Positions 1 to 64,000 of a stretch of DNA of 64,000 nucleotides are shown here, one piece after another. A program made the translations under genes and the position numbers. How positions within the stretch are numbered: the first letter of the stretch is position 1; every line of letters starts with the position of its first letter. The notes under the pieces are model-generated. The model saw nothing but the letters and a program-made list of their open reading frames with translations, was not told where the DNA came from and ran no database searches. The stretch comes from a virus. Location: the IMG/VR virus record IMGVR_UViG_3300045988_188298, positions 1 through 64,000 of that record; one strand, 5' to 3'.

Positions 1-55
1 ACTCACTCACTCACTCACTCACTCACTCACTCACTCACTCACTCACTCACTCACT
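1..55. repeat. Tetranucleotide simple-sequence repeat (ACTC)n, 13.75 units, truncated by the window start
   Basis: Perfect actc periodicity from nt 1 to 55, seen directly. Reading frame is open from the repeat into the downstream methyltransferase ORF. Confidence 0.95.
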
Positions 56-72
56 ATCAACCAACGCCGAGG

Positions 73-837
73 TTGCTGCATGGTGACTGCCTAAAGTTAA
101 TGCCTAGAGAGCTGGCTGATAATTCTATAGATTTAGTAGTCTGTGATTTACCCTATGGCACAACCAATGCAAAATGGGATTCAGTCTTAGATTTAGAAGC
201 ACTTTGGGAACAGTATAAACGAGTTGTGAAACCAAATGGAGCTATCTTACTCTTTGCACAAACTCCGTTTGATAAAATCCTTGGCTGTTCAAATATAGAG
301 CAGCTAAGATATGAAATCATCTGGGAGAAAACTCATGCCACTGGCCATCTAAATGCAAAGAAGATGCCATTAAAAGCCCATGAAAACATTTTAGTCTTTT
401 ACGAAAAATTACCAACATACAACCCACAAAAAACACAAGGACACACAAGAAAAGTTTCATCTGCCAAATCAAAAGTCCAATCATTAAAAAGGCACAAAGA
501 GAACATGAAAGACGGCAAAGCCATTTATGGGACATATAATGAAACCAGTTATGATTCGACGGAACGTTATCCACGAAGTGTTCAAGTATTCTCAAAAGAT
601 GTTCAGACATCAAAGCTGCATCCAACACAAAAACCAGTGGCCTTATTAGAGTGGTTAATTAAAACTTACTCTAATCCCGGCGACACTGTTTTGGATAATA
701 CAATGGGTTCTGGCTCTACTGGTGTTGCTTGTATTAATACCGGGCGTAAATTTATTGGAATTGAACTGGATGAGAAATATTTCTATATTGCCAATAATCG
801 GATTTTAGAAACAATGAGTGATAAAAATAAAGATTAA
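73..837 (+). CDS. DNA N6-adenine/N4-cytosine methyltransferase (beta-class, PF01555-like). True start may lie upstream, inside or beyond the SSR
   Basis: Catalytic DPPY-like motif DLPYG near the N-terminus and AdoMet motif DNTMGSGSTG near the C-terminus. The ORF stays open upstream through the (ACTC)n tract. The only in-window start is a TTG at 73. Confidence 0.8.
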   Translation: MLHGDCLKLMPRELADNSIDLVVCDLPYGTTNAKWDSVLDLEALWEQYKRVVKPNGAILLFAQTPFDKILGCSNIEQLRYEIIWEKTHATGHLNAKKMPLKAHENILVFYEKLPTYNPQKTQGHTRKVSSAKSKVQSLKRHKENMKDGKAIYGTYNETSYDSTERYPRSVQVFSKDVQTSKLHPTQKPVALLEWLIKTYSNPGDTVLDNTMGSGSTGVACINTGRKFIGIELDEKYFYIANNRILETMSDKNKD

Positions 838-862
838 TAATTATCTTGTTGATTCCACTTAG

Positions 863-905
863 TTTATAATAGTCGTTGTAAATTATTTTACAACTATTAT
901 TATTT
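863..905 (+). promoter_or_regulatory. Conserved promoter module: TATAAT, then TTGTAAA, then TTTTACAA, then an AT-rich tail
   Basis: TATAAT at 865-870, TTGTAAA at 876-882, TTTTACAA at 886-893. Same architecture repeated upstream of at least 20 genes in the window. Confidence 0.55.
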
Positions 906-928
906 TTTAACATAAAGGAGTTTTTATA

Positions 929-1576
929 ATGAGAGTAAAAAACTTATTCAATGAACAATCATTTTTCTTCAACCCTAAAGGAAATCATCTAATTGTTGGT
1001 GAAAACGGAACAGGAAAAAGTAAATTTCTGGAGGCCTTGCGTCGTCCTGATGATATTGATACATTTGAGATTGATATGAATCTCAATAACAAAGGAGAAA
1101 AAGTTGAATTTATAGAGCCAGTATTTAATTATTCTGATTTGGGATTATCTAAATTGGTTCACCAATTTTATCGTCATAAGCTTTGTGACGGAGATGTGTA
1201 CGATAAGGTCTTAGATGTTCTTAAATCTTTTCCCGGACTTAAAGATGTTTTAGAGCAAGAAATTGACTGGCGTTATGATGAGTATGACGCTAGTTCAGGG
1301 CAGAAAGAAATTATCCGTATAATTGTTTCGTCAGCGCTGCTAATTCTTGATTCGAAATCTGAGGGTTCACATATTCATCTTTTGTTTGACGGACTAGGCT
1401 CTCAACTAAGCTCTTCAAATGCTGAAAAGCTTCCTGAAGCATTGTTAGATGTTATTGAATTTCTGGATTACTTATACCCTGAATTGCCAAAGACCAATAT
1501 CTCAGTAGTGACATACAACGAAAAGATACAGATGTTCTTTTTGACTCAAAAAGGTTTCAATCTTGTAAGAATGTAA
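929..1576 (+). CDS. Small P-loop NTPase (Walker A GENGTGKS)
   Basis: RBS AAGGAG 8 nt upstream. Walker A motif and a downstream hydrophobic-Asp Walker B-like LLFDG. Own promoter module and terminator. Confidence 0.5.
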   Translation: MRVKNLFNEQSFFFNPKGNHLIVGENGTGKSKFLEALRRPDDIDTFEIDMNLNNKGEKVEFIEPVFNYSDLGLSKLVHQFYRHKLCDGDVYDKVLDVLKSFPGLKDVLEQEIDWRYDEYDASSGQKEIIRIIVSSALLILDSKSEGSHIHLLFDGLGSQLSSSNAEKLPEALLDVIEFLDYLYPELPKTNISVVTYNEKIQMFFLTQKGFNLVRM

Positions 1577-1594
1577 AATCTACATATATTTTGT

Positions 1595-1636
1595 TTAAAG
1601 ACTAGATTTTTAAAATTTTCTAGTCTTTTTTTATTA
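1595..1636 (+). terminator. Intrinsic terminator
   Basis: Hairpin aaagactagattttt...aaaatctagtctttttttatt. Confidence 0.6.
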
Positions 1637-1711
1637 TTTTTATAGCAAATGCGATATTTTCTCAAAAAATATGGTATAATAGACAAAACGATTAAATAAT
1701 AAGGAGATGTA

Positions 1712-2419
1712 ATGAATATGAGGTTATTCATAAGTGAATTAATGAGTGGAAACAATCAATATAATCAACTAAATAGATTCTTTTTTCATCTAACACCGTC
1801 TGGAATATTATTTATGATTTTTTCTTTAATCTTAGTTAGTTTTCTTTTTTGGTTTTTTATTTCCATATACAAGAACACTATTGCAAAAACAAGGTTGTTC
1901 CAAAAACATTTTAAAACAGGTCATTCATCCATTCCTAATTCTGGGTTTGATAAGGTTGATTTTTATTTCATAGGATTTGTTGTTTCACTATTACCAGTCC
2001 TATGTATCATGTCTTTTCTGTTTTCTAATGTCTCTATGTTTCAAGCTTATGCAAGAGAATCAGAGGCCGTTGACAGTCTTCAAAGAAAAGATATTTTTGA
2101 AAACTATGATTCTAAAGTAGTGGTTACAGGCAACTATAGATATTCAAACTATACAGAGAATGAAGTTAAAAATGTGTTTTTAGTCTTAGAGAAAAAAGAT
2201 AAGTCATCTTTTTATTCCAACCCATACTATTTACAACCAGTTAATAAGGTTGAGCTTTCAATTGATGGTGTTGGCGATAGAGGATTTAAGCTCGTTGACA
2301 CAAATGTAGATTTTCTTCCCCCAAGAAAATTCTTTATTAAAAAAGAAGATGCCCCAGAAATTTACAAGAAAATATTAAAATATAAAAAAGAAATAGAATC
2401 AAAAACTGAGAGGAATTAA
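1712..2419 (+). CDS. Membrane protein, member 1 of a tandem paralogue triplet
   Basis: N-terminal TM helices. C-terminal region related to the next two ORFs. Confidence 0.5.
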   Translation: MNMRLFISELMSGNNQYNQLNRFFFHLTPSGILFMIFSLILVSFLFWFFISIYKNTIAKTRLFQKHFKTGHSSIPNSGFDKVDFYFIGFVVSLLPVLCIMSFLFSNVSMFQAYARESEAVDSLQRKDIFENYDSKVVVTGNYRYSNYTENEVKNVFLVLEKKDKSSFYSNPYYLQPVNKVELSIDGVGDRGFKLVDTNVDFLPPRKFFIKKEDAPEIYKKILKYKKEIESKTERN

Positions 2420-2422
2420 ACT

Positions 2423-3079
2423 ATGTTACCTATTTTACCTAATTTTACACCAATCAAAATTGACCCAATTATTGATTTATTTACCAAAATAAATAATAAT
2501 GAAACATTACTAAGCCAATCAGATAAAGGAGATTTAGGATTCTTTTATATTGAATTAGTTTTCTTAATATTGACTATCTTTATAACCACTTTGGTTTATT
2601 TTTGCAAAAGAAAAGATGACAAAAAAATAGCAAAACAAAAAGCAAAAGAAGGACTTTGTGTGATGCTACTTCTTGTATACTCTTCTCTTTTCACATATTT
2701 TACAGCAATAAATCCAACAATTAGCAAATATAATGAAATCAATAATTTACAGTTAGAAACAGTCTTCTCCAACTACAATATTGACAGAGTTGAAAGTGTA
2801 AAGAATAATGAAAAAACTGTAATTTATGATGCTTCTGGGAACAAAAAACCAGAAACTCAGTTCAAAATTTACTTAAATAAAACTATAAACAGAAATGATA
2901 TAAGCAAATCTATATATCGTTATCTAAAAAAATCTGTTGTTATCAATGTTACAAAAGTTAATAAAGACGGCTTTGATATTCTTCTCCCTAATGGAAAAGT
3001 TGTAACAATCAAAGAGAAAGATGCTGAACAAATCTTCAACACTCTAAACAAAATTAAAGCAAAAGAAAGTGAGAATTAA
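2423..3079 (+). CDS. Membrane protein, member 2 of the triplet
   Basis: Shares a C-terminal block with the 3083 ORF: YDAxGNxK...FK(I/V)YL(N/D)KT...V(T/S)KVNKD(G/S)FDI(L/I)LP..K..TIK. N-terminal TM helix. Confidence 0.5.
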   Translation: MLPILPNFTPIKIDPIIDLFTKINNNETLLSQSDKGDLGFFYIELVFLILTIFITTLVYFCKRKDDKKIAKQKAKEGLCVMLLLVYSSLFTYFTAINPTISKYNEINNLQLETVFSNYNIDRVESVKNNEKTVIYDASGNKKPETQFKIYLNKTINRNDISKSIYRYLKKSVVINVTKVNKDGFDILLPNGKVVTIKEKDAEQIFNTLNKIKAKESEN

Positions 3080-3082
3080 AAT

Positions 3083-3757
3083 ATGTTTTCAAATATTACA
3101 GAAATTAATCCTATTTTAGAATTGTTTATGTCTAAGAACCCCCCATCATCACTCTTTGTTATTCTGTTTTTTATATATTTAGTATTTTTTGTAGTAATGG
3201 CAGGTTTGTCACTTTTAATTAGTGATTTTACAAGAATAAATAAATACACTCCTTTTGTACGAAAAATAATTTCGTGGCAGAAATGGTTATACATTGTAAC
3301 ATTTATTGCCATATGTCTTGTATTTGTATTTCATTATGAAACCACCAATAAAGCTATTAGAAAAACACCATTAAAATCTGTATTTTCTAGTTATCGTATC
3401 GCTAAAATTAAACAACCAAAAGAATCTGATTCAGCTATAACTTATGATGCTTTTGGAAACCAAAAATCAGAAAGACCAAAAACTCTTTTCAAGGTCTATT
3501 TAGATAAAACAAAAGATGTTAAAAATATAGAGCTGGAACATGATGTTATATTGGAAGTTTCAAAAGTCAATAAAGACAGTTTTGACATTATTCTACCTGA
3601 TGAAAAAGTAGAGACAATTAAAAAGGATGATGCTTTGCAGAAGAGAAGACTGATTAATCTTCTCTTTCTTTTTTTATTTTATAATATTAAATGTAAATCA
3701 TTTTACAATATAAAATTAAAATTTAACAAAAGAAAGGAATCTTGTTTTAAAGGATAA
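3083..3757 (+). CDS. Membrane protein, member 3 of the triplet
   Basis: Same conserved C-terminal block as the 2423 ORF. TM helices at the N-terminus. The stop of one gene is 3-4 nt from the next start. Confidence 0.5.
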   Translation: MFSNITEINPILELFMSKNPPSSLFVILFFIYLVFFVVMAGLSLLISDFTRINKYTPFVRKIISWQKWLYIVTFIAICLVFVFHYETTNKAIRKTPLKSVFSSYRIAKIKQPKESDSAITYDAFGNQKSERPKTLFKVYLDKTKDVKNIELEHDVILEVSKVNKDSFDIILPDEKVETIKKDDALQKRRLINLLFLFLFYNIKCKSFYNIKLKFNKRKESCFKG

Positions 3758-3777
3758 AACAAGATGGTAAAAGAAAA

Positions 3778-4347
3778 ATGAAAAAAGATTATGTTATCCC
3801 AGTCGAATGGACTATTGTGAAGAATGTTAAAGTTTCGGCAGAATCTCTAGATGAAGCAAAAGAACTCGCAGCTTTTGCTTCTGTTGAAACAGGAACATAC
3901 TTGGATGGTTCATACAGAATCAATGAAGAGTTACTTGAAGAATTTGAGGAAAGTCGCAAACAAAAAGAAAACATTGAAAGCAATAAAGAAAAGTTGTTGG
4001 ATAAAACTTTCTCAGACGATTTTCTTTCATCTCTGCCTCTACGTTGGGTATGGGTTGGTAAAGTTGATGCTGTTTTGCCAGATGGTGAAACATGTAAAGC
4101 TGTCAAATTTAGCCGCTCTGAAGGTTGGGGAGTGAAGGCCACAACCACAGAAATGGTTTTCGTACCTCAGGATGAGCCAAATCTTCTAGATGAAGAAAAT
4201 TACTTTGATGTGTACAAAGTTGGTTTCGAGGGTAGTGATTCCCTTTATAAGACCATTGATTTTGTTTCTACATCAAAACTAGAGAGCTACCTCAAAGAAA
4301 ATCTCAACAATATGGCTGAGTTCTTTGATGCCATCTCTAAAAAGTAA
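3778..4347 (+). CDS. Hypothetical acidic protein
   Basis: Long ORF with RBS. Overlapping antisense ORFs are judged spurious. Intrinsic terminator at 4383-4418. Confidence 0.45.
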   Translation: MKKDYVIPVEWTIVKNVKVSAESLDEAKELAAFASVETGTYLDGSYRINEELLEEFEESRKQKENIESNKEKLLDKTFSDDFLSSLPLRWVWVGKVDAVLPDGETCKAVKFSRSEGWGVKATTTEMVFVPQDEPNLLDEENYFDVYKVGFEGSDSLYKTIDFVSTSKLESYLKENLNNMAEFFDAISKK

Positions 4348-4527
4348 TAATCCTTTTCATAATCTCTTCCACATTTATTTAATTAAAAAGGCTAGACAAA
4401 AAATCTAGTCTTTTTTGTTTTATTTCTGAGAATATCGTATATAGCAAAAGTGATATTTTGGATTATTTATGGTATAATAGACAAATAGGAAAACAAGACA
4501 AAGAATGAGAGAGGGTAAACAAACAAT

Positions 4528-5193
4528 ATGTCATATAGATTCACATTTTATTTCAAAAACGACATAAAAGACATAAAAGACTTTCTGGAGTTTCAAGAGA
4601 AAGTTACCAACAGTTTTTCATTAAATAACTTCATCAAACTTCTAGATACTTGGATTATTGATAAAGCTTTTCTAGTTAAAAAAGGGAAGCTACCTCTAAA
4701 TAGATTTTACAGCGAACTATACCTAAAATGCCAATCTATATCCATGTCATTTTATTTTTGGCCAGAATATGATTTAGTTGGAACTATTTTGAATTATGGG
4801 TCAAATAAAGATATTGAAAACCTTTATGACTGTAGTTTCTATTTCCAAGATAGTTCTGATGAAGATTATCCATATAGCTCTTATGAGGGGCTTCCTGAAA
4901 AACTATTAGAACATTTCAAGAAAGAAGATGACTACAATACAGCTTCCGAGCGTTACCATCAACTTTGTAAAGAGCTAAAAATTAACGAGATTCTTTATGA
5001 TAAAGACAGTCAGCTAGCTCACATTCGACTCAAAGTCATTAAAGACAGGAAGTATGACATTGCAGTCATAAAAATGTGTTCCTGCATTGAATCTCATCTG
5101 AGAGATACTTTAGATAACGATAAAGGCGTTTTTGAAGAAATGTCAAACTATTTAGAAACAACAAATTGGGATAAATTAAATACCCAACATTAA
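4528..5193 (+). CDS. Hypothetical protein
   Basis: ORF preceded by a promoter module with a GGTATAAT -10-like box and RBS GAGAGGG. Confidence 0.45.
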   Translation: MSYRFTFYFKNDIKDIKDFLEFQEKVTNSFSLNNFIKLLDTWIIDKAFLVKKGKLPLNRFYSELYLKCQSISMSFYFWPEYDLVGTILNYGSNKDIENLYDCSFYFQDSSDEDYPYSSYEGLPEKLLEHFKKEDDYNTASERYHQLCKELKINEILYDKDSQLAHIRLKVIKDRKYDIAVIKMCSCIESHLRDTLDNDKGVFEEMSNYLETTNWDKLNTQH

Positions 5194-5321
5194 TTAAACA
5201 AGGAGAAATAAAAATTATGCTAGTAAAAACACTAATGATTATCGGTCTAATATTAGCTTCAATGCTATTGATTGGAGCTACTGTTATTAATGTTAAGGAA
5301 GTTGATAAAGAGGTATAATTC

Positions 5322-6581
5322 ATGAAAAAAAATAACAAAAAAATCAAAATAAACCCAAATGTTGATTTATCTGATGCAACACTAGAAGAAATGACACAAG
5401 TAGAACAAGAATTGCTTGTCAAACTGGCCAAAAAGAAACTTACTTCAAAAATGGTAGAGGATGCCTACAAAAAACATCCAGATTGGCCATCACCAGCAGC
5501 AACAATTATGCCCGTAAGAAGCACGATTGGCTATACAGCTTTGTTTGGGAATTATTATTTGTTCTATCTGACAATTCCTGAATTGCTAGATGTTCTTTTG
5601 GTTGATAATGTTTTCTATGATGAAAAAGAAATGAAATGGAGAGTTAAATTTAAAGGAATTGATATTGATAGCCTAGATAAAGCTGTTGGATTGTTTTTCA
5701 AATCTATTTCCTTTAAAGAATTGTATTCCGGGAATGACCTCTATAAACTGATGTTTAAGTTTTCGTTTGTAAAATTTCCTAAGTCACCACTAGGTCTATC
5801 AAAAAAAGAATTTGACGATTTGGTTTATGATTTGGCATCAAAACCAGAAGTTTTAAAAAATAAGCTAGACATTATCCAAGTCTTAGAAAATGAATTAAAA
5901 TATCATGGCTATAATTTAGGAGCTACCCCATTTATCAAGCATAAGGATGTTCCTAAAAAACTATATAGAACTATGATGAACAATGACGCCTCAGACATCA
6001 TCAGTTATGTTCCAAAAACAAAAATCTTTGACTTATGGAAAGAAAACCCTAATAAGCAGTTAGAAGAATCAAATGGTTTTTATGACTATATTGTTAATAT
6101 CCATGAATTGCCTGATGATACTTACATTAATATTCGCATTACCTCAGAGAAACCAATGCTAACAAAATTTTATTGGCCACATCCATGCAATCAGTATAGG
6201 GGTTACACCCGTTTCTTGCCAAACAATCTTCAAAGCCTATTAAGACCTAAAAAATTAGCTGATAAGATTTTAAGAGAATTATCACCTATTGTCAAAATAG
6301 AGACCTATCCTAGCCTTAGAATTAAAACTGTTTTGGAAAGTTTAGACAAAGGATATGAAATTGAGAACTTCAAGTCATTGATTAATTTCTATGTCAAATC
6401 TTTGCAGCAAAAAGGCCTGATTGACAAATTACAAATTGAAGTAACTCTAGAAGATATGTTAGAAGAAACATTAAAAGAGGCTGATTTCGTGGAGAAGGTA
6501 AAATCAAGAAGCAAAACATGCTTGCATATTGTAGGAAAATCATCAAATGGACTGGGGGATGAAGTTTTGACCTCAGAATAA
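5322..6581 (+). CDS. Hypothetical protein (419 aa)
   Basis: Long ORF with RBS AAGGAAG. No recognisable motif. Confidence 0.5.
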   Translation: MKKNNKKIKINPNVDLSDATLEEMTQVEQELLVKLAKKKLTSKMVEDAYKKHPDWPSPAATIMPVRSTIGYTALFGNYYLFYLTIPELLDVLLVDNVFYDEKEMKWRVKFKGIDIDSLDKAVGLFFKSISFKELYSGNDLYKLMFKFSFVKFPKSPLGLSKKEFDDLVYDLASKPEVLKNKLDIIQVLENELKYHGYNLGATPFIKHKDVPKKLYRTMMNNDASDIISYVPKTKIFDLWKENPNKQLEESNGFYDYIVNIHELPDDTYINIRITSEKPMLTKFYWPHPCNQYRGYTRFLPNNLQSLLRPKKLADKILRELSPIVKIETYPSLRIKTVLESLDKGYEIENFKSLINFYVKSLQQKGLIDKLQIEVTLEDMLEETLKEADFVEKVKSRSKTCLHIVGKSSNGLGDEVLTSE

Positions 6582-6642
6582 CTTTGCTCATTAGTTATAA
6601 TAAAATATAGAAAATAAAAATAAAGAAAAGAGAAATAACTAG

Positions 6643-7605
6643 ATGAAAGGAAAAAACAATCGAATCTCAAAAATAGAAGAAATTGAAAAAGGTCAAGAAG
6701 TTCAGGTTGAATTTTTATATATAGGGGAACAGGAGAAAATCAATGGCTGCACACCCTATAATTATGCTATAGGTGCTATTGATTTCAAGAACTTGGTTTC
6801 CCATAGATTTGATGACAGAAACAATGAAGAAATTTGTGAAAAAGTTGTTGTATATATTGTTTTGCGAGAATATCAAGATGGCAAGCAAGACATTCATTAC
6901 ATTGATGTAAGTAATATCTTGAATGATGAAAGAAAAGACTCAGAAAAAGCACTAGATGCCTTAAACAAGCAGATGGAGCGCCTATCTATCTTGTCTTACA
7001 AAGAGTTTCTTGATGCTTTTGGAAATAATGTCATTACATTTACACCAGAAGTCATTACTGTTTTATCAAGATATGGTTCAACCGATACAAATCTTCTGTT
7101 AAAGTTTGATATTTCAAAAAATGATGTATCAAATGTGTCCGGCTCATCAGATTCAACACTGGTAAGTATAAATAATTTATATACTTATAATGTGTTTGAC
7201 ACCTTTTCAAAAAAGACTGAAAAAAAGAAGACAGACTTTAAAACTCTCATCAAACAGTCTAGTCAAGGAATTATAAAACCTCATTTTTGTGTTATGGTTA
7301 AGAAATCAAAAAAATCATCAAAACAAAATGAGTGTCCAGAACATCCTTTGAAGTCAACTATCCTTGATAACAAAAACAACAATGATAAAAAAGAGAAAGC
7401 AAAAACTTCTCATTTACAAAGGGTTTATTACCCAGCATTGGTAGTTGGTGGCCTAGACAATGAAGATAAAAGTTATCTACTTTGGGAAGACTTCTTTAAC
7501 TTGATTGTTCAGGCGCAGGAAGTCATTGAGATGGTTGATAATGGGGCTTTCTTTGTTGATGGTATTTTGTATTTACCAAAAATCGTTGATAAAGCTTCTG
7601 ATTAA
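6643..7605 (+). CDS. Hypothetical protein (320 aa)
   Basis: Long ORF, AT-rich lysine-rich linker. No recognised domain. Confidence 0.5.
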   Translation: MKGKNNRISKIEEIEKGQEVQVEFLYIGEQEKINGCTPYNYAIGAIDFKNLVSHRFDDRNNEEICEKVVVYIVLREYQDGKQDIHYIDVSNILNDERKDSEKALDALNKQMERLSILSYKEFLDAFGNNVITFTPEVITVLSRYGSTDTNLLLKFDISKNDVSNVSGSSDSTLVSINNLYTYNVFDTFSKKTEKKKTDFKTLIKQSSQGIIKPHFCVMVKKSKKSSKQNECPEHPLKSTILDNKNNNDKKEKAKTSHLQRVYYPALVVGGLDNEDKSYLLWEDFFNLIVQAQEVIEMVDNGAFFVDGILYLPKIVDKASD

Positions 7606-7661
7606 TTTTTAGGTTTTAAAAAGACATCTATTATTGAATTTAGTAGATGTTTTTTTATTGA

Positions 7662-7703
7662 TTATAATATTCAATGTAAAAACAAGTTTTACAATATTAT
7701 TAT
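7662..7703 (+). promoter_or_regulatory. Conserved promoter module (TATAAT, TGTAAAA, TTTTACAA)
   Basis: attataatattcaatgtaaaaacaagttttacaatattatta lies immediately upstream of the RBS AAGGAGG and ATG at 7728. Confidence 0.55.
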
Positions 7704-7727
7704 TTTACAATTCAAAAAAGGAGGTTC

Positions 7728-8828
7728 ATGAAAATGAACAATAATAAATTAACAAAAATTGCCGCTAAAGGCATGACAAAATTTGACCTTGCACCCAAAA
7801 AAGAGGTGGCAATTGAGCAGCTTAAATCCATCCAAAAGGAACTTGCTAATATTGGCAAGGAATACAAATTGAACATCATTTCAAAGCTTGACAACTTTCG
7901 TGGAATTGCGAAAGCTTTACAAGCACTTCGTGTATCAGGAGTTGATGTACTGACCTTAGAAGAAATCAAAAAAATTGGTTTCTATACTAAGTTAGCTCGT
8001 CAAAATCTTTTTGAAGAAGTTCTGCTTCGTGAAAAAGTCTTTGAAAAGGCTCTGAATAGCTGGGTGGAAGCTAAGTCTGTTTTTGATTTAGGCATCAGCT
8101 TTGATGAGAATTCTAAAGAAGCAAAAGTAGACGGCAACCATGACATCTATCTAAAGATGTCTGATAAGAAGCCCGGAAAACTTGTAGACATCATTGCAGA
8201 AATTGACCAAAACATTGATTTCTGTGAGAAACTGATTTGCCAAAGCCGTTTCAAAGAAATTCAAGCTGCTTTTGTAGGAGTTGGATATGATGAATTTGCA
8301 GAGGATTTCAAGAAAGACTTGCGAATCCTTAAAGGTCAATTTGTTATCCTAAAAGAATCTCTCAATGGCTACAATATCAATCTTGAAGAGTATGTAGAAC
8401 ATACTCTAAAAGGAATGGTTGATTTTGCCAACACAGCATTTAACCATTACACAAACATCAATACTCTCAAAAAAATGGAAGAGTATGGTAAATTTGTGGA
8501 CATGGAAGAAAAGCGCATCAAAGACGAAGAGAAAGCAGCAATTGATTTCTTCTGGGGAACATTCAGTAAGAAATTTGTCTGGAATGTTATTCCAAAAGAT
8601 TTTGCTTTTGCAGTTTTCCGTAAAACAATCGGCGGTCTGACACAGACTCGCTTCCATGAATTAAGTCAAGAATGGATGAATGATAATCCAAGCTGGACTT
8701 ACAAATTCGGCAATCTAAAAATTGTTGTTGGGTCTAAAATGGATGAGGTTGAACCTCTCGAAAAAGAACTCAACATCAAAGTGAAACGTCAAAAAACCGT
8801 TCGTGGTTATTTGCGTCTTGCCAAATAA
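7728..8828 (+). CDS. Hypothetical protein (366 aa)
   Basis: Long ORF with a strong RBS. Terminator hairpin at 8851-8881. Confidence 0.5.
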   Translation: MKMNNNKLTKIAAKGMTKFDLAPKKEVAIEQLKSIQKELANIGKEYKLNIISKLDNFRGIAKALQALRVSGVDVLTLEEIKKIGFYTKLARQNLFEEVLLREKVFEKALNSWVEAKSVFDLGISFDENSKEAKVDGNHDIYLKMSDKKPGKLVDIIAEIDQNIDFCEKLICQSRFKEIQAAFVGVGYDEFAEDFKKDLRILKGQFVILKESLNGYNINLEEYVEHTLKGMVDFANTAFNHYTNINTLKKMEEYGKFVDMEEKRIKDEEKAAIDFFWGTFSKKFVWNVIPKDFAFAVFRKTIGGLTQTRFHELSQEWMNDNPSWTYKFGNLKIVVGSKMDEVEPLEKELNIKVKRQKTVRGYLRLAK

Positions 8829-8954
8829 TGTTATCAAACATAAAATAAAGTCTTTTATTCAATAAATAAAAGGCTTTTTTTATTTTATAACTTATGTTAT
8901 AATAGAATCAAGAATATATATCAAATAAAATAATTGGAGAATTAATAATATAAT

Positions 8955-9476
8955 ATGAATAAAGCAAAATCTTTTTTATTCAAATTGATTGATGATAGAA
9001 AATGGAAGGTAACTCAATCATTTGAATTTGATTATCACAATGAAATTTGGAACAGGTTGGCCCTTGAATACTTGGTCAACCCTAAAAGCCATGAACCTAA
9101 AATCTTACAACTAAAACAAATTCAAGCAGACCTTTTTAATTCAGATAAACATGATTACTGGCAGCGCAAACTACAGAATAAGTCTTTAGAAGACTTTGAA
9201 ATCGCTGTATTGTTGAGTACCTTTGAAAACTGGTATTTAAAACCAGAAAGTATTACATGGTTTGCATCTATGTTCAAGAAGTTTGAAGAAAAATATAGTC
9301 AAAATAATTATGTAGGCAGCAAAAACAATTTTTTCTCTGAAGTCAATTCAGCATTGTCTAACAAAGAACATAAAATGCCTGTTGTGTTCGTTCAATCTTT
9401 AGCGTCTGACAAATTACTAGACCAAAAGATTACAGAATTAGATAAAAAATATCAAGATATTAAAGGAGTATTTTAA
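8955..9476 (+). CDS. Hypothetical protein, first gene of a three-gene translationally coupled set
   Basis: ORF. Its stop overlaps the start of the next gene (ATGATG at 9476). Confidence 0.45.
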   Translation: MNKAKSFLFKLIDDRKWKVTQSFEFDYHNEIWNRLALEYLVNPKSHEPKILQLKQIQADLFNSDKHDYWQRKLQNKSLEDFEIAVLLSTFENWYLKPESITWFASMFKKFEEKYSQNNYVGSKNNFFSEVNSALSNKEHKMPVVFVQSLASDKLLDQKITELDKKYQDIKGVF

Positions 9477-9871
9477 TGATGAAAAGAAATGATTTATATG
9501 ATTTATCTAGAAAGTTAAACAAAGAGCTTTCTGAAATTGCAGAAGATAAACGCTATGTTGATGTTGATTTTGTAGGACGCTTCCGTGGCTCTAATTTTGG
9601 CAGCTTTTATTGGGGTGGCCTAAATACCAATGTTTTTCAGTTGCTCTTGACCGTAAAAGATAATGGTAAATACACGTTTACTGTAAAATTTGTGGATAGT
9701 GTAGAAGATTACAAAAACAAGGCATCTGATTTAGATATTAAAGAATGTTCTAGTATGGTTTGTTTTGACAACTACGAATTTACTACATACGAATCACTTG
9801 TAGACCATATTCAGATTATGGTGAGAACATTATTCAAATTGTATGGTATTGAAAAGAATGGAGAGAATTAA
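9476..9871 (+). CDS. Hypothetical protein
   Basis: ORF coupled to its neighbours. Confidence 0.45.
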   Translation: MMKRNDLYDLSRKLNKELSEIAEDKRYVDVDFVGRFRGSNFGSFYWGGLNTNVFQLLLTVKDNGKYTFTVKFVDSVEDYKNKASDLDIKECSSMVCFDNYEFTTYESLVDHIQIMVRTLFKLYGIEKNGEN

Positions 9872-9876
9872 GGACT

Positions 9877-10521
9877 ATGGCATTACCTAAATCAAGAAAT
9901 TTTAAAGCGGAGCGTGCAGCACGCGCCGCATCAAGAAATAATCAAAAAGAAAACAGCCTAAGGCCAAAACCAAAGCTAGAGCCTAAATTCCTTTATGGCC
10001 ATAAGGTTCATTTTATGGCCAAGGATAAACGCCTAAAAAACAAGAGAAAAGCTTACTTCTGGAAAGCTGAGGTTGTTCATCCTTTATCAAGAAGAAAACA
10101 ATTCCTTGAAAAACATGTTCCAAAGTTGGAACGATATAAAGACAGGCGATTCAACAAAATCGACAGATACATTGACCTTGAATATAAGCAACTAGAAGCA
10201 CTTGAACTACGGCCGACTGCTGTGATTTTCGGTCTAAAAACTAAAAACAAAGAAATTTCTTATAAAGACGGAACGATTTCTGTTAAAACTGGGCACAACC
10301 CAGAAAATCCCAAATTTCAAGCTATTTTAACATTTAAAAACGTGGATGGCTCAGATAACGAGTTATCATTTAGTAAAAAAGAAATTATGGAATTATGGTT
10401 ACTTCGTCGCCTAGAAACATCTTTTAGTGGCCCTGTTGGCAAATGGGAAGTCCAAGACTACTATTACCTTGCCAGAGCTGTTCTTAGAGTTATTTATGCT
10501 CTACTGGCTAGCTCAAAATAA
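9877..10521 (+). CDS. Hypothetical basic protein
   Basis: ORF with RBS AAGGA. Arg/Lys-rich N-terminus. Terminator at 10521-10560. Confidence 0.45.
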   Translation: MALPKSRNFKAERAARAASRNNQKENSLRPKPKLEPKFLYGHKVHFMAKDKRLKNKRKAYFWKAEVVHPLSRRKQFLEKHVPKLERYKDRRFNKIDRYIDLEYKQLEALELRPTAVIFGLKTKNKEISYKDGTISVKTGHNPENPKFQAILTFKNVDGSDNELSFSKKEIMELWLLRRLETSFSGPVGKWEVQDYYYLARAVLRVIYALLASSK

Positions 10522-10560
10522 AACAAAAAAGACGTAAGTAAAATTTACGTCTTTTTCTTT
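10521..10560 (+). terminator. Intrinsic terminator
   Basis: Hairpin aagacgtaagtaaaatttacgtctttttc. Confidence 0.6.
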
Positions 10561-10582
10561 CTTATATTACAGTTTAGATTTA

Positions 10583-11236
10583 TTAATAATGTAAATCAAT
10601 CTGTAACTCGCCAGAAACCTTGTGTTCCATATCAAAGATATTAAGCATATCTTCTGAATGAAGATGTTTAATTCGCTTCCTGACATCTTGGTCTACTAAG
10701 TCAGGCAACACCTTAGAGTTCTTCTTAATGTAGTCCACAGGAACGAATTTGTTATTTCCTGTATAATTTTCGATTAAGTCATACAAGAACAAATCCCCAA
10801 GACTTTCAAACAGTGGAACAATTGTGTAACCTGCTGCATCAATAGCGGCTGCACAACTCATTGACTCTACATTTTTATAATCATATAGAGAAACAGCTTT
10901 ATCTAACAGCAAACTCTTTGTCCAATGTCCAAAATCGTTAAGCAATTTATTAAAGTCTCGCTCAACCCAACCGGAACGAAATTCAGCCTGAGTAAGACCA
11001 ACAACAGCATACCCACCGGGCTTAATGACTCCGAAATCAAGAGGCATAATAGTCTTTTCTCCAGACCAACCAACTGATTTCTCCCAGATTTCAGCCTCAA
11101 CGCCATCAAAAGACTTAGATAAAACCTTGAAGAAATGAGGTTGATATTCCTCGTCTAGTTCTATCAATGCAAACACTCCTCCAAGAGGGATATTTTTTAC
11201 AAGCTCTGACGGAGCAAACACAACTGATGATTCCAT
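10583..11236 (-). CDS. Hypothetical protein (217 aa)
   Basis: ORF with RBS AAAGGAGAAT and a promoter module on the minus strand at 11262-11305. Confidence 0.5.
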   Translation of the reverse strand: MESSVVFAPSELVKNIPLGGVFALIELDEEYQPHFFKVLSKSFDGVEAEIWEKSVGWSGEKTIMPLDFGVIKPGGYAVVGLTQAEFRSGWVERDFNKLLNDFGHWTKSLLLDKAVSLYDYKNVESMSCAAAIDAAGYTIVPLFESLGDLFLYDLIENYTGNNKFVPVDYIKKNSKVLPDLVDQDVRKRIKHLHSEDMLNIFDMEHKVSGELQIDLHY

Positions 11237-11261
11237 ATCATTCTCCTTTTAATTTTTATTT

Positions 11262-11400
11262 TAAAATAATATATTTGTAAAATGAATAACTTTTACAAAT
11301 AATAGTATAACTGTTATTGATTTATTAATTGTTTTATAATAAGAGATGTAAAACTTTTTATTTTACAAATATATTATTTTTTTTATTTCAGGAAGGAGTA
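11262..11400. promoter_or_regulatory. Divergent promoter region containing two copies of the conserved module, one per strand
   Basis: tgtaaaatgaataacttttacaa on the plus strand is the minus-strand module. gatgtaaaactttttattttacaaatatattat is the plus-strand module. Confidence 0.5.
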
Positions 11401-11406
11401 TTTGAC

Positions 11407-11904
11407 ATGAAAACAAATACTAAAACTAATACTTTTATCAACAACATCAAAGAAATTTTTAAACAGCAAAAAGGCCCAGTAAAAGAATCTGCTTGGGTGG
11501 AATTCTTAAAAGATGTTGAAACTCATATTCTAAAAAAAGACAATAATGGCATTGAACTCATCAAGGCAGAAATTGTTTATGATGATGCAGCAAGCAAAGA
11601 TTTGCAAAAACAAACCCTTATTCTGGGAATTAATATAACTTCAAAAATGGGCAAAGGAATTCCATTGGTTATCAAGTTTTCTTGCCACTTCATTGATGGC
11701 AAACTCTTAATCAAGACAGCCTATAAAGAGCAAAATTCCTCATATGCTCATCAATGGAGAGCTGAAGATAATTATACTTATCTGTTGAGGGAAATTGACT
11801 TCATGTCAGAAAGTCATGAAGCTATGAAAAAGCAATATAACAACTATATTGATTTCATTCAACATGACATTGACAAGTTATTGAGCTTTGCTGATGCACA
11901 CTAA
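11407..11904 (+). CDS. Hypothetical protein. Start placed at the ATG after RBS GGAAGGAG
   Basis: The ORF-track ORF 11329-11904 is trimmed to the ATG that has an RBS. Confidence 0.45.
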   Translation: MKTNTKTNTFINNIKEIFKQQKGPVKESAWVEFLKDVETHILKKDNNGIELIKAEIVYDDAASKDLQKQTLILGINITSKMGKGIPLVIKFSCHFIDGKLLIKTAYKEQNSSYAHQWRAEDNYTYLLREIDFMSESHEAMKKQYNNYIDFIQHDIDKLLSFADAH

Positions 11905-11930
11905 TCAAATCTTTATTTCAGGAGTTTATA

Positions 11931-12383
11931 ATGATGAAAGTAATTACAGCTAAAGTTGTTAAAGAAGAAAAAAGACATCTTCATCAAATGTCTGAAAAAG
12001 AAGTAACATACATAGAAAAGACATTGCAGAATTTTCTTGGGAAATACTTTTACAATGGTGGCAAATATCGCATTTGCCCACACGCTAAAGAAAGAATTTT
12101 TCGAAAAGGCAGAGGTGAAGTGACTAAACGCAGCTTAAAAATGGTTCTTTTGTTTGGTAATCTAATTGAATTTAAGAAGATTACATTTTCAGACAAACAA
12201 ACAGAACTACGTTGTGTATTTCGTTTAGATGAACAAATCGTTGTTTATGATTTCTTCAGACACACAATCGTTACATTCTGGAAAAATTCTAAGGATGACC
12301 ACCATGAAACTTTAGATGTTTCTAAATATACACTATCTAGAAAACAAGTCTCTAAGTTTCTTGATGAACTCATTTCTGCTTAG
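11931..12383 (+). CDS. Hypothetical protein
   Basis: ORF with RBS AGGAG. A DUF4258/RelE-fold toxin-like motif HAKERIFRKGRG is possible but unverified. Confidence 0.4.
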   Translation: MMKVITAKVVKEEKRHLHQMSEKEVTYIEKTLQNFLGKYFYNGGKYRICPHAKERIFRKGRGEVTKRSLKMVLLFGNLIEFKKITFSDKQTELRCVFRLDEQIVVYDFFRHTIVTFWKNSKDDHHETLDVSKYTLSRKQVSKFLDELISA

Positions 12384-12508
12384 TTTATGTTTCTCTATTA
12401 TATTAAAGAAGTCTACTTTTTAGACTTCTTTTTTCTTTGACAACTTATAACGTTTGCGATATAATAGTTTCAGAAATAAAAGTAAAGTATGAGGTGCAGA
12501 TATAGAAT

Positions 12509-12823
12509 ATGTTGTTTTTATTTAATCTAGTAATGTTTACAATTTTCTACTTAATTCTAGATTATTGTTTTGTAACAAATGGAAAGCCAACTATAAACAG
12601 AGTATTGAATAGCTTGGTGTTAATTTTGGGCGTGTTTCTGATGACTGTATTTGATAGATTTTCACTACTTACATTAGTGCTGTCTTTTTATACTCTAACT
12701 CATGGACACCTAGAGTTCAGGAAGTCAAAGGAAAGCCTAGATATTGATTTTTACAAGAAAATCATGAAATTCTCAGTGATTGTTATTCTTGTCTCTCTTG
12801 TGTTACTGGTTATTGGACTATGA
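12509..12823 (+). CDS. Small membrane protein
   Basis: Three predicted TM helices. RBS GAGGTG. Confidence 0.4.
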   Translation: MLFLFNLVMFTIFYLILDYCFVTNGKPTINRVLNSLVLILGVFLMTVFDRFSLLTLVLSFYTLTHGHLEFRKSKESLDIDFYKKIMKFSVIVILVSLVLLVIGL

Positions 12824-12868
12824 TAAAATAATTCCATTTTGATTTGATTTAGAATAATTTATTTATTA

Positions 12869-13147
12869 TTGAAAGGTGGTGATAGAATGACCTTAAAAGA
12901 AGAGTTTGAAAAACTTCTTTGCGACTACAAAGGTCAGTTAGATAATAGTAATGAGAATTCCCATAAAATAACGAGAAAATTTTCTCGGAAAGTATCTAGA
13001 TTCATCATTCAGAATATTGAAAATCTGAATGTACACGATTTAGAGCAATTGAATGATTATCCTGAATTACGCAGAAAAATTTCTGGTAAGGCACTGATGG
13101 TCTTCAAAGTCACACAAATCATCCACCTTTCAGGTGGTGAGATGTAG
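12869..13147 (+). CDS. Hypothetical small protein
   Basis: ORF with RBS AAAGGTGG. Confidence 0.35.
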   Translation: MKGGDRMTLKEEFEKLLCDYKGQLDNSNENSHKITRKFSRKVSRFIIQNIENLNVHDLEQLNDYPELRRKISGKALMVFKVTQIIHLSGGEM

Positions 13148-13252
13148 GCGAATCTTATTATGTTGAGCTATTAAATTGATTTCAACCTTTTTCTTTGATA
13201 AAATTGATTGAAAAAGGAAAATGAAAAGATAAATAGGTAGATAGGAGGAAAA

Positions 13253-14407
13253 ATGACAAAAACAAAACATAAATCCTATAAGTTTCGTCTCTATCCAAAT
13301 CAGAAACAAATGCTAATGTTTGAAAAGACCTTTGGCTGTTCGCGTTTTATTTGGAATCAGATGCTGGCTGATAAAATAGCTTATTATAAGGAAACAGGAC
13401 AAACTTTGAAGAATACACCTGCCCAATATAAGAAAGAATTCCCTTGGCTGAAAGAGGTAGATAGCCTAGCTCTGGCAAATGTCCAATTGAATCTTCAAAA
13501 GGCTTATCAATCATTCTTTAAAAATAAAAACCATTTTGGTTTTCCTAATTTTAAATCGAAAAATAAAATGACTCATCAATCTTATCGAACCAACAACAAA
13601 CAAGGAGTAGGAACAATTAGATTAAGTGATAACAATAATCAAATCAAACTCCCAAAGATTGGTTGGATAAAAGTAAAGGCTCATAGGAAACTAAAAGGTG
13701 TAATAAAAAGCGCTACGATTTCAAAGACCTCAACCGGTAAATATTTTGTTTCGATTTTGTGTGAAATTAAGATTGAGGTTGAAGAGAATATTAAAACTTT
13801 CCCAAAAACGAATTCCAACATTGGGATTGATTTAGGGTTAGAGCATTTTGCTATTCTCTCCACTGGAGAAAAGATTGAAAATCCTAGATTCTTAATCTCG
13901 GCCTCTAAAAAATTAAGGAGAGAACAGAAAATATTATCTCGTAGAGGGCTGTTGGCAAAGCAGAGGGGCAAAAGTTTAAATGACTGCATGAATTATCAGA
14001 AGCAGCGCCTAAAGGTTGCTAGACTTCATGAAAAGATTTCTAACCAAAGAAGAGATTTTCTTTCCAAGTTGAGTATCAATCTTATCAAGAACCACGATAA
14101 GATTTGTATGGAAGATTTAGCGAGTAAAAATCTCATGAGAAATCACCATATTGCCAGAGCGATTGGGGATGCTTCTTGGTCTGAATTCTGTAGAATGTTA
14201 GAGTATAAGGCTGAATGGTATGGGAAACAGATTATTAAAATTAATAGATGGTTTCCATCATCTCAACTATGTTCAAACTGTAAAACGAACTCAGGGAAGA
14301 AGCCACTTCATATTAGAGAGTGGACATGCGATAGTTGTGGCACTCGTCATGATAGAGACCTCAATGCCAGTGTGAATATTCTACATGAAGGCTTGCGTTT
14401 GGCATAA
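13253..14407 (+). CDS. tnpB: TnpB (IS200/IS605-family OrfB, RuvC-like RNA-guided nuclease type). No tnpA partner, so IS1341-like
   Basis: N-terminal YKFRLYPNxxQ motif. C-terminal zinc finger CSNCx...CDSCG. RuvC-III DRDLNASVNI. Upstream gene is not a Y1 transposase. Confidence 0.9.
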   Translation: MTKTKHKSYKFRLYPNQKQMLMFEKTFGCSRFIWNQMLADKIAYYKETGQTLKNTPAQYKKEFPWLKEVDSLALANVQLNLQKAYQSFFKNKNHFGFPNFKSKNKMTHQSYRTNNKQGVGTIRLSDNNNQIKLPKIGWIKVKAHRKLKGVIKSATISKTSTGKYFVSILCEIKIEVEENIKTFPKTNSNIGIDLGLEHFAILSTGEKIENPRFLISASKKLRREQKILSRRGLLAKQRGKSLNDCMNYQKQRLKVARLHEKISNQRRDFLSKLSINLIKNHDKICMEDLASKNLMRNHHIARAIGDASWSEFCRMLEYKAEWYGKQIIKINRWFPSSQLCSNCKTNSGKKPLHIREWTCDSCGTRHDRDLNASVNILHEGLRLA

Positions 14408-14575
14408 CTCAACTAAAATGAACCGTAGGAACTACGGGGATAGCTTGGTAAATTTGTGTAACCTCTGGGAACTAGACACCTAGTTTCTAAGTCTGTACAT
14501 TACCCAAGAAGCTCATCCCTTTTAACAAAATAGAGGGATAGGTAGCTCACACCATGAACAAAAATAAATCAAATT
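14408..14575 (+). ncRNA. Candidate omega-RNA (right-end element RNA) of the IS605-family TnpB
   Basis: About 170 nt of ORF-free sequence directly after the tnpB stop. Hairpins include ccgtaggaactacgg and gggatag...ctcatccc. Inferred from the known TnpB/reRNA arrangement. Confidence 0.4.
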
Positions 14576-14604
14576 AATTTTATATTCAAGGAGAATATTA
14601 TTTT

Positions 14605-15936
14605 ATGAAAAATATGGTCAAACTATCAATGGTTACATTTGCTGCTATTAGTGGACTTCTTTATTCTAGCAATGTTTTAGCTAGTGAAGTCACTAAGGAA
14701 GGTACTGAGGTTTCTGTCAAACAACCAGAAATTGATGTTACTCGTCAAGATGATACATTTTACACAAAGATTGATGTAAAAGTGTCAACAGCAATTCCAG
14801 ATGATATTACCATCAATCAAGGAGACACAATGACCATGCCCTTGCCAAAAGAGCTTGAATTGGAAACAACTTATGATTTCCCAGTAAATGCTCCTGACGG
14901 TGAACCGGTAGGTCAAGCTACAGCGAACGCTACGACAAATACTGTCACTACAGTGTTCAATGATTATTTTCAAAAGAAGCCTTTGAATAAATCAATTTCA
15001 TGGACTATGCGTACACAAATTAACCGTGAAGTTGTAAAAGACGAAGGCACAATGCACCTTGATTTTAAGGGCACTGTTGTTGATGTTAAGACTGGCTCAA
15101 AAGGCGACACCAATCTCAATGAAGAATTGTATAAATGGGGGCGGCAGGATAAGGATGATGCTTCTGTAGTCCACTGGGTTGCTCGCGTAAATTATCGCAA
15201 GGCTAGTCTTAAAGGTGTCCATGTTCATGATACTTGGGATGAATCACAAGAGTATGTTCCGGGGTCAATGATTGTAAATTACCTACATTCAGCAAACCCT
15301 TGGACTCTTGCATATACTGCTGACCCAAGCTTCGTGAAAATCCGTAAAGACGGTTTTGATGCGGAAGTTGGTGATTTGGATAAAGTTGTAACTTTTGAAT
15401 ACAGCACGCGCTCCAAAGACCGCTCTATCATTCCTACTAACACCTTTACGGTACAAGCGCAAGATTACTTCTTGCAGCACGAAGTGAATTACAAATGGGC
15501 GGATGGCTCAGGTGAAGCTGATGGCAAAAATAAGCCAAAAGATAAGGTAAAACCAAAAGAATTTGAACCTAAAAAGGAAGAAAAGAAAAAGACTGAAAAT
15601 GTCAAGGTGACACCTAAACCTGAAGAAAAGCCGAAGCCTAAAGAAGATACACCAAAACCACCAGCACCAGAGGTTGAAAAACCAAAGGCTGAACCAAAAG
15701 AAGAGCCTAAGAAACCAGAACCAAAACCTAAAGAAACTCCTAAGCCAAAGGAAGAAAAACCAACACCAAAACCAGAAGTGAAAGAAGTTCCTAAGCCAAC
15801 TGAGCCTAAGAAAGTTCTTCCTAAAACTGGTTCAGATGACCGTGTTGTAAAAATTCTTGCAGGTCTGGGATTTGGAATTCTGATTGGCGTAATTGCTCTT
15901 ATGACTGGTGGTACTAAATCTACAAAGAAAGGTTAA
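14605..15936 (+). CDS. LPxTG cell-wall-anchored surface protein with a Pro/Lys/Glu-rich (PKPE) spacer
   Basis: Signal peptide. C-terminal LPKTG, hydrophobic segment and basic tail. PEPK repeats. Confidence 0.85.
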   Translation: MKNMVKLSMVTFAAISGLLYSSNVLASEVTKEGTEVSVKQPEIDVTRQDDTFYTKIDVKVSTAIPDDITINQGDTMTMPLPKELELETTYDFPVNAPDGEPVGQATANATTNTVTTVFNDYFQKKPLNKSISWTMRTQINREVVKDEGTMHLDFKGTVVDVKTGSKGDTNLNEELYKWGRQDKDDASVVHWVARVNYRKASLKGVHVHDTWDESQEYVPGSMIVNYLHSANPWTLAYTADPSFVKIRKDGFDAEVGDLDKVVTFEYSTRSKDRSIIPTNTFTVQAQDYFLQHEVNYKWADGSGEADGKNKPKDKVKPKEFEPKKEEKKKTENVKVTPKPEEKPKPKEDTPKPPAPEVEKPKAEPKEEPKKPEPKPKETPKPKEEKPTPKPEVKEVPKPTEPKKVLPKTGSDDRVVKILAGLGFGILIGVIALMTGGTKSTKKG

Positions 15937-15941
15937 AAAGG

Positions 15942-16154
15942 GTGCGCTGCTTGGAAGACATCCAAAAAATTAAAGCAAAAATTGAATGGCTCTTAGAAAA
16001 CTTTTCTCAGAGCGAAATGGCCAAAGAGACAAACGTACCACAATCTACGTTGTCTTACTTGAAGAAAGGTACTCGCAAAATCCGCAATCTCTCTGTTGGC
16101 ACTGTTCAAGAATTAATTCAATTCTATGACAGGCATCACAAGGAGAAAGAGTGA
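15942..16154 (+). CDS. Short XRE-family HTH regulator (paralogue 1 of 3). GTG start
   Basis: HTH region SQSEMAKETNVPQSTLSYLKKG. Related to the 46284 and 52450 ORFs. Confidence 0.55.
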   Translation: MRCLEDIQKIKAKIEWLLENFSQSEMAKETNVPQSTLSYLKKGTRKIRNLSVGTVQELIQFYDRHHKEKE

Positions 16155-16465
16155 TGCGTGGGTTTATGAATGTACACGGATATATCAAAATCAGGCTGGA
16201 TAATACATCTTATTATCCGCCTGTTTCTGGTAGTCAAGACCAGAAAGGATATATTCGCCAAGGATTACAGTTAATCCGTGATTATTCTGGTAATTACAGT
16301 GTTTTTGATAGTCAAAACCGTCTTTTAGGAGAAATACCTAAACGACTATCAAAACTATATCATCTTTCTGAAATCATCTACAATAAAAGTTATGAAAGAC
16401 TTGCTATTCGTTATGAGATAGAAAGAGATAGTTACCAAGGCTTTCTGTTTATTGACTGTTATTAA
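16151..16465 (+). CDS. Hypothetical protein, translationally coupled to the XRE gene (ATGA overlap)
   Basis: Four-nt overlap GTGATG with the upstream regulator. No recognised domain. Confidence 0.45.
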   Translation: MMRGFMNVHGYIKIRLDNTSYYPPVSGSQDQKGYIRQGLQLIRDYSGNYSVFDSQNRLLGEIPKRLSKLYHLSEIIYNKSYERLAIRYEIERDSYQGFLFIDCY

Positions 16466-16514
16466 AATAGAATAAAATAAAAAGGCCTCTTGATTGCAAG
16501 GGTCTTTTTATTTT

Positions 16515-16560
16515 TCTGAATTGTTTTATAATATACTCTGTAAAAGATTCATTTTACAAA
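16515..16560 (+). promoter_or_regulatory. Conserved promoter module
   Basis: TATAAT at 16517-16522, TGTAAAA at 16529-16535, TTTTACAA at 16542-16549. Followed by RBS AAGGAG and ATG at 16593. Confidence 0.55.
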
Positions 16561-16592
16561 AGCATATTATTTTATAAAAAAGGAGTATTAAC

Positions 16593-17033
16593 ATGGGCAT
16601 TGATACAAATGTTAAGATTATTGGAAAGTTGGATGTTGACCAACTTGTTACTTTTATCAAAGAAGAAATTTCTGAGAGCATCACAACTAGTATTGAAGAA
16701 GAAGAACAATTCTTTGACACTAGAAGTGATATTGTATTTTTGGGTATTGATGGCATTGAAAAAAGGGATGTGGGGTGGATTCACATTTCCTATAACGGAA
16801 AAAATCGAAGCATTTTTTATCTTTACAAAGACACCTTTTGGTTTAGTCCGCAAGATATTGCATCTAACATCAAAAATGGAACTCCAGAACTGAATGGCCT
16901 TTATACTTATCTTTCACTTGGGTTTGATTCTGATGCTGTTGAAATCATGACAAAGATTGCCAAGAAGTTTGGTGGTTATATTGATGAACAAGACACTGAC
17001 AACATCCCTTACAAAAAGGTTGAGATTGATTAA
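16593..17033 (+). CDS. Paralogue family B, member 1 (146 aa)
   Basis: N-terminus M..TNVKIIGKL shared with the next two genes. Conserved NGYI/GGYID C-terminal block. Confidence 0.5.
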   Translation: MGIDTNVKIIGKLDVDQLVTFIKEEISESITTSIEEEEQFFDTRSDIVFLGIDGIEKRDVGWIHISYNGKNRSIFYLYKDTFWFSPQDIASNIKNGTPELNGLYTYLSLGFDSDAVEIMTKIAKKFGGYIDEQDTDNIPYKKVEID

Positions 17034-17167
17034 CTTTTCATTCTTATTTATTAAATGTCTGAATTTATTTTCAGGCATTTTTTGTTTTTGAAAATCCAAA
17101 TGACTTATAATATATTTTGTAAAAATATTTTACAATATTATTTTAATTTTAAGAAGGAGGTGCTGTT

Positions 17168-17917
17168 ATGGCATCAGAAACAAAAGTAAAAATTGTAGGT
17201 TTTGTACCTTTTGGTGAAATCGTGGATTTTATTGGTTTTGGAATGGAGAATGTTATTGGTTTAGTGTATTTAAAATCTGAAATCATTCAAAAAAGTGAAA
17301 AGCCATATCGTCCACTAACACATTCTGATATTGTTGTGGATGGAACAAAATTAATAGAACAAAAAGTGTTAATAGAAATTCTTTATCACAACAAGAAACA
17401 CAGTATTTTGTATAATTACAAAAATTATATAAAATTCAATATTGATGAAGTCTTCAATAATTTCAAACATGGCACTACGGAATTAAATAATTTCCCTCAG
17501 ACTGAATTAGTCATGGATGCAGATAGTGAAATCCTTGACATCATGCAAAGAATCGCCTATGAATTCAATGGTTACATTGGTGACAATGATGCTTGGTATG
17601 AAAAGGTGAAGGAAGAAGACTTATTCCCTGAAGCTCCAGAAGATACCTATTCACTTCAAATACATGGCATCTTTTATAGCAATCTAAAGAATTTTTCTTT
17701 TGATGAAGCCAAAAATAAAGTTTTGGAATACGTTCACAGCATGAAGGTTTTCTTCTACAATGACAGTTACTATGAAGCAGCACTAGAATCTGTTGAAGAG
17801 TTGACCCCTGAGAATAATGTTCTACGATTGGAAGGGCCAATGAATTACCAACCTCTCATCAAAATCGTAAAAGACAAAAGGAAACAGAATCCTTTCAGAA
17901 AACCAAAACACTCATAA
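17168..17917 (+). CDS. Paralogue family B, member 2 (249 aa)
   Basis: TKVKIVGFVPF near the N-terminus and FNGYIGDNDAWYEKV near the C-terminus. Own promoter module at 17104-17145. Confidence 0.5.
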   Translation: MASETKVKIVGFVPFGEIVDFIGFGMENVIGLVYLKSEIIQKSEKPYRPLTHSDIVVDGTKLIEQKVLIEILYHNKKHSILYNYKNYIKFNIDEVFNNFKHGTTELNNFPQTELVMDADSEILDIMQRIAYEFNGYIGDNDAWYEKVKEEDLFPEAPEDTYSLQIHGIFYSNLKNFSFDEAKNKVLEYVHSMKVFFYNDSYYEAALESVEELTPENNVLRLEGPMNYQPLIKIVKDKRKQNPFRKPKHS

Positions 17918-18002
17918 TGAGTGTTTTTTCTTTTAGTTTTATAATATTACTTGTAATCATTTTTACAAATATTATTTTAAAAACAAAAAGGAGAAAACAA
18001 AA

Positions 18003-18737
18003 ATGGAAAATGTTACAACAAATGTTAAAATTGTAGGTGAGCTGCCATTTCAAAGATTGGTAAATTTCTTTCTTTGGAATATTGATGAGAAAGCTGAACA
18101 TGACTTTAATGTTGTTGAAGAAAAGTATGACCCATCAACACATAAAGATGTTAGTTTTGAATCAGGAAAAGAAACTGACACCTTGAAAACTGTATCAGGT
18201 TTTGTAAAATTTACCTACAAAGGAGAAGCTGGCTCTGTTTCTTATAATTACAGAAATCACTTGAAGTTTGATAAGAAAGACTTGTTTGACAATGCAATTA
18301 ATGGAACATACAGACTCAATATTTTTTCAACAACAGACCTAACAATGGAATATTCTTCTATTTCAATTATGGTTATGGAAAAGCTTGCTATGTTTTTTGC
18401 AGAAAACATCAGACATTTTGAGGGATATATTGACTTACGAAATGATGACAAAATTTGGTATCAAAAAATTGATGCTGAAAAATTTGTCAAAGAAACTCAA
18501 GATTCATATACTCTCTTCATTGATGGCAAAGAGGTACTTTTCAGCCATCATTGGAGTGAAATTGAAGATATGCTATACGATTTCTTGATAAGTCTAAGTA
18601 GTTATTTCGAAGACTATTATGATTATCTCAGGTATAAAGAATCACTTTCAATTACTGGAACTCAAGGTGGGCTATATATTGATGGTTTGACTATTGATTA
18701 TCGTCCTCATATCGAAGTTGTTGTGAAATATTTCTAA
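18003..18737 (+). CDS. Paralogue family B, member 3 (244 aa)
   Basis: TNVKIVGELPF near the N-terminus and FEGYIDLRNDDKIWYQKI near the C-terminus. Own promoter module at 17936-17978. Confidence 0.5.
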   Translation: MENVTTNVKIVGELPFQRLVNFFLWNIDEKAEHDFNVVEEKYDPSTHKDVSFESGKETDTLKTVSGFVKFTYKGEAGSVSYNYRNHLKFDKKDLFDNAINGTYRLNIFSTTDLTMEYSSISIMVMEKLAMFFAENIRHFEGYIDLRNDDKIWYQKIDAEKFVKETQDSYTLFIDGKEVLFSHHWSEIEDMLYDFLISLSSYFEDYYDYLRYKESLSITGTQGGLYIDGLTIDYRPHIEVVVKYF

Positions 18738-18846
18738 AACTAAATTTTAAAAAACGCTCTTTATGGGTGTTTTTGTTTTGCTTTATAATAGTAAATGTAA
18801 TCATTTTTACAAATATTATTTAAAAAATAAAAAGGAGAAAACAAAA

Positions 18847-19425
18847 ATGAAAAAACGTATCAGTTTGTATAACATGAAAAAAGCAGGGGAACATGTTACA
18901 TCTTTATTTGAAAAATCAAACATGACTTATGAAGAGCTGTATACTTCTCGTCATGAAATTGAGGAAGCTGTTTCTAACTTCATTGAAGAAAATAAGATGG
19001 AATCTGGAGATAATCTGATTTTGCTTATTAATGAAACTGAGCTTTATTTTGTTGCCGGTATTGTTCGTGCTTGCTTTTCAAAAAATATTTGCTTAACCGT
19101 TGTGTCATTTGAGGATTTTGTTGACAATAACAAAGGGATTTGGAGCATTGAAAATTACTTCGTCTCAGAACAACAAAAAGAAGAGGATATTGATGGGTGT
19201 GATGAATATCCGATTTATAGTGAAGATGAATCGAATATGACATATCCATGCCTTGTTGAACTAAAAAACGGTAGCAACGGAATCTTCGACCAAACTTTCT
19301 CAACAGAATCTGGCAATGAAGAAAATTGTCATGCTACAGGTTATGAACTTCGTAACTCAGATGATTGTAGTGACTGGTGGCTTGAATTTGAAGATAGTCA
19401 CGGCAAACTGCATTATGGTAGATAA
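18847..19425 (+). CDS. Hypothetical Cys-rich acidic protein. Start placed at the ATG with RBS AAAGGAGAAAAC
   Basis: ORF trimmed from the track ORF 18763-19425. Promoter module at 18786-18826. Confidence 0.4.
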   Translation: MKKRISLYNMKKAGEHVTSLFEKSNMTYEELYTSRHEIEEAVSNFIEENKMESGDNLILLINETELYFVAGIVRACFSKNICLTVVSFEDFVDNNKGIWSIENYFVSEQQKEEDIDGCDEYPIYSEDESNMTYPCLVELKNGSNGIFDQTFSTESGNEENCHATGYELRNSDDCSDWWLEFEDSHGKLHYGR

Positions 19426-19557
19426 TACTGAAAATCAAACACTCTTATTAAGAGTGTTTTTTGTTTGCAACTATTCTATTATTCAAGTTTATTTTTAGCT
19501 TAAATTATGGTAAAATATAAAGAAATAACAAGGCAAAGAAACCACTAGGAGACAATA

Positions 19558-20037
19558 ATGATAACAGCACAAAAATTCTTTGATTTCTATAAGAAAAAGG
19601 CCAATATGGACTTGATACAAGTTGCTAATAAATTAAATATAAAATTTGATTTTTCTGATGCTGGACAACTAAGAAATTCAGTTCTTTTTATGCTGCAAAA
19701 ACCAGAAAATGACGACTATAACAACTATGAAATCGTTGATGACCAAGAAGTGCTTAAAAATTTTCTTTTGCGGATGCAATCCATTTACAAAATCATTCAG
19801 GATAATCCAAGTATAGTTGATAGCATTAACATCAAAAATGACAATGTTGATGAACGATTCCTGCACATCAAGCTTACTTATGACTACAAAGAAAAGCCGT
19901 ACATAAAAATAGACACTCTTGTTTGCTCTAGTATTGAAAATATGTATACAGCAGATGATGGTATTTTTAAACTTGAATTACAATCAAATCAAATAAATTC
20001 TCAGCGTTATTTATTCTTTGATGAAAGTAGTAACTAG
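19558..20037 (+). CDS. Hypothetical protein
   Basis: ORF with RBS AGGAGA. Confidence 0.4.
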   Translation: MITAQKFFDFYKKKANMDLIQVANKLNIKFDFSDAGQLRNSVLFMLQKPENDDYNNYEIVDDQEVLKNFLLRMQSIYKIIQDNPSIVDSINIKNDNVDERFLHIKLTYDYKEKPYIKIDTLVCSSIENMYTADDGIFKLELQSNQINSQRYLFFDESSN

Positions 20038-21238
20038 TAACCGAATTTCATTTAAGACTAAACAAAAGAGAAACACATTTTCAGACACGTTAGCCTATGA
20101 TGGTCTATCAACATACCTCATTAAAGACTTTCCTTACCCAAACTTAAAAGAATTCTCATGTCTAAAAGAACATCAGGAAGAACTTGTAAAACTATCAAGG
20201 CAAAACATTGAATTCTTGTATAGAGATGGCTCAGGAGCAAGGCTTAATACGACCTTGACTATGGAAGACTTGCATCAGGCAGGTCTAAAAAGAAAAACAA
20301 GTAAAAGGGATATTTTCAAGAGAAAATACAGTCAATTCTCGAAATTTTCCCCACTCATTTCAGATAGAAATATAGAGCAAATTCCAACTACAGACCTCTA
20401 TTATTTGTTTAAAATTTGGTTGATTTTAGATAAAGAAGAATGGCCTCGATTTTATGGTTGGTATAGAACGCATGGTCAGGGGAAAGCTTCTATTTATGAC
20501 AAAGTGTTCAATGAAGTATTTAATCATCCAAGGAGAATAACAGAATATGACTGGTTGAGCAGCTATTACAAAGATAAGTATTCTGATGATGAGCGCCTTA
20601 CTTATAAAACAACAAAATTTGCAATGAAACTAAAAAATCTCAAGTTGTTTTATAAGAAAATACCAGCAAACTATAAAACCCTTGACCTTATGTTGGAAGA
20701 TGCTAATAAAGTTCGAGATGTGATTGAGTTTAGAGCTGCAATTAGAAAATTGAAGCAAATCATCAAGAAGAAGGAAAACAAAAAATTCAATTATTCCAAG
20801 GTGGCCATGCCAAATGAAACTAAAGATGTACTAGAAGAATTTTCTCAGTACAAACCTATCACAATCCATCAATGCCCAAAAGAAATATTGGATTTGATTA
20901 AATGTGATTACACTGGAAACTTTGATAACCTCAACTATGAAATCAACAGGCAATATGCAAACGAGGAACGTAGAGCTAAACAAAAGACAAAGGATGTGCC
21001 TATTTTCCTCAGCTACAATAAAGACAATAAAACTCTATTTTGTCTTTGCACATTGCAAGTCAGATACAGTGAAAATGATATGGACACTAGAACTCATTTC
21101 AATATCTCAGCCCAATACTTTACATCAGATAAAGCTTCTAAAGAATCTATTTTAGAGCACAAATCAAAATTTGAGAAGATAAAATCATTTATCCAAAACT
21201 ACATTGTAGACAAGTACGGCTATGATGTATACCAATAA
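20018..21238 (+). CDS. Hypothetical protein (about 405 aa), start overlaps the previous stop
   Basis: Long ORF, unknown function. Confidence 0.45.
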   Translation: MMKVVTSNRISFKTKQKRNTFSDTLAYDGLSTYLIKDFPYPNLKEFSCLKEHQEELVKLSRQNIEFLYRDGSGARLNTTLTMEDLHQAGLKRKTSKRDIFKRKYSQFSKFSPLISDRNIEQIPTTDLYYLFKIWLILDKEEWPRFYGWYRTHGQGKASIYDKVFNEVFNHPRRITEYDWLSSYYKDKYSDDERLTYKTTKFAMKLKNLKLFYKKIPANYKTLDLMLEDANKVRDVIEFRAAIRKLKQIIKKKENKKFNYSKVAMPNETKDVLEEFSQYKPITIHQCPKEILDLIKCDYTGNFDNLNYEINRQYANEERRAKQKTKDVPIFLSYNKDNKTLFCLCTLQVRYSENDMDTRTHFNISAQYFTSDKASKESILEHKSKFEKIKSFIQNYIVDKYGYDVYQ

Positions 21239-21349
21239 GAACTAAATATATATAAAGACCTTGAAATAACAAGGTCTTTCACTTATAATAGTCAATGTAA
21301 AAAATAAATTTTACAATAAATTATTTAATTTTTAAAAAAGGAGAAAAGT

Positions 21350-22801
21350 ATGGCAACTTTTTTAGCAACGGTTGAGGGATTGAAATTCCTCAAAAACTCA
21401 ATGGACAGTCTTATGGCAGAAACAACCAAAGCTGGTAAGGACACAGTTCTACGTTTCCACAGCACTGATGAGCGTTTCAAGAAGCTTCTAAAATTCTTGC
21501 TAAATAATGATATTACTACAGGGATTTCAGCAAAAAAACTAGAACGCAGGAAGTCATTCAGTGATGATATTCATGAAGAAAATTCTGAACAAAAAATCAC
21601 TAATCTTTTAAGTTTATTAGATTATCTTAAAGTGAATAACACTGGCCGAGATGCGGATATTCGTGTTGTTCATCAATACATCCAAAATCAACCAGAAGAA
21701 CTTCATGACTTCATTGAAAAAGTGGTGACAAAATCTTTGAAACTAGGTGTCACAGCTAAAACGGTCAATGCCGTTTATGGAGAAGGATTTATTCCTGTTT
21801 TTGAAGTTCAACTGGCCAAATCAATTGATAAGCTGGATGCAGAAAAACTAAAAGGTCTTCTAGGATTTATTACATTAAAACTAGATGGCCATAGAACCCT
21901 TGCTCAGATTTCTTTTGATGGATTTGATGGAATTGGTGTACCTGTCACAATTGGTGAACAGGTCAGAATTGGTGGGAGTGTCAACGTAAACTTCTTTACT
22001 CGGCAAGGAAAACCAGTTGCAGGGATGACAGATGTTGCAACAAGCATCTTTAATTCTTTTGATTGGAACAAACTAGCCAAAGTATACCCAGAAGGACTTT
22101 TCTTAGATGGAGAAATCCTGATTACAGAATCAGACAAACCAAAAGAAGAATGGTTTAACGAAACTTCTAAAATCATCCGTAAAGATGGTGAAAAATCTAA
22201 CCTGACTTATCATGTATTTGATATTGTTGGTGTAGATGAATTCTTCCAAGATAAGAAATCTATCCTTACTTATAAAGACCGCCGCAATATGCTAAATGAC
22301 CTTTTCTTGGACAATCCTGATGCAGCAGGCATTGAACTTGTTCCTGTTCTTATGGAATCTAATGATGTCTATAATGACTTAGAGATTATCTACAAACTCT
22401 TTGATGAGCAGGTTGCTCTAGGAGAAGAGGGGTTAATGCTGAATCTTGATACACCATATGAATGTAAACGTCATAATGGCCTCTTAAAGATTAAGCCAAC
22501 TAAATCGGCTGACCTTGAAATTATTGGATTTGAACCCGGTGCTCCATACACTAAGTATGAAAATACTCTAGGAGCATTGATTATGGATTTTGAGGGTGTT
22601 CCTGTTAAGTTTGGTTCTGGCCTTACAGATGAACTTCGAGATGAAATCTGGAATAATCAAGATAAGTACCTTGGGGCTATTGGAGAAATTCAGTATACTT
22701 CTTACAGCAAGAATCAAAACAATGATGAAATCAGTTTGCGTTTCCCTCGTTTTAAAGGGATTCGAACTGACAAATCTGTTGAAGATGTGAATATTGAATA
22801 A
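21350..22801 (+). CDS. ATP-dependent DNA ligase
   Basis: Adenylation motif I KLDGHR. Overall size and C-terminal OB-like region. Promoter module at 21283-21330. Confidence 0.75.
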   Translation: MATFLATVEGLKFLKNSMDSLMAETTKAGKDTVLRFHSTDERFKKLLKFLLNNDITTGISAKKLERRKSFSDDIHEENSEQKITNLLSLLDYLKVNNTGRDADIRVVHQYIQNQPEELHDFIEKVVTKSLKLGVTAKTVNAVYGEGFIPVFEVQLAKSIDKLDAEKLKGLLGFITLKLDGHRTLAQISFDGFDGIGVPVTIGEQVRIGGSVNVNFFTRQGKPVAGMTDVATSIFNSFDWNKLAKVYPEGLFLDGEILITESDKPKEEWFNETSKIIRKDGEKSNLTYHVFDIVGVDEFFQDKKSILTYKDRRNMLNDLFLDNPDAAGIELVPVLMESNDVYNDLEIIYKLFDEQVALGEEGLMLNLDTPYECKRHNGLLKIKPTKSADLEIIGFEPGAPYTKYENTLGALIMDFEGVPVKFGSGLTDELRDEIWNNQDKYLGAIGEIQYTSYSKNQNNDEISLRFPRFKGIRTDKSVEDVNIE

Positions 22802-22926
22802 TAAACAAAATGAAAGATTGGAGTTTTCCAGTCTTTTTTGTTTTATATTTTAAACAATGTTTTATACTATATCTTGTAACTGTTTTTTCAGTTGCAAAAA
22901 TAAATACTAATCTAATTTAATGTAAT

Positions 22927-23262
22927 GTGAAGAAAGGAGACTTTTATATGAATATAAATTCAAAGTCTTTGAAAACAAAAGTAGCTGTTGCTGCAAGTGT
23001 GGCCGGATTGGCCCTTAATTTGGCCTCTGCCATGCCTGTTTTAGCAAGTGAGACCAAATCATCCACTTATGATATAAACACAACTATGGGCTACGCAGGG
23101 CCTCCAGAAGCGGCGTTTAGAAAGTGGCAAGAAAAACCAGTTAAACCGGTTGTTATCAAAGGTGTGAATGATAACATTGCTTATTACGGCTATGTTGATG
23201 GTGCTGGTTATTGGCAATGCTATACAGATGGTTATGGAAACTATATATATTCTAAGGGTTAA
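22927..23262 (+). CDS. Small secreted protein (signal peptide, Gly/Tyr-rich mature part)
   Basis: N-terminal hydrophobic signal with an ASAMPVLASE cleavage-like site. Confidence 0.45.
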   Translation: MKKGDFYMNINSKSLKTKVAVAASVAGLALNLASAMPVLASETKSSTYDINTTMGYAGPPEAAFRKWQEKPVKPVVIKGVNDNIAYYGYVDGAGYWQCYTDGYGNYIYSKG

Positions 23263-23366
23263 TTCGTTATATATCCAACACAATTTGTATTTGTCTGTTG
23301 CGATTTCTTTTATCATTTGTTATACTGAACTTAACTAAAAGAAAGGAAAAAATAAGGAGAAAGACC

Positions 23367-24671
23367 ATGAGACAAGTCGAACGTCACTGGATTAAAGAAG
23401 GGCATGCCTTATATCCTATCTGTGACGATTTAACCTTTAAAGCTAAGAATCTTTACAATGCAGGGCTGTATCAAATTCGTCAATCCATTTTTGAGCGAAA
23501 CAAATGTGATAATAAAGAAGAAAAACCTTCTGTACTGTCTTGGATTGAATTAGTTTCTCAATTCCGAAAAGAGAAACAAAGTGATATGTTGGCGTTGCCC
23601 TCCAAGGTTTCTACCAACATTTTAAAGAACCTTGGTTCTTCTATTAGCTCTTACTATCAACTCTTAAAGTGTTTTCATGATAAGTCTAACACAAGTGTAT
23701 CTAGCAAACCTCAGTTGCCTCGCTATCTTCACAAGACAAAAGGGCGTTATATAGCAGAGTTCACACATCAGACCTTTTCTAAAAAGAGGGGGTTGAATGG
23801 AGAACTTATTTTATGTCCTAAAGATTTTAGTTTGGTTATCCCAACTAAGGTTAAGAATCCTAAATGTGTTCGTATTGTTCCTAAATTAAAAGCTTTTGTC
23901 ATTGAGGTTGTTTATGAAGTAGAACCAGCTCTTTTAAAACATACTGGAAATTATGCAGCGATTGATTTAGGAATTGATAACCTAGCTAGTGTTACCTTTT
24001 CAAACAACGTGAACCCACTAGTGGTAAAGGGTTCTAAATTAAAGAGCATTAATCAAGGTTACAATCGTTTAATTGCTAAAGCAAAATCTAAACTTCCAAT
24101 GAGTCAAAAGACCAGTCAGCACATCCACCGTCTTTGGAAAAATCGTGAATTGAGGTTTCAATCAGAACTTCATAAAATCACTTCTTTTCTTTCACTTTAT
24201 TTTGACGAGATGGCGATTGAAACAGTCTTTGTAGGAAAAAATTTAGGTTGGAAGCAAGGGGTTTCTTTAAGAAAGAAAAATAAACAAACTTTCACACAAA
24301 TTCCTTTTAATGCTTTCATTTCTCAGTTGACTTATAAATGTTTAATAAGAGGAATAAAAGTATTAGAACAGGAAGAGTCTTACACCTCTAAAGCTAGTTT
24401 CTTAGACGAGGACGAGATTCCTATCTATGAAAAGAACAATCAAAATCAAAATTTTATCTTTTCAGGAAAACGAATTAGCAGAGGGTTATATAAATCTAAA
24501 GATGGTAGCCTCTTGAACGCAGACGTTAATGGGTCTTACAATATCTTAGTGAAAGGACTTTTAACCTTAAACAAATCTCTTAATAGGAAAAACCTTTCTT
24601 TTCATACAAGGAGTTTAAAGAATGATTTAACGTCAGTGTCCAATGTTGACTTGCTTTTACAATACATGTAA
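23367..24671 (+). CDS. tnpB: TnpB, IS607-type. Orphan, no tnpA
   Basis: Shares PRYLHKTKGR and the RuvC-III NADVNGSYNIL motif with the IS607 tnpB at 54775. Start placed at the ATG after RBS AAGGAGAAAGACC. Confidence 0.8.
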   Translation: MRQVERHWIKEGHALYPICDDLTFKAKNLYNAGLYQIRQSIFERNKCDNKEEKPSVLSWIELVSQFRKEKQSDMLALPSKVSTNILKNLGSSISSYYQLLKCFHDKSNTSVSSKPQLPRYLHKTKGRYIAEFTHQTFSKKRGLNGELILCPKDFSLVIPTKVKNPKCVRIVPKLKAFVIEVVYEVEPALLKHTGNYAAIDLGIDNLASVTFSNNVNPLVVKGSKLKSINQGYNRLIAKAKSKLPMSQKTSQHIHRLWKNRELRFQSELHKITSFLSLYFDEMAIETVFVGKNLGWKQGVSLRKKNKQTFTQIPFNAFISQLTYKCLIRGIKVLEQEESYTSKASFLDEDEIPIYEKNNQNQNFIFSGKRISRGLYKSKDGSLLNADVNGSYNILVKGLLTLNKSLNRKNLSFHTRSLKNDLTSVSNVDLLLQYM

Positions 24672-24800
24672 ACCTATATCTTAGATTAAGATTATTTAAG
24701 AGAGGGTCTAGGGGTCTTGTAGGAGACCTTTAATGAAGACAAGAGTTGTTCACTGACTCTTGTGGAGCATTAAGAATCAGATGGTGCAAAACATTTATTT
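24672..24800 (+). ncRNA. Candidate omega-RNA / right-end element of the orphan TnpB
   Basis: ORF-free. Shares agatta..agagggt..gtc motifs with the sequence downstream of the IS607 tnpB at 56017. Confidence 0.35.
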
Positions 24801-24924
24801 TGAAATAAAATATTTGTAATAACCGTTTGAACCTATCTGTATAACGGTTATTATTACTATTATTAACACAAAAGAAAAAGGCTAGAGTAAAATTATTAAA
24901 CTCTAGTCTTTTTTTATATTATTT

Positions 24925-26406
24925 TTATTTGTCAGCAGAAGTAATATCTTCAGCTTCAATCACAGGCTGTTCATCTTGCTTCAACTTATTGACAGTCATA
25001 TTGACACCTAAAGCACCAGTCAGTAATTGCCGAATATCAAATCCTGCACCTTGCGACACTTGGTCAATCGTCTGCATGATGTCACCAACCATCTTAGAAG
25101 CATTTCCCTCACCATACATAGTGATTTTATCCACCTTAGTAAGAGGCTCTGCTACGGCGCGTGCGATTTCAGGAAGTTTATCAACAACCATTTCAGTAAT
25201 CGCAGCTTCCTGCATTTTCTTCATAGCTTCCGCTTTCTTATCTAGACCTTGCGCTTCTGCTTCAAGTTTCAAACGAATAGCTTCGGCCTCAGCACGTCCT
25301 TTAGCTTCAATAGCTTCTGCTTCTTGCAATTGTGCAAACTTCTCAGCTTCGGCTTGGGCCTTGCGAGCTTCTGCTTCTTTTTGAGTTTCAAAGAGTTCAG
25401 CTTCCGCCTGACGTTGACGCTCAATTAATTGAGCTTCTGCTGCTTGTTGACGAGCGTATTTTTCTGCTTCTGCCTGTTTGCGTACATTAGCATCCAGCTC
25501 TTGCTCACGAACTTTTACTTCACGTTCCTTAACTTCAGCTTCTTTCTCTTGTTTCATGATGTTAGCTTCAGCGGCCACGCGCTCTTGCTCACGACGTTGA
25601 ATTTCGGCCTCAATGCCTTTAGCAGCGTCTGCCTTAGCCTGAGCAATATCAGCTTCTTGTTTCAAAGCGGCCTGCTTCAACTTCAATTCATTTTGCTTTT
25701 GAGCGATTTCAAGGTCAGCAGCTATCCGTTTGTCATTAGCCAGCTTATCTTGTTCAGCTTCTACTTCTTTACGCTCACGTTCAGCCTTAGCTTTAGCAAT
25801 CAAGGCATCTTTCTTAATTGTTTCAACGTTTTCAATACCAAGATTATCAATTACGCCGCCCTCATCAGAGAATGATTGAACAGTAAAGGCAATGACTTCC
25901 AGCCCCATTTTTTCCAAGTCAGGAGCTACATTATCCTGAACTTTAGAAGCGAATTCTTGACGGTCATTAACCATCTTACGCAATTCCATTTGTCCAATCA
26001 CTTCCCGAAGATTACCTTCCAGAACATCTTGGATGGATTCAGAAATATCAGTAGTTTTCCAATTCAGGAAGTTTTCAGAAGCTTTAGCAATCATTTCATC
26101 GCTAGTACCGATTTTGAGCTTCACAGCAGCATCAGCACGCACGTTAATAAAGTCTTTAGTTGGAACAGATTCAGATGTACGAACATCAGTTGAGAATTGT
26201 TCAATATCCAAATAAGAGCGACGCTCAATAAATGGAATCATGAAACCAGCTTTACCACGAAGATGTCGGAGTTTACGCAATCCTGTAATAACAATAACTT
26301 CATTTGGTTTCGCGTTGACATATCCTTTAACAAGTAAGACCAAAACGCCAATAATGATAAGAACAACTGGGATTACCCAAGTTGGAAATTGTGATAATGT
26401 GTCCAT
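24925..26406 (-). CDS. SPFH/Band-7 flotillin-like protein with a long Ala/Glu/Lys coiled coil
   Basis: N-terminal TM helix, SPFH domain, AEAExK heptad-like repeats. Terminator at 24890-24920. Confidence 0.85.
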   Translation of the reverse strand: MDTLSQFPTWVIPVVLIIIGVLVLLVKGYVNAKPNEVIVITGLRKLRHLRGKAGFMIPFIERRSYLDIEQFSTDVRTSESVPTKDFINVRADAAVKLKIGTSDEMIAKASENFLNWKTTDISESIQDVLEGNLREVIGQMELRKMVNDRQEFASKVQDNVAPDLEKMGLEVIAFTVQSFSDEGGVIDNLGIENVETIKKDALIAKAKAERERKEVEAEQDKLANDKRIAADLEIAQKQNELKLKQAALKQEADIAQAKADAAKGIEAEIQRREQERVAAEANIMKQEKEAEVKEREVKVREQELDANVRKQAEAEKYARQQAAEAQLIERQRQAEAELFETQKEAEARKAQAEAEKFAQLQEAEAIEAKGRAEAEAIRLKLEAEAQGLDKKAEAMKKMQEAAITEMVVDKLPEIARAVAEPLTKVDKITMYGEGNASKMVGDIMQTIDQVSQGAGFDIRQLLTGALGVNMTVNKLKQDEQPVIEAEDITSADK

Positions 26407-26590
26407 AATTTTCCTTTCTTTTTCCCAAAATTTATTTTATTTATATGAACCATCCCTATAAAAAGGATAAGAAGATTATATCATAGAAAAACTATAAAAC
26501 AAAAAATAATTAGAAGAAGAAAAAAGAGCAGAACCCACTGTTTAAGTTCTACCTCTCATTCTTGATTGTTTAATTTCATTCATGTTGAAG

Positions 26591-27046
26591 TTAAATTAAG
26601 CTAGAATAATATTCTAACATCACTTTCTTTGAGATGATTGTATTGCTAGATTCTTTCAGAGATAAACCTCCCCTTGTTTCTAACCAAGGCTTTTCATTTC
26701 TAATCAACTCACTCAGCCAATGAGGCTCTTTATCACCATAATCTTTTATGATAACGTCCAGTGTTTCTTTTTCATCTTTAGAAAAACAATATCCACTAAT
26801 ATAAGGTTTAAGTTTGTCTGCATTGACATTGAGGTCTTTGGGTAATTCAAAGATGTTGTAAAACTCTGAACAAACAGGGCCACTAGCCCAAGCTTCAAAT
26901 TCTTCTTCAAACAAAGCGAATTTATCCCAAGCTAAAGACCATGCCTGAGCGTAATAACAAAGTCTTTGTAGGTTCATAAATGTTGTCCATCCAATCTCAT
27001 TTAGAATGTAATAAGCTGCATCAAAAATTGTTCCTTTATCTTTCAT
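26591..27046 (-). CDS. Panacea-domain (DUF4065, SocA/PanA-like) protein
   Basis: Motifs LQRLCYYAQAWSLA and EAWASGPV, the canonical Panacea signature. Confidence 0.75.
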   Translation of the reverse strand: MKDKGTIFDAAYYILNEIGWTTFMNLQRLCYYAQAWSLAWDKFALFEEEFEAWASGPVCSEFYNIFELPKDLNVNADKLKPYISGYCFSKDEKETLDVIIKDYGDKEPHWLSELIRNEKPWLETRGGLSLKESSNTIISKKVMLEYYSSLI

Positions 27047-27588
27047 ATCTCTCGATTCCTTTTTAAAAATTAGTATTGGTTTGATTAATTAAATTATACC
27101 ATAATTTCATTTTAGATAAAAAGAAATCCCACCAGAAATTTTGGTGGGAATTGTGGTTAGTGAAATGTTTCCGCAAGCCACTAACTTTCTCATGAGTTGG
27201 TGAAAAGTAGGAACATCTTTCACCTATTCATTTTACAATATTATTTTTTTTACAACCCCTACACTCGCTAGGAGGAACAAGTGTAGGTAGAAAGGATTTT
27301 TTGTCCTGATATTCTCATATCAAGCACATTATTAGTATATCACCATCACTATATTTTGTCAATAGTTTATAAATATTTTTTCAATAAATTATAAAGATTT
27401 TTTAAAATAAAATAGTCAACATAGAAATACTGTTTTAGATACCACATGAACAATATTTTTCTCGCAAATATACAAAAAAGAAAGATAAACAAAATAATTC
27501 GCCTATCTTTCTTCATTAATTTATCATTCATAGATAAGAATTAGCAGCTCCTTATCTATAACTATAATATCACATTCAATAATTTATT

Positions 27589-28020
27589 TCAATTAATAGG
27601 AAAATTCTGGGCAAAGCTGTCATCCTTAACATACAAAGGTGAATAGATTTCTTTGTGTAATTGACTATCCGACAAAAGATAACCATTATCCAAGTAATCA
27701 CCAATTGAATCCACCCAATCACGAATATATTGATAAGTGAGTGGCATGTGTTTCTTAGTAATACCTAAATCAAGGAATTTGCTCTTCTTTTCTGTTGAAT
27801 GGACATGGATTCCGTCCGGCAGAGCTTCGGGAGCAATAACACCTTTAATATTAATAGGCCTATCAGCAATCATGACATGAGCTTCCATCAAGAATTCATC
27901 TTCTTTAATGTTGTAATCTAATACAATTTTATGAAGCAGCAAACGCTCTTCTTCAAACTTATGAACACTGATATTCCGTCTTTTCTTTGAATGACGCTTT
28001 TTGTTGTTTTTCTTAACCAT
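27589..28020 (-). CDS. Hypothetical protein with a basic N-terminus
   Basis: ORF with RBS. Confidence 0.4.
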   Translation of the reverse strand: MVKKNNKKRHSKKRRNISVHKFEEERLLLHKIVLDYNIKEDEFLMEAHVMIADRPINIKGVIAPEALPDGIHVHSTEKKSKFLDLGITKKHMPLTYQYIRDWVDSIGDYLDNGYLLSDSQLHKEIYSPLYVKDDSFAQNFPIN

Positions 28021-28073
28021 AGAATTTTCCTTTAATTAATCCTTTCTTTTATTCCAGTAAAACAATTTGTTTT

Positions 28074-28349
28074 TTACTTAGCTAGTGCATAAACTTCATC
28101 ACGCAATTCAATCAATTCAGGAGATGCCTGATGGTCTTCTAGGAATTGAATGATGTCTAACAACAGTTCTTGTTCATGAGGAACAAGTTTTTCTTGCAGT
28201 TTTTGCCATTGTTTATCAAGTTTTTCTTGGAATACTTGAATGGCATTGAGGTCTTCTTCAGCAAATCCGCTTGAAGATTTTTCAATTTCAGCCTTTGCAG
28301 CCTTTACTTCTTGAACGATTTTTTCTTTTAATTCTTCTTTTTTCATCAT
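28074..28349 (-). CDS. Hypothetical small coiled-coil protein
   Basis: ORF within a compact four-gene minus-strand cluster. Confidence 0.4.
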   Translation of the reverse strand: MMKKEELKEKIVQEVKAAKAEIEKSSSGFAEEDLNAIQVFQEKLDKQWQKLQEKLVPHEQELLLDIIQFLEDHQASPELIELRDEVYALAK

Positions 28350-28385
28350 ATTTTTTATAATATCTCTTTTCTAATATAATTTATT

Positions 28386-28712
28386 TTATAGTTTTTCCAG
28401 TAAACTAAGGTCACGAACGACTTGATAAACACCCTCTGATAAAACAGATTTATCAAAAGTATTATCCATTCGTTGACATAGGCTTTCTGGTATAATTAGC
28501 AATTCAAATCTTGGCAACAAAAGTTTTGCCTCAACTTCTGGCGGAAAATTCATTTGCTGAAAGCGCTCTAACATTCTTTGTTTGGTGCAAATGTCATTGA
28601 AGTGAGCTATATGCTTATTTAGAACTTTTTCAGCAGATTCCACAGAACCAGAATAGTGCATCACGGCAGCGCGTGCTTCCTCATACATAGCTACAACTAC
28701 AGCTTTCATCAT
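28386..28712 (-). CDS. Hypothetical small protein
   Basis: ORF, coupled to the 28717 gene. Confidence 0.4.
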   Translation of the reverse strand: MMKAVVVAMYEEARAAVMHYSGSVESAEKVLNKHIAHFNDICTKQRMLERFQQMNFPPEVEAKLLLPRFELLIIPESLCQRMDNTFDKSVLSEGVYQVVRDLSLLEKL

Positions 28713-28716
28713 AATC

Positions 28717-28965
28717 TTAATTTTCCTCTCTAATGATTTGATAACGAATGATTTCCTTTATGGCTGGGCAGTAATTCAACTCCAACTCATAAATCAATCT
28801 TCCATTTTCTTTTAACTCTTTGAACTTCTGCCCAAAGATTGTTTCTTTTTTAAATAGTTTTGCGTGCAATTCAGCCACAGCATCCGTTTCACTAGAATGT
28901 TGGCTTTTGATTGTTCGTTGAACAACCTCTCCATTCCGTAGTACAGTTTTTTTGATAGAGAACAT
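28717..28965 (-). CDS. Hypothetical small protein
   Basis: ORF. Confidence 0.4.
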   Translation of the reverse strand: MFSIKKTVLRNGEVVQRTIKSQHSSETDAVAELHAKLFKKETIFGQKFKELKENGRLIYELELNYCPAIKEIIRYQIIREEN

Positions 28966-29180
28966 AATAATAAATACCTTTCTAATTATTTTTTATTTGT
29001 GTGAAGTATTTATTTCAATAACGATTATATCACAAAAAAACAAAAAGAAAAATATTCATAGAAACAAAGAAAGCACTCCTAAAACCTTGTTGTCACAGTG
29101 GTAACGAGAAGTGCTTCTTGGTCTGTAATGGTAAAGTAAATATATGTTAATTATTAATTAATTTTTGCCATATTAATGAA

Positions 29181-29816
29181 TCAAATTGTAGCAAAATCTC
29201 CAGAAACAACAACACCGTCATAATTAGGATTTGTAGTAGCATCTTTAATCTCAAAAAATGTTTCACCATCTATTAATGATAACAATTCTCCATCTTTTCC
29301 ATTGTTATCATGATATAACTCGCATTCAAAATTGTTATCATCATCCTTTTTATGGCTGCATTTAGAATGTGTTGTTCTCAAACGTCCTTCATATAAAACA
29401 ATAGAGGTACAAATCAAAAAGTTTTCATACTCATTTAATTCCTCATCAGCCATAATAGACTTGAAGCAGGCTATCATTCCTTTAGCGCTTGTCTTTTCAG
29501 GATATTTCTCTTCGAATTCTTCAATTTGTTTGATGAGCCAATCCACAGAGGAACGGCGAATAATAGTTTTATCAAAAGTGGAATTTAGCACGGCTCTTTC
29601 AAATTCAGGAACATCTTGATTAGAGGCCAATGCCCAGACTTTAGAAATATTTTCACTATAAGGATTTAAAAGAAAACTTTTTGAATTTTCTTTTTCTTTC
29701 ATATATTCTCCCCATAAAGAAAGCCAAATATTCATGTGCCAATACCAAGAGTTTTTCACTTCTCTTAGTTTTGTCCATTTTCCGTTTTTTGAACCAAAAA
29801 TATAGGTATATGACAT
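29181..29816 (-). CDS. Hypothetical protein (211 aa)
   Basis: ORF with RBS GGAGAAATAA. Confidence 0.45.
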   Translation of the reverse strand: MSYTYIFGSKNGKWTKLREVKNSWYWHMNIWLSLWGEYMKEKENSKSFLLNPYSENISKVWALASNQDVPEFERAVLNSTFDKTIIRRSSVDWLIKQIEEFEEKYPEKTSAKGMIACFKSIMADEELNEYENFLICTSIVLYEGRLRTTHSKCSHKKDDDNNFECELYHDNNGKDGELLSLIDGETFFEIKDATTNPNYDGVVVSGDFATI

Positions 29817-29828
29817 TTATTTCTCCTG

Positions 29829-30570
29829 ATAAAAAAGATTAATTAAGCGCTGCACAGGAGTTGAACCTGAGTTTCTATCATAAAGGCAGCGTCTTAGACC
29901 CTTGACTAACGTTACTATTCTTCGTGTGGCGTATGATGCCACGCTGTTTCCGATTGTCGCTCGAATGCGACACCTAGCAATTATTCTGCACGGAAACTGT
30001 CACCCAGTGGGGCGTGAATAATACACCTCCACATCTCTACCACGAAGAAACCAATACCCTTAACACCTCTGGTATCTTATACTGGAGAACCACATAACCA
30101 GTAAGTTTTTAAGCCTCAACCTAGTACATTCTAGTTGATATGCCTGCGCTTTTTGTTGTCAAAAAAATGTACTTCTTAACAACTGGATTTACTTCTGTAG
30201 ACAAATGTGTAGCAGGTGTTTGGATAGTCGTTACTACCATTACCAGTAAAACATTGTCTGCAAAAAATAACATTCCCTTATAAGACTTTGACATCTTGTA
30301 AGGGATTCATTCCAATAAAATAATTAGAACTAGCAGCTTGGTTTTTATTCTTGACAACTCAAAGGATTGTACTTACCATTGAACCTTTTTATGCGAGTCA
30401 TCTCATCAACCTTATCTATCCAGATTTACTATTCTGAACGAACCGTTGCCGTCACCACTTAAAGCCGTGGGGCATGATAACAAATCTCACCGTTATCGGG
30501 GCGTACCTCTAGAATAAAGTATCGACAGTTATAGAGGTATTTTACACTCGCTGAAACACTGCAAAATCAG
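29829..30570 (-). ncRNA. About 740-nt ORF-free, GC-richer structured region of unknown identity. Candidate large non-coding RNA
   Basis: No ORF of 60 aa or more on either strand. GC clearly above the flanking DNA. Multiple G/C-rich hairpins: 29956-29971 gtcgc/gcgac, 30504-30539 tacctcta/tagaggta, and a tRNA-like T-arm at 29829-29855. Confidence 0.3.
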
Positions 30571-30578
30571 CTTGCATA

Positions 30579-30652
30579 TAGTCTCTACAGGACTCGAACC
30601 TGTAACCTGTCGCTTAGAAGACGATTGCTCTTTCCAGTTGAGCTAAGAGACC
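30579..30652 (-). tRNA. tRNA-Arg (anticodon UCU)
   Basis: Reverse complement folds as a cloverleaf: D-arm GCTC/GAGC, anticodon loop CTTCTAA, T-arm ACAGG-TTCGAGT-CCTGT, acceptor with a G1-U72 wobble. Similar to known tRNA-Arg(UCU) sequences. Confidence 0.8.
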
Positions 30653-30665
30653 AAAAATAAAACAA

Positions 30666-31055
30666 TGGAGCCGGTGGGAGTCGAACCCACGTCCAAACAA
30701 TCATTCCAATCAACCTTATTACGCACTGTTACATTTTTTTATTTTCTGAACAACAGTAAATGCACAAACCTACTATTCATATCTCTTATTTAACCTTAAA
30801 ATCCGAGAATTCTTTCAAGGCGATTACCGTAATTTGAAGTAGTTGTTTTACCGGCACATAAAACAGGTACTCGTCTAACTATTCTAAGTAGACTATATGA
30901 TAAATTCAATTGATATGTAAAGCTTCATCTAAGCAAATGCTTAGGCAGCCATATCAGTAGCAAAATTGTTTGCAGTTATGTTTAAGTTGATAGATAACGT
31001 CATCACTCGGTGCGAGGTTGAGAAGTCCAATCGCCTGTCGAAGCCGGGCGACCCC
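30666..31055 (-). ncRNA. ssrA: tmRNA (ssrA), about 390 nt. Predicted tag peptide ANNFATDMAA
   Basis: 5-prime GGGGTCGCCCGGCTTCGACAGG on the reverse complement. 3-prime tRNA-like GGGTTCGACTCCCACCGGCTCCA. Acceptor pairing with a G-U at position 3. Canonical TTGACA-17-TATTAT promoter at 31080-31110. Confidence 0.85.
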
Positions 31056-31166
31056 TCAAAAACTTACAAGACTATAATATCACTTATGTTATAATTTGTC
31101 AATAAAAAAATCTCCTTTATTCAATGTTTTCAACAGAATAACAGAATAAAAGAGACTAAAAAATAA

Positions 31167-31982
31167 CTATACATATTTTTCTATATATTCTCTGACAATA
31201 GATGAATTATCCATAGAAAGATGAGAAGCATCAGTGGCAGGAGAATAAATATTTGACCAAGAGCTGTCTTCATGAACTCTATAAATCAAGGTGAAGTCAT
31301 CAATGTTATTAACTTGATTGACGATATTTTCAATAAAAAGCTTTACATTTTTTAATTCTATTGTATTGAAGAAATTATCAATCGCATCATCAGTTAAGTC
31401 CATTTCTGAATAACTAACATTTTTCAAATCGTCATAAACATCAATTTCTACAGGGCCATATTTCCATGCTTCAAAGTTTGCGAAAAATAAGTTTTCTGGA
31501 TAACTTTGTTCAGAAAAATCATTATCGCCTTTATTATCATCTTGGAGGCGACCATAAGTTGCACCATAAAAGGCAAAAAGAAGATAGAGAGTTTTCTGGA
31601 TTTTTACTTTTGAAGGTTTTTCTAGAAGCCTATAAAGAAGTTTCACTAAAAAGTATTTATCCGTAAACACTACCTCTTCCATATTATTTTTCGTCCTTTC
31701 ATCTTTATCTAAATTTGATACACAGACTTTATCCATATAAACAAGGCCATCAAAATCAGATGTAAATTCCTTACATGTTTTAATCCGTTTTTGAGACCAG
31801 TCACTACTAGCATCGAATCTTTTCCATTCTGGTAATGGCACAAGTTTTGCATTATACCCATGAAAGTGAAGTTCATTCTTAGAACTTCTATATTCGTTCA
31901 ATATCCATATCTCAGTTTTCCATGTTTCTGCTGCTTCATCAGACATTACAGAGAAGCTTTTTGGGTACTTATCAAAATCCAT
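31167..31982 (-). CDS. Panacea-domain protein (C-terminal Panacea, about 110-aa N-terminal extension). Candidate antitoxin
   Basis: Motifs QKTLYLLFAFYGATYG and FEAWKYGPV. Start overlaps the stop of the upstream membrane-protein gene. Confidence 0.65.
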   Translation of the reverse strand: MDFDKYPKSFSVMSDEAAETWKTEIWILNEYRSSKNELHFHGYNAKLVPLPEWKRFDASSDWSQKRIKTCKEFTSDFDGLVYMDKVCVSNLDKDERTKNNMEEVVFTDKYFLVKLLYRLLEKPSKVKIQKTLYLLFAFYGATYGRLQDDNKGDNDFSEQSYPENLFFANFEAWKYGPVEIDVYDDLKNVSYSEMDLTDDAIDNFFNTIELKNVKLFIENIVNQVNNIDDFTLIYRVHEDSSWSNIYSPATDASHLSMDNSSIVREYIEKYV

Positions 31983-32866
31983 TATTTATCTTCTTTCTTT
32001 TCATCTTTTGATTTCATTTTGGCAATACCTACAGGCAATTCAATTACTTCTAAACTTGACGCAATTGAAATCACTTGGTTACTCAATGAAAAACTAGTTA
32101 GAGTAAAGGCATCTGGAATATCTATCCCTAAAGGAAACACATCAAATACAAAATGATAAATAGTGTTAAAATCTGTAAATTCTCGTTCTACTTTATCTTT
32201 TAAAATATAAGAATAATCGAATCCAGAATTAGATTCACGTTTCAAGAATGATAATTCAACAATTCCTTGATAGTCAGGTTTGACAGCATATTTATTAATG
32301 ATTTCAAAGCGTTTCTTAGCATCTTCTTCTTTGGCATCAATAAACACACTAACACCCTCAGAGCCATTATTTTCTCCAATATGATATTTCAAATAATTCA
32401 TATTTAAAATTTTATCATTTACATACTTGTTAAAGAAATAAGGTATTGCTTTTTTAACAATCAAATAAACAATAGACCATACTAAGAAAAACCAAAACAA
32501 ACTTTCAGCTTCCTTTGCATTGGCATCTTTTATTTCCGCTGTCAAAAGCAATGTCAAAATAGAATACAGGAAACCTCTGATAAAATTAACTGTAAATCTT
32601 TCAAAACTTCTATGATTTAATAGATTTACGATAGGTGCTGCTACATAGAACGTACAAATAACAGCGATAAGTCCAGAAATATTTGATTCAATTTCAACAA
32701 ATCGAATAGTATATGTTGTCCAAAGTATTGCAACTAAATCAAAAAATAGTTTATTTAGTTTTTCTAAAACAAATCGGCCAAAAACTACAGAAGACACCTC
32801 AATAGCTTTAGGCTTCATATTTTTAATATGTGAAATATATTCTTTCATCTTTACTCCTTTTCCCAA
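31982..32866 (-). CDS. Multi-pass membrane protein with a C-terminal soluble domain. Candidate toxin partner
   Basis: Three to four TM helices across residues 40-140. Translationally coupled to the Panacea gene. Confidence 0.55.
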   Translation of the reverse strand: MGKGVKMKEYISHIKNMKPKAIEVSSVVFGRFVLEKLNKLFFDLVAILWTTYTIRFVEIESNISGLIAVICTFYVAAPIVNLLNHRSFERFTVNFIRGFLYSILTLLLTAEIKDANAKEAESLFWFFLVWSIVYLIVKKAIPYFFNKYVNDKILNMNYLKYHIGENNGSEGVSVFIDAKEEDAKKRFEIINKYAVKPDYQGIVELSFLKRESNSGFDYSYILKDKVEREFTDFNTIYHFVFDVFPLGIDIPDAFTLTSFSLSNQVISIASSLEVIELPVGIAKMKSKDEKKEDK

Positions 32867-33010
32867 AAGGTTTTATTTTTATAGCATTTGCTATACAACC
32901 ATTATACACCTTTATCACGCGCAATTCAAATTATTTTCTGATATAATATTTCATGTAAAAATTAATTTAATTTTACAAATATTTTTTTATAATAAAGGAG
33001 AATTTAGTGA

Positions 33011-33805
33011 ATGATTAAATCAAATACAAACAATCATCATATCACTTGGAGCGAAGCACTAAATACTATCATCTCAGGTGAGAACCCAATAAAACTTAAA
33101 GATTTTCTGGACAAACATAAAATTTCTTATCCTAAAGAAATTAATTGTACAGAAGACTCTATTGTTTCTTTGGAATCGCAGATGCTGATTGATACAGTAT
33201 TAATCAATAATTGTTATCAGCCGATTTTTGTCAAAACTGTCTCATACTCAACATTAAATCAATATTTAATGTTTATGAAAATGTATTTCCAAGAAAATCA
33301 ATTAAAAATCTTTGAAGATAAATTCAAAGAAGTTTTTGACAAATGGTTTAATGTGCAAAAATATTGTTCATCAAATGTTTCTGACATTGATAATATTTTC
33401 AAAGATTGTCTGAAGTATGATGAAGATGATGTTGTTTTAGATATTGAAAAAATTATGAAAGAAGTTATCAGAGACCTATCTGCGGAGTTTGGCCCTCTGC
33501 AACAGAGTGTACAAAAGGATGGCCAAGTTACTTATTATATATTTGCCAGCAATATTGGGAACATTTTTTATCGCATTAGAGTCTTTGAGGGGATTGCTGC
33601 ATCTACAAACGAGTACATATATTACATAGATTTAGAAAAAGTGGATGATGATTTCCCAGAAGAAATCATTAAATTAGCATCTAGAGAACTTTGTCTTTCT
33701 CATAAGCTTAATGACACTATAAAAGATTCTAAAAATCGAGTTATTTTTGTAGGTCAGAAATATATCGGAAAAGAAATTGCTCTTGAATTTTTACCTCTAG
33801 AATAA
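33011..33805 (+). CDS. Hypothetical protein (264 aa)
   Basis: ORF with a promoter module at 32950-32990 and RBS AAAGGAG. Confidence 0.45.
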   Translation: MIKSNTNNHHITWSEALNTIISGENPIKLKDFLDKHKISYPKEINCTEDSIVSLESQMLIDTVLINNCYQPIFVKTVSYSTLNQYLMFMKMYFQENQLKIFEDKFKEVFDKWFNVQKYCSSNVSDIDNIFKDCLKYDEDDVVLDIEKIMKEVIRDLSAEFGPLQQSVQKDGQVTYYIFASNIGNIFYRIRVFEGIAASTNEYIYYIDLEKVDDDFPEEIIKLASRELCLSHKLNDTIKDSKNRVIFVGQKYIGKEIALEFLPLE

Positions 33806-33880
33806 AATATAAGAAGAAAAGCACTTGAAATATTTTTCAAATGCTTTTTTTGTTTCTAATTCCTTTCTATTTAGACCGAA

Positions 33881-34216
33881 TCACCCTAGTTTAAAATTAA
33901 GTATTTTAGTAAGAATTTTAACAGATTTTACAATCTGAGTCTCCGTAATTTCATTTAAGCCAGTATAATGAACATATTTACCAATTATTTCCACAGAAAA
34001 TTTATATTCATTCAACAATTTTCTAAACATAAAGTAAACAAAGTCTAAACTTACCTTCGGAACTCTATCAAAGGAAATCTCTACATGTTCTTTTCGCGCC
34101 AAAGATTCAGCAATATTGTCAGCAATAATTGCCCCTTGTTCTGAATCAAATTCTAGAAAGAAACGTTTTTTATAGTTATAAACACTAATAACCTTATTGA
34201 TTTTTTCTTTATCCAT
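33881..34216 (-). CDS. Hypothetical small protein
   Basis: ORF with RBS. Confidence 0.4.
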   Translation of the reverse strand: MDKEKINKVISVYNYKKRFFLEFDSEQGAIIADNIAESLARKEHVEISFDRVPKVSLDFVYFMFRKLLNEYKFSVEIIGKYVHYTGLNEITETQIVKSVKILTKILNFKLG

Positions 34217-34259
34217 ATTTTTTAAAAATTCTCCTTGTTTATTTTAAGTTTTAGATAGA

Positions 34260-34997
34260 TTATGCTCTCGTATTAAAACCAAATCTATCATCTGTAGATT
34301 GATATTCTTCAATATATTTACTTTCCAAGGCCAACAAATCCTCATGTGTGCCCTTTTCAACAACATCAATAGCCTCAAAAGTCCAGTCGCATATACTGGA
34401 ATTTTCTTTGAAGAACTCATGAAACTTTGTTCCGGACTGGGCTTTAATGTGTTGCCACCAACGCCACAAAGGGAAATTTACAGTTTTACCAATATAGACT
34501 TTGCCAGTTGGCTTATGGGTAATTTTATAGATGTAGCCTACAACCTTAGTGTCGTAACCTTCTTTGTCAGCTTCTATTCGTAGATTATATTCTTCTCTAC
34601 ACTCTTTGCTGCAACAGTAATTACGGTGATGACCGTATGCAGGAGAGTTTTCAAAGTCCAACCTAGTCATTGGGTTCTTTTGGCAGACAATACAGGGAAT
34701 GTCATCTAGCCAAAAGGATTTCCAGTAATCATTCAACTTGTAAACAGTAGCGAAAAAGAATTCATCCTTAGAAGTTCGTTGAGGAACTTTCTCAGAAAAG
34801 TATTCAGGGAAGTCTTCTTTTACTTGTTTTAACACCTCCTTTTTGTCATTAATGTCAAAATAGACTTGACGGTATACTGTGTGTGGAGAGAACTCTCCTT
34901 TTTCTTTTTTAAGATTTATATTGACAATCCAGTCCATATCTTCCAAAACCTCACTTTTGTTATTGTTTTTTTTATAAAAAGAGCAAGCTCTATTCAA
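34260..34997 (-). CDS. GIY-YIG endonuclease-domain protein with an N-terminal Cys-rich zinc-ribbon region. Homing-endonuclease-like
   Basis: GYIYKITHKPTGKVYIGKT GIY-YIG motif. CxxC...HH...CC cluster. Confidence 0.65.
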   Translation of the reverse strand: MNRACSFYKKNNNKSEVLEDMDWIVNINLKKEKGEFSPHTVYRQVYFDINDKKEVLKQVKEDFPEYFSEKVPQRTSKDEFFFATVYKLNDYWKSFWLDDIPCIVCQKNPMTRLDFENSPAYGHHRNYCCSKECREEYNLRIEADKEGYDTKVVGYIYKITHKPTGKVYIGKTVNFPLWRWWQHIKAQSGTKFHEFFKENSSICDWTFEAIDVVEKGTHEDLLALESKYIEEYQSTDDRFGFNTRA

Positions 34998-35039
34998 TTT
35001 ATCTTAATTAAACTAGAGCCTTGCCTTTTTAGATTTATT

Positions 35040-35489
35040 TTATTTATCTGTACTTCCAAATCCGCCCACGCGCTGCCCAGTAGCTTCATCACCATCAGCA
35101 ATCAAGAACGGCATGAATACCCCTTGCATCATTGCAGTACCAGCTTCAATTACTACTGTTTCATCTGTAATATTAGTGAATTGCGCATGAATGTTTCCAT
35201 CATTATCAGGATTTCCATAGTAATCCTTGTCAATTACTCCAACAGAGTTAGACAGGACAATACCTCGTTTACGAGGATTAGAAGACCGGTCAAACAAATA
35301 AAGGACTTCTCCCTCTTGCATATAAGCTTTAACATTTGTAGGGATTAACTTGATTTCACCCGGTTCAATAGAAACTGTTTTAGCAGCAATGAAATCATAA
35401 CCTGCTGAATGTGCAGTAGACCGTTGTGGCAACAGACTGACATCTGTTTCACCTTTTACCAATTCAAATCCTCGTAGTTTTTGTGACAT
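35040..35489 (-). CDS. dut: dUTP diphosphatase (dUTPase)
   Basis: Motifs AGYDF, RSS, GVIDKDYYG and the C-terminal GQRVGGFGST. Confidence 0.9.
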   Translation of the reverse strand: MSQKLRGFELVKGETDVSLLPQRSTAHSAGYDFIAAKTVSIEPGEIKLIPTNVKAYMQEGEVLYLFDRSSNPRKRGIVLSNSVGVIDKDYYGNPDNDGNIHAQFTNITDETVVIEAGTAMMQGVFMPFLIADGDEATGQRVGGFGSTDK

Positions 35490-35567
35490 ATATAATATTC
35501 TCCTTTAAATTATTATTTCTTAATCTATTATAACATATTCTATAATTTTTTTCATTCAGTAAAGTTG

Positions 35568-35924
35568 CTAAAACTTAACTGTTTGTTTAAGTAATTCTGG
35601 ATGTTCATAAATATTTCCAAGTATCTTAATAAATTCAGAACCAATTGCCATCAAGGGAGTAATACCGCTTAAAAACCTAGTTCCGAAACAACCGTCTTCA
35701 AATAATACTGGTAAAATAGTTTCGCCATAAAGTTCAACAATATCCCCCTCAAAAATCTCTTTGCCATTCTTGTCTTTTAACCCAGTTGATTGCATAAGAA
35801 CAACTTTCTCAATCTCTATTGCTTCAAACGAAAGTACATCAATCACGCCATTATAAAAATCAAGCTTATTTACATTTGACATGATTTTTTCGGCTTTAGA
35901 CCAAGCTCTAAATTTTGGTTTCAT
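35568..35924 (-). CDS. YopX-family phage protein
   Basis: N-terminal MKPKFRAW motif characteristic of YopX. Size about 120 aa. Confidence 0.65.
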   Translation of the reverse strand: MKPKFRAWSKAEKIMSNVNKLDFYNGVIDVLSFEAIEIEKVVLMQSTGLKDKNGKEIFEGDIVELYGETILPVLFEDGCFGTRFLSGITPLMAIGSEFIKILGNIYEHPELLKQTVKF

Positions 35925-35962
35925 TTTAAATCCTCTTCTTTGAATATATAACTTATAAAAAA

Positions 35963-36436
35963 TTATTTAGTAAAATCACTAAAATCAAAGAAATCAAGAT
36001 TGATATTACATTTAGAACAAGTATATGAATCAATAAGAGAATTATTACTCAACCCAATTTCTGTAACCAATGCTGATGTATTTGTTTTTGAGTTAAAATC
36101 ATAAACATTTTCATGTTTTACAAATTCTGTAACAAGAACTTCTGTGGAATGACACTTAGGACATCTTTCAAACTTCGGATGTAACATCTCATCACTCACT
36201 TCAATGACATCAATACTCTTAACTTCTTGAGAAATCAAACTATTCTTAATATTATTTGTGGCCTTTTTAGTTTTGTAAAGACGAATCATATTTTTATGTT
36301 TCATCAAGAACAAATTTAGTTCGTCTTTGTTTTCAAAATCAGGAACTGGCTCAGCAATCAGCTTCCGCCAATCTTTTTTATATAAAAAATGTTTATTCCC
36401 AGTTTCTTTTAGCGTTACTAATAGTGTATACAGCAT
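35963..36436 (-). CDS. Zinc-ribbon protein (CPKC...CSKC)
   Basis: Two CxxC pairs. Confidence 0.45.
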   Translation of the reverse strand: MLYTLLVTLKETGNKHFLYKKDWRKLIAEPVPDFENKDELNLFLMKHKNMIRLYKTKKATNNIKNSLISQEVKSIDVIEVSDEMLHPKFERCPKCHSTEVLVTEFVKHENVYDFNSKTNTSALVTEIGLSNNSLIDSYTCSKCNINLDFFDFSDFTK

Positions 36437-36451
36437 GATTTTCTCCTTTTT

Positions 36452-36775
36452 CTATAAGATAACGACTTTGGCAAAAATATGAGCCAATAGAAATTGTTTC
36501 CGCTCGTCACTCAAAGTCTTATCAAGTTCTATAATTTTCTTTTCTGGCTTTATTTTATAGTAAGGATGATAATGAACATAAATTTCATAAATATCATATC
36601 CAGAAATGGTCAGCATTGTACGGACAGGTATTACAGTTTTATTTTCACCAGCAAGTTCAAGATTCAGCATTGCTTTCTTTGCTGCTCTTGTTATTCTTTT
36701 TGATTTTAAAATGCGTAAAATTTCATTTTTTCCTAAAACATCTTTGACTTTCAACGTTTCATTTACAAAGGTCAT
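36452..36775 (-). CDS. Hypothetical small protein
   Basis: ORF with RBS. Confidence 0.4.
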   Translation of the reverse strand: MTFVNETLKVKDVLGKNEILRILKSKRITRAAKKAMLNLELAGENKTVIPVRTMLTISGYDIYEIYVHYHPYYKIKPEKKIIELDKTLSDERKQFLLAHIFAKVVIL

Positions 36776-36947
36776 GAATATTTCTCCTTTATTTTTATAA
36801 ACCCATTATACCACCTTTGTTTCCAAAAGTAAACATATCTAAACTAACATCTTGTATAATAAAAGGTGTAAATCATTTTACAAAAATAATTTTAAAACAA
36901 TATAAAGAAAGGCCTTGATTATAGAAAGTCAAGGTAGGTATAAAACC

Positions 36948-37310
36948 ATGAAAATTGAAACACTCAAAGAAATTGCAAATGACATTAACATTGTTACTTC
37001 AGACAACTTTGTTGAAATCATGGAGTCTCTGCCCAACAAAAACTACGGCCGACTCATGAATGAGTTAGACCGTGTTGGTGACTCTGAGGGTGATTATAGC
37101 CTTTGGAATCAACGATTTAATTCTGATAACATCAGCAACAATATTGTCACTATTTGCAATGATGTCATTGAAATCGTCTTTGATTACAATGAAGGAACTA
37201 CCAATGTTTACTTCTTAAATAATTTTCAACCAAAATGGTTGAACTGGAATTGGATTTTGCAAAACGTAGAAGAAAATTCTATCAAAGATTTAGAAATTAA
37301 TCATTATTAA
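36948..37310 (+). CDS. Hypothetical small protein
   Basis: ATG after RBS GGTAGG. Promoter module at 36850-36895. Confidence 0.4.
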   Translation: MKIETLKEIANDINIVTSDNFVEIMESLPNKNYGRLMNELDRVGDSEGDYSLWNQRFNSDNISNNIVTICNDVIEIVFDYNEGTTNVYFLNNFQPKWLNWNWILQNVEENSIKDLEINHY

Positions 37311-37448
37311 CAAGTTGTTCTAGTGAAGGAGAATAACAAAAAATATATAAAAAGCACCTAAAAAGGTGTTTTTTTGATGTTTTTGCTATCGCTTTTGCGA
37401 TAAATGTGATACAATAGTATAAAGATTAAAAACTAGGAGAACAAATAA

Positions 37449-39836
37449 ATGAAATACAATAACATCAATTCAACCCTTAATCCCTTTGATGATGAATTAA
37501 ACAAAAAGCACGCGCAATACGAGGAGTTTCGTGACAACCTATCAAATGAATCAATTTTCAGTAAAAAGCCGCAGGGATATGTTACACTGAAAAATGATTT
37601 TCCTGTTATCGACCAAGAAGACTGGGCAGTCCGAACCAACTATTATGAACAACTAAAAGAGGTTATTCCTCAACAAGACCTCAAAGCCCTATCTCATGGA
37701 ATTCATGTATGTGAAACAGGATTTAAAACAGAAGAATGGTCTGGTGATTTTAGCTTTGAGGCCGTAAAAACAGGCAAAATCAAGCAAATCAAAGTAACCA
37801 AGCCAACAGACTGGTATAAACACTTGATGGATAATCTAAGTATAAAATACCCTTACTATTTAAGTGAAAATAATCTTTATGTGATTTCTGTTAATGGCTT
37901 CAAAATACCAGTTCTGAAAGATTGGGTAAAGCTATATCAATCTGAGCTAGAAAACAATTCTAACACAGGAACAACAAGCTTTGCTATTGAAGAAAGTAAA
38001 AATAATGCTCTGGCAATATCTAATGACATTAAGACTCAAATGAATCAATTAACTCTTGCTGATTCTTTTGATGTTCCTGAACTGGCAGATATGAAAGAAG
38101 AATTTGAGGTTAAAAAAGCTGAACTTGAATCAATGCTGAAAGAGATGTATCAAAAGCAAGCTGCTATCCGGGAGCAACTGCAACAAGAAATTGAACTCAA
38201 TCAGCAAAAGCTCTTTGTTAAATCAGCAGACCTTTACGCCCTAGAGTACCGTTTAGGTTCTCCAGTAGAATTTAAGCAATTACTGCAAGGAACTCAGGCA
38301 GAACTAGAAACGCCTGTATCTATTCATCAAAAAGTGTATTTCTTGGATGAAGACCTTCCTCGTATTTCTCTGCTTACAAATATTCCAGAAGTGAAAAGTG
38401 TTGAAGAGTTGCTTTCTTCATCACCAGCAGCTCTTAATTATCTAGTGCCATCCAAAAAAGGGATTTCTTTTGTTAAGATGTCTCGCAACAACAAGGATTA
38501 CTCTTTAAACAAAGACCATAAACTAACTTATTCACAAAAATTCCACGCTAATCAAGTTGGAATTATTGTCCGAAACAATGAAAATGTCTGGTTTGCTTGG
38601 TGTGATGCTAATAAAGTCAAATTGACCGAAAACAGCTTTGCATCACGCTCAGTTAGTGAAGAACTGGACAAAGACTTACTTGCATCACGTTACTTCATTT
38701 TTAACTTAATTCTTGGACTTTTAGAACGTGGAGACCTTTTGAGCGTACCTACTCCACCTAAAGATATTGCAGGTCTAGAATTCAACCAATACGTGGTATT
38801 TTCTAACGCTGATGCACAAATTGAGAGTCATCCATATCTTCCATTTGCTGATATTGTAAAACAAGTTAATGACTTCGTTCAAAAGAATGATACGGTTTAT
38901 ATTCCTCAAACTTTAACAGATGGAGAGGTTGATGGCCGTAAATTCAAGGCCAGCCGAGGCAAGAGTAAGGACAGAGTAACAACCTATGGAGCAACGGTCA
39001 GCAAAGGCTTCAATGTTATGAAAGACATTGAATACAAACCTGACTTTACTGAGATTCGTTATGTAAGTGCAAACGGTTATTCAGAAAAAACGCCTAATTT
39101 CAGAATTGATGAAGATGAATTTATTTTAACTTGGGTATTCAATTCAACCGTTATTGATTATTATTTAGCTTCAAAACAAATCGGCGATTATGCTGTTCAA
39201 GGTGTTCGTGTTGACTTTGCCTATATGGCTTCTGTGTTAGCAGAAATCAGCCAAAAACTCAAAGAACAAGAGGAAAAAGAACGTCTGTTAGTTTCTTCTA
39301 AATTGTATGACTTAGGCCTTATTTCTTCTTTCAAACTTCTTAATGGAGTTAAGGTTCTTACTAAACGGTCAGCCAAAACTTATGAAAAATGGGTTTCTGG
39401 TCTATCTGATAAAGAATTAGAAGAATACAAGGATTACAAAGTCATCAACAAGGCACAAGAACTGTTGGCAGCACAACAGAAGACACGTTATTTTGTTGGC
39501 TTTGAAACAGATGGAAAGATTTTCTATCTTAATAAAAAACTTGGCGGTTCTTATTCTTACGGATATTACAAACATTACCAAATTAGTCAGTTTGAGACTT
39601 ATGCAAAAGATGAAAATATCTTTGTTGTGTTGACTGATTTGCCAGTCCAAGTTTATACTTCAAAAACAATTGCTGAGAAGCTTCGTAAAGAAATGTTGAA
39701 TGTAGAAAAAACATTCTCATTTAATGGTGAAACTTATGAGAAGCCAGAGTGGCGCGTGTTTGAGTTCTCCAAAGAAGAAGTTTCAAAATACCACAAACAT
39801 ATCAGCTTAGAAGAAATGAAAAATGGAAAGGATTAG
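37449..39836 (+). CDS. Large hypothetical protein (795 aa) with a central coiled coil
   Basis: Long ORF. Extended -10 TGATACAAT promoter at 37405-37413. RBS AGGAGAA. Confidence 0.55.
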   Translation: MKYNNINSTLNPFDDELNKKHAQYEEFRDNLSNESIFSKKPQGYVTLKNDFPVIDQEDWAVRTNYYEQLKEVIPQQDLKALSHGIHVCETGFKTEEWSGDFSFEAVKTGKIKQIKVTKPTDWYKHLMDNLSIKYPYYLSENNLYVISVNGFKIPVLKDWVKLYQSELENNSNTGTTSFAIEESKNNALAISNDIKTQMNQLTLADSFDVPELADMKEEFEVKKAELESMLKEMYQKQAAIREQLQQEIELNQQKLFVKSADLYALEYRLGSPVEFKQLLQGTQAELETPVSIHQKVYFLDEDLPRISLLTNIPEVKSVEELLSSSPAALNYLVPSKKGISFVKMSRNNKDYSLNKDHKLTYSQKFHANQVGIIVRNNENVWFAWCDANKVKLTENSFASRSVSEELDKDLLASRYFIFNLILGLLERGDLLSVPTPPKDIAGLEFNQYVVFSNADAQIESHPYLPFADIVKQVNDFVQKNDTVYIPQTLTDGEVDGRKFKASRGKSKDRVTTYGATVSKGFNVMKDIEYKPDFTEIRYVSANGYSEKTPNFRIDEDEFILTWVFNSTVIDYYLASKQIGDYAVQGVRVDFAYMASVLAEISQKLKEQEEKERLLVSSKLYDLGLISSFKLLNGVKVLTKRSAKTYEKWVSGLSDKELEEYKDYKVINKAQELLAAQQKTRYFVGFETDGKIFYLNKKLGGSYSYGYYKHYQISQFETYAKDENIFVVLTDLPVQVYTSKTIAEKLRKEMLNVEKTFSFNGETYEKPEWRVFEFSKEEVSKYHKHISLEEMKNGKD

Positions 39837-39905
39837 ACAAAAAACAGCTCTGTCTTATTTTCAGTAACGAATAGGCAAAACTGACAATTTTGTTTAGGAA
39901 GAATA

Positions 39906-40289
39906 ATGAAATTATATTTAGTATCTGAAAAAATAGAATTTACTAGTTCAAGTGCCGTAGTAGTTTTACCTAAAACATCTTTTAGTAATTTAGGGATTTT
40001 TACGAGCCTAGATAGAGCCTATCAAGAAGCTTCTGGATATTATAAAGTAAGTAGTCTTTCAGATGAAGTAGAATCTACTGAACTAGAAAATTATCAATCA
40101 AAAATTTATACAAAATCAGAAGTTTTGGGAAAATTGAAAATTCAAAAAGTAGCAGAAGAGCTTTCACCTTTATTATTAGTTTGTGAAGAGATTCAAAAAA
40201 ATCATTCTCCTGCTGATTATAAAATCTGGACAGCACAAACAAAGTCTATCTATATACAAGTTTTCAACCCAAACTCTATTTTATATTAA
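39906..40289 (+). CDS. Hypothetical small protein
   Basis: ORF with RBS GGAAGAATA. Confidence 0.4.
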   Translation: MKLYLVSEKIEFTSSSAVVVLPKTSFSNLGIFTSLDRAYQEASGYYKVSSLSDEVESTELENYQSKIYTKSEVLGKLKIQKVAEELSPLLLVCEEIQKNHSPADYKIWTAQTKSIYIQVFNPNSILY

Positions 40290-40349
40290 TGAATAGGAGA
40301 AAAATATGCAAGAAATAAAAATGAAAACAGGAGAAAAATAGTTTAAAAT

Positions 40350-41322
40350 ATGAATCGTTACAAAACAATTGATTTATTTGCTGGAATTGGTGGTCTTCGT
40401 TTGGGCTTTGACCAAACCAATCGGACGGAGACTGTATTTTCTAGCGAGATAGATAAATTTGCAAGACAAACATATCAAGCAAATTTTGGAACTGAACCGG
40501 GGGGGGGATATTACTAAGATAGAAGCATCTGATATTCCTGACCACGATATTCTCTTGGCAGGTTTTCCTTGTCAAGCTTTCTCACATGCCGGACTAAAGA
40601 AAGGTTTTGAAGATATTCGAGGAACTTTATTCTTTGATGTCGCTAGGATTTTGAAAGAAAAGAGGCCCAAAGCGTTTTTGTTAGAAAATGTAAAAGGCCT
40701 TATAGCGCATGACAATGGCAATACATTCAAAGTTATTTTAGAGACATTGAATGAGTTGGGTTATGATGTTCATTATAAAATCCTCAACACAAAAGATTTC
40801 AACATCCCTCAGAATAGGGAACGTATCTATATTGTTGGATTTTTAAAAGAAGTAGTTCTAAATTCTTCTATCTTTGATTTCCCTATTGAAGAACTAAAGA
40901 AACCGGGATATTTACAAGTTTTTAAAAAAGCTGTTCTGGGAGATGTTTTAGAAAAACATGCTTCAGATAACTACACTATATCTGACAAAGCATGGAAAGG
41001 TCTCAAAAACAGAAAGAAGCGGAATCAGGAATCTGGTAAAGGTTTTGGTTATTCCTTGGTCAATCCTAAATCTGAATACACAAGAACTTTGGTTGCTCAT
41101 TATTGCAAGGATGGGAATGAAATTCTTTTAGAACAAGATGGGAAGAATCCTAGAAAACTAACTGAACGAGAATGTGCTAGACTACAAGGGTTTCCAGAAG
41201 ATTTTGTTTTTCCTTGCAGCAAAACACAGACCTACAAACAATTAGGTAATTCTGTTACAGTTCCAGTTATTTATAAAATTGCTCGCAAGATTATTATGAA
41301 ACTAGATAAAGACACAAAATAA
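40350..41322 (+). pseudogene. DNA cytosine-5 methyltransferase interrupted by a +1 frameshift at a G9 homopolymer (40499-40507)
   Basis: Motif I DLFAGIGG in frame 0. Then GDITKI, PCQAFS and ENV motifs in frame +1 (ORF 40459-41322). Eight Gs would restore a single ORF reading EPGGDITKI. Confidence 0.85.
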
Positions 41323-41358
41323 AAGACTAGAATTATTTATTTCTAGTCTTTTTTATTA

Positions 41359-42690
41359 TTATTTCTTGCGGCGTTTGAACAATGTTCCACTACCTAGTCC
41401 AAGGGCAGCCAAGCCTCCTGCAAACTGCATACCGATAGCTTCAGCACCAGTCTTAGGAAGTGTTTTGTTTCCTACTGTTGGTTTTGGAGTTTCCTTTTTA
41501 CCAACTTCTTGCTTTTGAGGAGTTTCTGATGGGGTTGCTGGTGTTTTTGATTTATCACCATCATCTTCTTTCTTCTCAGGAGCTTTTTCTGGAGTTTCTG
41601 TTACTTTTGGAGTTTCTTCTTTTTTCTCCAGATTTGGCTTTTCTGTAGTTGGTGTTTCTACTGGTTTCTCTACTGGCTTTTTAGGAAGCTCATTTGGTTC
41701 TGGCTTATCAGTCAGATGTTCGTTAGGGGTAGGAAAAACTGATTCTCGGATAGTTTCAACCGGTTTTTCAGCAGGCTTTTCAACTTCCTTAGCTTTCACA
41801 TTGTCCTTTTGAGACTTGACAGTTGTAGCATCTTTATCTAGCTTTTCTAGTAGAGTTCCACCAACCTTACGAAGAACAACAACTTCAACCTTACCTTTTT
41901 GAACGATAGATTTAGAAATTGTGATATTTCCAGTTGCTTCATCAAATTTGAATCCATCTTTAACAAATTCAGCTTCTTTTCTGAAATGGTCAAAAATGTA
42001 ATCAAGCTTACCAGTTTTTGGGTTGCGGAAAAGTTTAACATTGGTTACATTGCTAGTCTTGTCAGCAGTGGCAGGCTTATTGTTGAAGAATAAAACTGTC
42101 AAAGCTTTTACATTGTCATCTGTTTTGACATAAAAGTTTTGTTCGTCTGATGTCAAATAAAGATTTTTTTGTTCTGCATCAGTCTTTTTAGCTTCATCCT
42201 TTTGAGGCGCTGCTGATGGAGCTTTCAATGGAGCTGTAGAAATGCTTGTTTGTACCTTTTTAGGGGCAGCAGGTGCAGGAGTAGAAGTCTGAGCATTTGT
42301 ATCTGTTGCAGGCTTTGCAGATGGTGCTTTTAGTGGAGCTGTAGAAACAGATGTTTGCACAGTTGCTTGTGGTTTATCACCAAAGATTTCTTTTCGAACA
42401 GCAGCCGTATCTTCGGATTCTTTTGTTGGTTGGGCCTTAACATCCTTGCCTACAATGTCCATATAGTTGTCAGTGCTTTTAGCTTCTACTTTATCTGTAG
42501 TTGTGGTTACTTTATCTGGCGTTGCTGTTTTATCTGTGGTAGGGTTTGCAGCATCTGATGTGGTTGTAGTGGCTGAATTTTCCTGTTTTACAATAGGAGT
42601 ATTTTCAGCAGCAAAAACATTTTGCGCAGAACCTAGCCCAACAATACCAGCAAGTGCTAGAGAACTAGCCAATCGAAATTTCTTATTCAT
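41359..42690 (-). CDS. LPxTG cell-wall-anchored surface protein
   Basis: Signal peptide. C-terminal LPKTG, hydrophobic segment and KRRKK tail. Terminator at 41330-41358. Confidence 0.8.
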   Translation of the reverse strand: MNKKFRLASSLALAGIVGLGSAQNVFAAENTPIVKQENSATTTTSDAANPTTDKTATPDKVTTTTDKVEAKSTDNYMDIVGKDVKAQPTKESEDTAAVRKEIFGDKPQATVQTSVSTAPLKAPSAKPATDTNAQTSTPAPAAPKKVQTSISTAPLKAPSAAPQKDEAKKTDAEQKNLYLTSDEQNFYVKTDDNVKALTVLFFNNKPATADKTSNVTNVKLFRNPKTGKLDYIFDHFRKEAEFVKDGFKFDEATGNITISKSIVQKGKVEVVVLRKVGGTLLEKLDKDATTVKSQKDNVKAKEVEKPAEKPVETIRESVFPTPNEHLTDKPEPNELPKKPVEKPVETPTTEKPNLEKKEETPKVTETPEKAPEKKEDDGDKSKTPATPSETPQKQEVGKKETPKPTVGNKTLPKTGAEAIGMQFAGGLAALGLGSGTLFKRRKK

Positions 42691-42884
42691 ATGAATAAAA
42701 CCTTCTCTTTCATAAATTATTGATTTAATTAATTAATTTTTGTTTGGCAAAACATTTGATTTATTTTATCACTAATTCAAACATTTATATCCATTAACAA
42801 TTATATTAAGATTTCTTCATTTGTCAAATTTTATTACGAATTAATGACAAAACAAAAAAGGCTTTTTAAGCCTTTTTATTTTTA

Positions 42885-43220
42885 CTAAGACATATTATCT
42901 GTCATGAAAATAACGACATTGTGTGTCTTGTTATCTTCTCCCAGAATATCACATTCAAAAATGGATTTATATATCATTCCTGAATATGGCTCGTTGCAAG
43001 CAGCGTCAAAATCTTCTTTTAAGGCAACTTTGTACTCAAAGTTCCTATGGCTGAACTTAATTTCCCAGTAGAAATCTGTGATTAGAGGTTCTTCAAGATA
43101 AACAACCTCATATTCTTCCAGTTCAAAATCCAAGCCTTGAATCATCTTCATCATGGCTTGATAAAAGATGCTGCTCATGTTGATTTTGTCATTCTGTAAA
43201 GCTGTTATACTCAATCTCAT
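42885..43220 (-). CDS. Hypothetical small protein
   Basis: ORF with a promoter module at 43245-43290 on the minus strand. Confidence 0.4.
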   Translation of the reverse strand: MRLSITALQNDKINMSSIFYQAMMKMIQGLDFELEEYEVVYLEEPLITDFYWEIKFSHRNFEYKVALKEDFDAACNEPYSGMIYKSIFECDILGEDNKTHNVVIFMTDNMS

Positions 43221-43315
43221 TTTTACATTCTCCTTTTTATTAAACTGTAAATATTATAAAATGTTTTACAACTTTTATTATAAAACAAAAAAGATGGATA
43301 ATATCCACCTTTTCA

Positions 43316-43567
43316 TTAATATTCATTTGCATTTTCAGTCTTATCTGAAAGCAAGCCGTCTTTGATGGCAAAAGGAAACACCAAAGCCAAGCTGATAGTT
43401 GAGCAAGCCAATGCTCGCGCAATATCTGAATCAGTAATCATTGTCAAAAATACTCCAATGAATGATACAACAATGAAACCTAAAGAAATACGTCTTGCTT
43501 TTGGCGAAAGCGCCAAAAATAGCAAGCTGTAAACGAAAACGCCAATAGAAAATAGAATTAGTTCCAT
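43316..43567 (-). CDS. Small membrane protein
   Basis: Two TM helices. Confidence 0.4.
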   Translation of the reverse strand: MELILFSIGVFVYSLLFLALSPKARRISLGFIVVSFIGVFLTMITDSDIARALACSTISLALVFPFAIKDGLLSDKTENANEY

Positions 43568-43679
43568 AATAATAATCTCCTTATATTGAAAAAATATTGT
43601 TTTAAAATTAGTTACATAAAGTATTATAAAACAAAAAAGACCGAAATTTCATAAATTCCAATCTTTTTTTAAATATTTT

Positions 43680-44084
43680 TTAGGCTGATTTCACAGTATG
43701 TGAAATACCCACCAAAATGCCATTTTCAATTTCCAGCTCCAACTTATGGATATAAGCTGTTTCTGGGTCAATCAATACTGTATATTGGAATTCAGTCCAA
43801 GAAACAGTTGGTTTCTTGCCAATTTCCAATTCATAGAAACTTCCATGTAAGAAGTCAAACATAACTTCGATTAAATCGTTGTCATGCTGAGTGGCCTCCA
43901 AAAGCCCTTCACCAAACTTTTGGATTTTAACGTATCGAATGATACCTGAGTTCAAAATATTTTGAAACTCAGCGGCTGCTTCTTTATATGCTTCTTTACG
44001 AGTGTCAATGGAGCTTTTGATAATCATGATTGCTCTATCGGCGATATTGATGTTTGAAAACTTCAATTCTTCTTTTTTTGACAT
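43680..44084 (-). CDS. Hypothetical protein
   Basis: ORF with a promoter module at 44150-44190. Confidence 0.4.
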   Translation of the reverse strand: MSKKEELKFSNINIADRAIMIIKSSIDTRKEAYKEAAAEFQNILNSGIIRYVKIQKFGEGLLEATQHDNDLIEVMFDFLHGSFYELEIGKKPTVSWTEFQYTVLIDPETAYIHKLELEIENGILVGISHTVKSA

Positions 44085-44244
44085 TTTTGTTTACCATGTA
44101 TCTCATCTTTATAAATGAGAGCCTTTCTTTTTGTTAATTTTAAAAATAATAATTGTAAAAAGTTTTACATCTTTTATTATAAAACAAAAAAGACTGGTTT
44201 TTCAAAAACGACCAATCTTTTTCTAAAAAAATATTTTAAATTAA

Positions 44245-44859
44245 TTAACCAATACTCATGAAATCATCTTTCATTTGTTGCCCGGCATCAGTCAACATTT
44301 CAAACGAGGACAACCATTTTTTCGTGGATTGAATATCTATATCCACACCCATTTCTTCAGATAACAAATTCATCCATAGCTCACCATCTTCTCCTAAAGT
44401 TTGGCAAACATCTGCATCTTTTAAGATAGACTTCAATGTCTTATACTCTTCTTCCGAGCCTAGTTTCCCAATTTTGCGATTATCTGTGGCATAAATCAAA
44501 TCTCGAATTAATTTATTGTCAGCATAATCAAGCAGATAATAAGCTGAGGATTGTTCAAATACAAATACAGCAGTATCTAAGTTTTCTACTTCTGATTTAT
44601 CTTTATCATAACCTGCATCATGATACAAAGCTGCAAGAAGTAAACAAACAATTTCATTTTTAGGGAATGAAGCTGTAAGAGGATTGTTTAAGCATCTTTC
44701 AGCTACAGACCACATATGAGCCGGATTGTGATAAGAGTTATGATTATCATAAGTATTTTGGTCACTTACAATATTTTCTACTTGAAATCCATTTACATTG
44801 AGTAATGCCTCAATGTAGAAACGGTTTGATAAAACAGCTTTATTTTTTTCTAATGTCAT
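44245..44859 (-). CDS. HD-domain phosphohydrolase
   Basis: H...LYHDAGY metal-binding motif. Confidence 0.6.
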   Translation of the reverse strand: MTLEKNKAVLSNRFYIEALLNVNGFQVENIVSDQNTYDNHNSYHNPAHMWSVAERCLNNPLTASFPKNEIVCLLLAALYHDAGYDKDKSEVENLDTAVFVFEQSSAYYLLDYADNKLIRDLIYATDNRKIGKLGSEEEYKTLKSILKDADVCQTLGEDGELWMNLLSEEMGVDIDIQSTKKWLSSFEMLTDAGQQMKDDFMSIG

Positions 44860-44871
44860 ATTAATTACTAA

Positions 44872-46290
44872 TTATCCTTTCTTTCTATTATTTTCTTCTT
44901 CAATAATTTTTTCTTCTTCCTCTAAAGCTTTGGCATAAGAGAAAGTCATTAAAAACTCTTGCTTCAAACGCTCAATGAACTGTTTGACATCTTCTTCGTC
45001 ATGTTCTTGTCTGTATCGTCCAATTTTAGCCCCAAAACTACGAAGAAATGCACGGTTTTGAATGTCATCAAGTACAGTGAATGGAAGATTCCAGATGTGT
45101 CTTAAAGCTACAGTAATGAACATATTTTTACCGATTTTGACAAAGATATGACTTCTCCTAGAATTAATCAATACTTGATTTTCTTGAACTTCTGGGAAAT
45201 ACAATTTTAAATATTCAATATTCTTATACTTCAACATATGTCTCAGCATATAAGTTGAAAGACCAACTGGTTTTTCTTGACTTACATCAAAACCATTCAT
45301 TGCCTGATATTGCAATGGCCTAGATGGGATTAAGACTTTATCTTTTTTGCAGCCATAAAGAATGTTTTCTTTAAAATCCATAACAGCGTACAAACCATCA
45401 TTTTTTGTACCTGTTTTTTCATGAGCATTTAAGAACCTATCAATGCTTGACAAATCAAGCAAAACCATTTTTTCAGTTTCAGAATCACCAGCTCCAAAGA
45501 ATAAAGATGATAAATTAGCTTGTTTTACAAACAATTCAGGTAAATCAAGCAGCTTAAAGTTTCTTTGAACTGTTAAGTTCTTATAGAAAACAGTAATATC
45601 AATCGTATTTTTGTTAAAGGCCATCTGAACACGCGCCTCTTTAGAAGCTTTTAGTTCAGACAAGAAGTGAACAAACTCAGACCGTTCAATATATTTATTA
45701 GAGTACGGATGCTTCAAGTATTTCCAACGAATTGTTTGTCCATTAGAAAAAGAAAAGACCTTGTTATCATGAAATACAAAATTACTCAAAAATTGAGCAC
45801 GTTGATTAAATTCTTTTAGTCCATCAGTTGCATCCATAAACTTATAATCAATAAGGAAGTCACTCAATGCCTCAGATGTTTCTTCTTTTAACTCAGGAAT
45901 AACTTTCAAAGCCCCTTTATCTGATTGAAAGAACCCATAATCATCGCTTAGACAGATTTCTCCCTTATCTGTTTCTAAATAAAGAGAATCAGCAGAAACT
46001 AAGAATCTAAACTCTCCAACTAAAGGTAAAGAAAAGAATTTAGAAGACATATCTTCTACAAGTTGAGCAATGTTTGTGATTGGTGCTTCCCAAGTATCTT
46101 CAATACTGTTTAAGTCAGCTCCTAGTGGATAAACAATTTGTTCTTGGTTTTTATGACTAATAACAACCACTTCTGGGCCGAAGCTAATTTTTACTCCGCC
46201 AGATGAGTTTTTAAACTCTGATTTTGTCACACCTAAAAACTTGAATAAACTTTTAAAAATAGATGAAAATTCTTTAAAATTCATTACCAA
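44872..46290 (-). CDS. Hypothetical protein (472 aa). Candidate restriction endonuclease by operon position only
   Basis: Start overlaps the stop of the upstream short HTH gene. Sits downstream of a C5 methyltransferase and a controller-like regulator. Confidence 0.4.
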   Translation of the reverse strand: MVMNFKEFSSIFKSLFKFLGVTKSEFKNSSGGVKISFGPEVVVISHKNQEQIVYPLGADLNSIEDTWEAPITNIAQLVEDMSSKFFSLPLVGEFRFLVSADSLYLETDKGEICLSDDYGFFQSDKGALKVIPELKEETSEALSDFLIDYKFMDATDGLKEFNQRAQFLSNFVFHDNKVFSFSNGQTIRWKYLKHPYSNKYIERSEFVHFLSELKASKEARVQMAFNKNTIDITVFYKNLTVQRNFKLLDLPELFVKQANLSSLFFGAGDSETEKMVLLDLSSIDRFLNAHEKTGTKNDGLYAVMDFKENILYGCKKDKVLIPSRPLQYQAMNGFDVSQEKPVGLSTYMLRHMLKYKNIEYLKLYFPEVQENQVLINSRRSHIFVKIGKNMFITVALRHIWNLPFTVLDDIQNRAFLRSFGAKIGRYRQEHDEEDVKQFIERLKQEFLMTFSYAKALEEEEKIIEEENNRKKG

Positions 46291-46505
46291 TCTCCTTTTT
46301 CTGGATTATTAGCTTCATTTATATAGTCTTGAACCTTTTCAAGAGTTTCTTCCCTAAGATTTTTAAATTGCTTTCGGCCTAAACGAATCTGTGAAATCGT
46401 TGATGCTCCAATTCCGGTATCTTTTGCCAATCGTCTAACTGGTATATTTTCATTAAATAGTGTTTCTTTAACTTTTTCTGTATCAATAATCATATAGCAC
46501 CTCAC
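46284..46505 (-). CDS. Short XRE-family HTH regulator (paralogue 2 of 3), controller-protein-like
   Basis: HTH region RRLAKDTGIGASTISQIRLG. Located between the methyltransferase and the 472-aa ORF. Confidence 0.55.
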   Translation of the reverse strand: MRCYMIIDTEKVKETLFNENIPVRRLAKDTGIGASTISQIRLGRKQFKNLREETLEKVQDYINEANNPEKGDW

Positions 46506-46596
46506 TGTTTTTATAGGTTAGTTCTATTATACCACTACCTGTATACTTTAGTCAACAATAAAAGAGATGTATGCTTTTTTACATCTCTTCTTGTAA

Positions 46597-47548
46597 TTAT
46601 TGTAGGCTGTCTTTAATAGCTTCAGCTAGTCTTTTTATAACTGGCACAGAAACACTGTTGCCTGCCTGTTTATATAATCTGGAATTGCTTTGATTAGGGA
46701 ATTTATAGTCTTCTGGAAAGCCTTGGGCATTGAAACATTCTCGTGGGGTTAGTTTCCTAATCCGTCCATCTTCAGTTAAAATCAAAGGAACATTGCTGCC
46801 ACCCGTGCCCATGTTGGCTGTCAAAGTTGGAATTAATCCGTTTTTATTTTCTCTGACGTACTTTCGTCTCCATTGATAAATCCTGTCATTTCTTGTTATT
46901 CCTTCCTCTAACTTATCATAAAATTTATTTTTCTTCTTAGAATAATAATACTTTTCATCAACAGGGTTCTTGAAATCAATAACATCATCTAGTTTTGTAG
47001 TTAGTGGAATTTCATCAGGCATTGTAAAGTTATTGAAGTCTTCAATGTCTCTAAAGGCTACAATATAGATTCGTTCTCGTCCTTGTGGAATATTACCATA
47101 TTTGGCTGAATTCATCACTTTATAAGATATATAATAACCAAGGTCTTCTAGTGTTCTAGTAATCACGGAGAAAGTTCTTCCTTCATCATGTGACACTAGG
47201 TTTTTTACATTTTCAAAAAACGCAACTCTAGGCTTTCTTTCAGATATAACTCTAGCAACATCAAAGAATAAAGTTCCTCTAGCGTCACTAAATCCTAATT
47301 GTTTGCCTGCTAGGGAAAATGCTTGGCAAGGGAAACCAGCAAGCAAGACATCAAGGTCCGGCAATTCTGATGCTTCTATAGTTGTAATATCTCTCACATC
47401 TACTTTTATGCCAAAATTTTCTTCAAACGTTTGAGCTGGATATACATCAATTTCATTGGCATAGACAGTTGTAAAACCTGCTTGTGCGAAGCCTAAGTCC
47501 ACCCCCCACTCCTGAAAATAGAGAGGCCATTTTCAATTCTTTTTTCAT
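46597..47548 (-). pseudogene. DNA cytosine-5 methyltransferase with a frameshift at a G6 tract (C6 on the plus strand, 47502-47507) separating motif I from the rest
   Basis: An upstream ATG at 47548 gives MKKELKMASLFSGVGG (motif I), then the frame is lost. The main ORF from GTG at 47502 carries PCQAFS and ENV motifs. A -1 or +2 change in the tract restores one ORF. Confidence 0.8.
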
Positions 47549-47679
47549 AATAAAAATTTACCTACTTTTATTTATTTTTTATAGCATATTACATTTTATC
47601 ATTTTTTGAAGCATAAAACAAAAAAGAGATGTAAACAATTTATTTTACATCTCTTTTCTATTGAATATTAATTAATTAA

Positions 47680-47796
47680 ATCCCAAGAGGTTCACCACAT
47701 GGACCAAATGGAACACCAATATCAGCTAATATATCTAAAGCTTCTTCCTCTTGCTCGTCAAATTCTTTCTCATCTAATTCTTCTTTAGTCATGTTT
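47680..47796 (-). CDS. Possible 38-aa acidic peptide MTKEELDEKEFDEQEEEALDILADIGVPFGPCGEPLGI
   Basis: Short ORF with an AGGAAA-like RBS in an otherwise non-coding gap. Not in the ORF track because it is under 60 aa. Confidence 0.25.
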
Positions 47797-47897
47797 CTTT
47801 TTTTCCTTTCGACTTTTATTTTTTTTATAAATTTATTATATCACACAAAACAAAAAAGAGGAAGATAAAATCTTTCCTCTTTAAAATTCATTTCAAT

Positions 47898-50800
47898 CTA
47901 ATCTTCTTGTTTTTTAGATTTTATTGTTAATCCTAAAGCAACCAATCCAAGAATAGCTCCAAGAACTTGAAGTGTTCCTGTTTCTGTTTGACCAGTTTTT
48001 GGAAGTTCTTTCTTAGGAACTTCAGTCTTAATCACTGATGGTGCAGGAGCAGGAGTTTCGTCTTTCTTAGGTTCTTCTGGGATTTTTAGTTCTTCCAATT
48101 CAACAACAGGAGCGTCTTTTGGAACTTCGGTAACAACTAATTCAGTCAGTTCGTGAACCGGCGCTTCGTTAGGCACTTCGGTCAAGACTTTCTCTGGAAT
48201 TTCATGAATAGGCGCATCAGATGGAATCTCTGTAAGGATTTTCTCTGGCAGCTCATGAATTGGAGCGTCGCCCGGAATTTCAGTCAATACCTTTTCCGGC
48301 AGTTCGTGAATTGGAGATTCAGATGGAACTTCTGTTAGAACTTTTTCTGGCAACTCATGAATAGGAGCATCACCCGGTACTTGTTTTTCAACGCGGACGT
48401 AATAGTGAGTAGAGATATGGTCTTCTACTGTCGTCAGCTTAGAATAGACATATTCCTCACGTTCTCCGATAAACAATGGAGCAAGCACAACTCCTTTGAC
48501 AGTAGGAGCAATTTCTCGCTCTACGCCGTTTTCAACCGTTACGAAACGAGTAACATTAAGTGCACCAAAATCACTAATAGGGGCATTTTCAGGAACTTCT
48601 GAAACGGAGCGGTCATAGTAATGAGTTGTAACTCCATCTTCTTTGACAGTTTTACCGTTATATTGGAAGCTGCCTACATACATAGGAGCTTCATGAGTGC
48701 CCTCTTCAGCAGGTTTCACTTCAATTTCACCATTATCAGTAACAGCAATATAACGAGTAGCTTCACGAACTTCTGGTGTCACACTTGGTGCATCAATAGG
48801 CTTTTCACCTTTTACATAATGATAGTAGTGAGTGGTAATACCAGTCACACCGTCATTGGCATCAGTGTGGTCAAAGAAGTATTGGTGGAAGTCATCACCC
48901 AACCACATAGGGGCAGGAAATGTACCTTTTTGTTCATCACGAATTTCACTAAAGCTGCCATCTTCTTCAATTACCAAGAAACGTGTAATTTCTTGCATTT
49001 CAGGATTCACAGTTGGAGCATCAATTGGCTTATCTTTTTTCACTGCATCATAGTAATGAGTATGAATACCATCTTCAACCTTTGTTTGACCAGAATAATG
49101 ATATTTCTCATTTTGAAGAAATGCAGGAGCTTCATGAATACCTTCAAGAGATGGAGCGATTTCTTCTTCCACACCATTTTCCCCAACGGTTACAAATCGA
49201 GTAACATCAGAGACTTCTCCGGTCATTTTTGGAGCTTCATTAGGAACAGTGGTTTGGATTTTCACATAGTAATGAGTAGTAATTCCAGTTATTCCATCAT
49301 TAGGTGTAGTGTGGTCAAATTGATAGCTTCCAATAATGCTAGGCGCTGGCAGTGTTCCCTCTTGGGTTTCTGCAACCTCTACTTCTTCACCTTGCTCATT
49401 TACAAGAACAAAACGAGTAACTTCACGCATAACTGGTGTTACAGATGGTGCATCTGTAGGTAATTCGTGTGTTTCTGGTGTTGCCGTTGTTTCATAAATG
49501 AAATGTTGGCGAGAAATAGTAAGGCCTGTTGCAGGATTTTCTCCGACCCATGACTTAGGAAGAGTTACACCGTTTTGAACTTCTTTATCTGTAAATCCAA
49601 CAACGCCTGTCCACTTCTTGTTGCCCTTGTATTCAAGCAGCATACGGAAGCCGGCTAATTTATTATTTTCTACAGTTGGCAAAGTTTGCTCAGGAGTGTA
49701 GACACCCGGAGTGTAAGGATTATGTTCTGCATTTTCATCACCATCCCATTCAAAATGGTCAGTCATTTCGTGAGGAGTAATTTTTTCTCCGTTACGCATG
49801 AAGTAAATCTCACCGCTTTCATGGAAGTTCTTGTATACTTCTGTTTCTTCTTCTTTAGTCAACAAGAAATCATAGTAAAGAGATTTTGGTGTTACTCTTG
49901 GTTGTTGTGGCCCTCCAAATCCAAATGGATTTTCTAGACCTGAGACTGGTAATTCTGATGGCCCTAAACCAAACTCATTAACACCGTGGTCAGCAGGTTT
50001 CACATGCAGCAATGTATAATTTCTTACAATTGGCGCGTGCACTTCTTCACCATTAGTATTAGCAAAAGTCAATACCTGACTGAATTCAGATTTTGTCAAT
50101 GTGCTTTCTGGCAAATTAGCCATCCAGCGTGTTACACGAACAGTTGGGTTTGGTGTTTTAGAGTAATAATCACTTGCGTGTTCGCTGCCTTTAACTTCTT
50201 TCGGAAGATAAATTTCTGTTGAAAGTCGGAAACGTTGAGACACACCATACCCAAAATCACCATCCACTTTCAATGTAATTCCTTTACCTCGGCTGATAAA
50301 AGCTCCTGAACCGTAATAATAATTAGGTTTGTCTGGAGAATTCCAGCCTAATTTATATTCACTAGAATTGACTTTGTAGCGTCCTTTAGTCCAGTAATTA
50401 TTTAGGTTATAGAAGTTTTCGGTTTCCGGATTAATTGTTCCGCTGAAATTTTTTACTCCTGAACCCGGAATCTGAACTGCTTTATCGGCTGGGTTGAGAG
50501 TAATACTCTCCCAGTGTCCGCCCGGAGACAGAATTGGCTCTGGTGTATATCTCAATTCCGCTGATTCAAAGAAAATGTTTTTCCCATTGAGGATTGTAAA
50601 TCTACCAATTGTTTCACCTCTGGAATTTAGCTCGTTAAAGCCGTCATAGGTGCTGGTGATTTCATCACCCTCTGGCACACCTGTTTCATCATAATGAGAA
50701 ACATTTCGGAACACTCGAACACGTTGGTTTGGTGAGTACAGCTTAGTTGATTTTACATATGTTTCTCCAGTTTGTACTTCTGGACTTAAAACCTCATTAA

Positions 50801-52097
50801 CAGTTTTCGTTTCACCATTGGCATCCGTATATTCAATGTGAGCAACAAATTTATTCTCGTTTGAAATACGGTGGCCTGTACCATATTCTTTATGAACAGT
50901 ATAACGATACATTTCGTGGACAGCATACAAGGTTTTTCCTGTATTTTCGTCCAATTCTTGTCCATTTTCATCATAGTAATATGACTTAGCTACAATGCGT
51001 TGAGTACCGCCACGCGCAACATCTGAACCGAATAAAACACCGTTATAAGGATTTGCATCAACTTCAGCAATCACATTATGATTAGAACCCAAGCTTCTTT
51101 GTAACTCGAATGTCCGAACAATCTTAGCAATCTTTTTCTTTTCGCCATCAACAATCATATAGCTGTTAGATAGATTGGTATATGTAGCTGTTATACGGTC
51201 AGATTCACGAAATACCACGCGCTGCACACCTGTATCTCCCAATTGAGAAGATACATAATCATTTCGTGTAACTTTTGCAAGTTTTTGGAAACGAAGGTTT
51301 GAATAATCAACTTCATTTGCTGGTTTCTCAAACTCTTTTGATTTTGCTTCGCTCAGATAACGAACTTCACCAGTGATAGCAACCCTTGCATTTTCTTCAT
51401 TCCCAAGATGTAGATTTTGATTCTTCATGGCTTCTCGGATAGCATCACCCTTAGAACTCATGAGTTCTTCATAATCTTTCTTCATTTCTTGGTCAATATT
51501 GAACCGCTCATAGGCAGTGCTATTAATATTTCTTTTCTCTTCGCGAATCCTTTCGTATTCTGACCATTTTTCCATAAGTTGCTGTTTAATCTTTTCAGCT
51601 TCTTGCTTAGACTCTTCTTTTACAGCTTCAAGAGAAGCTTGGTCAGATGGAACTTCTTTTTCAACTTCTTCAACTGTAAAACCGTTTTGGTTAAGATTGT
51701 TTACCAATTCAGTATAACTTCCGTCAACATATTTAGTCGTAGACAAATTTGTATTTGTTGTTGCTCCATCAACCTCGGCAGAGCGTTTAGCTGCGTTCAC
51801 GCGCGTGTAATCGTTATTTTCAACAATTTCACGATTGTCTTGAACATTAGCCGGCAGTGGTGAGTTTTTAACTGCATCAGACAATTGTACACCTGATTGA
51901 CTGTTAAAGTCATCAATGCCTGTATTTACGGTTTGAGAGCTAGTCGGGCTAGTATTTACAGTTTCCTCAGCAGAAACGATTTGCGGAGCAAGAATAAGGC
52001 TTGCACCAAGCATCAAAGACAAAACTCCAATAGCTGTCTTACGGATTCCGAATTTTTCCTTTTTCCCTTGGATTAGATATTGTTTGTAGCTTTTCAT
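47898..52097 (-). CDS. Giant LPxTG surface adhesin (1399 aa) with a YSIRK-type signal peptide, about six 70-aa tandem repeats ending in THYY, and six 12-aa (A/S)PIHELPEKVLTE repeats
   Basis: N-terminal KxYKQ...FGIRKTAIGVLS. C-terminal LPKTG, hydrophobic segment and KSKKQED tail. Internal repeats are visible in the translation. Confidence 0.9.
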   Translation of the reverse strand: MKSYKQYLIQGKKEKFGIRKTAIGVLSLMLGASLILAPQIVSAEETVNTSPTSSQTVNTGIDDFNSQSGVQLSDAVKNSPLPANVQDNREIVENNDYTRVNAAKRSAEVDGATTNTNLSTTKYVDGSYTELVNNLNQNGFTVEEVEKEVPSDQASLEAVKEESKQEAEKIKQQLMEKWSEYERIREEKRNINSTAYERFNIDQEMKKDYEELMSSKGDAIREAMKNQNLHLGNEENARVAITGEVRYLSEAKSKEFEKPANEVDYSNLRFQKLAKVTRNDYVSSQLGDTGVQRVVFRESDRITATYTNLSNSYMIVDGEKKKIAKIVRTFELQRSLGSNHNVIAEVDANPYNGVLFGSDVARGGTQRIVAKSYYYDENGQELDENTGKTLYAVHEMYRYTVHKEYGTGHRISNENKFVAHIEYTDANGETKTVNEVLSPEVQTGETYVKSTKLYSPNQRVRVFRNVSHYDETGVPEGDEITSTYDGFNELNSRGETIGRFTILNGKNIFFESAELRYTPEPILSPGGHWESITLNPADKAVQIPGSGVKNFSGTINPETENFYNLNNYWTKGRYKVNSSEYKLGWNSPDKPNYYYGSGAFISRGKGITLKVDGDFGYGVSQRFRLSTEIYLPKEVKGSEHASDYYSKTPNPTVRVTRWMANLPESTLTKSEFSQVLTFANTNGEEVHAPIVRNYTLLHVKPADHGVNEFGLGPSELPVSGLENPFGFGGPQQPRVTPKSLYYDFLLTKEEETEVYKNFHESGEIYFMRNGEKITPHEMTDHFEWDGDENAEHNPYTPGVYTPEQTLPTVENNKLAGFRMLLEYKGNKKWTGVVGFTDKEVQNGVTLPKSWVGENPATGLTISRQHFIYETTATPETHELPTDAPSVTPVMREVTRFVLVNEQGEEVEVAETQEGTLPAPSIIGSYQFDHTTPNDGITGITTHYYVKIQTTVPNEAPKMTGEVSDVTRFVTVGENGVEEEIAPSLEGIHEAPAFLQNEKYHYSGQTKVEDGIHTHYYDAVKKDKPIDAPTVNPEMQEITRFLVIEEDGSFSEIRDEQKGTFPAPMWLGDDFHQYFFDHTDANDGVTGITTHYYHYVKGEKPIDAPSVTPEVREATRYIAVTDNGEIEVKPAEEGTHEAPMYVGSFQYNGKTVKEDGVTTHYYDRSVSEVPENAPISDFGALNVTRFVTVENGVEREIAPTVKGVVLAPLFIGEREEYVYSKLTTVEDHISTHYYVRVEKQVPGDAPIHELPEKVLTEVPSESPIHELPEKVLTEIPGDAPIHELPEKILTEIPSDAPIHEIPEKVLTEVPNEAPVHELTELVVTEVPKDAPVVELEELKIPEEPKKDETPAPAPSVIKTEVPKKELPKTGQTETGTLQVLGAILGLVALGLTIKSKKQED

Positions 52098-52230
52098 GTT
52101 TGATTTTTCTCCTTTTATATATAATTTAATTTAATTTAGCTTAAACACAAAACAAATGAACACGATTTTATTTTACTAATATGTAGTAATAAAATAAAAC
52201 AAAAATAAAAATAGCTTTTGAGCTTTTAAC

Positions 52231-52443
52231 TTATTTACTGATAACTTCTCCAGTATCTAAGTCAATGTTTACATTTTCACCATTCTGCCTTAACTGAACT
52301 GTATTCTCATCCAGTTTTTTAGGCGGAGTAGGCATATCTGTAGTAATTTCCTTAATATCAGGCATACCCGGCATTGAGGCCATTGCCCATGCTGCAAGCA
52401 TACCCATAATTACCATTACTACAATCAATTCAACCAATTTCAT
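52231..52443 (-). CDS. Small hydrophobic protein (70 aa), immediately downstream of XRE paralogue 3
   Basis: N-terminal TM helix. Genes are 6 nt apart. Confidence 0.4.
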   Translation of the reverse strand: MKLVELIVVMVIMGMLAAWAMASMPGMPDIKEITTDMPTPPKKLDENTVQLRQNGENVNIDLDTGEVISK

Positions 52444-52449
52444 TATTAA

Positions 52450-52665
52450 TCAGACATCCTTTCTATATTTGTTGTGACTTGTATTAATGAAATTACAAAG
52501 TTTTTTTATTGTTTTCCACGATAAATTCTCTATACTTCTACGGCCGCTCCTAATACTCGATATATTCGAGCTTGGAAATCCCGTAGCATCCTGAATTTCT
52601 TTAGGAGGGATTTCTGATTCAAAGAACAACCATTCAAGGTTTTTCTCTACTTCCTGAACTTTCAT
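52450..52665 (-). CDS. Short XRE-family HTH regulator (paralogue 3 of 3)
   Basis: HTH region IQDATGFPSSNISSIRSG. Conserved C-terminal NLSWKTIKKL, matching NLSVGTVQEL in paralogue 1. Confidence 0.55.
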   Translation of the reverse strand: MKVQEVEKNLEWLFFESEIPPKEIQDATGFPSSNISSIRSGRRSIENLSWKTIKKLCNFINTSHNKYRKDV

Positions 52666-52777
52666 TCTTCACCTTTTCTTTCTACATATAAATTGATTGC
52701 ATAACTATATTATCATTTGATAATGTAGTTGTCAATATGGTAACTTTAATTAGTTCTTTTTAAGAAATGAAACCAAA

Positions 52778-53242
52778 CTAAAGTTCTATCTGCTTTTGTA
52801 CAATGTTTTTAAAGTAATAAAAAAGTATCACCCAAGATACAATGACAAGAGTAAATAAAGAGATGAAAAAGAAATCCATAGAAATACTAGAAAAACTTTT
52901 CAATAAAGTAGCCACACTAATTAGATAGATGCTTAATATGAAACGTTCAAATTTTGGCATAAACATTTCAAGATACATAATTTTCTTATCTATTGTGTTT
53001 TTGTTTTCTTTTGTTTTATATATAAAAACAATCAAACGAAAAACTACATTAAGTGTAGTGAGACCAAGAAACGCCAGTAAAGCATATTGAACATAAATCA
53101 TTTGTTGCATCCAGTTAATGTTTTTCTTGGTGATTGAGTTAATAACAAAAACACCAGAATAAACAACACTAAAAGAACAAATATTTTTGGCAAAGCTCCA
53201 CAAAGCGCTCTTGGCCGCTTCGATTAACATTTTGTTTAACAT
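52778..53242 (-). CDS. Membrane protein (four TM helices)
   Basis: Hydrophobic segments throughout. Confidence 0.45.
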   Translation of the reverse strand: MLNKMLIEAAKSALWSFAKNICSFSVVYSGVFVINSITKKNINWMQQMIYVQYALLAFLGLTTLNVVFRLIVFIYKTKENKNTIDKKIMYLEMFMPKFERFILSIYLISVATLLKSFSSISMDFFFISLFTLVIVSWVILFYYFKNIVQKQIEL

Positions 53243-53465
53243 AATTTTGGTTAAACTCCTTTCCTTTTTGTAAAATAAAATAATTTTTCGTAAAATAATT
53301 TTTTACAAAGAATATTATAACGATTGTTCATTCTTGTTGATACTATTCAAGCGTTGAAGGTGGCGGAACGTATAGCAGATTTATTTGAGAGTTATAAATA
53401 AACAAAAAAGAGACTTTCGGTCTCTTTTCATTTTATTAGAATTTAAAACATTGACAACCTTAAAG

Positions 53466-54026
53466 TCAAGCAACCCTTCTTTTCTTTCGATTGTTTTTAC
53501 GTCCTGCCTTTTTGTTCTTTGTGACTTTCTTGGATTTAAAGAAAAACTCTTTATTGTTTTCCAATTCATTAAAGTCAAATCGGTTCTCGCCAAAGCTTTC
53601 TCGCCATAGTGCAGCACGGCCCTTGCGATTTTTTTCTTTGATTAGAACTTCTTTTCCTGATTGAGTCAAGAAAAGCTTATTCTTCTTTCTAGAAATAAAT
53701 CCAGCCCGGACTAACACCATCAGCTCTTTTTCGTGTTTATTGTGCAAAAAGTGCCTAAATCCTCGCTTTTTTTGCAACACATAAACACCTTTAAATTTAC
53801 TCCAAGAACTATTATATAAAGCGAAAAATTCAAAGTGATTACTGCAAGTTTCATCAAACAATCGTAACAATAAGAACCGGCTAGGCTTTAATGATGTCCA
53901 ACTATTTTCCTTGTAGATAGCCTGATAAATCATAGACTTAACAGATGGGTCATCAAGGTCAATAGTCTCATATAAATGATTTAACCGTGCCGGGAACAGA
54001 TTTTGGGTATTTTTAACATTTTGCAA
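53466..54026 (-). CDS. Hypothetical protein with a highly basic C-terminal tail
   Basis: ORF. The C-terminus reads KKAGRKNNRKKRRVA. Confidence 0.4.
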   Translation of the reverse strand: MQNVKNTQNLFPARLNHLYETIDLDDPSVKSMIYQAIYKENSWTSLKPSRFLLLRLFDETCSNHFEFFALYNSSWSKFKGVYVLQKKRGFRHFLHNKHEKELMVLVRAGFISRKKNKLFLTQSGKEVLIKEKNRKGRAALWRESFGENRFDFNELENNKEFFFKSKKVTKNKKAGRKNNRKKRRVA

Positions 54027-54083
54027 TAAATTTTAATTTTTTTAACTTATTTTCGACAACCTTCTTTATATTTGATAAACTAA

Positions 54084-54788
54084 ATGAAAGAAAGGAGGCG
54101 TTTTATTTTGTATAAAAAGTCAATGATTTTAAATAAATCAACTTATAAGACAGGAGAAGTCGCTGCTCTTCTAGGAGTATCAATTCAAACTGTTATCAAT
54201 TATTGTGAGATGGGGCACATCCCCTTTTATAAAACAGAACATGGGCATCGTCGTATTCTTGCGGAGGACGTTTACAATTACCTAGTTTCTCTAAATATGG
54301 CGTATGATGAAAATTCTAATTCTAATGATACAAATTCTACTTATACTAAATCAGACGTAATCTATGCTCGTGTATCTACACATAAGCAAGCAGAACGAGG
54401 TGATTTAGAGCAGCAAGTGGAAAAAGTAATGTTGTATGCAATTCATCAAAACGTAAACAACCTCATTGTTAAAACAGATATTGCTTCAGGGTTGGATGAT
54501 AATCGTAAAAATCTACTCTCTTTAATTGATATGGTACAAAAAGGGGAGGTTTCTCGAATTTTTGTTTTAGATAAAGACCGTTTAACTAGCTTTGGTTATC
54601 CTTACTTGAAGAAAATTTGCGACTTCCATGGAGTCTCTATCATTGTTGTTTTAGATGAGATTGACATTAAAACTCAATCAGAAGAACTGGCAGAGGATAT
54701 TATCACTCTCATTCATTCTTTTTCAGAGAAATTATATGACCTAAGACAAAAAATTAAGAAAGAAATAAAATGTAATGAAGAAAGTTAA
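54084..54788 (+). CDS. tnpA: IS607-family TnpA serine recombinase (MerR-like HTH plus resolvase catalytic domain)
   Basis: HTH region YKTGEVAALLGVSIQTVINYC. Catalytic VIYARVSTHKQ. The true start is probably the internal TTG or ATG after RBS AAGGAGG. Confidence 0.9.
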   Translation: MKERRRFILYKKSMILNKSTYKTGEVAALLGVSIQTVINYCEMGHIPFYKTEHGHRRILAEDVYNYLVSLNMAYDENSNSNDTNSTYTKSDVIYARVSTHKQAERGDLEQQVEKVMLYAIHQNVNNLIVKTDIASGLDDNRKNLLSLIDMVQKGEVSRIFVLDKDRLTSFGYPYLKKICDFHGVSIIVVLDEIDIKTQSEELAEDIITLIHSFSEKLYDLRQKIKKEIKCNEES

Positions 54789-56016
54789 ACAAGAACCTGA
54801 GATTATCTTATCTGAAAGACATATCATCTCATCTTCTCACCCTTATTTTTCAGAGTGTGACCACTTGACATTCTTAGGGAAGAATTTATATAACGCAACT
54901 CTATTTTATCAACGAGCTTCTTTTTTCAAAAAAGAATTTCAAAACTACTATGCTGTAAATAAAGTTTTCACCCATGAAAATCAGATAGATTACCGAGCTT
55001 TGCCTGCTAAAGTTTCAAAACAAGTTCAGATGCTAGTAGATAAAAGTTTTAAAAGTTACTTTGCTTTAGTGAGGAAAAAGGTTAAAGGAGAATATAGCTC
55101 TCCTGTCCGTATCCCTCGTTATTTGCACAAAACAAAAGGGCGTTGCACCCTCCCTTATCCTAAAGATGCTTTATCTTTGAAGAATGAGGGAGTAGTTGCA
55201 CTTTCTAAGACAGGAATTAGAATCCAAACGAAAATTAAAAGAGAAAAAATACAAGGTGCTCGCATAGTTCCTAAAGGAAACCATTTTGTTATTGAGATTC
55301 TTTATAAAGAGCAAAAGAAGAAACCTGTATCTGAGAAGATTCAGAACGTTGCTTTTATTGACCCCGGTTTAAACAACTTAATGACCGTGACCAGCAATGT
55401 CTGTTCCCCTCTTCTATATAGCGGTAAGAACTTAAAGTCAATGAACCAGTTGGCAAATAAAAAGATAGCACAAGTGAAAAGTTCTTTGAGCAAACGAGGG
55501 TTATATAGTTCTCCCCTTTTAATTTCTATTTACAACAAAAGGAACAGACGTATAAAAGATTGTTTACACAAAATATCAACTCATTTAGTGAATCAATTCG
55601 TTTCGCACAAGATTGATACCGTTATTTTTGGACATAATCTAGGGCAGAAACAAGACATTAAATTAGGCGTTGTTACCAATCAAAATTTTGTGCAAATTCC
55701 TTTTTATCAGCTCATTACTCTCTTGCAATATAAATGTGAATTGCAAGGCATCCGCTTTATAACAACAGAAGAATCTTATACCAGTAAGTGCAGCTTCTTG
55801 GATTTAGAAGAAATTGCTGAACAAAAAGAATATGTAGGCAAAAGAGTGAAGCGTGGCCTTTTTCAATCAAAAGAAGGTGTCCAGATTAACGCTGATGTAA
55901 ATGGCTCTTTGAATATTGGAAGGAAATATTTAACGAAACTAGGTCTTTATACAGATACTTTACATAAGGAATTAATTTATCACATGGCAAATCCTAAACG
56001 AATTTGTCTAGCTTAA
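54775..56016 (+). CDS. tnpB: IS607-family TnpB (RuvC-like RNA-guided nuclease type)
   Basis: PRYLHKTKGR motif and RuvC-III NADVNGSLNIG. Overlaps the tnpA stop. Confidence 0.9.
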   Translation: MKKVKQEPEIILSERHIISSSHPYFSECDHLTFLGKNLYNATLFYQRASFFKKEFQNYYAVNKVFTHENQIDYRALPAKVSKQVQMLVDKSFKSYFALVRKKVKGEYSSPVRIPRYLHKTKGRCTLPYPKDALSLKNEGVVALSKTGIRIQTKIKREKIQGARIVPKGNHFVIEILYKEQKKKPVSEKIQNVAFIDPGLNNLMTVTSNVCSPLLYSGKNLKSMNQLANKKIAQVKSSLSKRGLYSSPLLISIYNKRNRRIKDCLHKISTHLVNQFVSHKIDTVIFGHNLGQKQDIKLGVVTNQNFVQIPFYQLITLLQYKCELQGIRFITTEESYTSKCSFLDLEEIAEQKEYVGKRVKRGLFQSKEGVQINADVNGSLNIGRKYLTKLGLYTDTLHKELIYHMANPKRICLA

Positions 56017-56120
56017 ATTAAAACAAATTAAATAAAAGTAAAACATGATTAGATTAGTCTATCTAGGATTGTTTAGAGGGTAGTCGCAGTCGCCCCAACT
56101 CTGACTTAGAATAAAATAGT
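56017..56120 (+). ncRNA. Candidate omega-RNA / right-end region of the IS607 tnpB
   Basis: ORF-free. gattagattagtctatctagg...agagggtagtcgcagtcgcc is similar to the region after the orphan IS607-type tnpB at 24672. Confidence 0.35.
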
Positions 56121-56286
56121 TTTTTGTTTTGTAAGTAGGGTGAGAAACAACAAATATATTGTTGGAAACTTTGATTTTTCTTAATAAATTAGAGAACTGT
56201 AAGTTTTTTGAACATTACTTATATATCCATCCTATAAAAATAGTATTTGCAAAATGACAAGTGATTTTACAAATACTATCATAACA

Positions 56287-56820
56287 TTATTTTTCCTTTT
56301 TGGTCTTTTTCAGTGTTGAAGAGATTACTGCGTGAACTAACCAATACACAAATGGGATATAAATAGCCATATGCCCTAGTGCTGTTACATTACCGAGATA
56401 ATCAAATGAGTATTTCATGATGACAGACCAGAAAAACAGGAAAAACAATGAAACCTTAAATAGTCTAATAAAGCCTTCAGCAGCACTGTTCAGTTCGTCT
56501 CCTATATCACCATATTCGGCTTCTAATTCACCCAATTCATTGATAACCTCTTTATCGTTCAACTTAGTTTTCATTGTTCTATATTTCTTAGAATTTAAAA
56601 CAACAACAAAAAGAATGACAAGGTTTACAAATCCGAGTAAAGTTCCAACACTAATAGTCATCCAGAAGAATACCGAAACGTTATTCACAAAGCTGCTGGC
56701 AATAGCTGCTGGCAAGGCAACGAATAAATTTTCCATTGATAATGCTTTTAAATATGAAAGTTTTTTGAATTTTTCCATTTTTTCTATATCTATTTTTTTA
56801 ACATTGTTATTATTGTTCAT
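56287..56820 (-). CDS. Membrane protein
   Basis: Several TM helices. Confidence 0.45.
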   Translation of the reverse strand: MNNNNNVKKIDIEKMEKFKKLSYLKALSMENLFVALPAAIASSFVNNVSVFFWMTISVGTLLGFVNLVILFVVVLNSKKYRTMKTKLNDKEVINELGELEAEYGDIGDELNSAAEGFIRLFKVSLFFLFFWSVIMKYSFDYLGNVTALGHMAIYIPFVYWLVHAVISSTLKKTKKEK

Positions 56821-56840
56821 AAATTTATTTTCCTAACTTA

Positions 56841-57320
56841 TTAATTATTGTCATTATTATCTTTTTTGTACATTTTAAAAATCTTGTCTCCAAATTCAAA
56901 AAAAATATAAAAAGGGATAACAAAAGGGAGACCAATGGCAAAAGAGATAACGCCAAGTAATCTTACGCCATCAGTAATAGCAGGGATAAAATGGTAAAAT
57001 GACAAAAACCAAAAAATTGACGACCAAAGAGTGGTATTTATTATTGAACCCAAAAATATCTCAACAATAAAATTTAAAAACTTAATTATAGCATTGTCAT
57101 CCTCTGTGTTTTTAGGGATGTAAAATATTAATCCCATGAGAAAGGTTATGTAAGATAAGGCAACAGAAATAATATTTCCCATAATAATGATTTTTTGAAA
57201 TACCACCAAATCCTTAAAAATCAAACTACAAACAACAGCAGGTAATGTTATCAAAAAGTTTTCTAAGATTATAAGCTTTATAGCAAAAGCGAATGGTTTA
57301 TAATCATTTTTATTACACAT
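56841..57320 (-). CDS. Membrane protein
   Basis: Several TM helices. Confidence 0.45.
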   Translation of the reverse strand: MCNKNDYKPFAFAIKLIILENFLITLPAVVCSLIFKDLVVFQKIIIMGNIISVALSYITFLMGLIFYIPKNTEDDNAIIKFLNFIVEIFLGSIINTTLWSSIFWFLSFYHFIPAITDGVRLLGVISFAIGLPFVIPFYIFFEFGDKIFKMYKKDNNDNN

Positions 57321-57346
57321 ATAATTTCTCCTCTTTCAAAATAAAA

Positions 57347-57721
57347 CTATACAACTTCTACAGCACGAATAGAAATAATTGCTGTAGAACCTGACCAATT
57401 AGACACATCCCACCAAGAAACCTTAATGTCATCATTTTTGTTATCAATCTCAGAAGCACATTCAATCATTTTCTTTTCTAAAAGTTTCAACAAATCTTCA
57501 AATTTATTTTCTCCATCAACTTTCTCTCCATTAACATCTGGCCTATAGAGATTTTCTGCCATGCTTTCGAGGAGATTTTCTCTGAATAGGTCTACAACCT
57601 TTTGGACAAATTTCATCTTGTCATCAGAAGCTAATTCCAAAACTGTTCTTTCAGGCTCTATAAACTTATATCCGCCATATTCAGCTTCCTTCAAATTTAC
57701 TTTCAAAACATATACATTCAT
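57347..57721 (-). CDS. Hypothetical protein
   Basis: ORF. Confidence 0.4.
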   Translation of the reverse strand: MNVYVLKVNLKEAEYGGYKFIEPERTVLELASDDKMKFVQKVVDLFRENLLESMAENLYRPDVNGEKVDGENKFEDLLKLLEKKMIECASEIDNKNDDIKVSWWDVSNWSGSTAIISIRAVEVV

Positions 57722-57862
57722 TCTTATATCTCCTATTTCACTACTTTTAATTTATTTTTTAACTTTACATCTATTATATCAAAAAAATATGAATTTGTAT
57801 ACTTTCACAAACAAAAAAGAAGCTATATTTTAGCTTCTTTTTGTTATTAATTAAATAGAACA

Positions 57863-58237
57863 TTATTCTTCAGAACTTTCTCGAATCAACGTATTCAGAA
57901 TATCAGCAAGTTCTTCAATGTCTCCCAAATCTAATTTTTCAAAATTAATCTTAGAAAAATTTTCCTTAACTAATTTAATCATTTTTGATTTTTGGAGTTT
58001 TTGATGATGTTTACTGATTTTCTCTGGAGTAGCTTCTTCAAGTCTAACAACAGAATAACCGCTTCCTGCTTTTCCAAGATGAGAAAAAGTTGAATTGAAA
58101 ACTGTAATTCTGCCTGTAGGAGTAATTTTGGAAACTTTACCTAGTTTTAACGAAAAATCGCTCCTGACAAAAACGTTATCACCGACTTTAAGGTTTCCAA
58201 GCCATCCTGTGCGTTTATCTTTATCCATATTATTCAC
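57863..58237 (-). CDS. Hypothetical protein
   Basis: ORF. Terminator at 57820-57850. Confidence 0.4.
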   Translation of the reverse strand: MNNMDKDKRTGWLGNLKVGDNVFVRSDFSLKLGKVSKITPTGRITVFNSTFSHLGKAGSGYSVVRLEEATPEKISKHHQKLQKSKMIKLVKENFSKINFEKLDLGDIEELADILNTLIRESSEE

Positions 58238-58248
58238 CTTATCCTTTC

Positions 58249-59178
58249 TTATTCCGCCAAAAGTTTTTCAATTTTTTGCTTCAATTCTTGAATAAAAGTG
58301 AAATCTTTGAACAAATCATCATAAACAGCTTTGTCTTCCTTTTCTGTTTCAATCTTAATGTTTTTGAGGACTTTCTCTACAGAAAGTTCATCAGAAACAA
58401 TTTGAAGAAGATTATAGTAAAGTGCTTTCTTCAACTTTCCTTCGCCCTTTTTGAAGACCAATTTGTTTCCAGAAGGTAATTCCAGTTCAACTGTAACAAT
58501 TCGTGTTGCACCAGAACTGTTTTCGTTTTTCTTGAATTCGCTGTTTAGATTGACATTTACATCAAGTTCTTTAAATACGAGAAGAAGGTGAATAAATGAA
58601 GAACAGTTATCAAGCGCCATATCCACATATTCTGAATCTTCCCAATCAGAAAGCATGACATCATACTCTGACTCTAAATCACTTAAATGTTCAAAGCAAT
58701 CTTCATAAAGTGAATCAATGTCACTAATTCTTTCATCAGGATTATTTGTTAGAAATTCAATAATTTTATCATTTACAATTTCTCTAACATTTTGTTCAGA
58801 GGTAGATGAAAATTTATCACTCAAAAATCTCAAAACATGATATAAAACATCATTGAAAAATTCAAACCCAGATGATTTAGATGATGAACATCCATAGTAC
58901 AACTCCCCAATATGGGCTGCACCTAATTGTTCATATCTTTTTTCAATCTCTGACTGTACTTTTAGAAGGTATTCCATAAATTCTGAGAATGAGAAACTTT
59001 CAACAATTTGAATATCTTTATATTCAGCTATAAAAAATTCAATAGTATTGTCTTCAAGAATTCTTGCTTTTGATTCTCCAAAAGTCTCAAATTTTCCGTT
59101 AGTTGGGAAACCAAAAAAGTTTCTCATCAAATTAGCAACGAATTGTTCCAGCTCCATTTTTGTATTTGTTTTTGTCAT
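58249..59178 (-). CDS. Hypothetical protein (309 aa)
   Basis: ORF with a promoter module at 59205-59260. Confidence 0.45.
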   Translation of the reverse strand: MTKTNTKMELEQFVANLMRNFFGFPTNGKFETFGESKARILEDNTIEFFIAEYKDIQIVESFSFSEFMEYLLKVQSEIEKRYEQLGAAHIGELYYGCSSSKSSGFEFFNDVLYHVLRFLSDKFSSTSEQNVREIVNDKIIEFLTNNPDERISDIDSLYEDCFEHLSDLESEYDVMLSDWEDSEYVDMALDNCSSFIHLLLVFKELDVNVNLNSEFKKNENSSGATRIVTVELELPSGNKLVFKKGEGKLKKALYYNLLQIVSDELSVEKVLKNIKIETEKEDKAVYDDLFKDFTFIQELKQKIEKLLAE

Positions 59179-59317
59179 ATTCTTATGACCTCCTTAAAAA
59201 TAAAAATAATATTGTAAAATTAAATAAAAGTTTTACATCAAATATTATATAGCAAAAATAAAAAAAGAGAGTTAATGTAATAAAAACTCTCTTTTAACTA
59301 AAATGAAACAAAACAAA

Positions 59318-60253
59318 TTAAATTAATTTATCGTATGTTGCTCTATAAAAAGACACGGCATCTTCTAAATCTTGGAAATCAAAATCTTCTGAAAACCAGC
59401 TTTTCTTGATTTTCCCAGAAAACAAATTACGGAACAATTCATAATGTTCATCCTGTCGAGCTGGCTCTAAAAATCTTCCTTCCGCATCTTTTAAATAACC
59501 CTTACAAGGAATAAATAAAGCATTATTGATAACCAATGCCAAAGATACTCTGATATTTTTAGTGAATTGAATTGGATATGAACAAGAAAAAGTCTTTGGA
59601 ATCCAATTTTCTATATTAACAATTTTGAATTGAGCATAAACTCCATCATTGACATCCACAAAGTTATTCAATTGATAACTTATTAAAATCACATCTTTAA
59701 GCCAAATATAAATATCCTTATATTTGTTAGATACATGACCTTGCCCACCAGCAATGCCATTTCCACAGAAAATCAATTTCTCATAGACTTTTTTTAACCC
59801 AGAAGAAATTTCCTGCTTTTGCTCATAGGAAACAGTTAAAATTTTAACCTTTTCTACAATTGTTTCTGTAGACGTTGAGCTTGTTGTTAGTTCTAACATT
59901 TTTTGCCGATATTCTCTATCGAAAACATCTGGATTGGCTTTCATACGGATAGTTCTAGCTAAAGTATTGTAGACAACATTAAAGATGTTATCAGGTTTAT
60001 CTATCCCGTTATAAGAATCGCGGAAAATGCCTTCAAAATTATCTTTGATTTTATACCTTTCATCATCTTTAAATCTTTCAAAGACTTGGATATAAAGTTC
60101 ATCTTTGGTCAAAATAATTGTATTGTGGTTTTTATCTGATAAGAAAAGTTTTTCACCATCATTTTTCAATGAAAAGATTTTATCGACTAGTTCATCAACT
60201 TGAACTGTCAACACCTGCCACAAAACATCTTTCTCGAAATTTACACAAATCAT
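59318..60253 (-). CDS. Hypothetical protein. Start placed at the ATG with RBS AAGGAGAAT
   Basis: Trimmed from the track ORF 59318-60334. Promoter module at 60285-60330. Confidence 0.45.
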   Translation of the reverse strand: MICVNFEKDVLWQVLTVQVDELVDKIFSLKNDGEKLFLSDKNHNTIILTKDELYIQVFERFKDDERYKIKDNFEGIFRDSYNGIDKPDNIFNVVYNTLARTIRMKANPDVFDREYRQKMLELTTSSTSTETIVEKVKILTVSYEQKQEISSGLKKVYEKLIFCGNGIAGGQGHVSNKYKDIYIWLKDVILISYQLNNFVDVNDGVYAQFKIVNIENWIPKTFSCSYPIQFTKNIRVSLALVINNALFIPCKGYLKDAEGRFLEPARQDEHYELFRNLFSGKIKKSWFSEDFDFQDLEDAVSFYRATYDKLI

Positions 60254-60361
60254 ATTTTTAATTCTCCTTTTTATAAAATATTTTAATATATTGTAAAATG
60301 ATTTACACACTTTATTATAAAACAAAAAAGCCATTCAAAACGAATGACTTTTGTTTTATTA

Positions 60362-61720
60362 TTATTGTGCTTCGGCCTTGTATTTCACAAACAGTTCATC
60401 AAACAACTCAATGTTATTTACATAAAGTTGCAGTGCAGCATCAACCTCGGCTTTTCGTTCTTTGTAAGGTGATTGTCCAAGGTAAGCTTGGTTTAACAAC
60501 CAACGGATAATACAAGTAAAACTATTTGCGAATTCACTTTCGCTTCCATCTTTGACAGCTTTTAGTGTTGCCAGCATTTGACCATACGTCACATCAGTTG
60601 ATGGGCGGCGAACTACAGCAGAAACTTTAGCTTTTGCAAGTTCATATGAGATGCTAACATCTACATATTCAGGCAAAGCTTTACCTACTTCAGCCATAAT
60701 TTCTTTTGGTGATTTTTCAGGCAACAATTCCATTGATTCTGGTTGCTCTGGCAAGATTGCTTTTACTTCAGATACAGGAACATCCTCATTGCTTTCTTCA
60801 ATGAAATCAATTTGTACTGTTTCAGCTTGACCAGCATCCATGTTTGTCAACAAATCAGATGATTCATCAACAACGGAATTTTCTTCTCTAGATTGAACAT
60901 CTTCGGCCTCAATGTCTTCTTGAACATCGTTTGTTTCAGTAACAGCAGCTTGTTCTTCGGTAGATTCTTCTTTGTCTTCTTTAACATCAAACAACGAAAC
61001 TTCCTCAGATGAAGCATCTAAAGCGACTTCATCAGTTTTTTCTTCTTCAAATTGAACTTCTGTTTCAGCTTCAACAGCTTTAACCTCAATTGGTTGCTCT
61101 TCTGCTTCTACAGCAGTTTCTACAACTTCTTCAGGCTGTTCTTGTTTAACAGGTGCTTGCTGTTTACGAGGACGACCACGACGCTTTTTAGGCTTTTCTT
61201 CAGGTTGTTCTTCAATAGGAACTTCCTTGGTCTCCTCAGATGTTTTTGGAAATTCAACAACATTTGACTTTTCAGTGTTATCAGTTTCTTCTTGTACTTC
61301 TGGTTTTTCTTCTTCTTTTACCTTTAGTCCATGTTCTTTTTCGTATTCAGCTTTTTTAGCTTCACGAATTTCAAATGGTAAACCAAAACCAGCAGCAATG
61401 AGCGCAGCAGCGCGTGAGCGGCGCAGAGCTAACATTGGAGTTGTTTCTACTTTAGCTTTCATATCATCTGGAGATGCAACTCCAACAATATCTTTAGCCA
61501 AATAGGTTTCACCAACTTTGACGCTTGTGGTAGCAACGAAACTATCACCAACAAGATACATCTGACCTTGCTCTAAAGAACCATCCGGATGCACATTGTG
61601 GAACAATTCTAGCATATCATTGAACAACAAGAAAGCAGATGCTTTATCCTCAACATAGTCAAACTCAACTTGCGCCATTTTAGAAGCAAGTGCAACATCA
61701 ATTTTTTTATTATTAGCCAT
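60362..61720 (-). CDS. Acidic protein with a central AT-hook-like KKRRGRPRK motif (452 aa)
   Basis: Glu-rich low-complexity centre flanked by structured N- and C-terminal regions. Confidence 0.5.
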   Translation of the reverse strand: MANNKKIDVALASKMAQVEFDYVEDKASAFLLFNDMLELFHNVHPDGSLEQGQMYLVGDSFVATTSVKVGETYLAKDIVGVASPDDMKAKVETTPMLALRRSRAAALIAAGFGLPFEIREAKKAEYEKEHGLKVKEEEKPEVQEETDNTEKSNVVEFPKTSEETKEVPIEEQPEEKPKKRRGRPRKQQAPVKQEQPEEVVETAVEAEEQPIEVKAVEAETEVQFEEEKTDEVALDASSEEVSLFDVKEDKEESTEEQAAVTETNDVQEDIEAEDVQSREENSVVDESSDLLTNMDAGQAETVQIDFIEESNEDVPVSEVKAILPEQPESMELLPEKSPKEIMAEVGKALPEYVDVSISYELAKAKVSAVVRRPSTDVTYGQMLATLKAVKDGSESEFANSFTCIIRWLLNQAYLGQSPYKERKAEVDAALQLYVNNIELFDELFVKYKAEAQ

Positions 61721-61770
61721 TTATTTTTCCTCCTATACTTAAAGGGCTGAATGTCACAGTTGTTCCATTT

Positions 61771-62181
61771 TTATTTAACTGTGACCAAATCATATATAAA
61801 GCTTTGCGAATATTTTTTAGCTTTATATAAAGTTTCAAAACTAACATTCCCAGACTTCAAATCCAACAATTCTTTTTTTCTCAACCCCATATGCTTGAGC
61901 TTTGAATCTGAATTCAACTCTGGAAAATTATCCATTAGAGACTTCAATGCTTTTTGAGCATAGACGTATTGTTTCTGTGGGTCTGTGGTAGACGGCACAC
62001 ATTCACAATAGCTGATTGCTGTTTCAAAAACAACAATCCCTCTCTGAATTAGCGACAAGATTTCAAGTTTTTCAACCACTTGTGTAGTTTCCTGAAAAAC
62101 CTTTAGCTCTTGTTCAGCTAATTCTTTTTTGTTTATTAACTTTGCCCTCCTTTCCTGAAGGTCTTTGATGTAATCAATCAT
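61771..62181 (-). CDS. Hypothetical protein
   Basis: ORF with a promoter module at 62215-62270. Confidence 0.4.
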   Translation of the reverse strand: MIDYIKDLQERRAKLINKKELAEQELKVFQETTQVVEKLEILSLIQRGIVVFETAISYCECVPSTTDPQKQYVYAQKALKSLMDNFPELNSDSKLKHMGLRKKELLDLKSGNVSFETLYKAKKYSQSFIYDLVTVK

Positions 62182-62294
62182 ATATATTACACCATCCTTT
62201 CCTTTTGATTTTTAAATAAATAATATTGTAAAATAATAATTTACAAAATATATTATAAAACAAAAAACACCTAAAATAGGTGTTTTAAATTAAA

Positions 62295-62903
62295 TTAAGC
62301 ACGTTTCCGTCTATTTCTAAAATCTACGATTTTAGTGTCTCCATTACTTTTCAAGAGAGAGTAACGGAATCTATACCTTGTTACAACAATGTTATGTTGT
62401 CGTTTAAAACCTTCGACTTTTTTAAGCTTTGGAACTACAAACTTATACGGCTCAGGTGTTTCGCACAGTCGATAAAAACTACGTTTTGAGCGCTTTTCAA
62501 TGACCATTCTTGCATCTTCATAAGAAATGAAGAACTTGTTATCATAAATAACTTTATGAAGAATTTTCTCTTTGTTTTGAGCTCCTTCAAAGATATATTC
62601 CAAGAACATAGTGTCAGCCTCATAACGAGAAATAACTCCTGAAAACACAGTAACGAAAGACATTCTATCCATATACAATGATTTATGAATTTCATGTCTA
62701 TAAACATCATCTAGCCGTCCACTTCTGACTAAAATGACTTTCAAGTCTTCATCTTGATTGCCATTGTCAAATAGCAAAACACGATAGCCACTATCCAAGC
62801 CTCCTCGTTCAAAACGTGTCAAAACATATCCCTCATTGAACAATCTCTCAGTTTCTTTAGAGATGACTTTCGCAATCTCAAATTCTGGGTTGATAATTTT
62901 CAT
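62295..62903 (-). CDS. Hypothetical protein
   Basis: ORF with a promoter module at 62925-62975. Confidence 0.4.
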   Translation of the reverse strand: MKIINPEFEIAKVISKETERLFNEGYVLTRFERGGLDSGYRVLLFDNGNQDEDLKVILVRSGRLDDVYRHEIHKSLYMDRMSFVTVFSGVISRYEADTMFLEYIFEGAQNKEKILHKVIYDNKFFISYEDARMVIEKRSKRSFYRLCETPEPYKFVVPKLKKVEGFKRQHNIVVTRYRFRYSLLKSNGDTKIVDFRNRRKRA

Positions 62904-63054
62904 ATCATTTCCACTCCTTTTTTATTGTAATTAAAATAATTTTGTAAAAATAAATCTTTTACATATTCTATTATAACAAAAACAAAGGTTTCGTTTAACC
63001 ATGCGCTTAACTTCAAAAAACAACATCAAAAACAGAAAAAACAAAAAAAGGCTA

Positions 63055-63327
63055 TTAATAGCCTTTTATTTTTACACGATAGGTACTAAATTGAAAAAAA
63101 TGAGTAAAGTTGAATTGTCCAATAACAATAATTACCATACGAGGAATATCTAGGTTTTCATTCCCGATACCCAGTAAACACATAGTGATGCAAAGCATAC
63201 TTGCGAAAATCCCAAAAATATATGAAATGTTTGCTTTTATGAATTTGTGTTTATCAAAACAATTCACCAAAGCCCAAACAACATTAACACCAAGCAACAC
63301 CATATAAACAATATAAGAAATTTCCAT
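63055..63327 (-). CDS. Small membrane protein (three TM helices)
   Basis: Hydrophobic. Promoter module at 63355-63400. Confidence 0.4.
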   Translation of the reverse strand: MEISYIVYMVLLGVNVVWALVNCFDKHKFIKANISYIFGIFASMLCITMCLLGIGNENLDIPRMVIIVIGQFNFTHFFQFSTYRVKIKGY

Positions 63328-63457
63328 TTTTTCTCCTTATTTTTAGATAATTAAATAATAGTTGTAAAAAAACATTTACATCATTTATTATAATTCAAAC
63401 AAACAAGAAAAAAGCACCTGTAGAAACAGATACTTTTATTTAATTTTATTTTAAAAA

Positions 63458-63958
63458 TCACGATTTAGAGCGGATATATTCCCGGACTTCCATCAAGGCT
63501 TTTCCTGTAATATTTTCTCCTTTCCAACTATTCACATCTTGCACTGCCTGTGGTGCAACATTCGCATTAAGTCCAATACCATAGAATTTATCATATGGAT
63601 TAGCTTCGGCCAAAATTGCATCACCAGTAGATAATAACAGTTTTTTGAGTTCTGAGTTTTGAGAGAATTTCAGGTACATCCCGTTTTTAAGGATGCTGTA
63701 GAAATGTTCATCCCAGACTTTCTTGTCAAAAGCAAAAACTTTTCGGCCAAGCCGCTTGATATATAAAGGATTTTCCTCTATAAGGATTTTATCAGCGACT
63801 TTCTCGTCTTTGAAGAGCTTTGCCTTATTCCACATAAAGAATTGTTCTACTGAGTAGAAATTGATTCCTTTGTGTGTGAATTCGGCGCGTGCGAAGTTTG
63901 AAAATACTTCATATCCATTCTTCAATTGAGAATAGAAAGGGATTATTTTTTGTTCCAT
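63458..63958 (-). CDS. NADAR/YbiA-family (DUF1768) protein
   Basis: Motifs FSNF, EQFFMWNKA and the overall 166-aa size typical of the family. Confidence 0.65.
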   Translation of the reverse strand: MEQKIIPFYSQLKNGYEVFSNFARAEFTHKGINFYSVEQFFMWNKAKLFKDEKVADKILIEENPLYIKRLGRKVFAFDKKVWDEHFYSILKNGMYLKFSQNSELKKLLLSTGDAILAEANPYDKFYGIGLNANVAPQAVQDVNSWKGENITGKALMEVREYIRSKS

Positions 63959-64000
63959 AACTTTTTACTCTCCCGGTTTTTCTCGTTTTACAAGAATTTC

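Follow-up and report, generated by a model that had tools for sequence, protein, structure and literature searches.

A tetranucleotide repeat as a probable ON/OFF switch in the 5′ coding region of a solitary DNA methyltransferase gene on a giant oral mobile element

The window is the whole 64-kb stretch of DNA that was analyzed, positions 1 to 64,000 of IMG/VR record IMGVR_UViG_3300045988_188298 (33% GC). It opens with a DNA methyltransferase open reading frame (ORF) on the plus strand at positions 1 to 837, whose 5′ end is cut off by the window edge. Frame 1 reads from nucleotide 1 as (THSL)4-TH-YQPTPRLLHGDC... and is free of stops until the TAA at 835 to 837. The identity originally predicted for the gene, an N6/N4 DNA methyltransferase, was borne out by a Pfam match to PF01555 (N6_N4_Mtase) of 124.3 bits against a curated cutoff of 26.7 (E value of 9e-36; profile positions 1 to 220 of 221), and PADLOC matched the protein to MTase_II (PDLC03251; E value of 8e-86). 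Catalytic motif IV, DLPY (DPPY type), is encoded at 145 to 156 on the plus strand (residues 49 to 52 of the window translation), and an alignment of 32 sequences shows no variation at D49, P51, or Y52. The AdoMet-binding motif I, LDNTMGSGSTG, is encoded at 691 to 723 on the same strand (residues 231 to 241) and also falls in invariant columns. Motif IV N-terminal to motif I is the beta-class order. The PDB matches over the motif I region were to DpnA, CcrM, MboIIA, and RsrI; the nearest named families and structures (YhdJ-like, CcrM, DpnA, MboIIA, and RsrI) are adenine specific, and all are distant. A structure prediction from a 32-sequence alignment reached a mean pLDDT of 48, which was too poor for a fold search, and was not used. 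The 152-amino-acid (aa) "members" of one protein cluster were unrelated proteins and were left out.

The genes beside the methyltransferase encode a 69-aa helix-turn-helix protein, a 215-aa P-loop protein, and small membrane proteins. Among the genes called within 10 kb on either side, Pfam, NCBIfam, and PADLOC profiles identified no recognizable endonuclease, nuclease, or helicase. As far as recognizable nucleases go, the gene is a solitary, Type II-like methyltransferase. We considered whether it forms a defense system with the downstream 215-aa P-loop protein and rejected this idea; the matches of that protein to PtuA, GajA, and AriA were weak and at the Walker A level (E values of about 1e-5 to 1e-2). 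A self-protecting methylase of the GATC (Dam/DpnII) type was rejected as well, because the window contains no GATC site, and the likeness to DpnA is confined to the AdoMet-binding region. The family is widespread on phages and plasmids, with homologues of 55 to 62% identity in phages of Escherichia, Klebsiella, Pseudomonas, Enterococcus, and Cellulophaga and on plasmids of Burkholderia, Enterococcus, Listeria, and E. coli.

The 5′ end of the ORF is a simple sequence repeat, (ACTC)13.75, at positions 1 to 55 on the plus strand, which encodes (THSL)n in the methyltransferase frame. Tandem Repeats Finder and the sequence itself confirmed the predicted perfect tract that runs into the window edge (period 4, 13.8 copies, 100% matches, consensus ACTC). 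The repeat unit is not a multiple of three and lies in frame within the ORF. It is the sole period-4 array in the 64-kb window, where the only other microsatellite with at least four copies is GAA ×4; by our own estimate, the chance expectation for 51 consecutive period-4 matches in 64 kb at 33% GC is about 1e-24. Since the tract is cut by the window edge, 13.75 units, or 55 nucleotides (nt), is a lower bound and does not fix the ON or OFF state of the window allele. The original prediction also noted that the methyltransferase frame stays open backward through the repeat. No stop occurs in that frame from nucleotide 1, but the argument is weak, because all three forward frames are open across the tract and an open frame there says little by itself.

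A 55-nt tract at the edge of a contig could be a k-mer-length extension by the assembler, since assemblers commonly use k-mers of 55 nt. The 3.5-kb contig L004, which is independent of the window, opens with the same 55 nt, and another (L003) opens with 59 nt, and unit counts at contig ends such as these and the window's are not trustworthy. Six contigs from different samples and assemblers, however, run through the tract into unique sequence at either end, which largely refutes an artifact: the repeat itself is real, only the window's number is uncertain, and we regard an assembly origin as very improbable.

The sequence upstream of the repeat, which lies outside the window, was recovered from related contigs with identical flanks. 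Two of them, L001 and L002, show 100% identity to the window over 1,500 nt downstream and carry the true start of the gene, AAGGAG-N7-ATG TCT GAT AAT followed by the repeat, so that a ribosome binding site and an ATG 12 nt upstream precede the tract. The repeat is therefore downstream of the start codon, and changes in unit number lead to early stops and to peptides of 25 to 33 aa. One OFF frame ends at the TGA at 84 to 86 on the plus strand (8.75 units, 25 aa, as in L009), and the other ends at the TAA at 92 to 94 (9.75 units, 29 aa, as in L006; 12.75 units, 33 aa, as in L002); motif IV is encoded downstream of both. The conserved leader upstream of the gene (L001, 8300 to 9300) gave nothing above chance in an Rfam search, and its fold z-score was only −2.0.

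Within the window, the first in-frame start after the repeat is indeed the weak TTG of the original prediction, at 73 to 75 on the plus strand, and it stands 18 nt past the repeat, not directly after it; the next in-frame start is an ATG at 100. If this TTG initiated the enzyme (MLHGDC...) at any tract length, the ATG and repeat would form a short upstream ORF whose frame at most tunes expression by translational coupling. The OFF-frame stops at 84 to 86 and 92 to 94 lie just downstream of the TTG, an arrangement that favors termination and reinitiation, and one homologue (P0003) is annotated from the equivalent short N terminus, MWHGDC. However, a GAGG directly abuts the TTG, which thus lacks a spaced Shine-Dalgarno sequence and is probably not the normal start, whereas AAGGAG is found 7 nt before the upstream ATG. 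The lineage of P0003 itself has an upstream ATG, an (AGAAG)n tract, and an in-frame long allele (P0156), so its short call is itself an artifact of an OFF allele, and most repeat-free homologues start 6 to 10 residues before GDC. Constitutive synthesis from the TTG is thus an improbable account of the locus. The TTG is possibly a site of leaky reinitiation in OFF alleles, and a product begun there could be active, given that P0003 was called from the equivalent position. Since the two in-frame starts that follow the repeat (TTG at 73, ATG at 100) are within 20 nt of the OFF-frame stops, the OFF state may be leaky.

Tract length differed among the related contigs. Of the six that span the tract, three (L001, L007, and L008) have 7.75 units, which is in frame and gives a product of 274 aa, while 8.75 (L009), 9.75 (L006), and 12.75 (L002) units are all out of frame. 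At contig ends, the tract has at least 13.75 units in the window and L004 and at least 14.75 units in L003. In every one of these contigs, the coding sequence downstream of the tract is intact and 96 to 100% identical. The counts were taken from short-read assemblies, in which each value is that of a consensus allele, and the variation from sample to sample might in principle reflect fixed differences among strains. The 7.75-unit tract, being short, may switch slowly. Assemblies break or carry N gaps exactly at repeat tracts (the window, L003, L004, L077, L087, and L105), an indirect hint of length change within a population; the repeat tract would account for the assembly breaks at this locus of an abundant oral element. 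Instead of a start or stop codon between repeat and gene together with a fixed unit number, which would have spoken against a switch, we found the opposite: translation starts upstream of the repeat, the number ranges from 7.75 to at least 14.75 units between samples, and in-frame and out-of-frame alleles both occur on near-identical sequence with the gene downstream intact. The predicted in-frame tetranucleotide ON/OFF switch is supported by these results.

Homologous genes in other oral elements carry repeats at the same place. A sister lineage with about 87.5% nucleotide identity has (TCAC)n, in frame at n = 4 and out of frame at n = 5, 6, and 8, on genes that are otherwise 99.9 to 100% identical. 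A homologue with 71% identity, on phage-like contigs of 68 to 81 kb, has (AGAGC)n with n = 3 to 17 at the same N-terminal site and is present also in a contig of a Streptococcus sanguinis isolate; the (AGAGC)n flank had no match in an IMG/VR scan. Another homologue (about 70% identity, on contigs of 64 to 79 kb) has (AGAAG)n at this site, with n = 5, 11, 14, and at least 22. All of the units are 4 or 5 nt long, so that a change in unit number shifts the frame, and in-frame protein alleles were found for each repeat type (P0001, P0002, P0141, and P0156). Repeat-free alleles (MSDNTHYQPTPR, P0133) exist as well, so the tract is an expansion of an ACTCACT seed that the protein does not require. 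Outside the three oral lineages, none of 120 cluster representatives had an N-terminal repeat. Among 62 genome loci checked, a multibase repeat near the 5′ end occurred only in L010 and L011, both from those oral lineages, and a few others had only A8 to A10 runs there. By this comparison, the putative switch arose on at least three occasions in oral mobile elements, with a different repeat unit each time.

Variable tracts could also be neutral and hypermutable, with the out-of-frame alleles being methyltransferase pseudogenes in the making. Many database cluster members are called from an internal Met at 243 to 246 aa, which suggests that out-of-frame alleles are frequent, and two cytosine-5 methyltransferase genes in the window are likewise frameshifted, one of them by a G9 run that is the same in five contigs. 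Gene decay does not readily explain why every out-of-frame allele examined keeps a full, stop-free coding sequence 96 to 100% identical to that of in-frame alleles, why in-frame and out-of-frame tracts occur on identical backgrounds, or why three frame-shifting units occupy the same site in three element lineages, which is hard to account for without selection for switching. We therefore consider decay unlikely, though less so than constitutive synthesis from the TTG.

Together, these data make it probable that (ACTC)n, which lies within the first codons, is a slipped-strand ON/OFF contingency switch of a solitary beta-class methyltransferase gene on an oral element of about 233 kb. The steps that toggle the frame, from the ATG start to the OFF-frame stops, can be read from the alleles. 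Translation would start at the ATG 12 nt upstream of the tract, and tracts of 31, 43, 55, or 67 nt (7.75, 10.75, 13.75, or 16.75 units) are in frame and would yield an enzyme of about 274 aa with a tolerated (THSL)n N-terminal extension. After the gain or loss of one unit, ribosomes would meet the TGA at 84 to 86 or the TAA at 92 to 94 before the DLPY motif. We infer that tract length changes often and reversibly within a population, in which case some copies of the element would be methylating and others nonmethylating.

Methyltransferases switched by repeats are a known type of chromosomal regulator in host-adapted pathogens. The original prediction likened the locus to the phase-variable mod genes of Haemophilus and Neisseria. 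In these Type III genes, a tetra- or pentanucleotide repeat likewise lies in the 5′ coding region of a PF01555 methyltransferase of the N6-adenine type, and changes in unit number toggle the mod reading frame (PMC1976455 and PMC1557822; restated in PMC8125046). The gene described here is not a member of that Type III family: the Mod proteins are large and chromosomally encoded, their variable recognition domain is central, and their genes adjoin a res gene, whereas the present enzyme is a solitary protein of 274 aa encoded by a mobile element, has no neighboring res gene, and is Type II-like by PADLOC.

Nor is a repeat-switched methyltransferase unusual in a low-GC setting, as had been suggested for a low-GC Gram-positive or phage-like context, since two cases in low-GC bacteria were already known. 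ModS of Streptococcus suis, a low-GC Gram-positive bacterium, has a GAGCA(n) tract near the start of a chromosomal Type III methyltransferase gene (PMC8125046). Like our gene, it has a frame-shifting repeat, and GAGCA is the (AGAGC)n of the second element's homologue in another register. The enzyme class, carrier, and repeat unit (ACTC) are different here, and ModS switching and motifs were demonstrated by experiment (PMC8125046), whereas the present case rests on sequence comparison. In Mycoplasma agalactiae, an orphan CpG cytosine-5 methyltransferase is switched by a poly(G) tract of 6 to 11 G residues upstream of the catalytic domain, with mostly truncated alleles (PMC9465063). This methyltransferase is also solitary, and its poly(G) closely parallels the G8/G9 tract of a second gene in the window (40350 to 41322; see below); however, it is chromosomal in a mollicute, and the ACTC gene has a tetranucleotide repeat and belongs to another methyltransferase fold class. 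The unusual feature of the present gene is its carrier, a giant mobile element, and not the Gram-positive setting. Solitary methyltransferases of phages and conjugative plasmids, to which an anti-restriction role is ascribed, belong to the same protein family but, among the representatives checked, have an N-terminal repeat only in the three oral lineages. We found no description of stochastic switching for such enzymes in the literature searched. The present case differs in that the putative switch belongs to solitary methyltransferases, whose carriers are mobile elements of commensal oral bacteria.

The carrier is best explained as an uncultivated mobile element of about 233 kb from human oral Gram-positive bacteria. 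Positions 1 to 4000 of the window had no near-identity DNA match in the phage and plasmid collections, so the element is absent from cultured-phage and plasmid records. It resembles the Inocles, giant extrachromosomal elements of oral Streptococcus (PMC12340149), in its oral source, a GC content of about 32%, a size of hundreds of kilobases, insertion sequence elements, LPXTG surface proteins, and a majority of genes of unknown function. It differs in size, about 233 kb being no clear fit to any of the Inocle groups with 32% GC, and also in having a tmRNA and an IMG/VR entry as a virus. InoC (PF13814 replication-relaxation domain), VirB4, and VirD4 were not found among the 75 window ORFs (Pfam) and the flanking called genes, a search that read about 84 of the approximately 233 kb.

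GATC is absent from the 64-kb window, against 188 sites expected, and six 6-bp palindromes are absent too. About 75 kb of the element contains at least four methyltransferase genes, and poly(G) runs interrupt two of these. These features, together with the spread of the family on phages and plasmids, suggest pressure from restriction. The most likely role of the switch would be to hedge the element's methylation against the different restriction systems it meets from one host to the next, with methylation shielding the DNA from methylation-sensitive enzymes and exposing it to methylation-dependent ones. Alternatively, the switch might serve epigenetic control of element or host genes. If the switch operates as proposed, mobile elements and phages, and not hosts alone, would use stochastic methylation states, which bears on host range and on how they get past restriction barriers. 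The system is suited to long-read metagenomics, since a single DNA molecule yields both its tract length and its methylation.

A candidate second switch is a cytosine-5 DNA methyltransferase gene at 40350 to 41322 on the plus strand, which is split by a G9 run at 40499 to 40507 and reads in the window as ORFs of 55 and 287 aa. G8 or G11 would restore an intact protein of 323 to 324 aa. The G9 run is found in the window and four related contigs, and G8 with an intact gene is found in 10 contigs of the sister lineage; the poly(G) flank had no match in an IMG/VR scan. In the window's second cytosine-5 DNA methyltransferase gene (46597 to 47548, minus strand), a G6 run at 47502 to 47507 in the minus-strand reading interrupts motif I (FSGVGG). 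It is possible, if somewhat unlikely, that (ACTC)n and the two poly(G) tracts act as three switches that give a giant oral element, possibly a jumbo phage, a combinatorial methylome, so that each copy would display one of several methylation patterns. This would be a counter-defense bet-hedge toward hosts with either methylation-sensitive or methylation-dependent restriction, and it would have arisen independently in at least three mobile-element lineages of the oral microbiome, with three repeat units. A D12-class methyltransferase gene just past the window has no repeat at its start.

The perfect (ACTC)13.75 repeat of the original prediction was borne out by reading of the sequence and by tandem repeat detection, and occupies positions 1 to 55 on the plus strand, starting at the window's first base. 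No other period-4 array occurs in the 64 kb, and one GAA x4 is the only other microsatellite of at least four copies in the window. Frame 1 translates as (THSL)4-TH-YQPTPRLLHGDCLKLM... and is open until a TAA at 835 to 837, and its product matched Pfam PF01555 (N6_N4_Mtase) over the full length at 124 bits (cut-off, 26.7 bits). The methyltransferase frame was also claimed to stay open back through the repeat. It does, though the other two frames are equally open: since the tract contains no stop in any of the three forward frames, this openness is uninformative by itself. Frame translation located the stops that end the OFF frames at 84 to 86 (TGA) and 92 to 94 (TAA) on the plus strand, both ahead of the catalytic DLPY motif (145 to 156). 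The first start within the window in the methyltransferase frame is a TTG at 73.

Sequence 5′ of the window was recovered from L001 and L002, two contigs among those found in other human oral metagenomes by exact-protein look-up of the downstream gene (929 to 1576). They match the window at 100% identity across the 1,500 nt 3′ of the tract, and they match each other without differences across 400 nt on its 5′ side. Both read ccAAGGAGattttttATG TCT GAT AAT and then enter the repeat at once, which places the predicted true start just beyond the window edge, at an ATG that lies 12 nt 5′ of the tract and is preceded by a canonical ribosome-binding site. Counted from this ATG, tract lengths of 31, 43, 55, and 67 nt give an in-frame gene. 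In the intact element, the 300 nt that precede window position 1 (L001 8791 to 9084) also contain a sigma-70 promoter with perfect TTGACA-17-TATAAT boxes and an added TG extension (L001 8791 to 8819), followed by a leader of about 215 nt that is highly conserved between the window lineage and the sister lineage. A hairpin of 12 bp with a T-rich tail (L001 9007 to 9037) ends 48 nt 5′ of the ATG, and a G-U wobble in it shifts position between lineages. The folding signal of the leader was weak, and an Rfam search with it gave no match. This upstream region may act as an attenuator or encode a small RNA, and it may provide further control at the level of transcription.

Unit counts were compared across window-lineage contigs collected by protein look-up and by searching the JGI metagenome and IMG/VR collections for the flanks. 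Tract lengths differed between contigs, and both in-frame and out-of-frame alleles were present upstream of an intact gene. Tracts of 7.75 units (L001, L007, and L008) are in frame and encode 274 aa, while those of 8.75 (L009), 9.75 (L006), and 12.75 units (L002) are out of frame and encode peptides of 25, 29, and 33 aa, respectively. Three contigs start inside the tract, so that their state is unreadable: the window and L004, with at least 13.75 units, and L003, with at least 14.75. The coding sequence 3′ of the tract is 96 to 100% identical and stop-free in all contigs tabulated. The sister lineage (contigs of 223 to 248 kb; coding sequence about 87.5% identical to that of the window lineage; N terminus MSNSNNT) carries this repeat in a shifted register, as (TCAC)n. 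Four units, in frame, were found in L086 and L093 to L095; the out-of-frame alleles had five units (five contigs), six units (two contigs), and eight units (L083), and in the scaffold L087 the tract is interrupted by an N gap. L083, L085, and L086 share 99.9 to 100% identity in their coding sequences. All counts are consensus alleles from short-read assemblies of different samples, and allele sampling is biased because several look-ups were queried with out-of-frame-type proteins. These alignments establish the anatomy of a putative translational frame switch, with tract-length polymorphism on invariant backgrounds. Slipped-strand mispairing would alter tract length reversibly and at high frequency. 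The OFF state would yield no active enzyme, although the TTG at 73 and an ATG at 100, near the OFF-frame stops, could permit some reinitiation. The protein cluster of the methyltransferase (243 members) includes long in-frame forms, many internal-Met forms of 243 to 246 aa, and also forms without the repeat, for instance MSDNTHYQPTPR..., from which the tract is interpreted as the expansion of an ACTCACT seed within a dispensable N-terminal stretch.

Periodic N termini were seen in only two cluster representatives among the best 120 database relatives. One of the periodic homologues, P0002, is 71% identical and is encoded on 68- to 81-kb oral contigs that also carry YopX, HicAB, and a cytosine-5 methylase. 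Its N-terminal repeat is (RAEQS)n, encoded by (AGAGC)n, with 5, 5, 5, 6, 6, 6, 9, 9, 11, and 17 units across samples and one N gap (loci L073 to L082 and L011); in L011, a contig from a Streptococcus sanguinis isolate, the gene has three units. A third homologue, P0003, represents a cluster that is about 70% identical, lies on 64- to 79-kb oral contigs (L010 and L105 to L107), and includes one copy binned in a Gemella MAG. Its repeat, (AGAAG)n, has 5, 11, 14, and at least 22 units, the last with an N gap; P0156 is one in-frame long allele, and most other members have internal-Met calls. The remaining relatives, on oral contigs of 200 to 355 kb, have no repeat. The ACTC, AGAGC, and AGAAG units are all frame-shifting and lie in the same few codons 5′ of a conserved GDC motif. 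This comparison establishes that the putative switch tracts arose convergently in three lineages. Three frame-shifting units at one site are the strongest argument that switching would be selected and not accidental.

The DLPY motif (motif IV) precedes motif I (LDNTMGSGSTG), the order of the beta class, and the best PADLOC model was a Type II methyltransferase (E = 8e-86). Since the NCBIfam and PDB relatives (YhdJ-like, CcrM, DpnA, MboIIA, and RsrI, all distant) are adenine specific and N4-cytosine enzymes scored lower, the mark is expected to be m6A. Plasmids, as well as phages from many phyla, carry homologues at 55 to 62% identity. A 69-aa HTH protein is encoded on the upstream side of the gene, and a 215-aa P-loop protein, with matches at the Walker-A level only, is encoded downstream. 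No endonuclease or helicase was recognizable within 10 kb on either side, and we thus classify the predicted enzyme as solitary and not as a Type III Mod. The proposed likeness to the mod switches of Haemophilus and Neisseria held for the way of working, which is also that of the Type III mod switches of Moraxella and of ModS of Streptococcus suis (PMC8125046), but not for the Type III class, as the (ACTC)n methyltransferase is a small protein without an accompanying res gene. Past the P-loop gene lie three tandem paralogous membrane-protein genes (1712 to 3757, plus strand; about 220 to 235 aa) with no family match, whose number and lengths differ between related contigs.

GATC is absent from the 64,000 bases, where a maximal-order Markov model expects 188 occurrences, and ATGCAT, CAGCTG, CTGCAG, CTTAAG, GATATC, and GTTAAC are also missing, which is strong restriction-site avoidance. 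GATC is likewise missing from all other loci of the element and from the third (AGAAG) element (L001, L102, L008, L083 to L095, L105 to L107, and L010). The element encodes further methyltransferases. A ScrFIA-like cytosine-5 methyltransferase gene (40350 to 41322, plus strand; 62 to 64% identical to such enzymes) is split at a G9 run (40499 to 40507) in the stretch that separates motif I from the PCQ motif; a run of G8 or G11 would restore a complete enzyme of 323 to 324 aa. The window and four related contigs carry G9, and ten sister-lineage contigs carry G8 with an intact gene, making the run a candidate second repeat switch. A close precedent is the Mycoplasma agalactiae CpG methyltransferase, which carries a poly(G) tract; repeat-switched solitary methyltransferases are already known in mycoplasmas (PMC9465063). 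Another cytosine-5 methyltransferase gene (46597 to 47548, minus strand) has a frameshift at a G6 run (47502 to 47507) in motif I, with the break at MKKELKMASLFSGVGG | VDLGFAQAGF..., and may represent either a third switch or a pseudogene. About 8 kb past window position 64000 (L102, 518 to 1108), the element, although free of GATC sites, encodes a D12-class (Dam-family, PF02086) methyltransferase of 196 to 204 aa that has no repeat at its start.

We favor a bet-hedging role for the predicted switch, in which the element would vary its methylation state in the face of restriction by its hosts. Three observations suggest this: enzymes of this family are typically found on mobile elements, the element avoids restriction sites to an extreme degree, and it encodes several methyltransferases, of which some seem to be switchable. 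The main alternative is a phasevarion, that is, epigenetic regulation of element or host genes. The system is noteworthy chiefly for the element that carries it, for having arisen independently three times, and for hinting at a methylome with several switches; a literature search of incomplete coverage returned no account of repeat-switched methyltransferases on phages or giant mobile elements.

Three independent assemblies, k119_90689 (232,729 nt; the source of L001), Ga0557493_012976 (232,780 nt), and IMGVR_UViG_3300007500_000151 (233,832 nt), are nearly equal in size, pointing to a complete genome of about 233 kb. In the approximately 84 kb examined of this element, no gene for a capsid, portal, or terminase and no InoC, VirB4, or VirD4 gene was seen. 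The carrier may be either a jumbo phage or a giant plasmid-like element: its cargo is plasmid-like and resembles that of Inocles, the giant extrachromosomal elements of oral Streptococcus (PMC12340149), yet several of its contigs are catalogued as viral in IMG/VR. The GC content of the window is 33%. The host is a low-GC Gram-positive bacterium of the mouth, with Gemella and Streptococcus as tentative candidates. LPXTG proteins of 1,399 aa (47898 to 52097, minus strand; GbpC domain, with 51-nt tandem repeats at 48187 to 48372) and 443 aa (41359 to 42690, minus strand) and a surface protein with Big_8 and collagen-binding domains (14605 to 15936, plus strand) suggest that the element may alter the host surface through encoded cell-wall proteins. 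Other window genes encode an SPFH/flotillin protein, an ATP-dependent DNA ligase, a dUTPase, YopX, NADAR, and a GIY-YIG nuclease. Three IS605-family TnpB genes lie on the plus strand (13253 to 14407, 23298 to 24671, and 54775 to 56016), the third preceded by a resolvase/HTH gene (54084 to 54788) and followed by an IS605-orfB-II RNA (56044 to 56200; Rfam RF02998, 134 bits), both also on the plus strand. The window also encodes its own tmRNA (30578 to 31055, minus strand; Rfam, 114 bits; tag peptide ANNFATDMAA) beside a tRNA-Arg(TCT), an unusual cargo for a mobile element; tmRNAs have been reported in some very large phages.

Follow-up and report, generated by a model that had tools for sequence, protein, structure and literature searches.

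The three DNA methyltransferase (MTase) genes of the window, as the whole 64-kb stretch of DNA analysed here is called, are probably simple-sequence-repeat (SSR) contingency loci on an Inocle-like extrachromosomal element of approximately 233 kb and 33% GC from human oral bacteria. Pfam searches with the 82 ORFs identified exactly three DNA MTases, an N6/N4 MTase and the C5 MTases Dcm1 and Dcm2, and each gene carried an SSR within its first 53 codons (ACTC from codon 5, G9 at codons 50-53 and G6 at codons 14-16, respectively; Table 1). In-silico translation of all tract lengths showed that a change in length switches the product from full length to truncated or back. Public assemblies contained both ON and OFF products of the MTases. 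Dcm1 (G9) and Dcm2 (G6) are OFF in the window; the frameshift of each falls exactly at its own G tract, and a G8 tract would restore either gene.

Repeat tracts and coding state of the methyltransferase genes

The repeat census of the whole window (G+C 33.0%) showed that the ACTC tract, (ACTC)13.75, was the sole microsatellite with more than four units and that the G9 tract was the sole G/C run of at least 7 nt, while A/T runs included six of 8 nt and 44 of 7 nt. Together with Pfam, the census confirmed the initial annotation in tying all three MTases to SSRs near the N-terminus. Its statement that the other G/C runs were 5 nt or shorter was wrong, as a second C6 run besides that of Dcm2 was found in a non-MTase ORF. 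This control run was in frame and constant across six related contigs. The MTase 5' ends (approximately 510 nt, 0.8% of the window) hold three of the four SSRs (binomial P ~2e-6 by simple arithmetic), and the remaining 79 ORFs have one C6 in total. Markov-1 simulations gave 2.4 expected runs of at least 6 nt and 0.07 of at least 8 nt per 64 kb, with no run of at least 9 nt in 300 simulations. The earlier claim that chance co-occurrence is unlikely held for the tracts as a set; the lone G6 is within chance expectation.

Table 1. Positions of the repeat tracts, methyltransferase genes and associated features in the window.
Feature	Position	Strand	Evidence or remark
(ACTC)13 + ACT tract	1..55	+	Left end cut by window start
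N6/N4 MTase body	56..837	+	Pfam N6_N4_Mtase PF01555 at 73-837, E 5.5e-34
Control C6 run	3139..3144	+	Non-MTase gene, membrane-protein paralogue 3083-3757
Upstream ORF, 11 codons, MQEIKMKTGEK*	40306..40341	+	Direct sequence reading
Dcm1, whole gene	40350-41322	+	Pfam DNA_methylase PF00145, E 1.5e-89
Dcm1 N-terminal fragment, 55 aa, motif I FAGIGG	40350..40517	+	OFF state
G9 tract, CCG GGG GGG G	40499..40507	+	Dcm1, just ahead of conserved GDI motif
Dcm1 remainder, +1 frame (ORF 40459-41322)	40508..41322	+	Pfam and M.HhaI matches
Dcm2, HhaI/HaeIII-like C5 MTase	46597..47548	-	Pfam DNA_methylase PF00145, E 1.4e-80
G6 tract (C6 on plus strand)	47502..47507	-	Inside Dcm2 motif I (FSGVGG)

The N6/N4 MTase is a small beta-class enzyme with a single PF01555 domain (254-274 aa), motif IV 'DLPY' and motif I 'GSGSTG', and a full-length product of 266-282 aa. 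Its best PADLOC match was MTase_II (8e-86), and the closest solved structures were DpnA, CcrM and MboIIA. A mod gene of a Type III R-M (restriction-modification) system was considered and rejected based on the single domain, the PADLOC assignment and the lack of both a Mod architecture and an adjacent res gene. In complete relatives the ACTC tract is preceded by ATG TCT GAT AAT, so that its first codon is codon 5 of the gene. The ATG, seen with a Shine-Dalgarno context in contigs L001 and L002, falls 12 nt upstream of the window start. In frame, the tract encodes (Thr-His-Ser-Leu)n, and the gene is ON (full length) only at n = 1 mod 3. Both OFF leader frames terminate at 84-86 or 88-90, just ahead of an internal ATG at 100. 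For L001, which has n=7, the gene call was 274 aa long; for L002, with n=12, it was 245 aa. The 245-aa product retains the entire Pfam domain, so that OFF may mean lowered rather than abolished activity. The state of the window copy is unreadable because the contig begins within the repeat; contigs L003 and L004 also start there, and L302 and L303 have scaffold gaps at this position.

For Dcm1, the 55-aa OFF fragment reads through G9 to a TAA at 40515-40517, and the same product was called in L006-L009, with the exact sequence on 8 contigs. Setting the tract to G8 gave an HhaI-like C5 MTase that is intact and 323 aa long (M.HhaI match 8e-72), and exact copies of it were found on 11-18 contigs. 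In either C5 gene, a G5 or G11 tract would likewise keep the frame. The upstream ORF has its own GGAG and stops 8 nt before the Dcm1 ATG, an arrangement that may provide translational coupling. For Dcm2 (M.HhaI match 5e-65), the window allele is 2 nt short of the ON length of G8 and is split in two, the N-terminal piece having 31 aa and the second ORF, which starts from a GTG at 47502, having 301 aa; the repaired length is 317 aa.

The codons used in the G tracts are rare: GGG has the lowest share of any Gly codon (12.6%), and CCG makes up 7% of Pro codons. The probability of CCG GGG GGG given Pro-Gly-Gly was approximately 0.001, and GGGGGG encodes only 1 of the 25 Gly-Gly pairs in the window. 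Relatives encode the C5 tract positions without a tract, with CCT TTT GGA GAT at the Dcm1 position in L014-L017. The PF01555 family at large numbers 7403 proteins at E ≤1e-60, and many of them are encoded on contigs of 200-300 kb. A 71%-identical MTase of cluster P0002 on unrelated contigs of ~68 kb carries (AGAGC)n of variable copy number at the same 5' position as the ACTC tract. The rare-codon tracts, the tract-free relatives and the independent (AGAGC)n repeat of the homologue argue for selection for the tracts.

Tract-length variation and its possible causes

On one and the same 245-aa backbone, the ACTC copy number in public oral metagenome contigs was 4, 6, 7, 8, 9, 12 or at least 14. 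Outside the ACTC tract, L001 matched the window with 100% identity over 11.5 kb, and L002 did so over 3.5 kb. Exact-sequence look-up of the window N6/N4 protein showed n=4 on 2 contigs, n=7 on 5 contigs and the OFF 245-aa product on 17 contigs, and OFF contigs across five cohorts had n=6, 9 or 12. The Dcm1 tract was G5 (1), G7 (6), G8 (9) or G9 (9) on a single 520-nt flank haplotype with 0 SNPs, a count of 25 loci in which three are duplicates of the same contig. For L334, L335, L336 and L338, a 2-nt change of the Dcm1 tract was the sole difference from the window. The Dcm2 orthologue also varied, with G6, G7 (five times), G9 (three times) and G10 on one sister-lineage flank haplotype, G7, G8, G8 and G9 in four IMG/VR relatives, and G8 in its 317-aa ON alleles.

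Long contigs carried the phasotypes ON/ON/ON, ON/ON/OFF and ON/OFF/OFF. These mixed phasotypes and the differing tract lengths on identical backgrounds support the earlier proposal of independently phase-variable MTases. The tract polymorphism is between samples, and tract-length frequencies are biased by ascertainment since many contigs were found through their ON or OFF protein product. Several near-identical contigs share cohort PRJEB6997 or are re-assemblies of the same samples. The interleaving of ON and OFF lengths on one haplotype points to recurrent change in both directions; switching would appear to be frequent and reversible within a lineage, and methylation would be expected to track the ON/OFF state.

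Every allele formed a full ORF after tract repair, and dN/dS was 0.04-0.09 at dS 0.4-0.8, OFF-versus-OFF pairs included (Dcm1, 0.07-0.09; Dcm2, 0.04-0.08 against six other alleles, each full length once repaired). These values indicate that the MTase coding sequences are under purifying selection and are not pseudogenes. Such constraint, found even between two OFF alleles that are intact but for the tract, makes it unlikely that the tracts are mutable with merely neutral or degenerative length changes, the MTases being dispensable genes in the course of loss with no selected reversible switch. The ON/OFF interleaving on a single identical haplotype, the rarest codons in the tracts, the different SSR gained at the same place by a homologous MTase and the presence of a tract in 3 of 3 MTases against one C6 among the other 79 ORFs also count against such loss. 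In favour of loss is the Dcm2 copy of the window lineage, which had G6 at each of the 10 loci listed, from about 8 distinct contigs, and for which an ON form with the window-lineage backbone was absent from a collection of 15 billion proteins. The earlier note had named invariant repeat lengths among relatives as evidence against phase variation; the ACTC, Dcm1 and sister-lineage Dcm2 tracts vary, but the window-lineage Dcm2 is fixed. As this uniform tract is 2 nt from ON and of a length that chance alone yields, the copy may simply be inactivated and Dcm2 may be locked OFF in the window lineage. In addition, Dcm1 of L017 was truncated to 262 aa, as gene loss would predict.

A second and still less probable explanation is that OFF alleles are expressed because the frame is restored, through RNA-polymerase slippage or ribosomal frameshifting on the G run or through a renewed start at the N6/N4 ATG at 100, so that the tracts tune the level of expression. 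Long homopolymers promote transcriptional slippage, the OFF N6/N4 leader frames end 9-13 nt before an in-frame ATG from which a product with the full domain is read, and n = 0 mod 3 was found in 9 of 10 OFF N6/N4 contigs. However, this ATG has no Shine-Dalgarno sequence, the conserved N-terminal HGDC segment of the N6/N4 MTase would go missing, and full-length products were called in many samples only at G8, as expected if the reading frame matters. Residual expression would also be compatible with switching at the DNA level.

It is highly improbable that the repeat lengths were mis-called in sequencing or assembly and that the genes are truly intact and invariant: poly-G of 8-10 nt is difficult for short-read chemistry and contigs break near the tracts (within ACTC, and at 40389 in L010 and L011), but the same Dcm1 lengths recurred across independent assemblies and cohorts (G9 on at least 8 contigs, G8 on 11-18, G7 on 9-10), the ACTC copy number changed from 4 to 12 units in 4-nt steps unlike a homopolymer error, the control C6 was constant, and the homopolymer frameshifts elsewhere that the earlier note had named as a sign of generic error were not seen in comparison with L001, L006 and L008, with no indel over ~32 kb, ACTC aside, despite many A/T runs of 7-8 nt.

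The element and a proposed function for the switches

Related oral metagenome contigs were 223-297 kb long, and the host of the element is probably Streptococcus. The initial annotation described a phage-like or mega-mobile element. Relatives are listed as viral in IMG/VR; by Pfam, no capsid, portal, terminase or tail genes were found in the window, which covers about a quarter of the element, and of its ten largest proteins only a DNA ligase had a PHROG match. Most ORFs were without Pfam or PHROG match, and three LPXTG proteins and three TnpB-family genes were identified. The phage-like part of the description was therefore not upheld, and the mega-mobile part agrees with a likeness to Inocles, giant extrachromosomal elements of oral Streptococcus of which the smallest group averages 245 kb (PMC12340149). 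The element was set beside Inocles by published description, the shared traits being the oral source, a GC content of about 32% (33% here), a length in the hundreds of kb, surface proteins of the LPXTG type, numerous IS elements, ~95% genes of unknown function and absence from phage and plasmid databases (PMC12340149). None of the Inocle genes for VirB4/VirD4, sortase and transglycosylase was found in the 64-kb window. The words 'methyltransferase', 'methylation' and 'restriction' have zero occurrences in the main text of the Inocle paper (PMC12340149).

No restriction enzyme was recognised by Pfam or PADLOC beside any of the three MTases (neighbours 929-1576, 37449-40289 and 44872-46505), and these neighbours carry no annotation at all and may include a novel nuclease, so that the term orphan rests on the failure to recognise one. 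The gene downstream of the N6/N4 MTase encodes a P-loop protein of 215 aa whose AAA matches all stayed below the threshold. With no nuclease recognised adjacent to them, the MTases look orphan and self-protective, as on mobile elements.

Slipped-strand mispairing at replication would add or drop repeat units and thereby shift the MTase domain in or out of the frame of the start codon. Since each tract changes independently of the other two, as many as eight methylation states could arise. Methylation would shield the element in hosts that possess classical R-M systems, and would leave element and host open to attack by methylation-dependent nucleases (Type IV or DpnI-like) and to regulatory side effects. 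The benefit would be bet-hedging, in which a mixed population always contains a viable state. As the host chromosome would likewise become methylated by these enzymes, they could impose on the host a horizontally transferable phasevarion, which would entail a methylation-dependent regulon. It is tentatively proposed that the three slipping MTases form a mobile combinatorial epigenetic switch that may let a giant plasmid-like element hedge between streptococcal hosts with methylation-sensitive and with methylation-dependent restriction and may serve as a transferable host phasevarion; the wide PF01555 family and the independent AGAGC repeat of one cluster would then make it a strategy of oral mobile elements in general.

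Comparison with known methylation switches

In host-adapted pathogens, SSR-driven phase variation of MTases is well known for Type I and Type III systems on the chromosome. A review likewise associates phase variation chiefly with loci of Type I and Type III (PMC13076061). The Type III mod genes of phasevarions, such as ModA of Haemophilus and Neisseria (AGCC/AGTC) and ModS of Streptococcus suis (GAGCA), resemble the N6/N4 MTase in that the 5' coding region of an N6-adenine-type MTase holds an SSR of tetra- or pentanucleotide units, that the frame sets ON or OFF and that the copy number varies among close genomes; the (AGAGC)n of cluster P0002 is a GAGCA-type unit. Unlike these genes, the N6/N4 MTase is located on an extrachromosomal giant element and not on a chromosome.

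The C5 MTases are similar to the homopolymer-switched Type II/IIG MTases of Campylobacter jejuni (cj0031) and Helicobacter pylori (PMC4889913), which have in-gene poly-G/C tracts with ±1 changes as ON/OFF and several such loci per genome giving combinatorial methylomes. Those loci are chromosomal and belong to Gram-negative, SSR-rich pathogens, whereas here poly-G occurs in two HhaI-like C5 MTases on a 33%-GC element in which the expected number of runs of at least 8 nt is 0.07 per 64 kb. The orphan MTases of phages and plasmids, such as P1 and T4 Dam, the multispecific C5 MTases of Bacillus phages and PamA of an S. aureus prophage, are also stand-alone on mobile elements with no recognisable cognate nuclease, and methylation of both element and host is plausible in either case; however, the known enzymes are not described as SSR phase-variable (PMC13076061). 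No description was found of SSR phase variation for stand-alone Type II-like MTases, two of them C5, occurring three-fold on a giant extrachromosomal element carried by commensal Gram-positive bacteria.

If the switches work as proposed, they would be the first mechanistically interpretable and testable trait for Inocle-type elements and would indicate that a mobile element, not just its host, can use contingency loci, with a bearing on host range, restriction evasion and epigenetic heterogeneity of oral streptococci. Finally, the SSR tracts break short-read assemblies and yield 'pseudogene' calls that should not be trusted outright.

Repeats at the 5' ends of the methyltransferase genes

Pfam scans of the 82 window ORFs identified exactly three DNA methyltransferases (MTases), a beta-class N6/N4 enzyme (PF01555) and two C5 enzymes, Dcm1 and Dcm2. 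Each held one simple-sequence repeat (SSR) within its first 53 codons, which confirmed the observation of the initial annotation that all three are coupled to such repeats. The G+C content of the window was 33.0%. Markov-1 simulations showed that 2.4 G/C runs of at least 6 nt are expected per 64 kb, with 3 observed, so the G6 tract of Dcm2 is unremarkable by itself. The expectation for runs of at least 8 nt was 0.07 per 64 kb, and runs of at least 9 nt occurred in none of 300 simulations. Three of the four SSRs fell within the 5' ends of the three MTases, which together span approximately 0.8% of the window (P ~2e-6 by simple arithmetic). The earlier claim that chance co-occurrence was unlikely therefore held for G9 and for the joint placement and failed for G6 alone, and the statement that other G/C runs were 5 nt or shorter was wrong by one, a C6 run in a membrane-protein gene. 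This run was in frame and the same in six related contigs; it was ruled out on these grounds as a fourth contingency locus and used as a control. A run of A8 at 5325-5332 (+) formed codons 2-4 of a 419-aa ORF (5322-6581, MKKNNKK...), in frame, and showed no indel relative to the near-identical contig L001.

Features of the window and of one related contig, in order of position
Feature	Position	Strand	Basis and remarks
(ACTC)13.75	1-55	+	Repeat census and TRF; sole microsatellite of note; runs off window start
Small beta-class N6_N4_Mtase	73-837	+	Pfam
Three tandem paralogous membrane proteins, 218-235 aa	1712-3757	+	Third holds the invariant C6
C6 run	3139-3144		Repeat census
TnpB-family gene	13253-14407		One of three in window altogether
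LPXTG-anchored surface protein, Collagen_bind/Big_8	14605-15936	+
Three tandem paralogous proteins, 146-249 aa	16593-18737	+	Common VKI(V/I)G N-terminal motif
TnpB-family gene	23298-24671
Flotillin/Band-7	24925-26406	-
SocA/Panacea-domain protein (antitoxin-like)	26591-27046	-
tmRNA and adjoining tRNA-Arg(TCT)	30578-31055	-	Rfam, 114 bits for tmRNA; tag peptide ANNFATDMAA*
SocA/Panacea-domain protein (antitoxin-like)	31167-31982	-
Dcm1, HhaI-like C5 MTase	40350-41322	+	Pfam; M.HhaI match 8e-72
G9	40499-40507	+	Repeat census; sole long G/C homopolymer of window
LPXTG-anchored surface protein, Pro/Lys/Glu-rich	41359-42690	-
Dcm2, HhaI-like C5 MTase	47548-46597	-	Pfam; M.HhaI match 5e-65
C6 run	47502-47507		Repeat census
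LPXTG-anchored surface protein, 1399 aa, GbpC domain	47898-52097	-	51-nt tandem repeat at 48187-48372
IS607-like unit: MerR-HTH serine recombinase and TnpB-family gene (OrfB_IS605/Cas12f-like TNB)	54084-56200	+
IS605-orfB-II RNA	56044-56200		133.6 bits; 3' of the IS607-like TnpB-family gene
NADAR-domain protein	63458-63958	-
(AGAGC)x~10 right after MTase start	L349, about 4025-4085		ERZ2117166 NODE_129, 68 kb; different, smaller element class

Tract-length variation among related contigs

The frame logic, natural ON (in-frame) and OFF (frameshifted) alleles and recurrent length change on single haplotypes were evident in the sequences. The window begins shortly after the start codon of the N6/N4 gene. 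In complete relatives this region reads AAGGAG-N7-ATG TCT GAT AAT (ACTC)n ACT ATC, which places the first repeat unit at codon 5 and makes n = 1 mod 3 the in-frame state. Of two contigs otherwise 100% identical to the window, L001 (over 11.5 kb) carried n=7 and was called as an ON product of 274 aa, and L002 (over 3.5 kb) carried n=12 and was called as an OFF product of 245 aa. The repeat was cut by the sequence start in the window and in the related contigs L003 and L004, all three retaining at least 13-14 units, and the scaffold gaps of L302 and L303 fell within it. Exact look-ups of the window protein recovered n=4 in 2 contigs and n=7 in 5, and its OFF product in 17 contigs from five cohorts, with n=6, 9 or 12. 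More distant relatives had 2-10 units, and the 90% cluster of this MTase comprised 243 sequence variants with N-termini from MSDNTHYQ... to MSDN(THSL)2THYQ.... The OFF state may not be null, because the OFF leader stops 9-13 nt ahead of an internal ATG and the 245-aa product from this ATG keeps the entire Pfam domain. A 71%-identical N6/N4 MTase on unrelated contigs of ~68 kb had another repeat, (AGAGC)x~10, at the same 5' position and read as RAEQS, and its cluster included members with 1-3 RAEQS blocks or truncated products; the repeat was acquired independently within the family. At 340 nt upstream of the N6/N4 gene, L001 encodes a 69-aa HTH_3/HTH_31 protein (8537-8746), similar in size to R-M controller proteins, and just before the MTase ribosome-binding site a GC-rich hairpin precedes a T-rich stretch (AGAGGGCACT...AGTGCTCTCTTTAAATTT, L001 9005-9045).

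Dcm1 of the window reads ATG...GAA CCG GGG GGG GGA TAT TAC TAA, with a stop after 55 codons and the rest in the +1 frame, and with one G fewer the protein is 323 aa long and includes the conserved GDI motif. The tract was G8 in the related loci L012 and L013, both intact, and L014-L017 had CCT TTT GGA GAT, without a tract, at this position. On the exact protein backbone of the window, full-length Dcm1 was found with G8 in 11-18 contigs and G5 in 1, and fragments with G9 in 8 contigs and G7 in 9-10; these lengths were confirmed at the DNA level. The 520-nt haplotype with the tract removed showed 0 SNPs over 25 loci (three being re-fetches of one contig), which carried G5 (1), G7 (6), G8 (9) and G9 (9), and in four G7 contigs the Dcm1 tract was the sole difference from the window. 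An 11-codon upstream ORF (MQEIKMKTGEK*, 40306-40341, +), which has a GGAG of its own, terminates 8 nt ahead of the Dcm1 ATG, and translational coupling is possible because this ATG has no well-spaced Shine-Dalgarno sequence. The contigs L010 and L011, from independent assemblies, ended at the same base (40389), and L356 (start 40369), the adjoining contig in one of these samples, overlapped by 21 nt only. These ends were considered as a mark of within-sample tract heterogeneity, low coverage being as likely because the break is 110 nt upstream of G9; possible causes are mixed strains and a drop in coverage close to the poly-G.

In Dcm2 (...TCA GGA GTG GGG GGT GGA CTT...) a stop follows after 31 codons and the remaining 301 codons lie in another frame, while at G8 the gene would read the canonical motif I, FSGVGGVDLGF. 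One ON allele was G8 in 10 of 10 contigs. The tract was G8, G7, G9 and G8 in four IMG/VR relatives and G6, G7 (five contigs), G9 (three) and G10 in ten contigs of one sister haplotype, all OFF by ascertainment. All ten loci listed for the window's own haplotype, from about eight distinct contigs, had G6, exact look-ups in the protein collection returned no in-frame product on the window backbone, and Dcm2 may be locked OFF in the window lineage. Scans of metagenome and genome contigs with Dcm2 gave none above 66% identity among the matches listed, with the generic AGFPCQAF motif dominant, and these matches yielded no isolate or host assignment. Overall, the invariance among relatives that would have spoken against switching was not seen at the ACTC and Dcm1 tracts, and at Dcm2 length varied in the sister haplotype and was G6 in that of the window.

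Proposed phase variation, its alternatives and known systems

The three MTases are best supported as independent SSR contingency loci, at which slipped-strand mispairing would set each MTase frame on or off. Tract-length polymorphism with ON and OFF alleles on shared haplotypes supports the phase-variable set proposed in the initial annotation, with caveats that include a Dcm2 possibly locked OFF. Evidence was found against simple pseudogene decay of the C5 MTases. When set to G8, Dcm1 from five sources and Dcm2 from seven were full-length ORFs (a sixth Dcm1 source, L017, was truncated at 262 aa), and dN/dS was 0.04-0.09 at dS 0.4-0.8, OFF-versus-OFF pairs included. The tracts also look selected in their codon composition. 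GGG was the rarest Gly codon of the window (12.6%), CCG made up 7% of Pro codons, GGGGGG encoded 1 of 25 Gly-Gly pairs, the probability of CCG GGG GGG given Pro-Gly-Gly was ~0.001, and the change from CCT TTT GGA of tract-less relatives to CCG GGG GGG takes five substitutions, every one to G. A sequencing or assembly artefact as the source of the length differences is very unlikely, because the ACTC tract was the only indel in about 32 kb between independent assemblies of the window clone, despite many A/T runs of 7-8 and with no sign of generic homopolymer error, the same lengths came back across cohorts, and tetranucleotide copy-number steps are not homopolymer errors.

The phasotypes of long contigs (ON/OFF combinations in the order N6/N4, Dcm1, Dcm2) are consistent with independent switching of the three contingency loci. 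ON/ON/ON and ON/ON/OFF were each present in two IMG/VR contigs, in both cases with one contig whose Dcm1 had no tract, and ON/OFF/OFF was present in ERZ27262897 k119_90689. No two contigs with different tract lengths came from one sample among the samples covered. Beyond these data we infer that switching within a clone is frequent and reversible, that it would alter methylation and that it may bring a selective benefit. Pfam and PADLOC recognised no nuclease adjoining any of the three MTases, and the term orphan is provisional because their neighbours are unannotatable. In view of how DpnI/DpnII-type and Type IV systems generally act, the favoured function would be bet-hedging of element and host methylation between methylation-sensitive and methylation-dependent restriction in oral streptococci.

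Phase-variable mod, hsd and Type IIG genes are the classical examples of this mechanism. The window MTases are not Type III mod genes, an identity ruled out for the N6/N4 MTase by its architecture, and a regulon under their control would be hypothetical. They stand apart from known systems by their context: a giant extrachromosomal element of Gram-positive oral commensals combines three Type II-like MTases, each stand-alone, and two of these are C5 enzymes that have poly-G tracts although the background is low in GC. According to a 2026 review, phase variation is linked mostly to Type I and Type III loci, and PamA, the phage-encoded MTase in its table, is not described as phase-variable (PMC13076061). 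Literature searches found no equivalent of three SSR-switched stand-alone MTases on a giant element.

Identity of the element

Human oral metagenomes were identified as the source of the window by exact-protein look-ups. Several assemblies contained near-identical DNA (99.9-100%), a 232.7-kb contig among these, IMG/VR relatives were 223-244 kb long with about 88-92% nucleotide identity, and the MTase family was present on many 200-297-kb contigs. Megablast of window positions 30001-55000 gave no match in PLSDB, and that of positions 1-25000 against curated GenBank phages returned only a 75%-identical transposase of S. thermophilus phages. The element had been described as phage-like or mega-mobile. 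The first term was not borne out, as no phage structural gene was recognised in the window (Pfam on ORFs; PHROGs on the ten largest proteins). Eight of the ten largest proteins had no match in PHROGs or Pfam, and a phage identity was not adopted since the sole PHROG match among the ten was a DNA ligase. Other recognisable genes encoded an ATP-dependent DNA ligase, dUTPase, YopX and GIY-YIG proteins. The tmRNA, encoded by the element itself, and the adjoining tRNA lie in the longest non-coding stretch in the window. The flotillin, SocA/Panacea and NADAR accessory functions are uncommon in phages and fit a plasmid-like element.

The second term, mega-mobile element, agreed with the match to Inocle elements, which were described in 2025 as oral, plasmid-like and IS-rich, hundreds of kb long with about 32% GC, LPXTG proteins, about 95% of genes unknown and a Streptococcus host (PMC12340149). 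On this matching profile, the element is a putative Inocle. The words "methyltransferase", "methylation" and "restriction" do not occur in the main text of the Inocle paper (PMC12340149). Finally, the lengths of LPXTG proteins varied between near-identical contigs (443 versus 408 aa; 1399 versus 1381-1500 aa), and many contigs broke at 41387, the 3' end of the second LPXTG gene.

Follow-up and report, generated by a model that had tools for sequence, protein, structure and literature searches.

Distribution and Architecture of the Module

The stretch of DNA analyzed here (the window; 64,000 nt, positions 1 to 64,000 of IMG/VR record IMGVR_UViG_3300045988_188298) presents, again and again, the same short inverted repeat between a promoter-like hexamer and a start codon, and the question this raises is whether the repeat is read as DNA or as RNA, and to what end. 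The best explanation is that it forms part of a standardized promoter-leader cassette, and that this cassette is the property of a single family of extrachromosomal elements, plasmid-like and ~235 kb in size. A preliminary description of the sequence had listed 18 copies; all 18 bear the module and five more were found, giving 23 (Table 1). Every copy is intergenic and directed toward the downstream gene, and modules 4 and 5 lie back to back. The module unites many transcription units into one large set that is co-ordinated, as had been proposed, although the claim that it precedes almost every gene was overstated. It is present in 23 of ~52 units (~40%), and 15 module-free units possess TGnTATAAT promoters from which the repeat is absent. 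A perfect TTGACA-17-TATAAT promoter is found at one unit in the window. On the whole element the cassette occurs in about 50-60 copies.

The frequency of the pattern exceeds what would be expected by chance in AT-rich DNA. The composite TATAATA-N5-TGTAA-N3-16-TTACA was observed 18 times against 0.00 expected from 100 dinucleotide shuffles, TGTAA-N3-20-TTACA 22 times against 2.5, and TTGTAAA-N4-16-TTTACAA four times against 0.1. Only three inverted repeats occur without a -10, which is the chance level. Among 185,579 species genomes a stringent form of the pattern is multi-copy solely on contigs of this element; those contigs are binned with a Gemella MAG. No Rfam family matched the module at gathering score, and the window gave only tmRNA, tRNA and IS605-orfB-II RNA.

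The cassette spans ~60 bp. It opens with a promoter that has a -10 only; a short hairpin comes next, located exactly where the mRNA is predicted to start, and the leader that follows is AU-rich and ends in a strong ribosome site. Its consensus is (terminator T-tract)-TTTgTTT-TATAATA-N5-TGTAA(AA)-loop-(TT)TTACA-A-(0-5 nt)-ATTATTT-...-AAGGAG-ATG. The lack of a -35 noted earlier is borne out by the aligned copies, whose positions -30 to -40 carry no information; the accompanying perfect TATAAT is found in 20 of 23 copies, the remainder being TATACT (twice) and TATGAT. There is likewise no TG extension in the aligned copies (positions -15/-14 are T/T, not T/G), and a promoter scan returned 73 against 69 expected, that is, no enrichment. 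The distance from TATAAT to TGTAA is 6 nt with zero exceptions among the 23 copies in the window and ~200 in relatives (~60 orthologue families), and the end of the -10 lies 60 +/- 4 nt from the start codon. The spacing between the TGTAA and TTACA cores is indeed variable, but over 5-15 nt (mode 6) rather than the 6-12 nt first given. Across 87 copies the left 6-mer is TGTAAA in 66, and the right T-run with TTACA is kept in more than 90%; the loop-proximal positions are unequal, being C, A or G on the left and A on the right. A (T)ATTATT sits 0-5 nt 3' of the hairpin, the ATTATT element being present in 64% of families versus 15% in shuffles. Terminators lie directly upstream; in 7-24 kb, 28 were found against 7.7 expected.

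Table 1. The 23 modules of the window. Positions on the minus strand are given in the direction of transcription for the -10 and the repeat. "Additional" denotes copies missed by the preliminary description.
Module	Span	Strand	-10	Inverted repeat	Gene or start codon	Remarks
1	865..892	+	TATAAT 865-870	877-892 (TGTAAATTATTTTACA)	gene from 929	AAA/ABC-like ATPase
2	3680..3707	+	3680-3685	3692-3707	3778-4347	additional
3	7663..7693	+	7663-7668	7675-7693	ATG 7728	
4	11276..11309	-	TATACT 11309-11304	11297-11276	10583-11236	
5	11335..11367	+	11335-11340	11347-11367	11407-11904	
6	16527..16558	+	16527-16532	16539-16558	ATG 16593	terminator 16487-16502 upstream
7	17106..17134	+	17106-17111	17118-17134	ATG 17168	terminator 17053-17080 upstream
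8	17940..17967	+	17940-17945	17952-17967 (TGTAATCATTTTTACA)	ATG 18003	terminator 17905-17927 upstream
9	18784..18811	+	18784-18789	18796-18811	ATG 18847	hairpin identical to that of module 8
10	21284..21315	+	21284-21289	21296-21315	21350-22801	ATP-dependent DNA ligase
11	22863..22896	+	TATACT 22863-22868	hairpin 22875-22896 (UGUAACUG/CAGUUGCA)	ATG 22948	additional; one U·G pair
12	32942..32977	+	32942-32947	32954-32977	33011-33805	14-nt gap
13	36855..36882	+	36855-36860	36867-36882	36915/36948-37310	long leader with second hairpin
14	43255..43282	-	43282-43277	hairpin 43270-43255 (TGTAAAACATTTTATA)	42885-43220	
15	43601..43628	-	43628-43623	43616-43601, degraded	ATG 43567	additional; right arm TTAAA
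16	44154..44181	-	44181-44176	44169-44154	43680-44084	long leader
17	53289..53319	-	53319-53314	53307-53289	ATG 53242	additional
18	56248..56283	-	TATGAT 56283-56278	hairpin 56271-56248	ATG 56215	additional; right arm TTGCA (U·G)
19	59213..59249	-	59249-59244	59237-59213	ATG 59178	15-nt gap
20	60292..60319	-	60319-60314	60307-60292	ATG 60253	
21	62227..62257	-	62257-62252	62245-62227	61771-62181	
22	62943..62975	-	62975-62970	62963-62943	62295-62903	
23	63363..63392	-	63392-63387	63380-63363	ATG 63327	

Comparative Evidence for Pairing

The comparative data favor the view that the inner repeat may be a sense-strand hairpin under selection for pairing. Among orthologues the flanks, the spacer and the loop have fully diverged, and the functional boxes are kept. 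The sequence between the -10 and the hairpin has changed by 0.22 substitutions per site at its fixed length of 6 nt, and the loop is free to change in both length and sequence (25% gap columns); orthologues of module 3, for example, keep the arms with loops of 5, 6, 7 or 9 nt. Measured between the 6-mers the spacer ranges over 3-13 nt (mode 4), and a length that varies but never falls below 3 nt is what a hairpin would need.

More specifically, approximately 12 independent single-arm transitions (nine A>G and three or four C>T) all preserve G·U pairing on the sense strand, compared with zero or one disruptive transition. The C>T in the right arm of module 14, as judged by orthology, is a change of this type. 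The sole T>C in the arms is at position 0, outside the transcript under the hairpin model, and the flanking columns (T>C 32 versus A>G 17) are without an A>G excess. In the orthologue family of module 11 pairing is complete (35 of 35 cells), with two pairs altered on both sides (A-U to G-C and G-C to A-U) and three turned into G·U, and pairing in all slid registers is at most 49%. The 5' UTR hairpin UUGUAA...UUACAA, which the preliminary description had offered as one alternative, is thus favored by the G·U-preserving substitutions together with these compensatory changes.

Most orthologue families show no compensatory changes in the 5-bp core. Both arms are also conserved as sequence (TGTAAAA/TTTTACA), which a pure structure model does not predict, and the A 3' of TTACA and the T-run 5' of it are both kept irrespective of pairing. 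In four or five families a C>A change (TTAAA) has removed the sole G-C pair with the rest of the module retained. The repeat of module 9 is degraded in some relatives (TTAAA, or a deletion), and the right arm of module 17 is TTACG in 6 of 6 orthologues.

Pairing selection does not extend to the outer halves. The whole module had been described as a palindrome reading nearly the same on both strands, which is correct for the motifs, but the spacing in reverse is 3-8 nt as against the fixed 6 nt, and the outer halves do not covary: between the spacer and the downstream flank true pairs did not exceed permuted ones (z = -0.35 and -1.29; p = 0.18-0.8).

Folding predicts the hairpin as the 5' structure of all but one of the 23 leaders. 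Against the hairpin, however, it is weak (-2.3 to -7 kcal/mol, typically ~-3), and shuffled sequence folds as well as the complete leaders do (z ~0). The identity of an intrinsic terminator or attenuator, which would have a G+C-rich stem running straight into a U-tract, was rejected for stems of this energy with one G-C pair, none of which is called by the terminator scan.

A Predicted Promoter-Leader Cassette with a 5'-Terminal Hairpin

We consider it about an even chance (probability approximately 0.5) that transcription from a -10 promoter of sigma-A type begins at the G of TGTAA, so that the mRNA carries a blunt 5'-terminal hairpin that protects or standardizes the transcript. As judged from the sequence, the host sigma-A-type RNA polymerase would read an extended -10 (TTT-TATAATA) with neither a -35 nor a TG. 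Housekeeping promoters start transcription 6-9 nt past the hexamer. A pyrimidine at -1 followed by a purine at +1 is the preferred context for transcription start, and because the fixed 6-nt gap puts the invariant T-G at nt 7-8 past the hexamer, the mRNA would probably begin at the G. From its first 16-25 nt a hairpin of 6-7 bp (GUAAAA-loop-UUUUAC) would then form, leaving zero 5' nucleotides unpaired, followed by the AU-rich AUUAUUU and, ~35 nt past the hairpin, the strong AAGGAG ribosome site.

In Firmicutes RppH and RNase J1 are kept from entering at the 5' end by base pairing there, and likewise by a strong Shine-Dalgarno sequence, and BsRppH depends on a minimum of two unpaired 5' nucleotides. 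On this basis the most likely function may be to equip AT-rich, individually terminated transcripts with 5' ends that are both protected and uniform, and with leaders that are uniform too. The conservation of the arms would be explained in part, the TG by start-site selection and the right arm by complementarity. That the arm sequence is also that of cre half-sites counts against the hairpin reading. Since the TGnTATAAT promoter class of the same element has no 5' hairpin, such a structure is not a general need of the element's mRNAs.

Stem-loops at the 5' end stabilize mRNAs in the aprE and ermC leaders of B. subtilis, ompA/papA of E. coli and the phi10 leader of phage T7. The conserved +1 region of the T7 leader folds into a 5' hairpin, which, because the initially transcribed bases are fixed, belongs to a repeated phage-specific promoter cassette. 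The module shares with these leaders a short hairpin at, or a few nucleotides from, the (here predicted) 5' end, followed by a strong ribosome site, and stabilization by 5'-terminal stem-loops is a general rule (PMC3997798). Unlike in these stabilizers, however, its stem comprises just 6-7 AU-rich bp of ~-3 kcal/mol and recurs about 50-60 times on a plasmid-like element; unlike that of T7, it is joined to a host-type -10 rather than to a phage polymerase promoter.

Factors That Might Read the Repeat

The main rival reading takes the inverted repeat as a DNA operator lying over the transcription start. It would be bound either by the host's catabolite control protein CcpA, in the flexible cre_var mode, or by a dimeric repressor that the element encodes, and joint repression of ~40% of the transcription units on the element would follow, for instance under plentiful sugar. 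Comparable regulons of large plasmids, such as KorA/KorB of RK2 and ArdK/StbA of R388, likewise rest on one short palindrome that recurs from promoter to promoter of one large extrachromosomal element and co-ordinates it throughout, but with a fixed internal spacing, unlike the variable one found here, and with a known plasmid-encoded repressor. Another known counterpart is cre_var, a flexible CcpA binding site; EMSA and lacZ assays demonstrated its binding by the CcpA proteins of C. acetobutylicum, B. subtilis and C. perfringens (Yang et al. 2017, mBio, PMC5263246). Like the module it is found in a low-GC Gram-positive setting and has an inverted TGTAAA...TTTACA core around a spacer variable in length and sequence, and the arms fit its published architecture, NxTGTAAA-Yx-TTTACAMx. 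In support of an operator, the arms are identical to canonical cre half-sites and are conserved by sequence beyond pairing alone, the site covers the predicted +1, which is the usual position for repression, and the repeat-free promoter class suits a division into two regulatory classes.

This operator is nevertheless rather unlikely. The strand-asymmetric substitutions, in which G·U is kept and C·A avoided in keeping with RNA pairing rules, are not predicted by a double-stranded operator, nor are the compensatory changes that take one family away from the TGTAA/TTACA sequence. Whereas cre_var sites are scattered, in coding regions as well as promoters, and have 0-40-nt spacers and outer flanks that complement each other (PMC5263246), the left arm of the module is locked 6 nt past the -10, a fixed distance unnecessary for a competitor operator; its 6-mer spacer is confined to the narrower range given above, and its complementarity runs inward, the outer Nx/Mx complementarity being missing. 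The loop-proximal positions are asymmetric, and the spacings show no helical periodicity (modes of 6 and 9-12 nt between the 5-mers). No LacI-family gene was found, among the matches listed, in the window or the other loci scanned (~60% of the element), and cre_var itself is known from one laboratory's work. A canonical cre (14-16 bp, central CG, WTGNAANCGNWNNCW) was also considered and rejected: no module has the 2-nt spacing, the window contains no perfect match, and matches with one mismatch are not above chance (10 versus 5.1 expected), none of them being at modules.

The hairpin might also be more than a passive stabilizer, namely an element-specific 5' "signature" on the ~50-60 transcripts, read by one trans-acting factor, either an element protein or host CcpA, to which the sequence would be a DNA site; we regard this as unlikely. 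An element protein could confer selective protection, translation or silencing of "self" mRNAs, and with CcpA the whole element would be expressed according to the sugar available in the mouth. Either version would amount to the first description of a cis-regulatory code in giant uncultured oral extrachromosomal elements.

It is improbable that the module is instead the promoter for a sigma factor or RNA polymerase of the element's own, dedicated to reading the extended -10 (TTTATAATA) and the downstream TGTAAAA, with the remaining repeat secondary. Such a factor would account for the specificity of the pattern to this element and for the conserved TATAATA (TATAAT perfect in 20 of 23) and T's at -13 to -19 despite the lack of a -35 or TG, but it leaves the right arm, the pairing selection and the loop variability unexplained. 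Precedents are the T4 late promoters (TATAAATA), read by gp55, and the N4 promoters, which use a DNA hairpin. Both classes resemble the module in being -10-only with an element-specific consensus, and a hairpin is found in N4 too; unlike either, the module has the housekeeping hexamer TATAAT, a hairpin that lies downstream of the -10 with a variable loop, and a carrier that is not evidently a phage. An RpoS-like sigma gene has been reported on Inocle elements (PMC12340149). As to the phage-encoded sigma factor proposed in the preliminary description, neither the window nor the ~60% of the element scanned yielded a gene for a sigma factor or an RNA polymerase among the matches listed (best 25 families).

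Very improbable is a promoter-proximal pause or attenuation signal, composed of the nascent 5' hairpin and the downstream TATTAT/U-rich stretch, for an antiterminator-type factor (nut/boxB, put or Q-type). The frequent (T)ATTATT just past the hairpin agrees with a pause, as TATTAT matches 5/6 of the -10 consensus on the non-template strand, and terminators bracket every unit. However, the stems are much too weak and AU-rich to terminate, TATTAT lies at distances from the start that differ by ~10 nt, the variable loops exclude a loop-reading protein such as N, and no candidate factor was found among the matches listed for the window and the other loci scanned.

Finally, a mobile palindrome of small size (MITE- or REP-like) carrying a -10, to which the short, multi-copy, intergenic sequence and the IS200/IS605-family transposases of the element might point, or a chance product of AT-rich intergenic DNA, is effectively refuted by the constant orientation and distance to the start codon, the diverged flanks, spacer and loop beside kept boxes, the lack of target-site duplications or of terminal repeats past the boxes, the tie of the repeat to the -10 save for three chance-level cases, and the 0.00 expected matches of the composite.

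Nature of the Carrying Element

The preliminary description had likened the layout to phage early and middle gene arrays, which now appears doubtful. Although the contigs are listed as viral in IMG/VR, no phage structural family is among the PHROG and Pfam matches listed (best 25 families; 76 window and 83 other proteins, from ~60% of the element), and the gene profile is plasmid-like. The element encodes DNA polymerase III alpha, SecA, SecDF, a sortase, a signal peptidase, TraX, a partition protein and an actin-like protein. The source of the window looks like a ~235-kb plasmid-like element of oral bacteria, of the Inocle giant plasmid type, rather than a phage. IS200/IS605-family transposase genes are also present on the element, and the target gene of module 18 is interrupted by an IS607/IS605-type insertion.

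Anatomy and specificity of the module

The repeated module is a real, strongly non-random and element-specific promoter-leader cassette, related to two known kinds of arrangement, 5'-hairpin leaders and plasmid- or phage-wide promoter classes. A module is present at all 18 positions listed in the preliminary description, and five further copies were found. The inner repeat TGTAA-N3-20-TTACA was observed 22 times against 2.5 expected, and the composite TATAATA-N5-TGTAA-N3-16-TTACA 18 times against 0.00 expected. All copies are intergenic and aimed at the downstream gene, typically directly 3' of the terminator of the previous gene, with the -10 placed 60 +/- 4 nt from the start codon. Among 185,579 species genomes searched, the stringent module pattern is multi-copy on this element alone.

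Some 200 copies, belonging to about 60 orthologue families, define the anatomy of the module. A T-rich stretch at -13 to -19, with neither a -35 nor a TG, precedes the -10 (TATAATA), which is followed by five unconserved nucleotides, the left arm TGTAA(AA), a gap of 5-15 nt between the 5-mer cores (mode 6), the right arm (TT)TTACA with a conserved A after it, and a leader consisting of (T)ATTATT, an A-rich stretch, AAGGAG and the start codon. In 64% of families the (T)ATTATT lies no more than 5 nt past the right arm; in shuffles the figure is 15%. The distance from TATAAT to TGTAA is 6 nt with no exceptions, while the spacer sequence diverges by 0.22 substitutions per site between orthologues; within the loop, gap columns make up 25% of the orthologue alignments. 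Because the -10-like box on the opposite strand is imperfect and lies at a variable distance of 3-8 nt from the repeat, the module is directional. Loop length and arm-to-ATG distance are weakly anticorrelated (r = -0.33, p = 0.012), which suggests a further constraint on total leader length. Across all modules, moreover, the A right after TATAAT (-6 from the predicted start) is invariant and a TTT at -17 to -19 is conserved, often accompanied by a G at -16, features that neither the standard -10 nor the extended -10 model accounts for.

The claim that almost every gene carries the module was too broad. Of the approximately 52 window genes that have a spacer of 60 nt or more ahead of them, 23 are preceded by a module, 15 by an extended -10 without the inverted repeat and one by a perfect TTGACA-17-TATAAT (12/12), the last located right after a terminator (Table). 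The second class, (t/a)TGnTATAAT(a), stands before 15 transcription units, and since the TG never occurs in module promoters the two classes are mutually exclusive. Accessory regions such as the window carry 0.28-0.39 modules per kb and the replication/secretion core 0.05-0.13 per kb, which implies roughly 50-60 copies per element. With the cassette on about 40% of transcription units, an immediate transcription-unit map becomes available, along with a sequence tag for finding the element family in metagenomes and a portable expression unit made of terminator, -10 promoter, 5' hairpin and strong ribosome site.

Two neighbouring paralogous genes carry near-identical modules with a common hairpin, TGTAATCATTTTTACA, indicating that the cassette was duplicated along with the genes; in some relatives the second of these modules is decaying, either to TTAAA or by a 3-nt deletion. 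The sole intergenic copy of the repeat that lacks a -10 places TGTAAA...TTTACA within a longer stem, GAGATGTAAA...TTTACATCTC, with A- and T-runs on its flanks, and is a bidirectional terminator behind a 1399-aa adhesin gene.

Features of the module, its promoter classes and the surrounding element (window coordinates unless a locus is named)
Feature	Coordinates	Remarks
TGnTATAAT promoters	1675, 4473, 8898, 19500s, 26480, 27098, 29029, 35532, 36810, 46531, 57778, others	no inverted repeat
TTGACA-17-TATAAT promoter	12437-12465	terminator 12405-12431; gene 12509-12823
Paralogous genes	17168-17917; 18003-18737	modules at 17940 and 18784
Repeat copy without -10	47630-47649	
Right-arm C>A cases	43628; L003 11618; L105 7001; L042 1500; L197 2572	L-numbers are labels of other loci
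Xre/Cro-type HTH proteins	15942-16154; 46284-46493; 52450-52665	
tmRNA and tRNA-Arg(TCT)	30578-31055	- strand
GbpC adhesin gene	47898-52097	YSIRK/LPXTG surface protein
Skew maximum	~24700	
Interrupted module-18 gene	53466-56283	start codon 56215; far side 53990-53583
Serine-recombinase TnpA	54108-54788	in insertion
TnpB	54775-56016	in insertion
Omega-type IS605-orfB-II RNA	56044-56200	in insertion
Loci on Gemella-MAG contigs		L129, L131, L140, L141, L145, L147, L148, L155, L160, L161

Apparent selection for pairing on the sense strand

Substitutions among orthologues are revealing of what is maintained in the arms. About 12 independent single-arm transitions were found (nine A>G and three or four C>T), and every one of them leaves the sense strand with G·U in place of a Watson-Crick pair. 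The lone T>C affects the first T of TGTAA. Pair-keeping transitions number 12 of 13 (p ~0.002, assuming equal opportunity, with 6 pair-keeping and 6 pair-breaking transitions possible over the 12 arm positions counted), and A>G is not in excess in the columns flanking the arms (T>C 32 vs A>G 17). The orthologues of the module at 22863..22896 (+ strand), here the 22863 family, have arms that are off consensus and yet are 100% paired in five orthologues, with two pairs compensated on both sides and three turned G·U; in slid registers pairing reaches at most 49%. The G·U-keeping transitions and this compensated family together argue that pairing of the sense strand is under selection. More specifically, a distinction between G·T and A·C is not expected of a cruciform or of a double-stranded operator, which points to pairing at the level of RNA. 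A 5' UTR hairpin, one of the alternatives offered initially, is therefore the best supported reading. No covariation above composition was found at stem positions 6-9, as both arms are conserved 7-mers.

The palindrome had been described as spanning the whole module, a description that does not hold for its outer half. A long hairpin or cruciform would pair TATAATA with TATTATT and set the spacer against the flank downstream; it was rejected, since true pairs were no better than permuted ones across 64 families, although the examples at 865 and 56283 look convincing when taken singly.

The enrichment, the fixed geometry and the apparent selection for sense-strand pairing are the steps shown by sequence comparison, from which we infer the remainder of a possible mechanism. 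Host sigma-A would read the -10. An invariant T-G occupies the 7th and 8th nucleotides past the hexamer, and bacterial start-site selection prefers a pyrimidine at -1 and a purine at +1; in this context transcription would start at the G of TGTAA. The mRNA would then begin with a blunt 6-7-bp hairpin, and the lone T>C would fall outside the RNA. In Bacilli, RppH requires at least two unpaired 5' nucleotides, and the usual features stabilizing mRNA are an occluded 5' end and a strong SD (PMC3997798). The cassette, in which a strong SD accompanies a predicted occluded 5' end, would be expected to stabilize its transcript. Short contigs considered as possible transcript-derived sequences, with ends marking start sites, are ordinary metagenomic fragments across several genes.

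Several observations do not fit a 5' hairpin. The module hairpins are weak (about -3 kcal/mol), the arms are conserved at the sequence level, and promoters of the TGn class lack a hairpin. Furthermore, four or five independent families have acquired a right-arm C>A (to TTAAA) that costs the stem its only G-C pair; the change could be a mutational hot spot or reflect repeated selection disabling the hairpin or an operator. Whole leaders fold no better than shuffles, and conservation of the T-run and of the A that follows TTACA does not depend on pairing.

Alternative readings of the inverted repeat

The main rival to the RNA hairpin is that the repeat would be a CcpA-type 'cre_var' operator. 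The catabolite response element has TGTAAA and TTTACA as its half-sites, and CcpA has been reported to bind cre_var sites that share exactly this architecture and whose spacers vary (Yang et al., 2017), although the follow-up literature consists of a single citing paper from the same group. Such an operator would account for the sequence conservation of the arms and offer an attractive regulon logic; if true, carriage of the element would be tied to dietary sugar. However, it leaves unexplained the strand-asymmetric substitutions, the compensatory 22863 family and the invariant distance to the -10. In addition, the arm spacing lacks helical phasing, outer complementarity is absent from the modules, no canonical cre occurs at the modules and a cre scan was at chance level. 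The hairpin and cre_var readings are not mutually exclusive, and the cassette offers a clean test case of how mobile-element expression is co-ordinated, be it through a weak hairpin at the mRNA 5' end or through an operator resembling cre.

The dedicated factor proposed in the preliminary description is possible in the form of a sigma factor, given that an RpoS-like gene has been reported on Inocle elements (PMC12340149); however, no sigma factor gene was seen in the parts of the element examined. Among the matches listed for those parts, candidate regulators, LacI-type or other, amount to three small Xre/Cro-type HTH proteins, with no link to the module. A single-stranded-DNA (Frpo-like) promoter was rejected on two grounds: modules occur in either orientation, and each G·T change would read as A·C on the template. 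A reading of TTGTAA as the -35 and TATTAT as the -10, considered in both orientations, was rejected by inspection, as its spacing would range from 13 to 24 nt.

The element and its host

The window has a G+C content of 30-35% and encodes a tmRNA, a tRNA-Arg and an IS605 omega-type RNA together with LPXTG/YSIRK adhesins, an ATP-dependent DNA ligase, DNA methylases, a dUTPase, YopX and SocA antitoxins and three TnpB of the IS605 family; the majority of its proteins have no match. Nucleotide comparison of the window with PLSDB and a phage database matched only an IS transposase. Window proteins recur on metagenomic contigs of 215-244 kb, several of them in IMG/VR, which elsewhere encode DNA pol III alpha, SecA, SecDF, a topoisomerase, a RecD-like helicase, alanine racemase, signal peptidase, sortase, TraX, a partition protein and an actin-like protein. 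The phage context initially proposed is not supported by this plasmid-like repertoire, and no phage structural family is among the matches listed. By description only, the gene repertoire and 32% G+C resemble the 'Inocle' giant extrachromosomal elements of oral streptococci (PMC12340149). Recognition of such giant plasmid-like elements in oral bacteria is recent, and about 95% of the genes they carry are without known function (PMC12340149).

Among GTDB genomes the element is present on three contigs only (CALIWM010000189.1, CALIWM010000383.1 and CALIWM010000410.1; 113, 56 and 9.5 kb), all binned with an 'uncultured Gemella sp.' MAG. Either the binning is an artefact, or it hints at Gemella (~31% G+C) rather than Streptococcus as the host. 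A metagenome scan with a protein alignment returned one locus.

The tmRNA, with the tag peptide ANNFATDMAA, is encoded on the extrachromosomal element itself beside the tRNA-Arg(TCT), in a 1.35-kb stretch free of protein-coding genes. The 1399-aa adhesin contains a GbpC (glucan-binding / antigen I/II-like) domain, and its gene lies in a 40% G+C island within the 32% G+C element, suggesting acquisition from a streptococcal chromosome; another GbpC protein is encoded elsewhere on the element. The cumulative GC skew maximum of the window coincides with a convergent change of gene orientation from + to -, the pattern that would be expected at a replication terminus. Lastly, the gene driven by module 18 (minus strand, 56248..56283) is interrupted by an IS607/IS605-type insertion. 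The module and start codon are kept on one side, while the far side aligns with residues 63-198 of a 231-aa orthologue at 93% identity.
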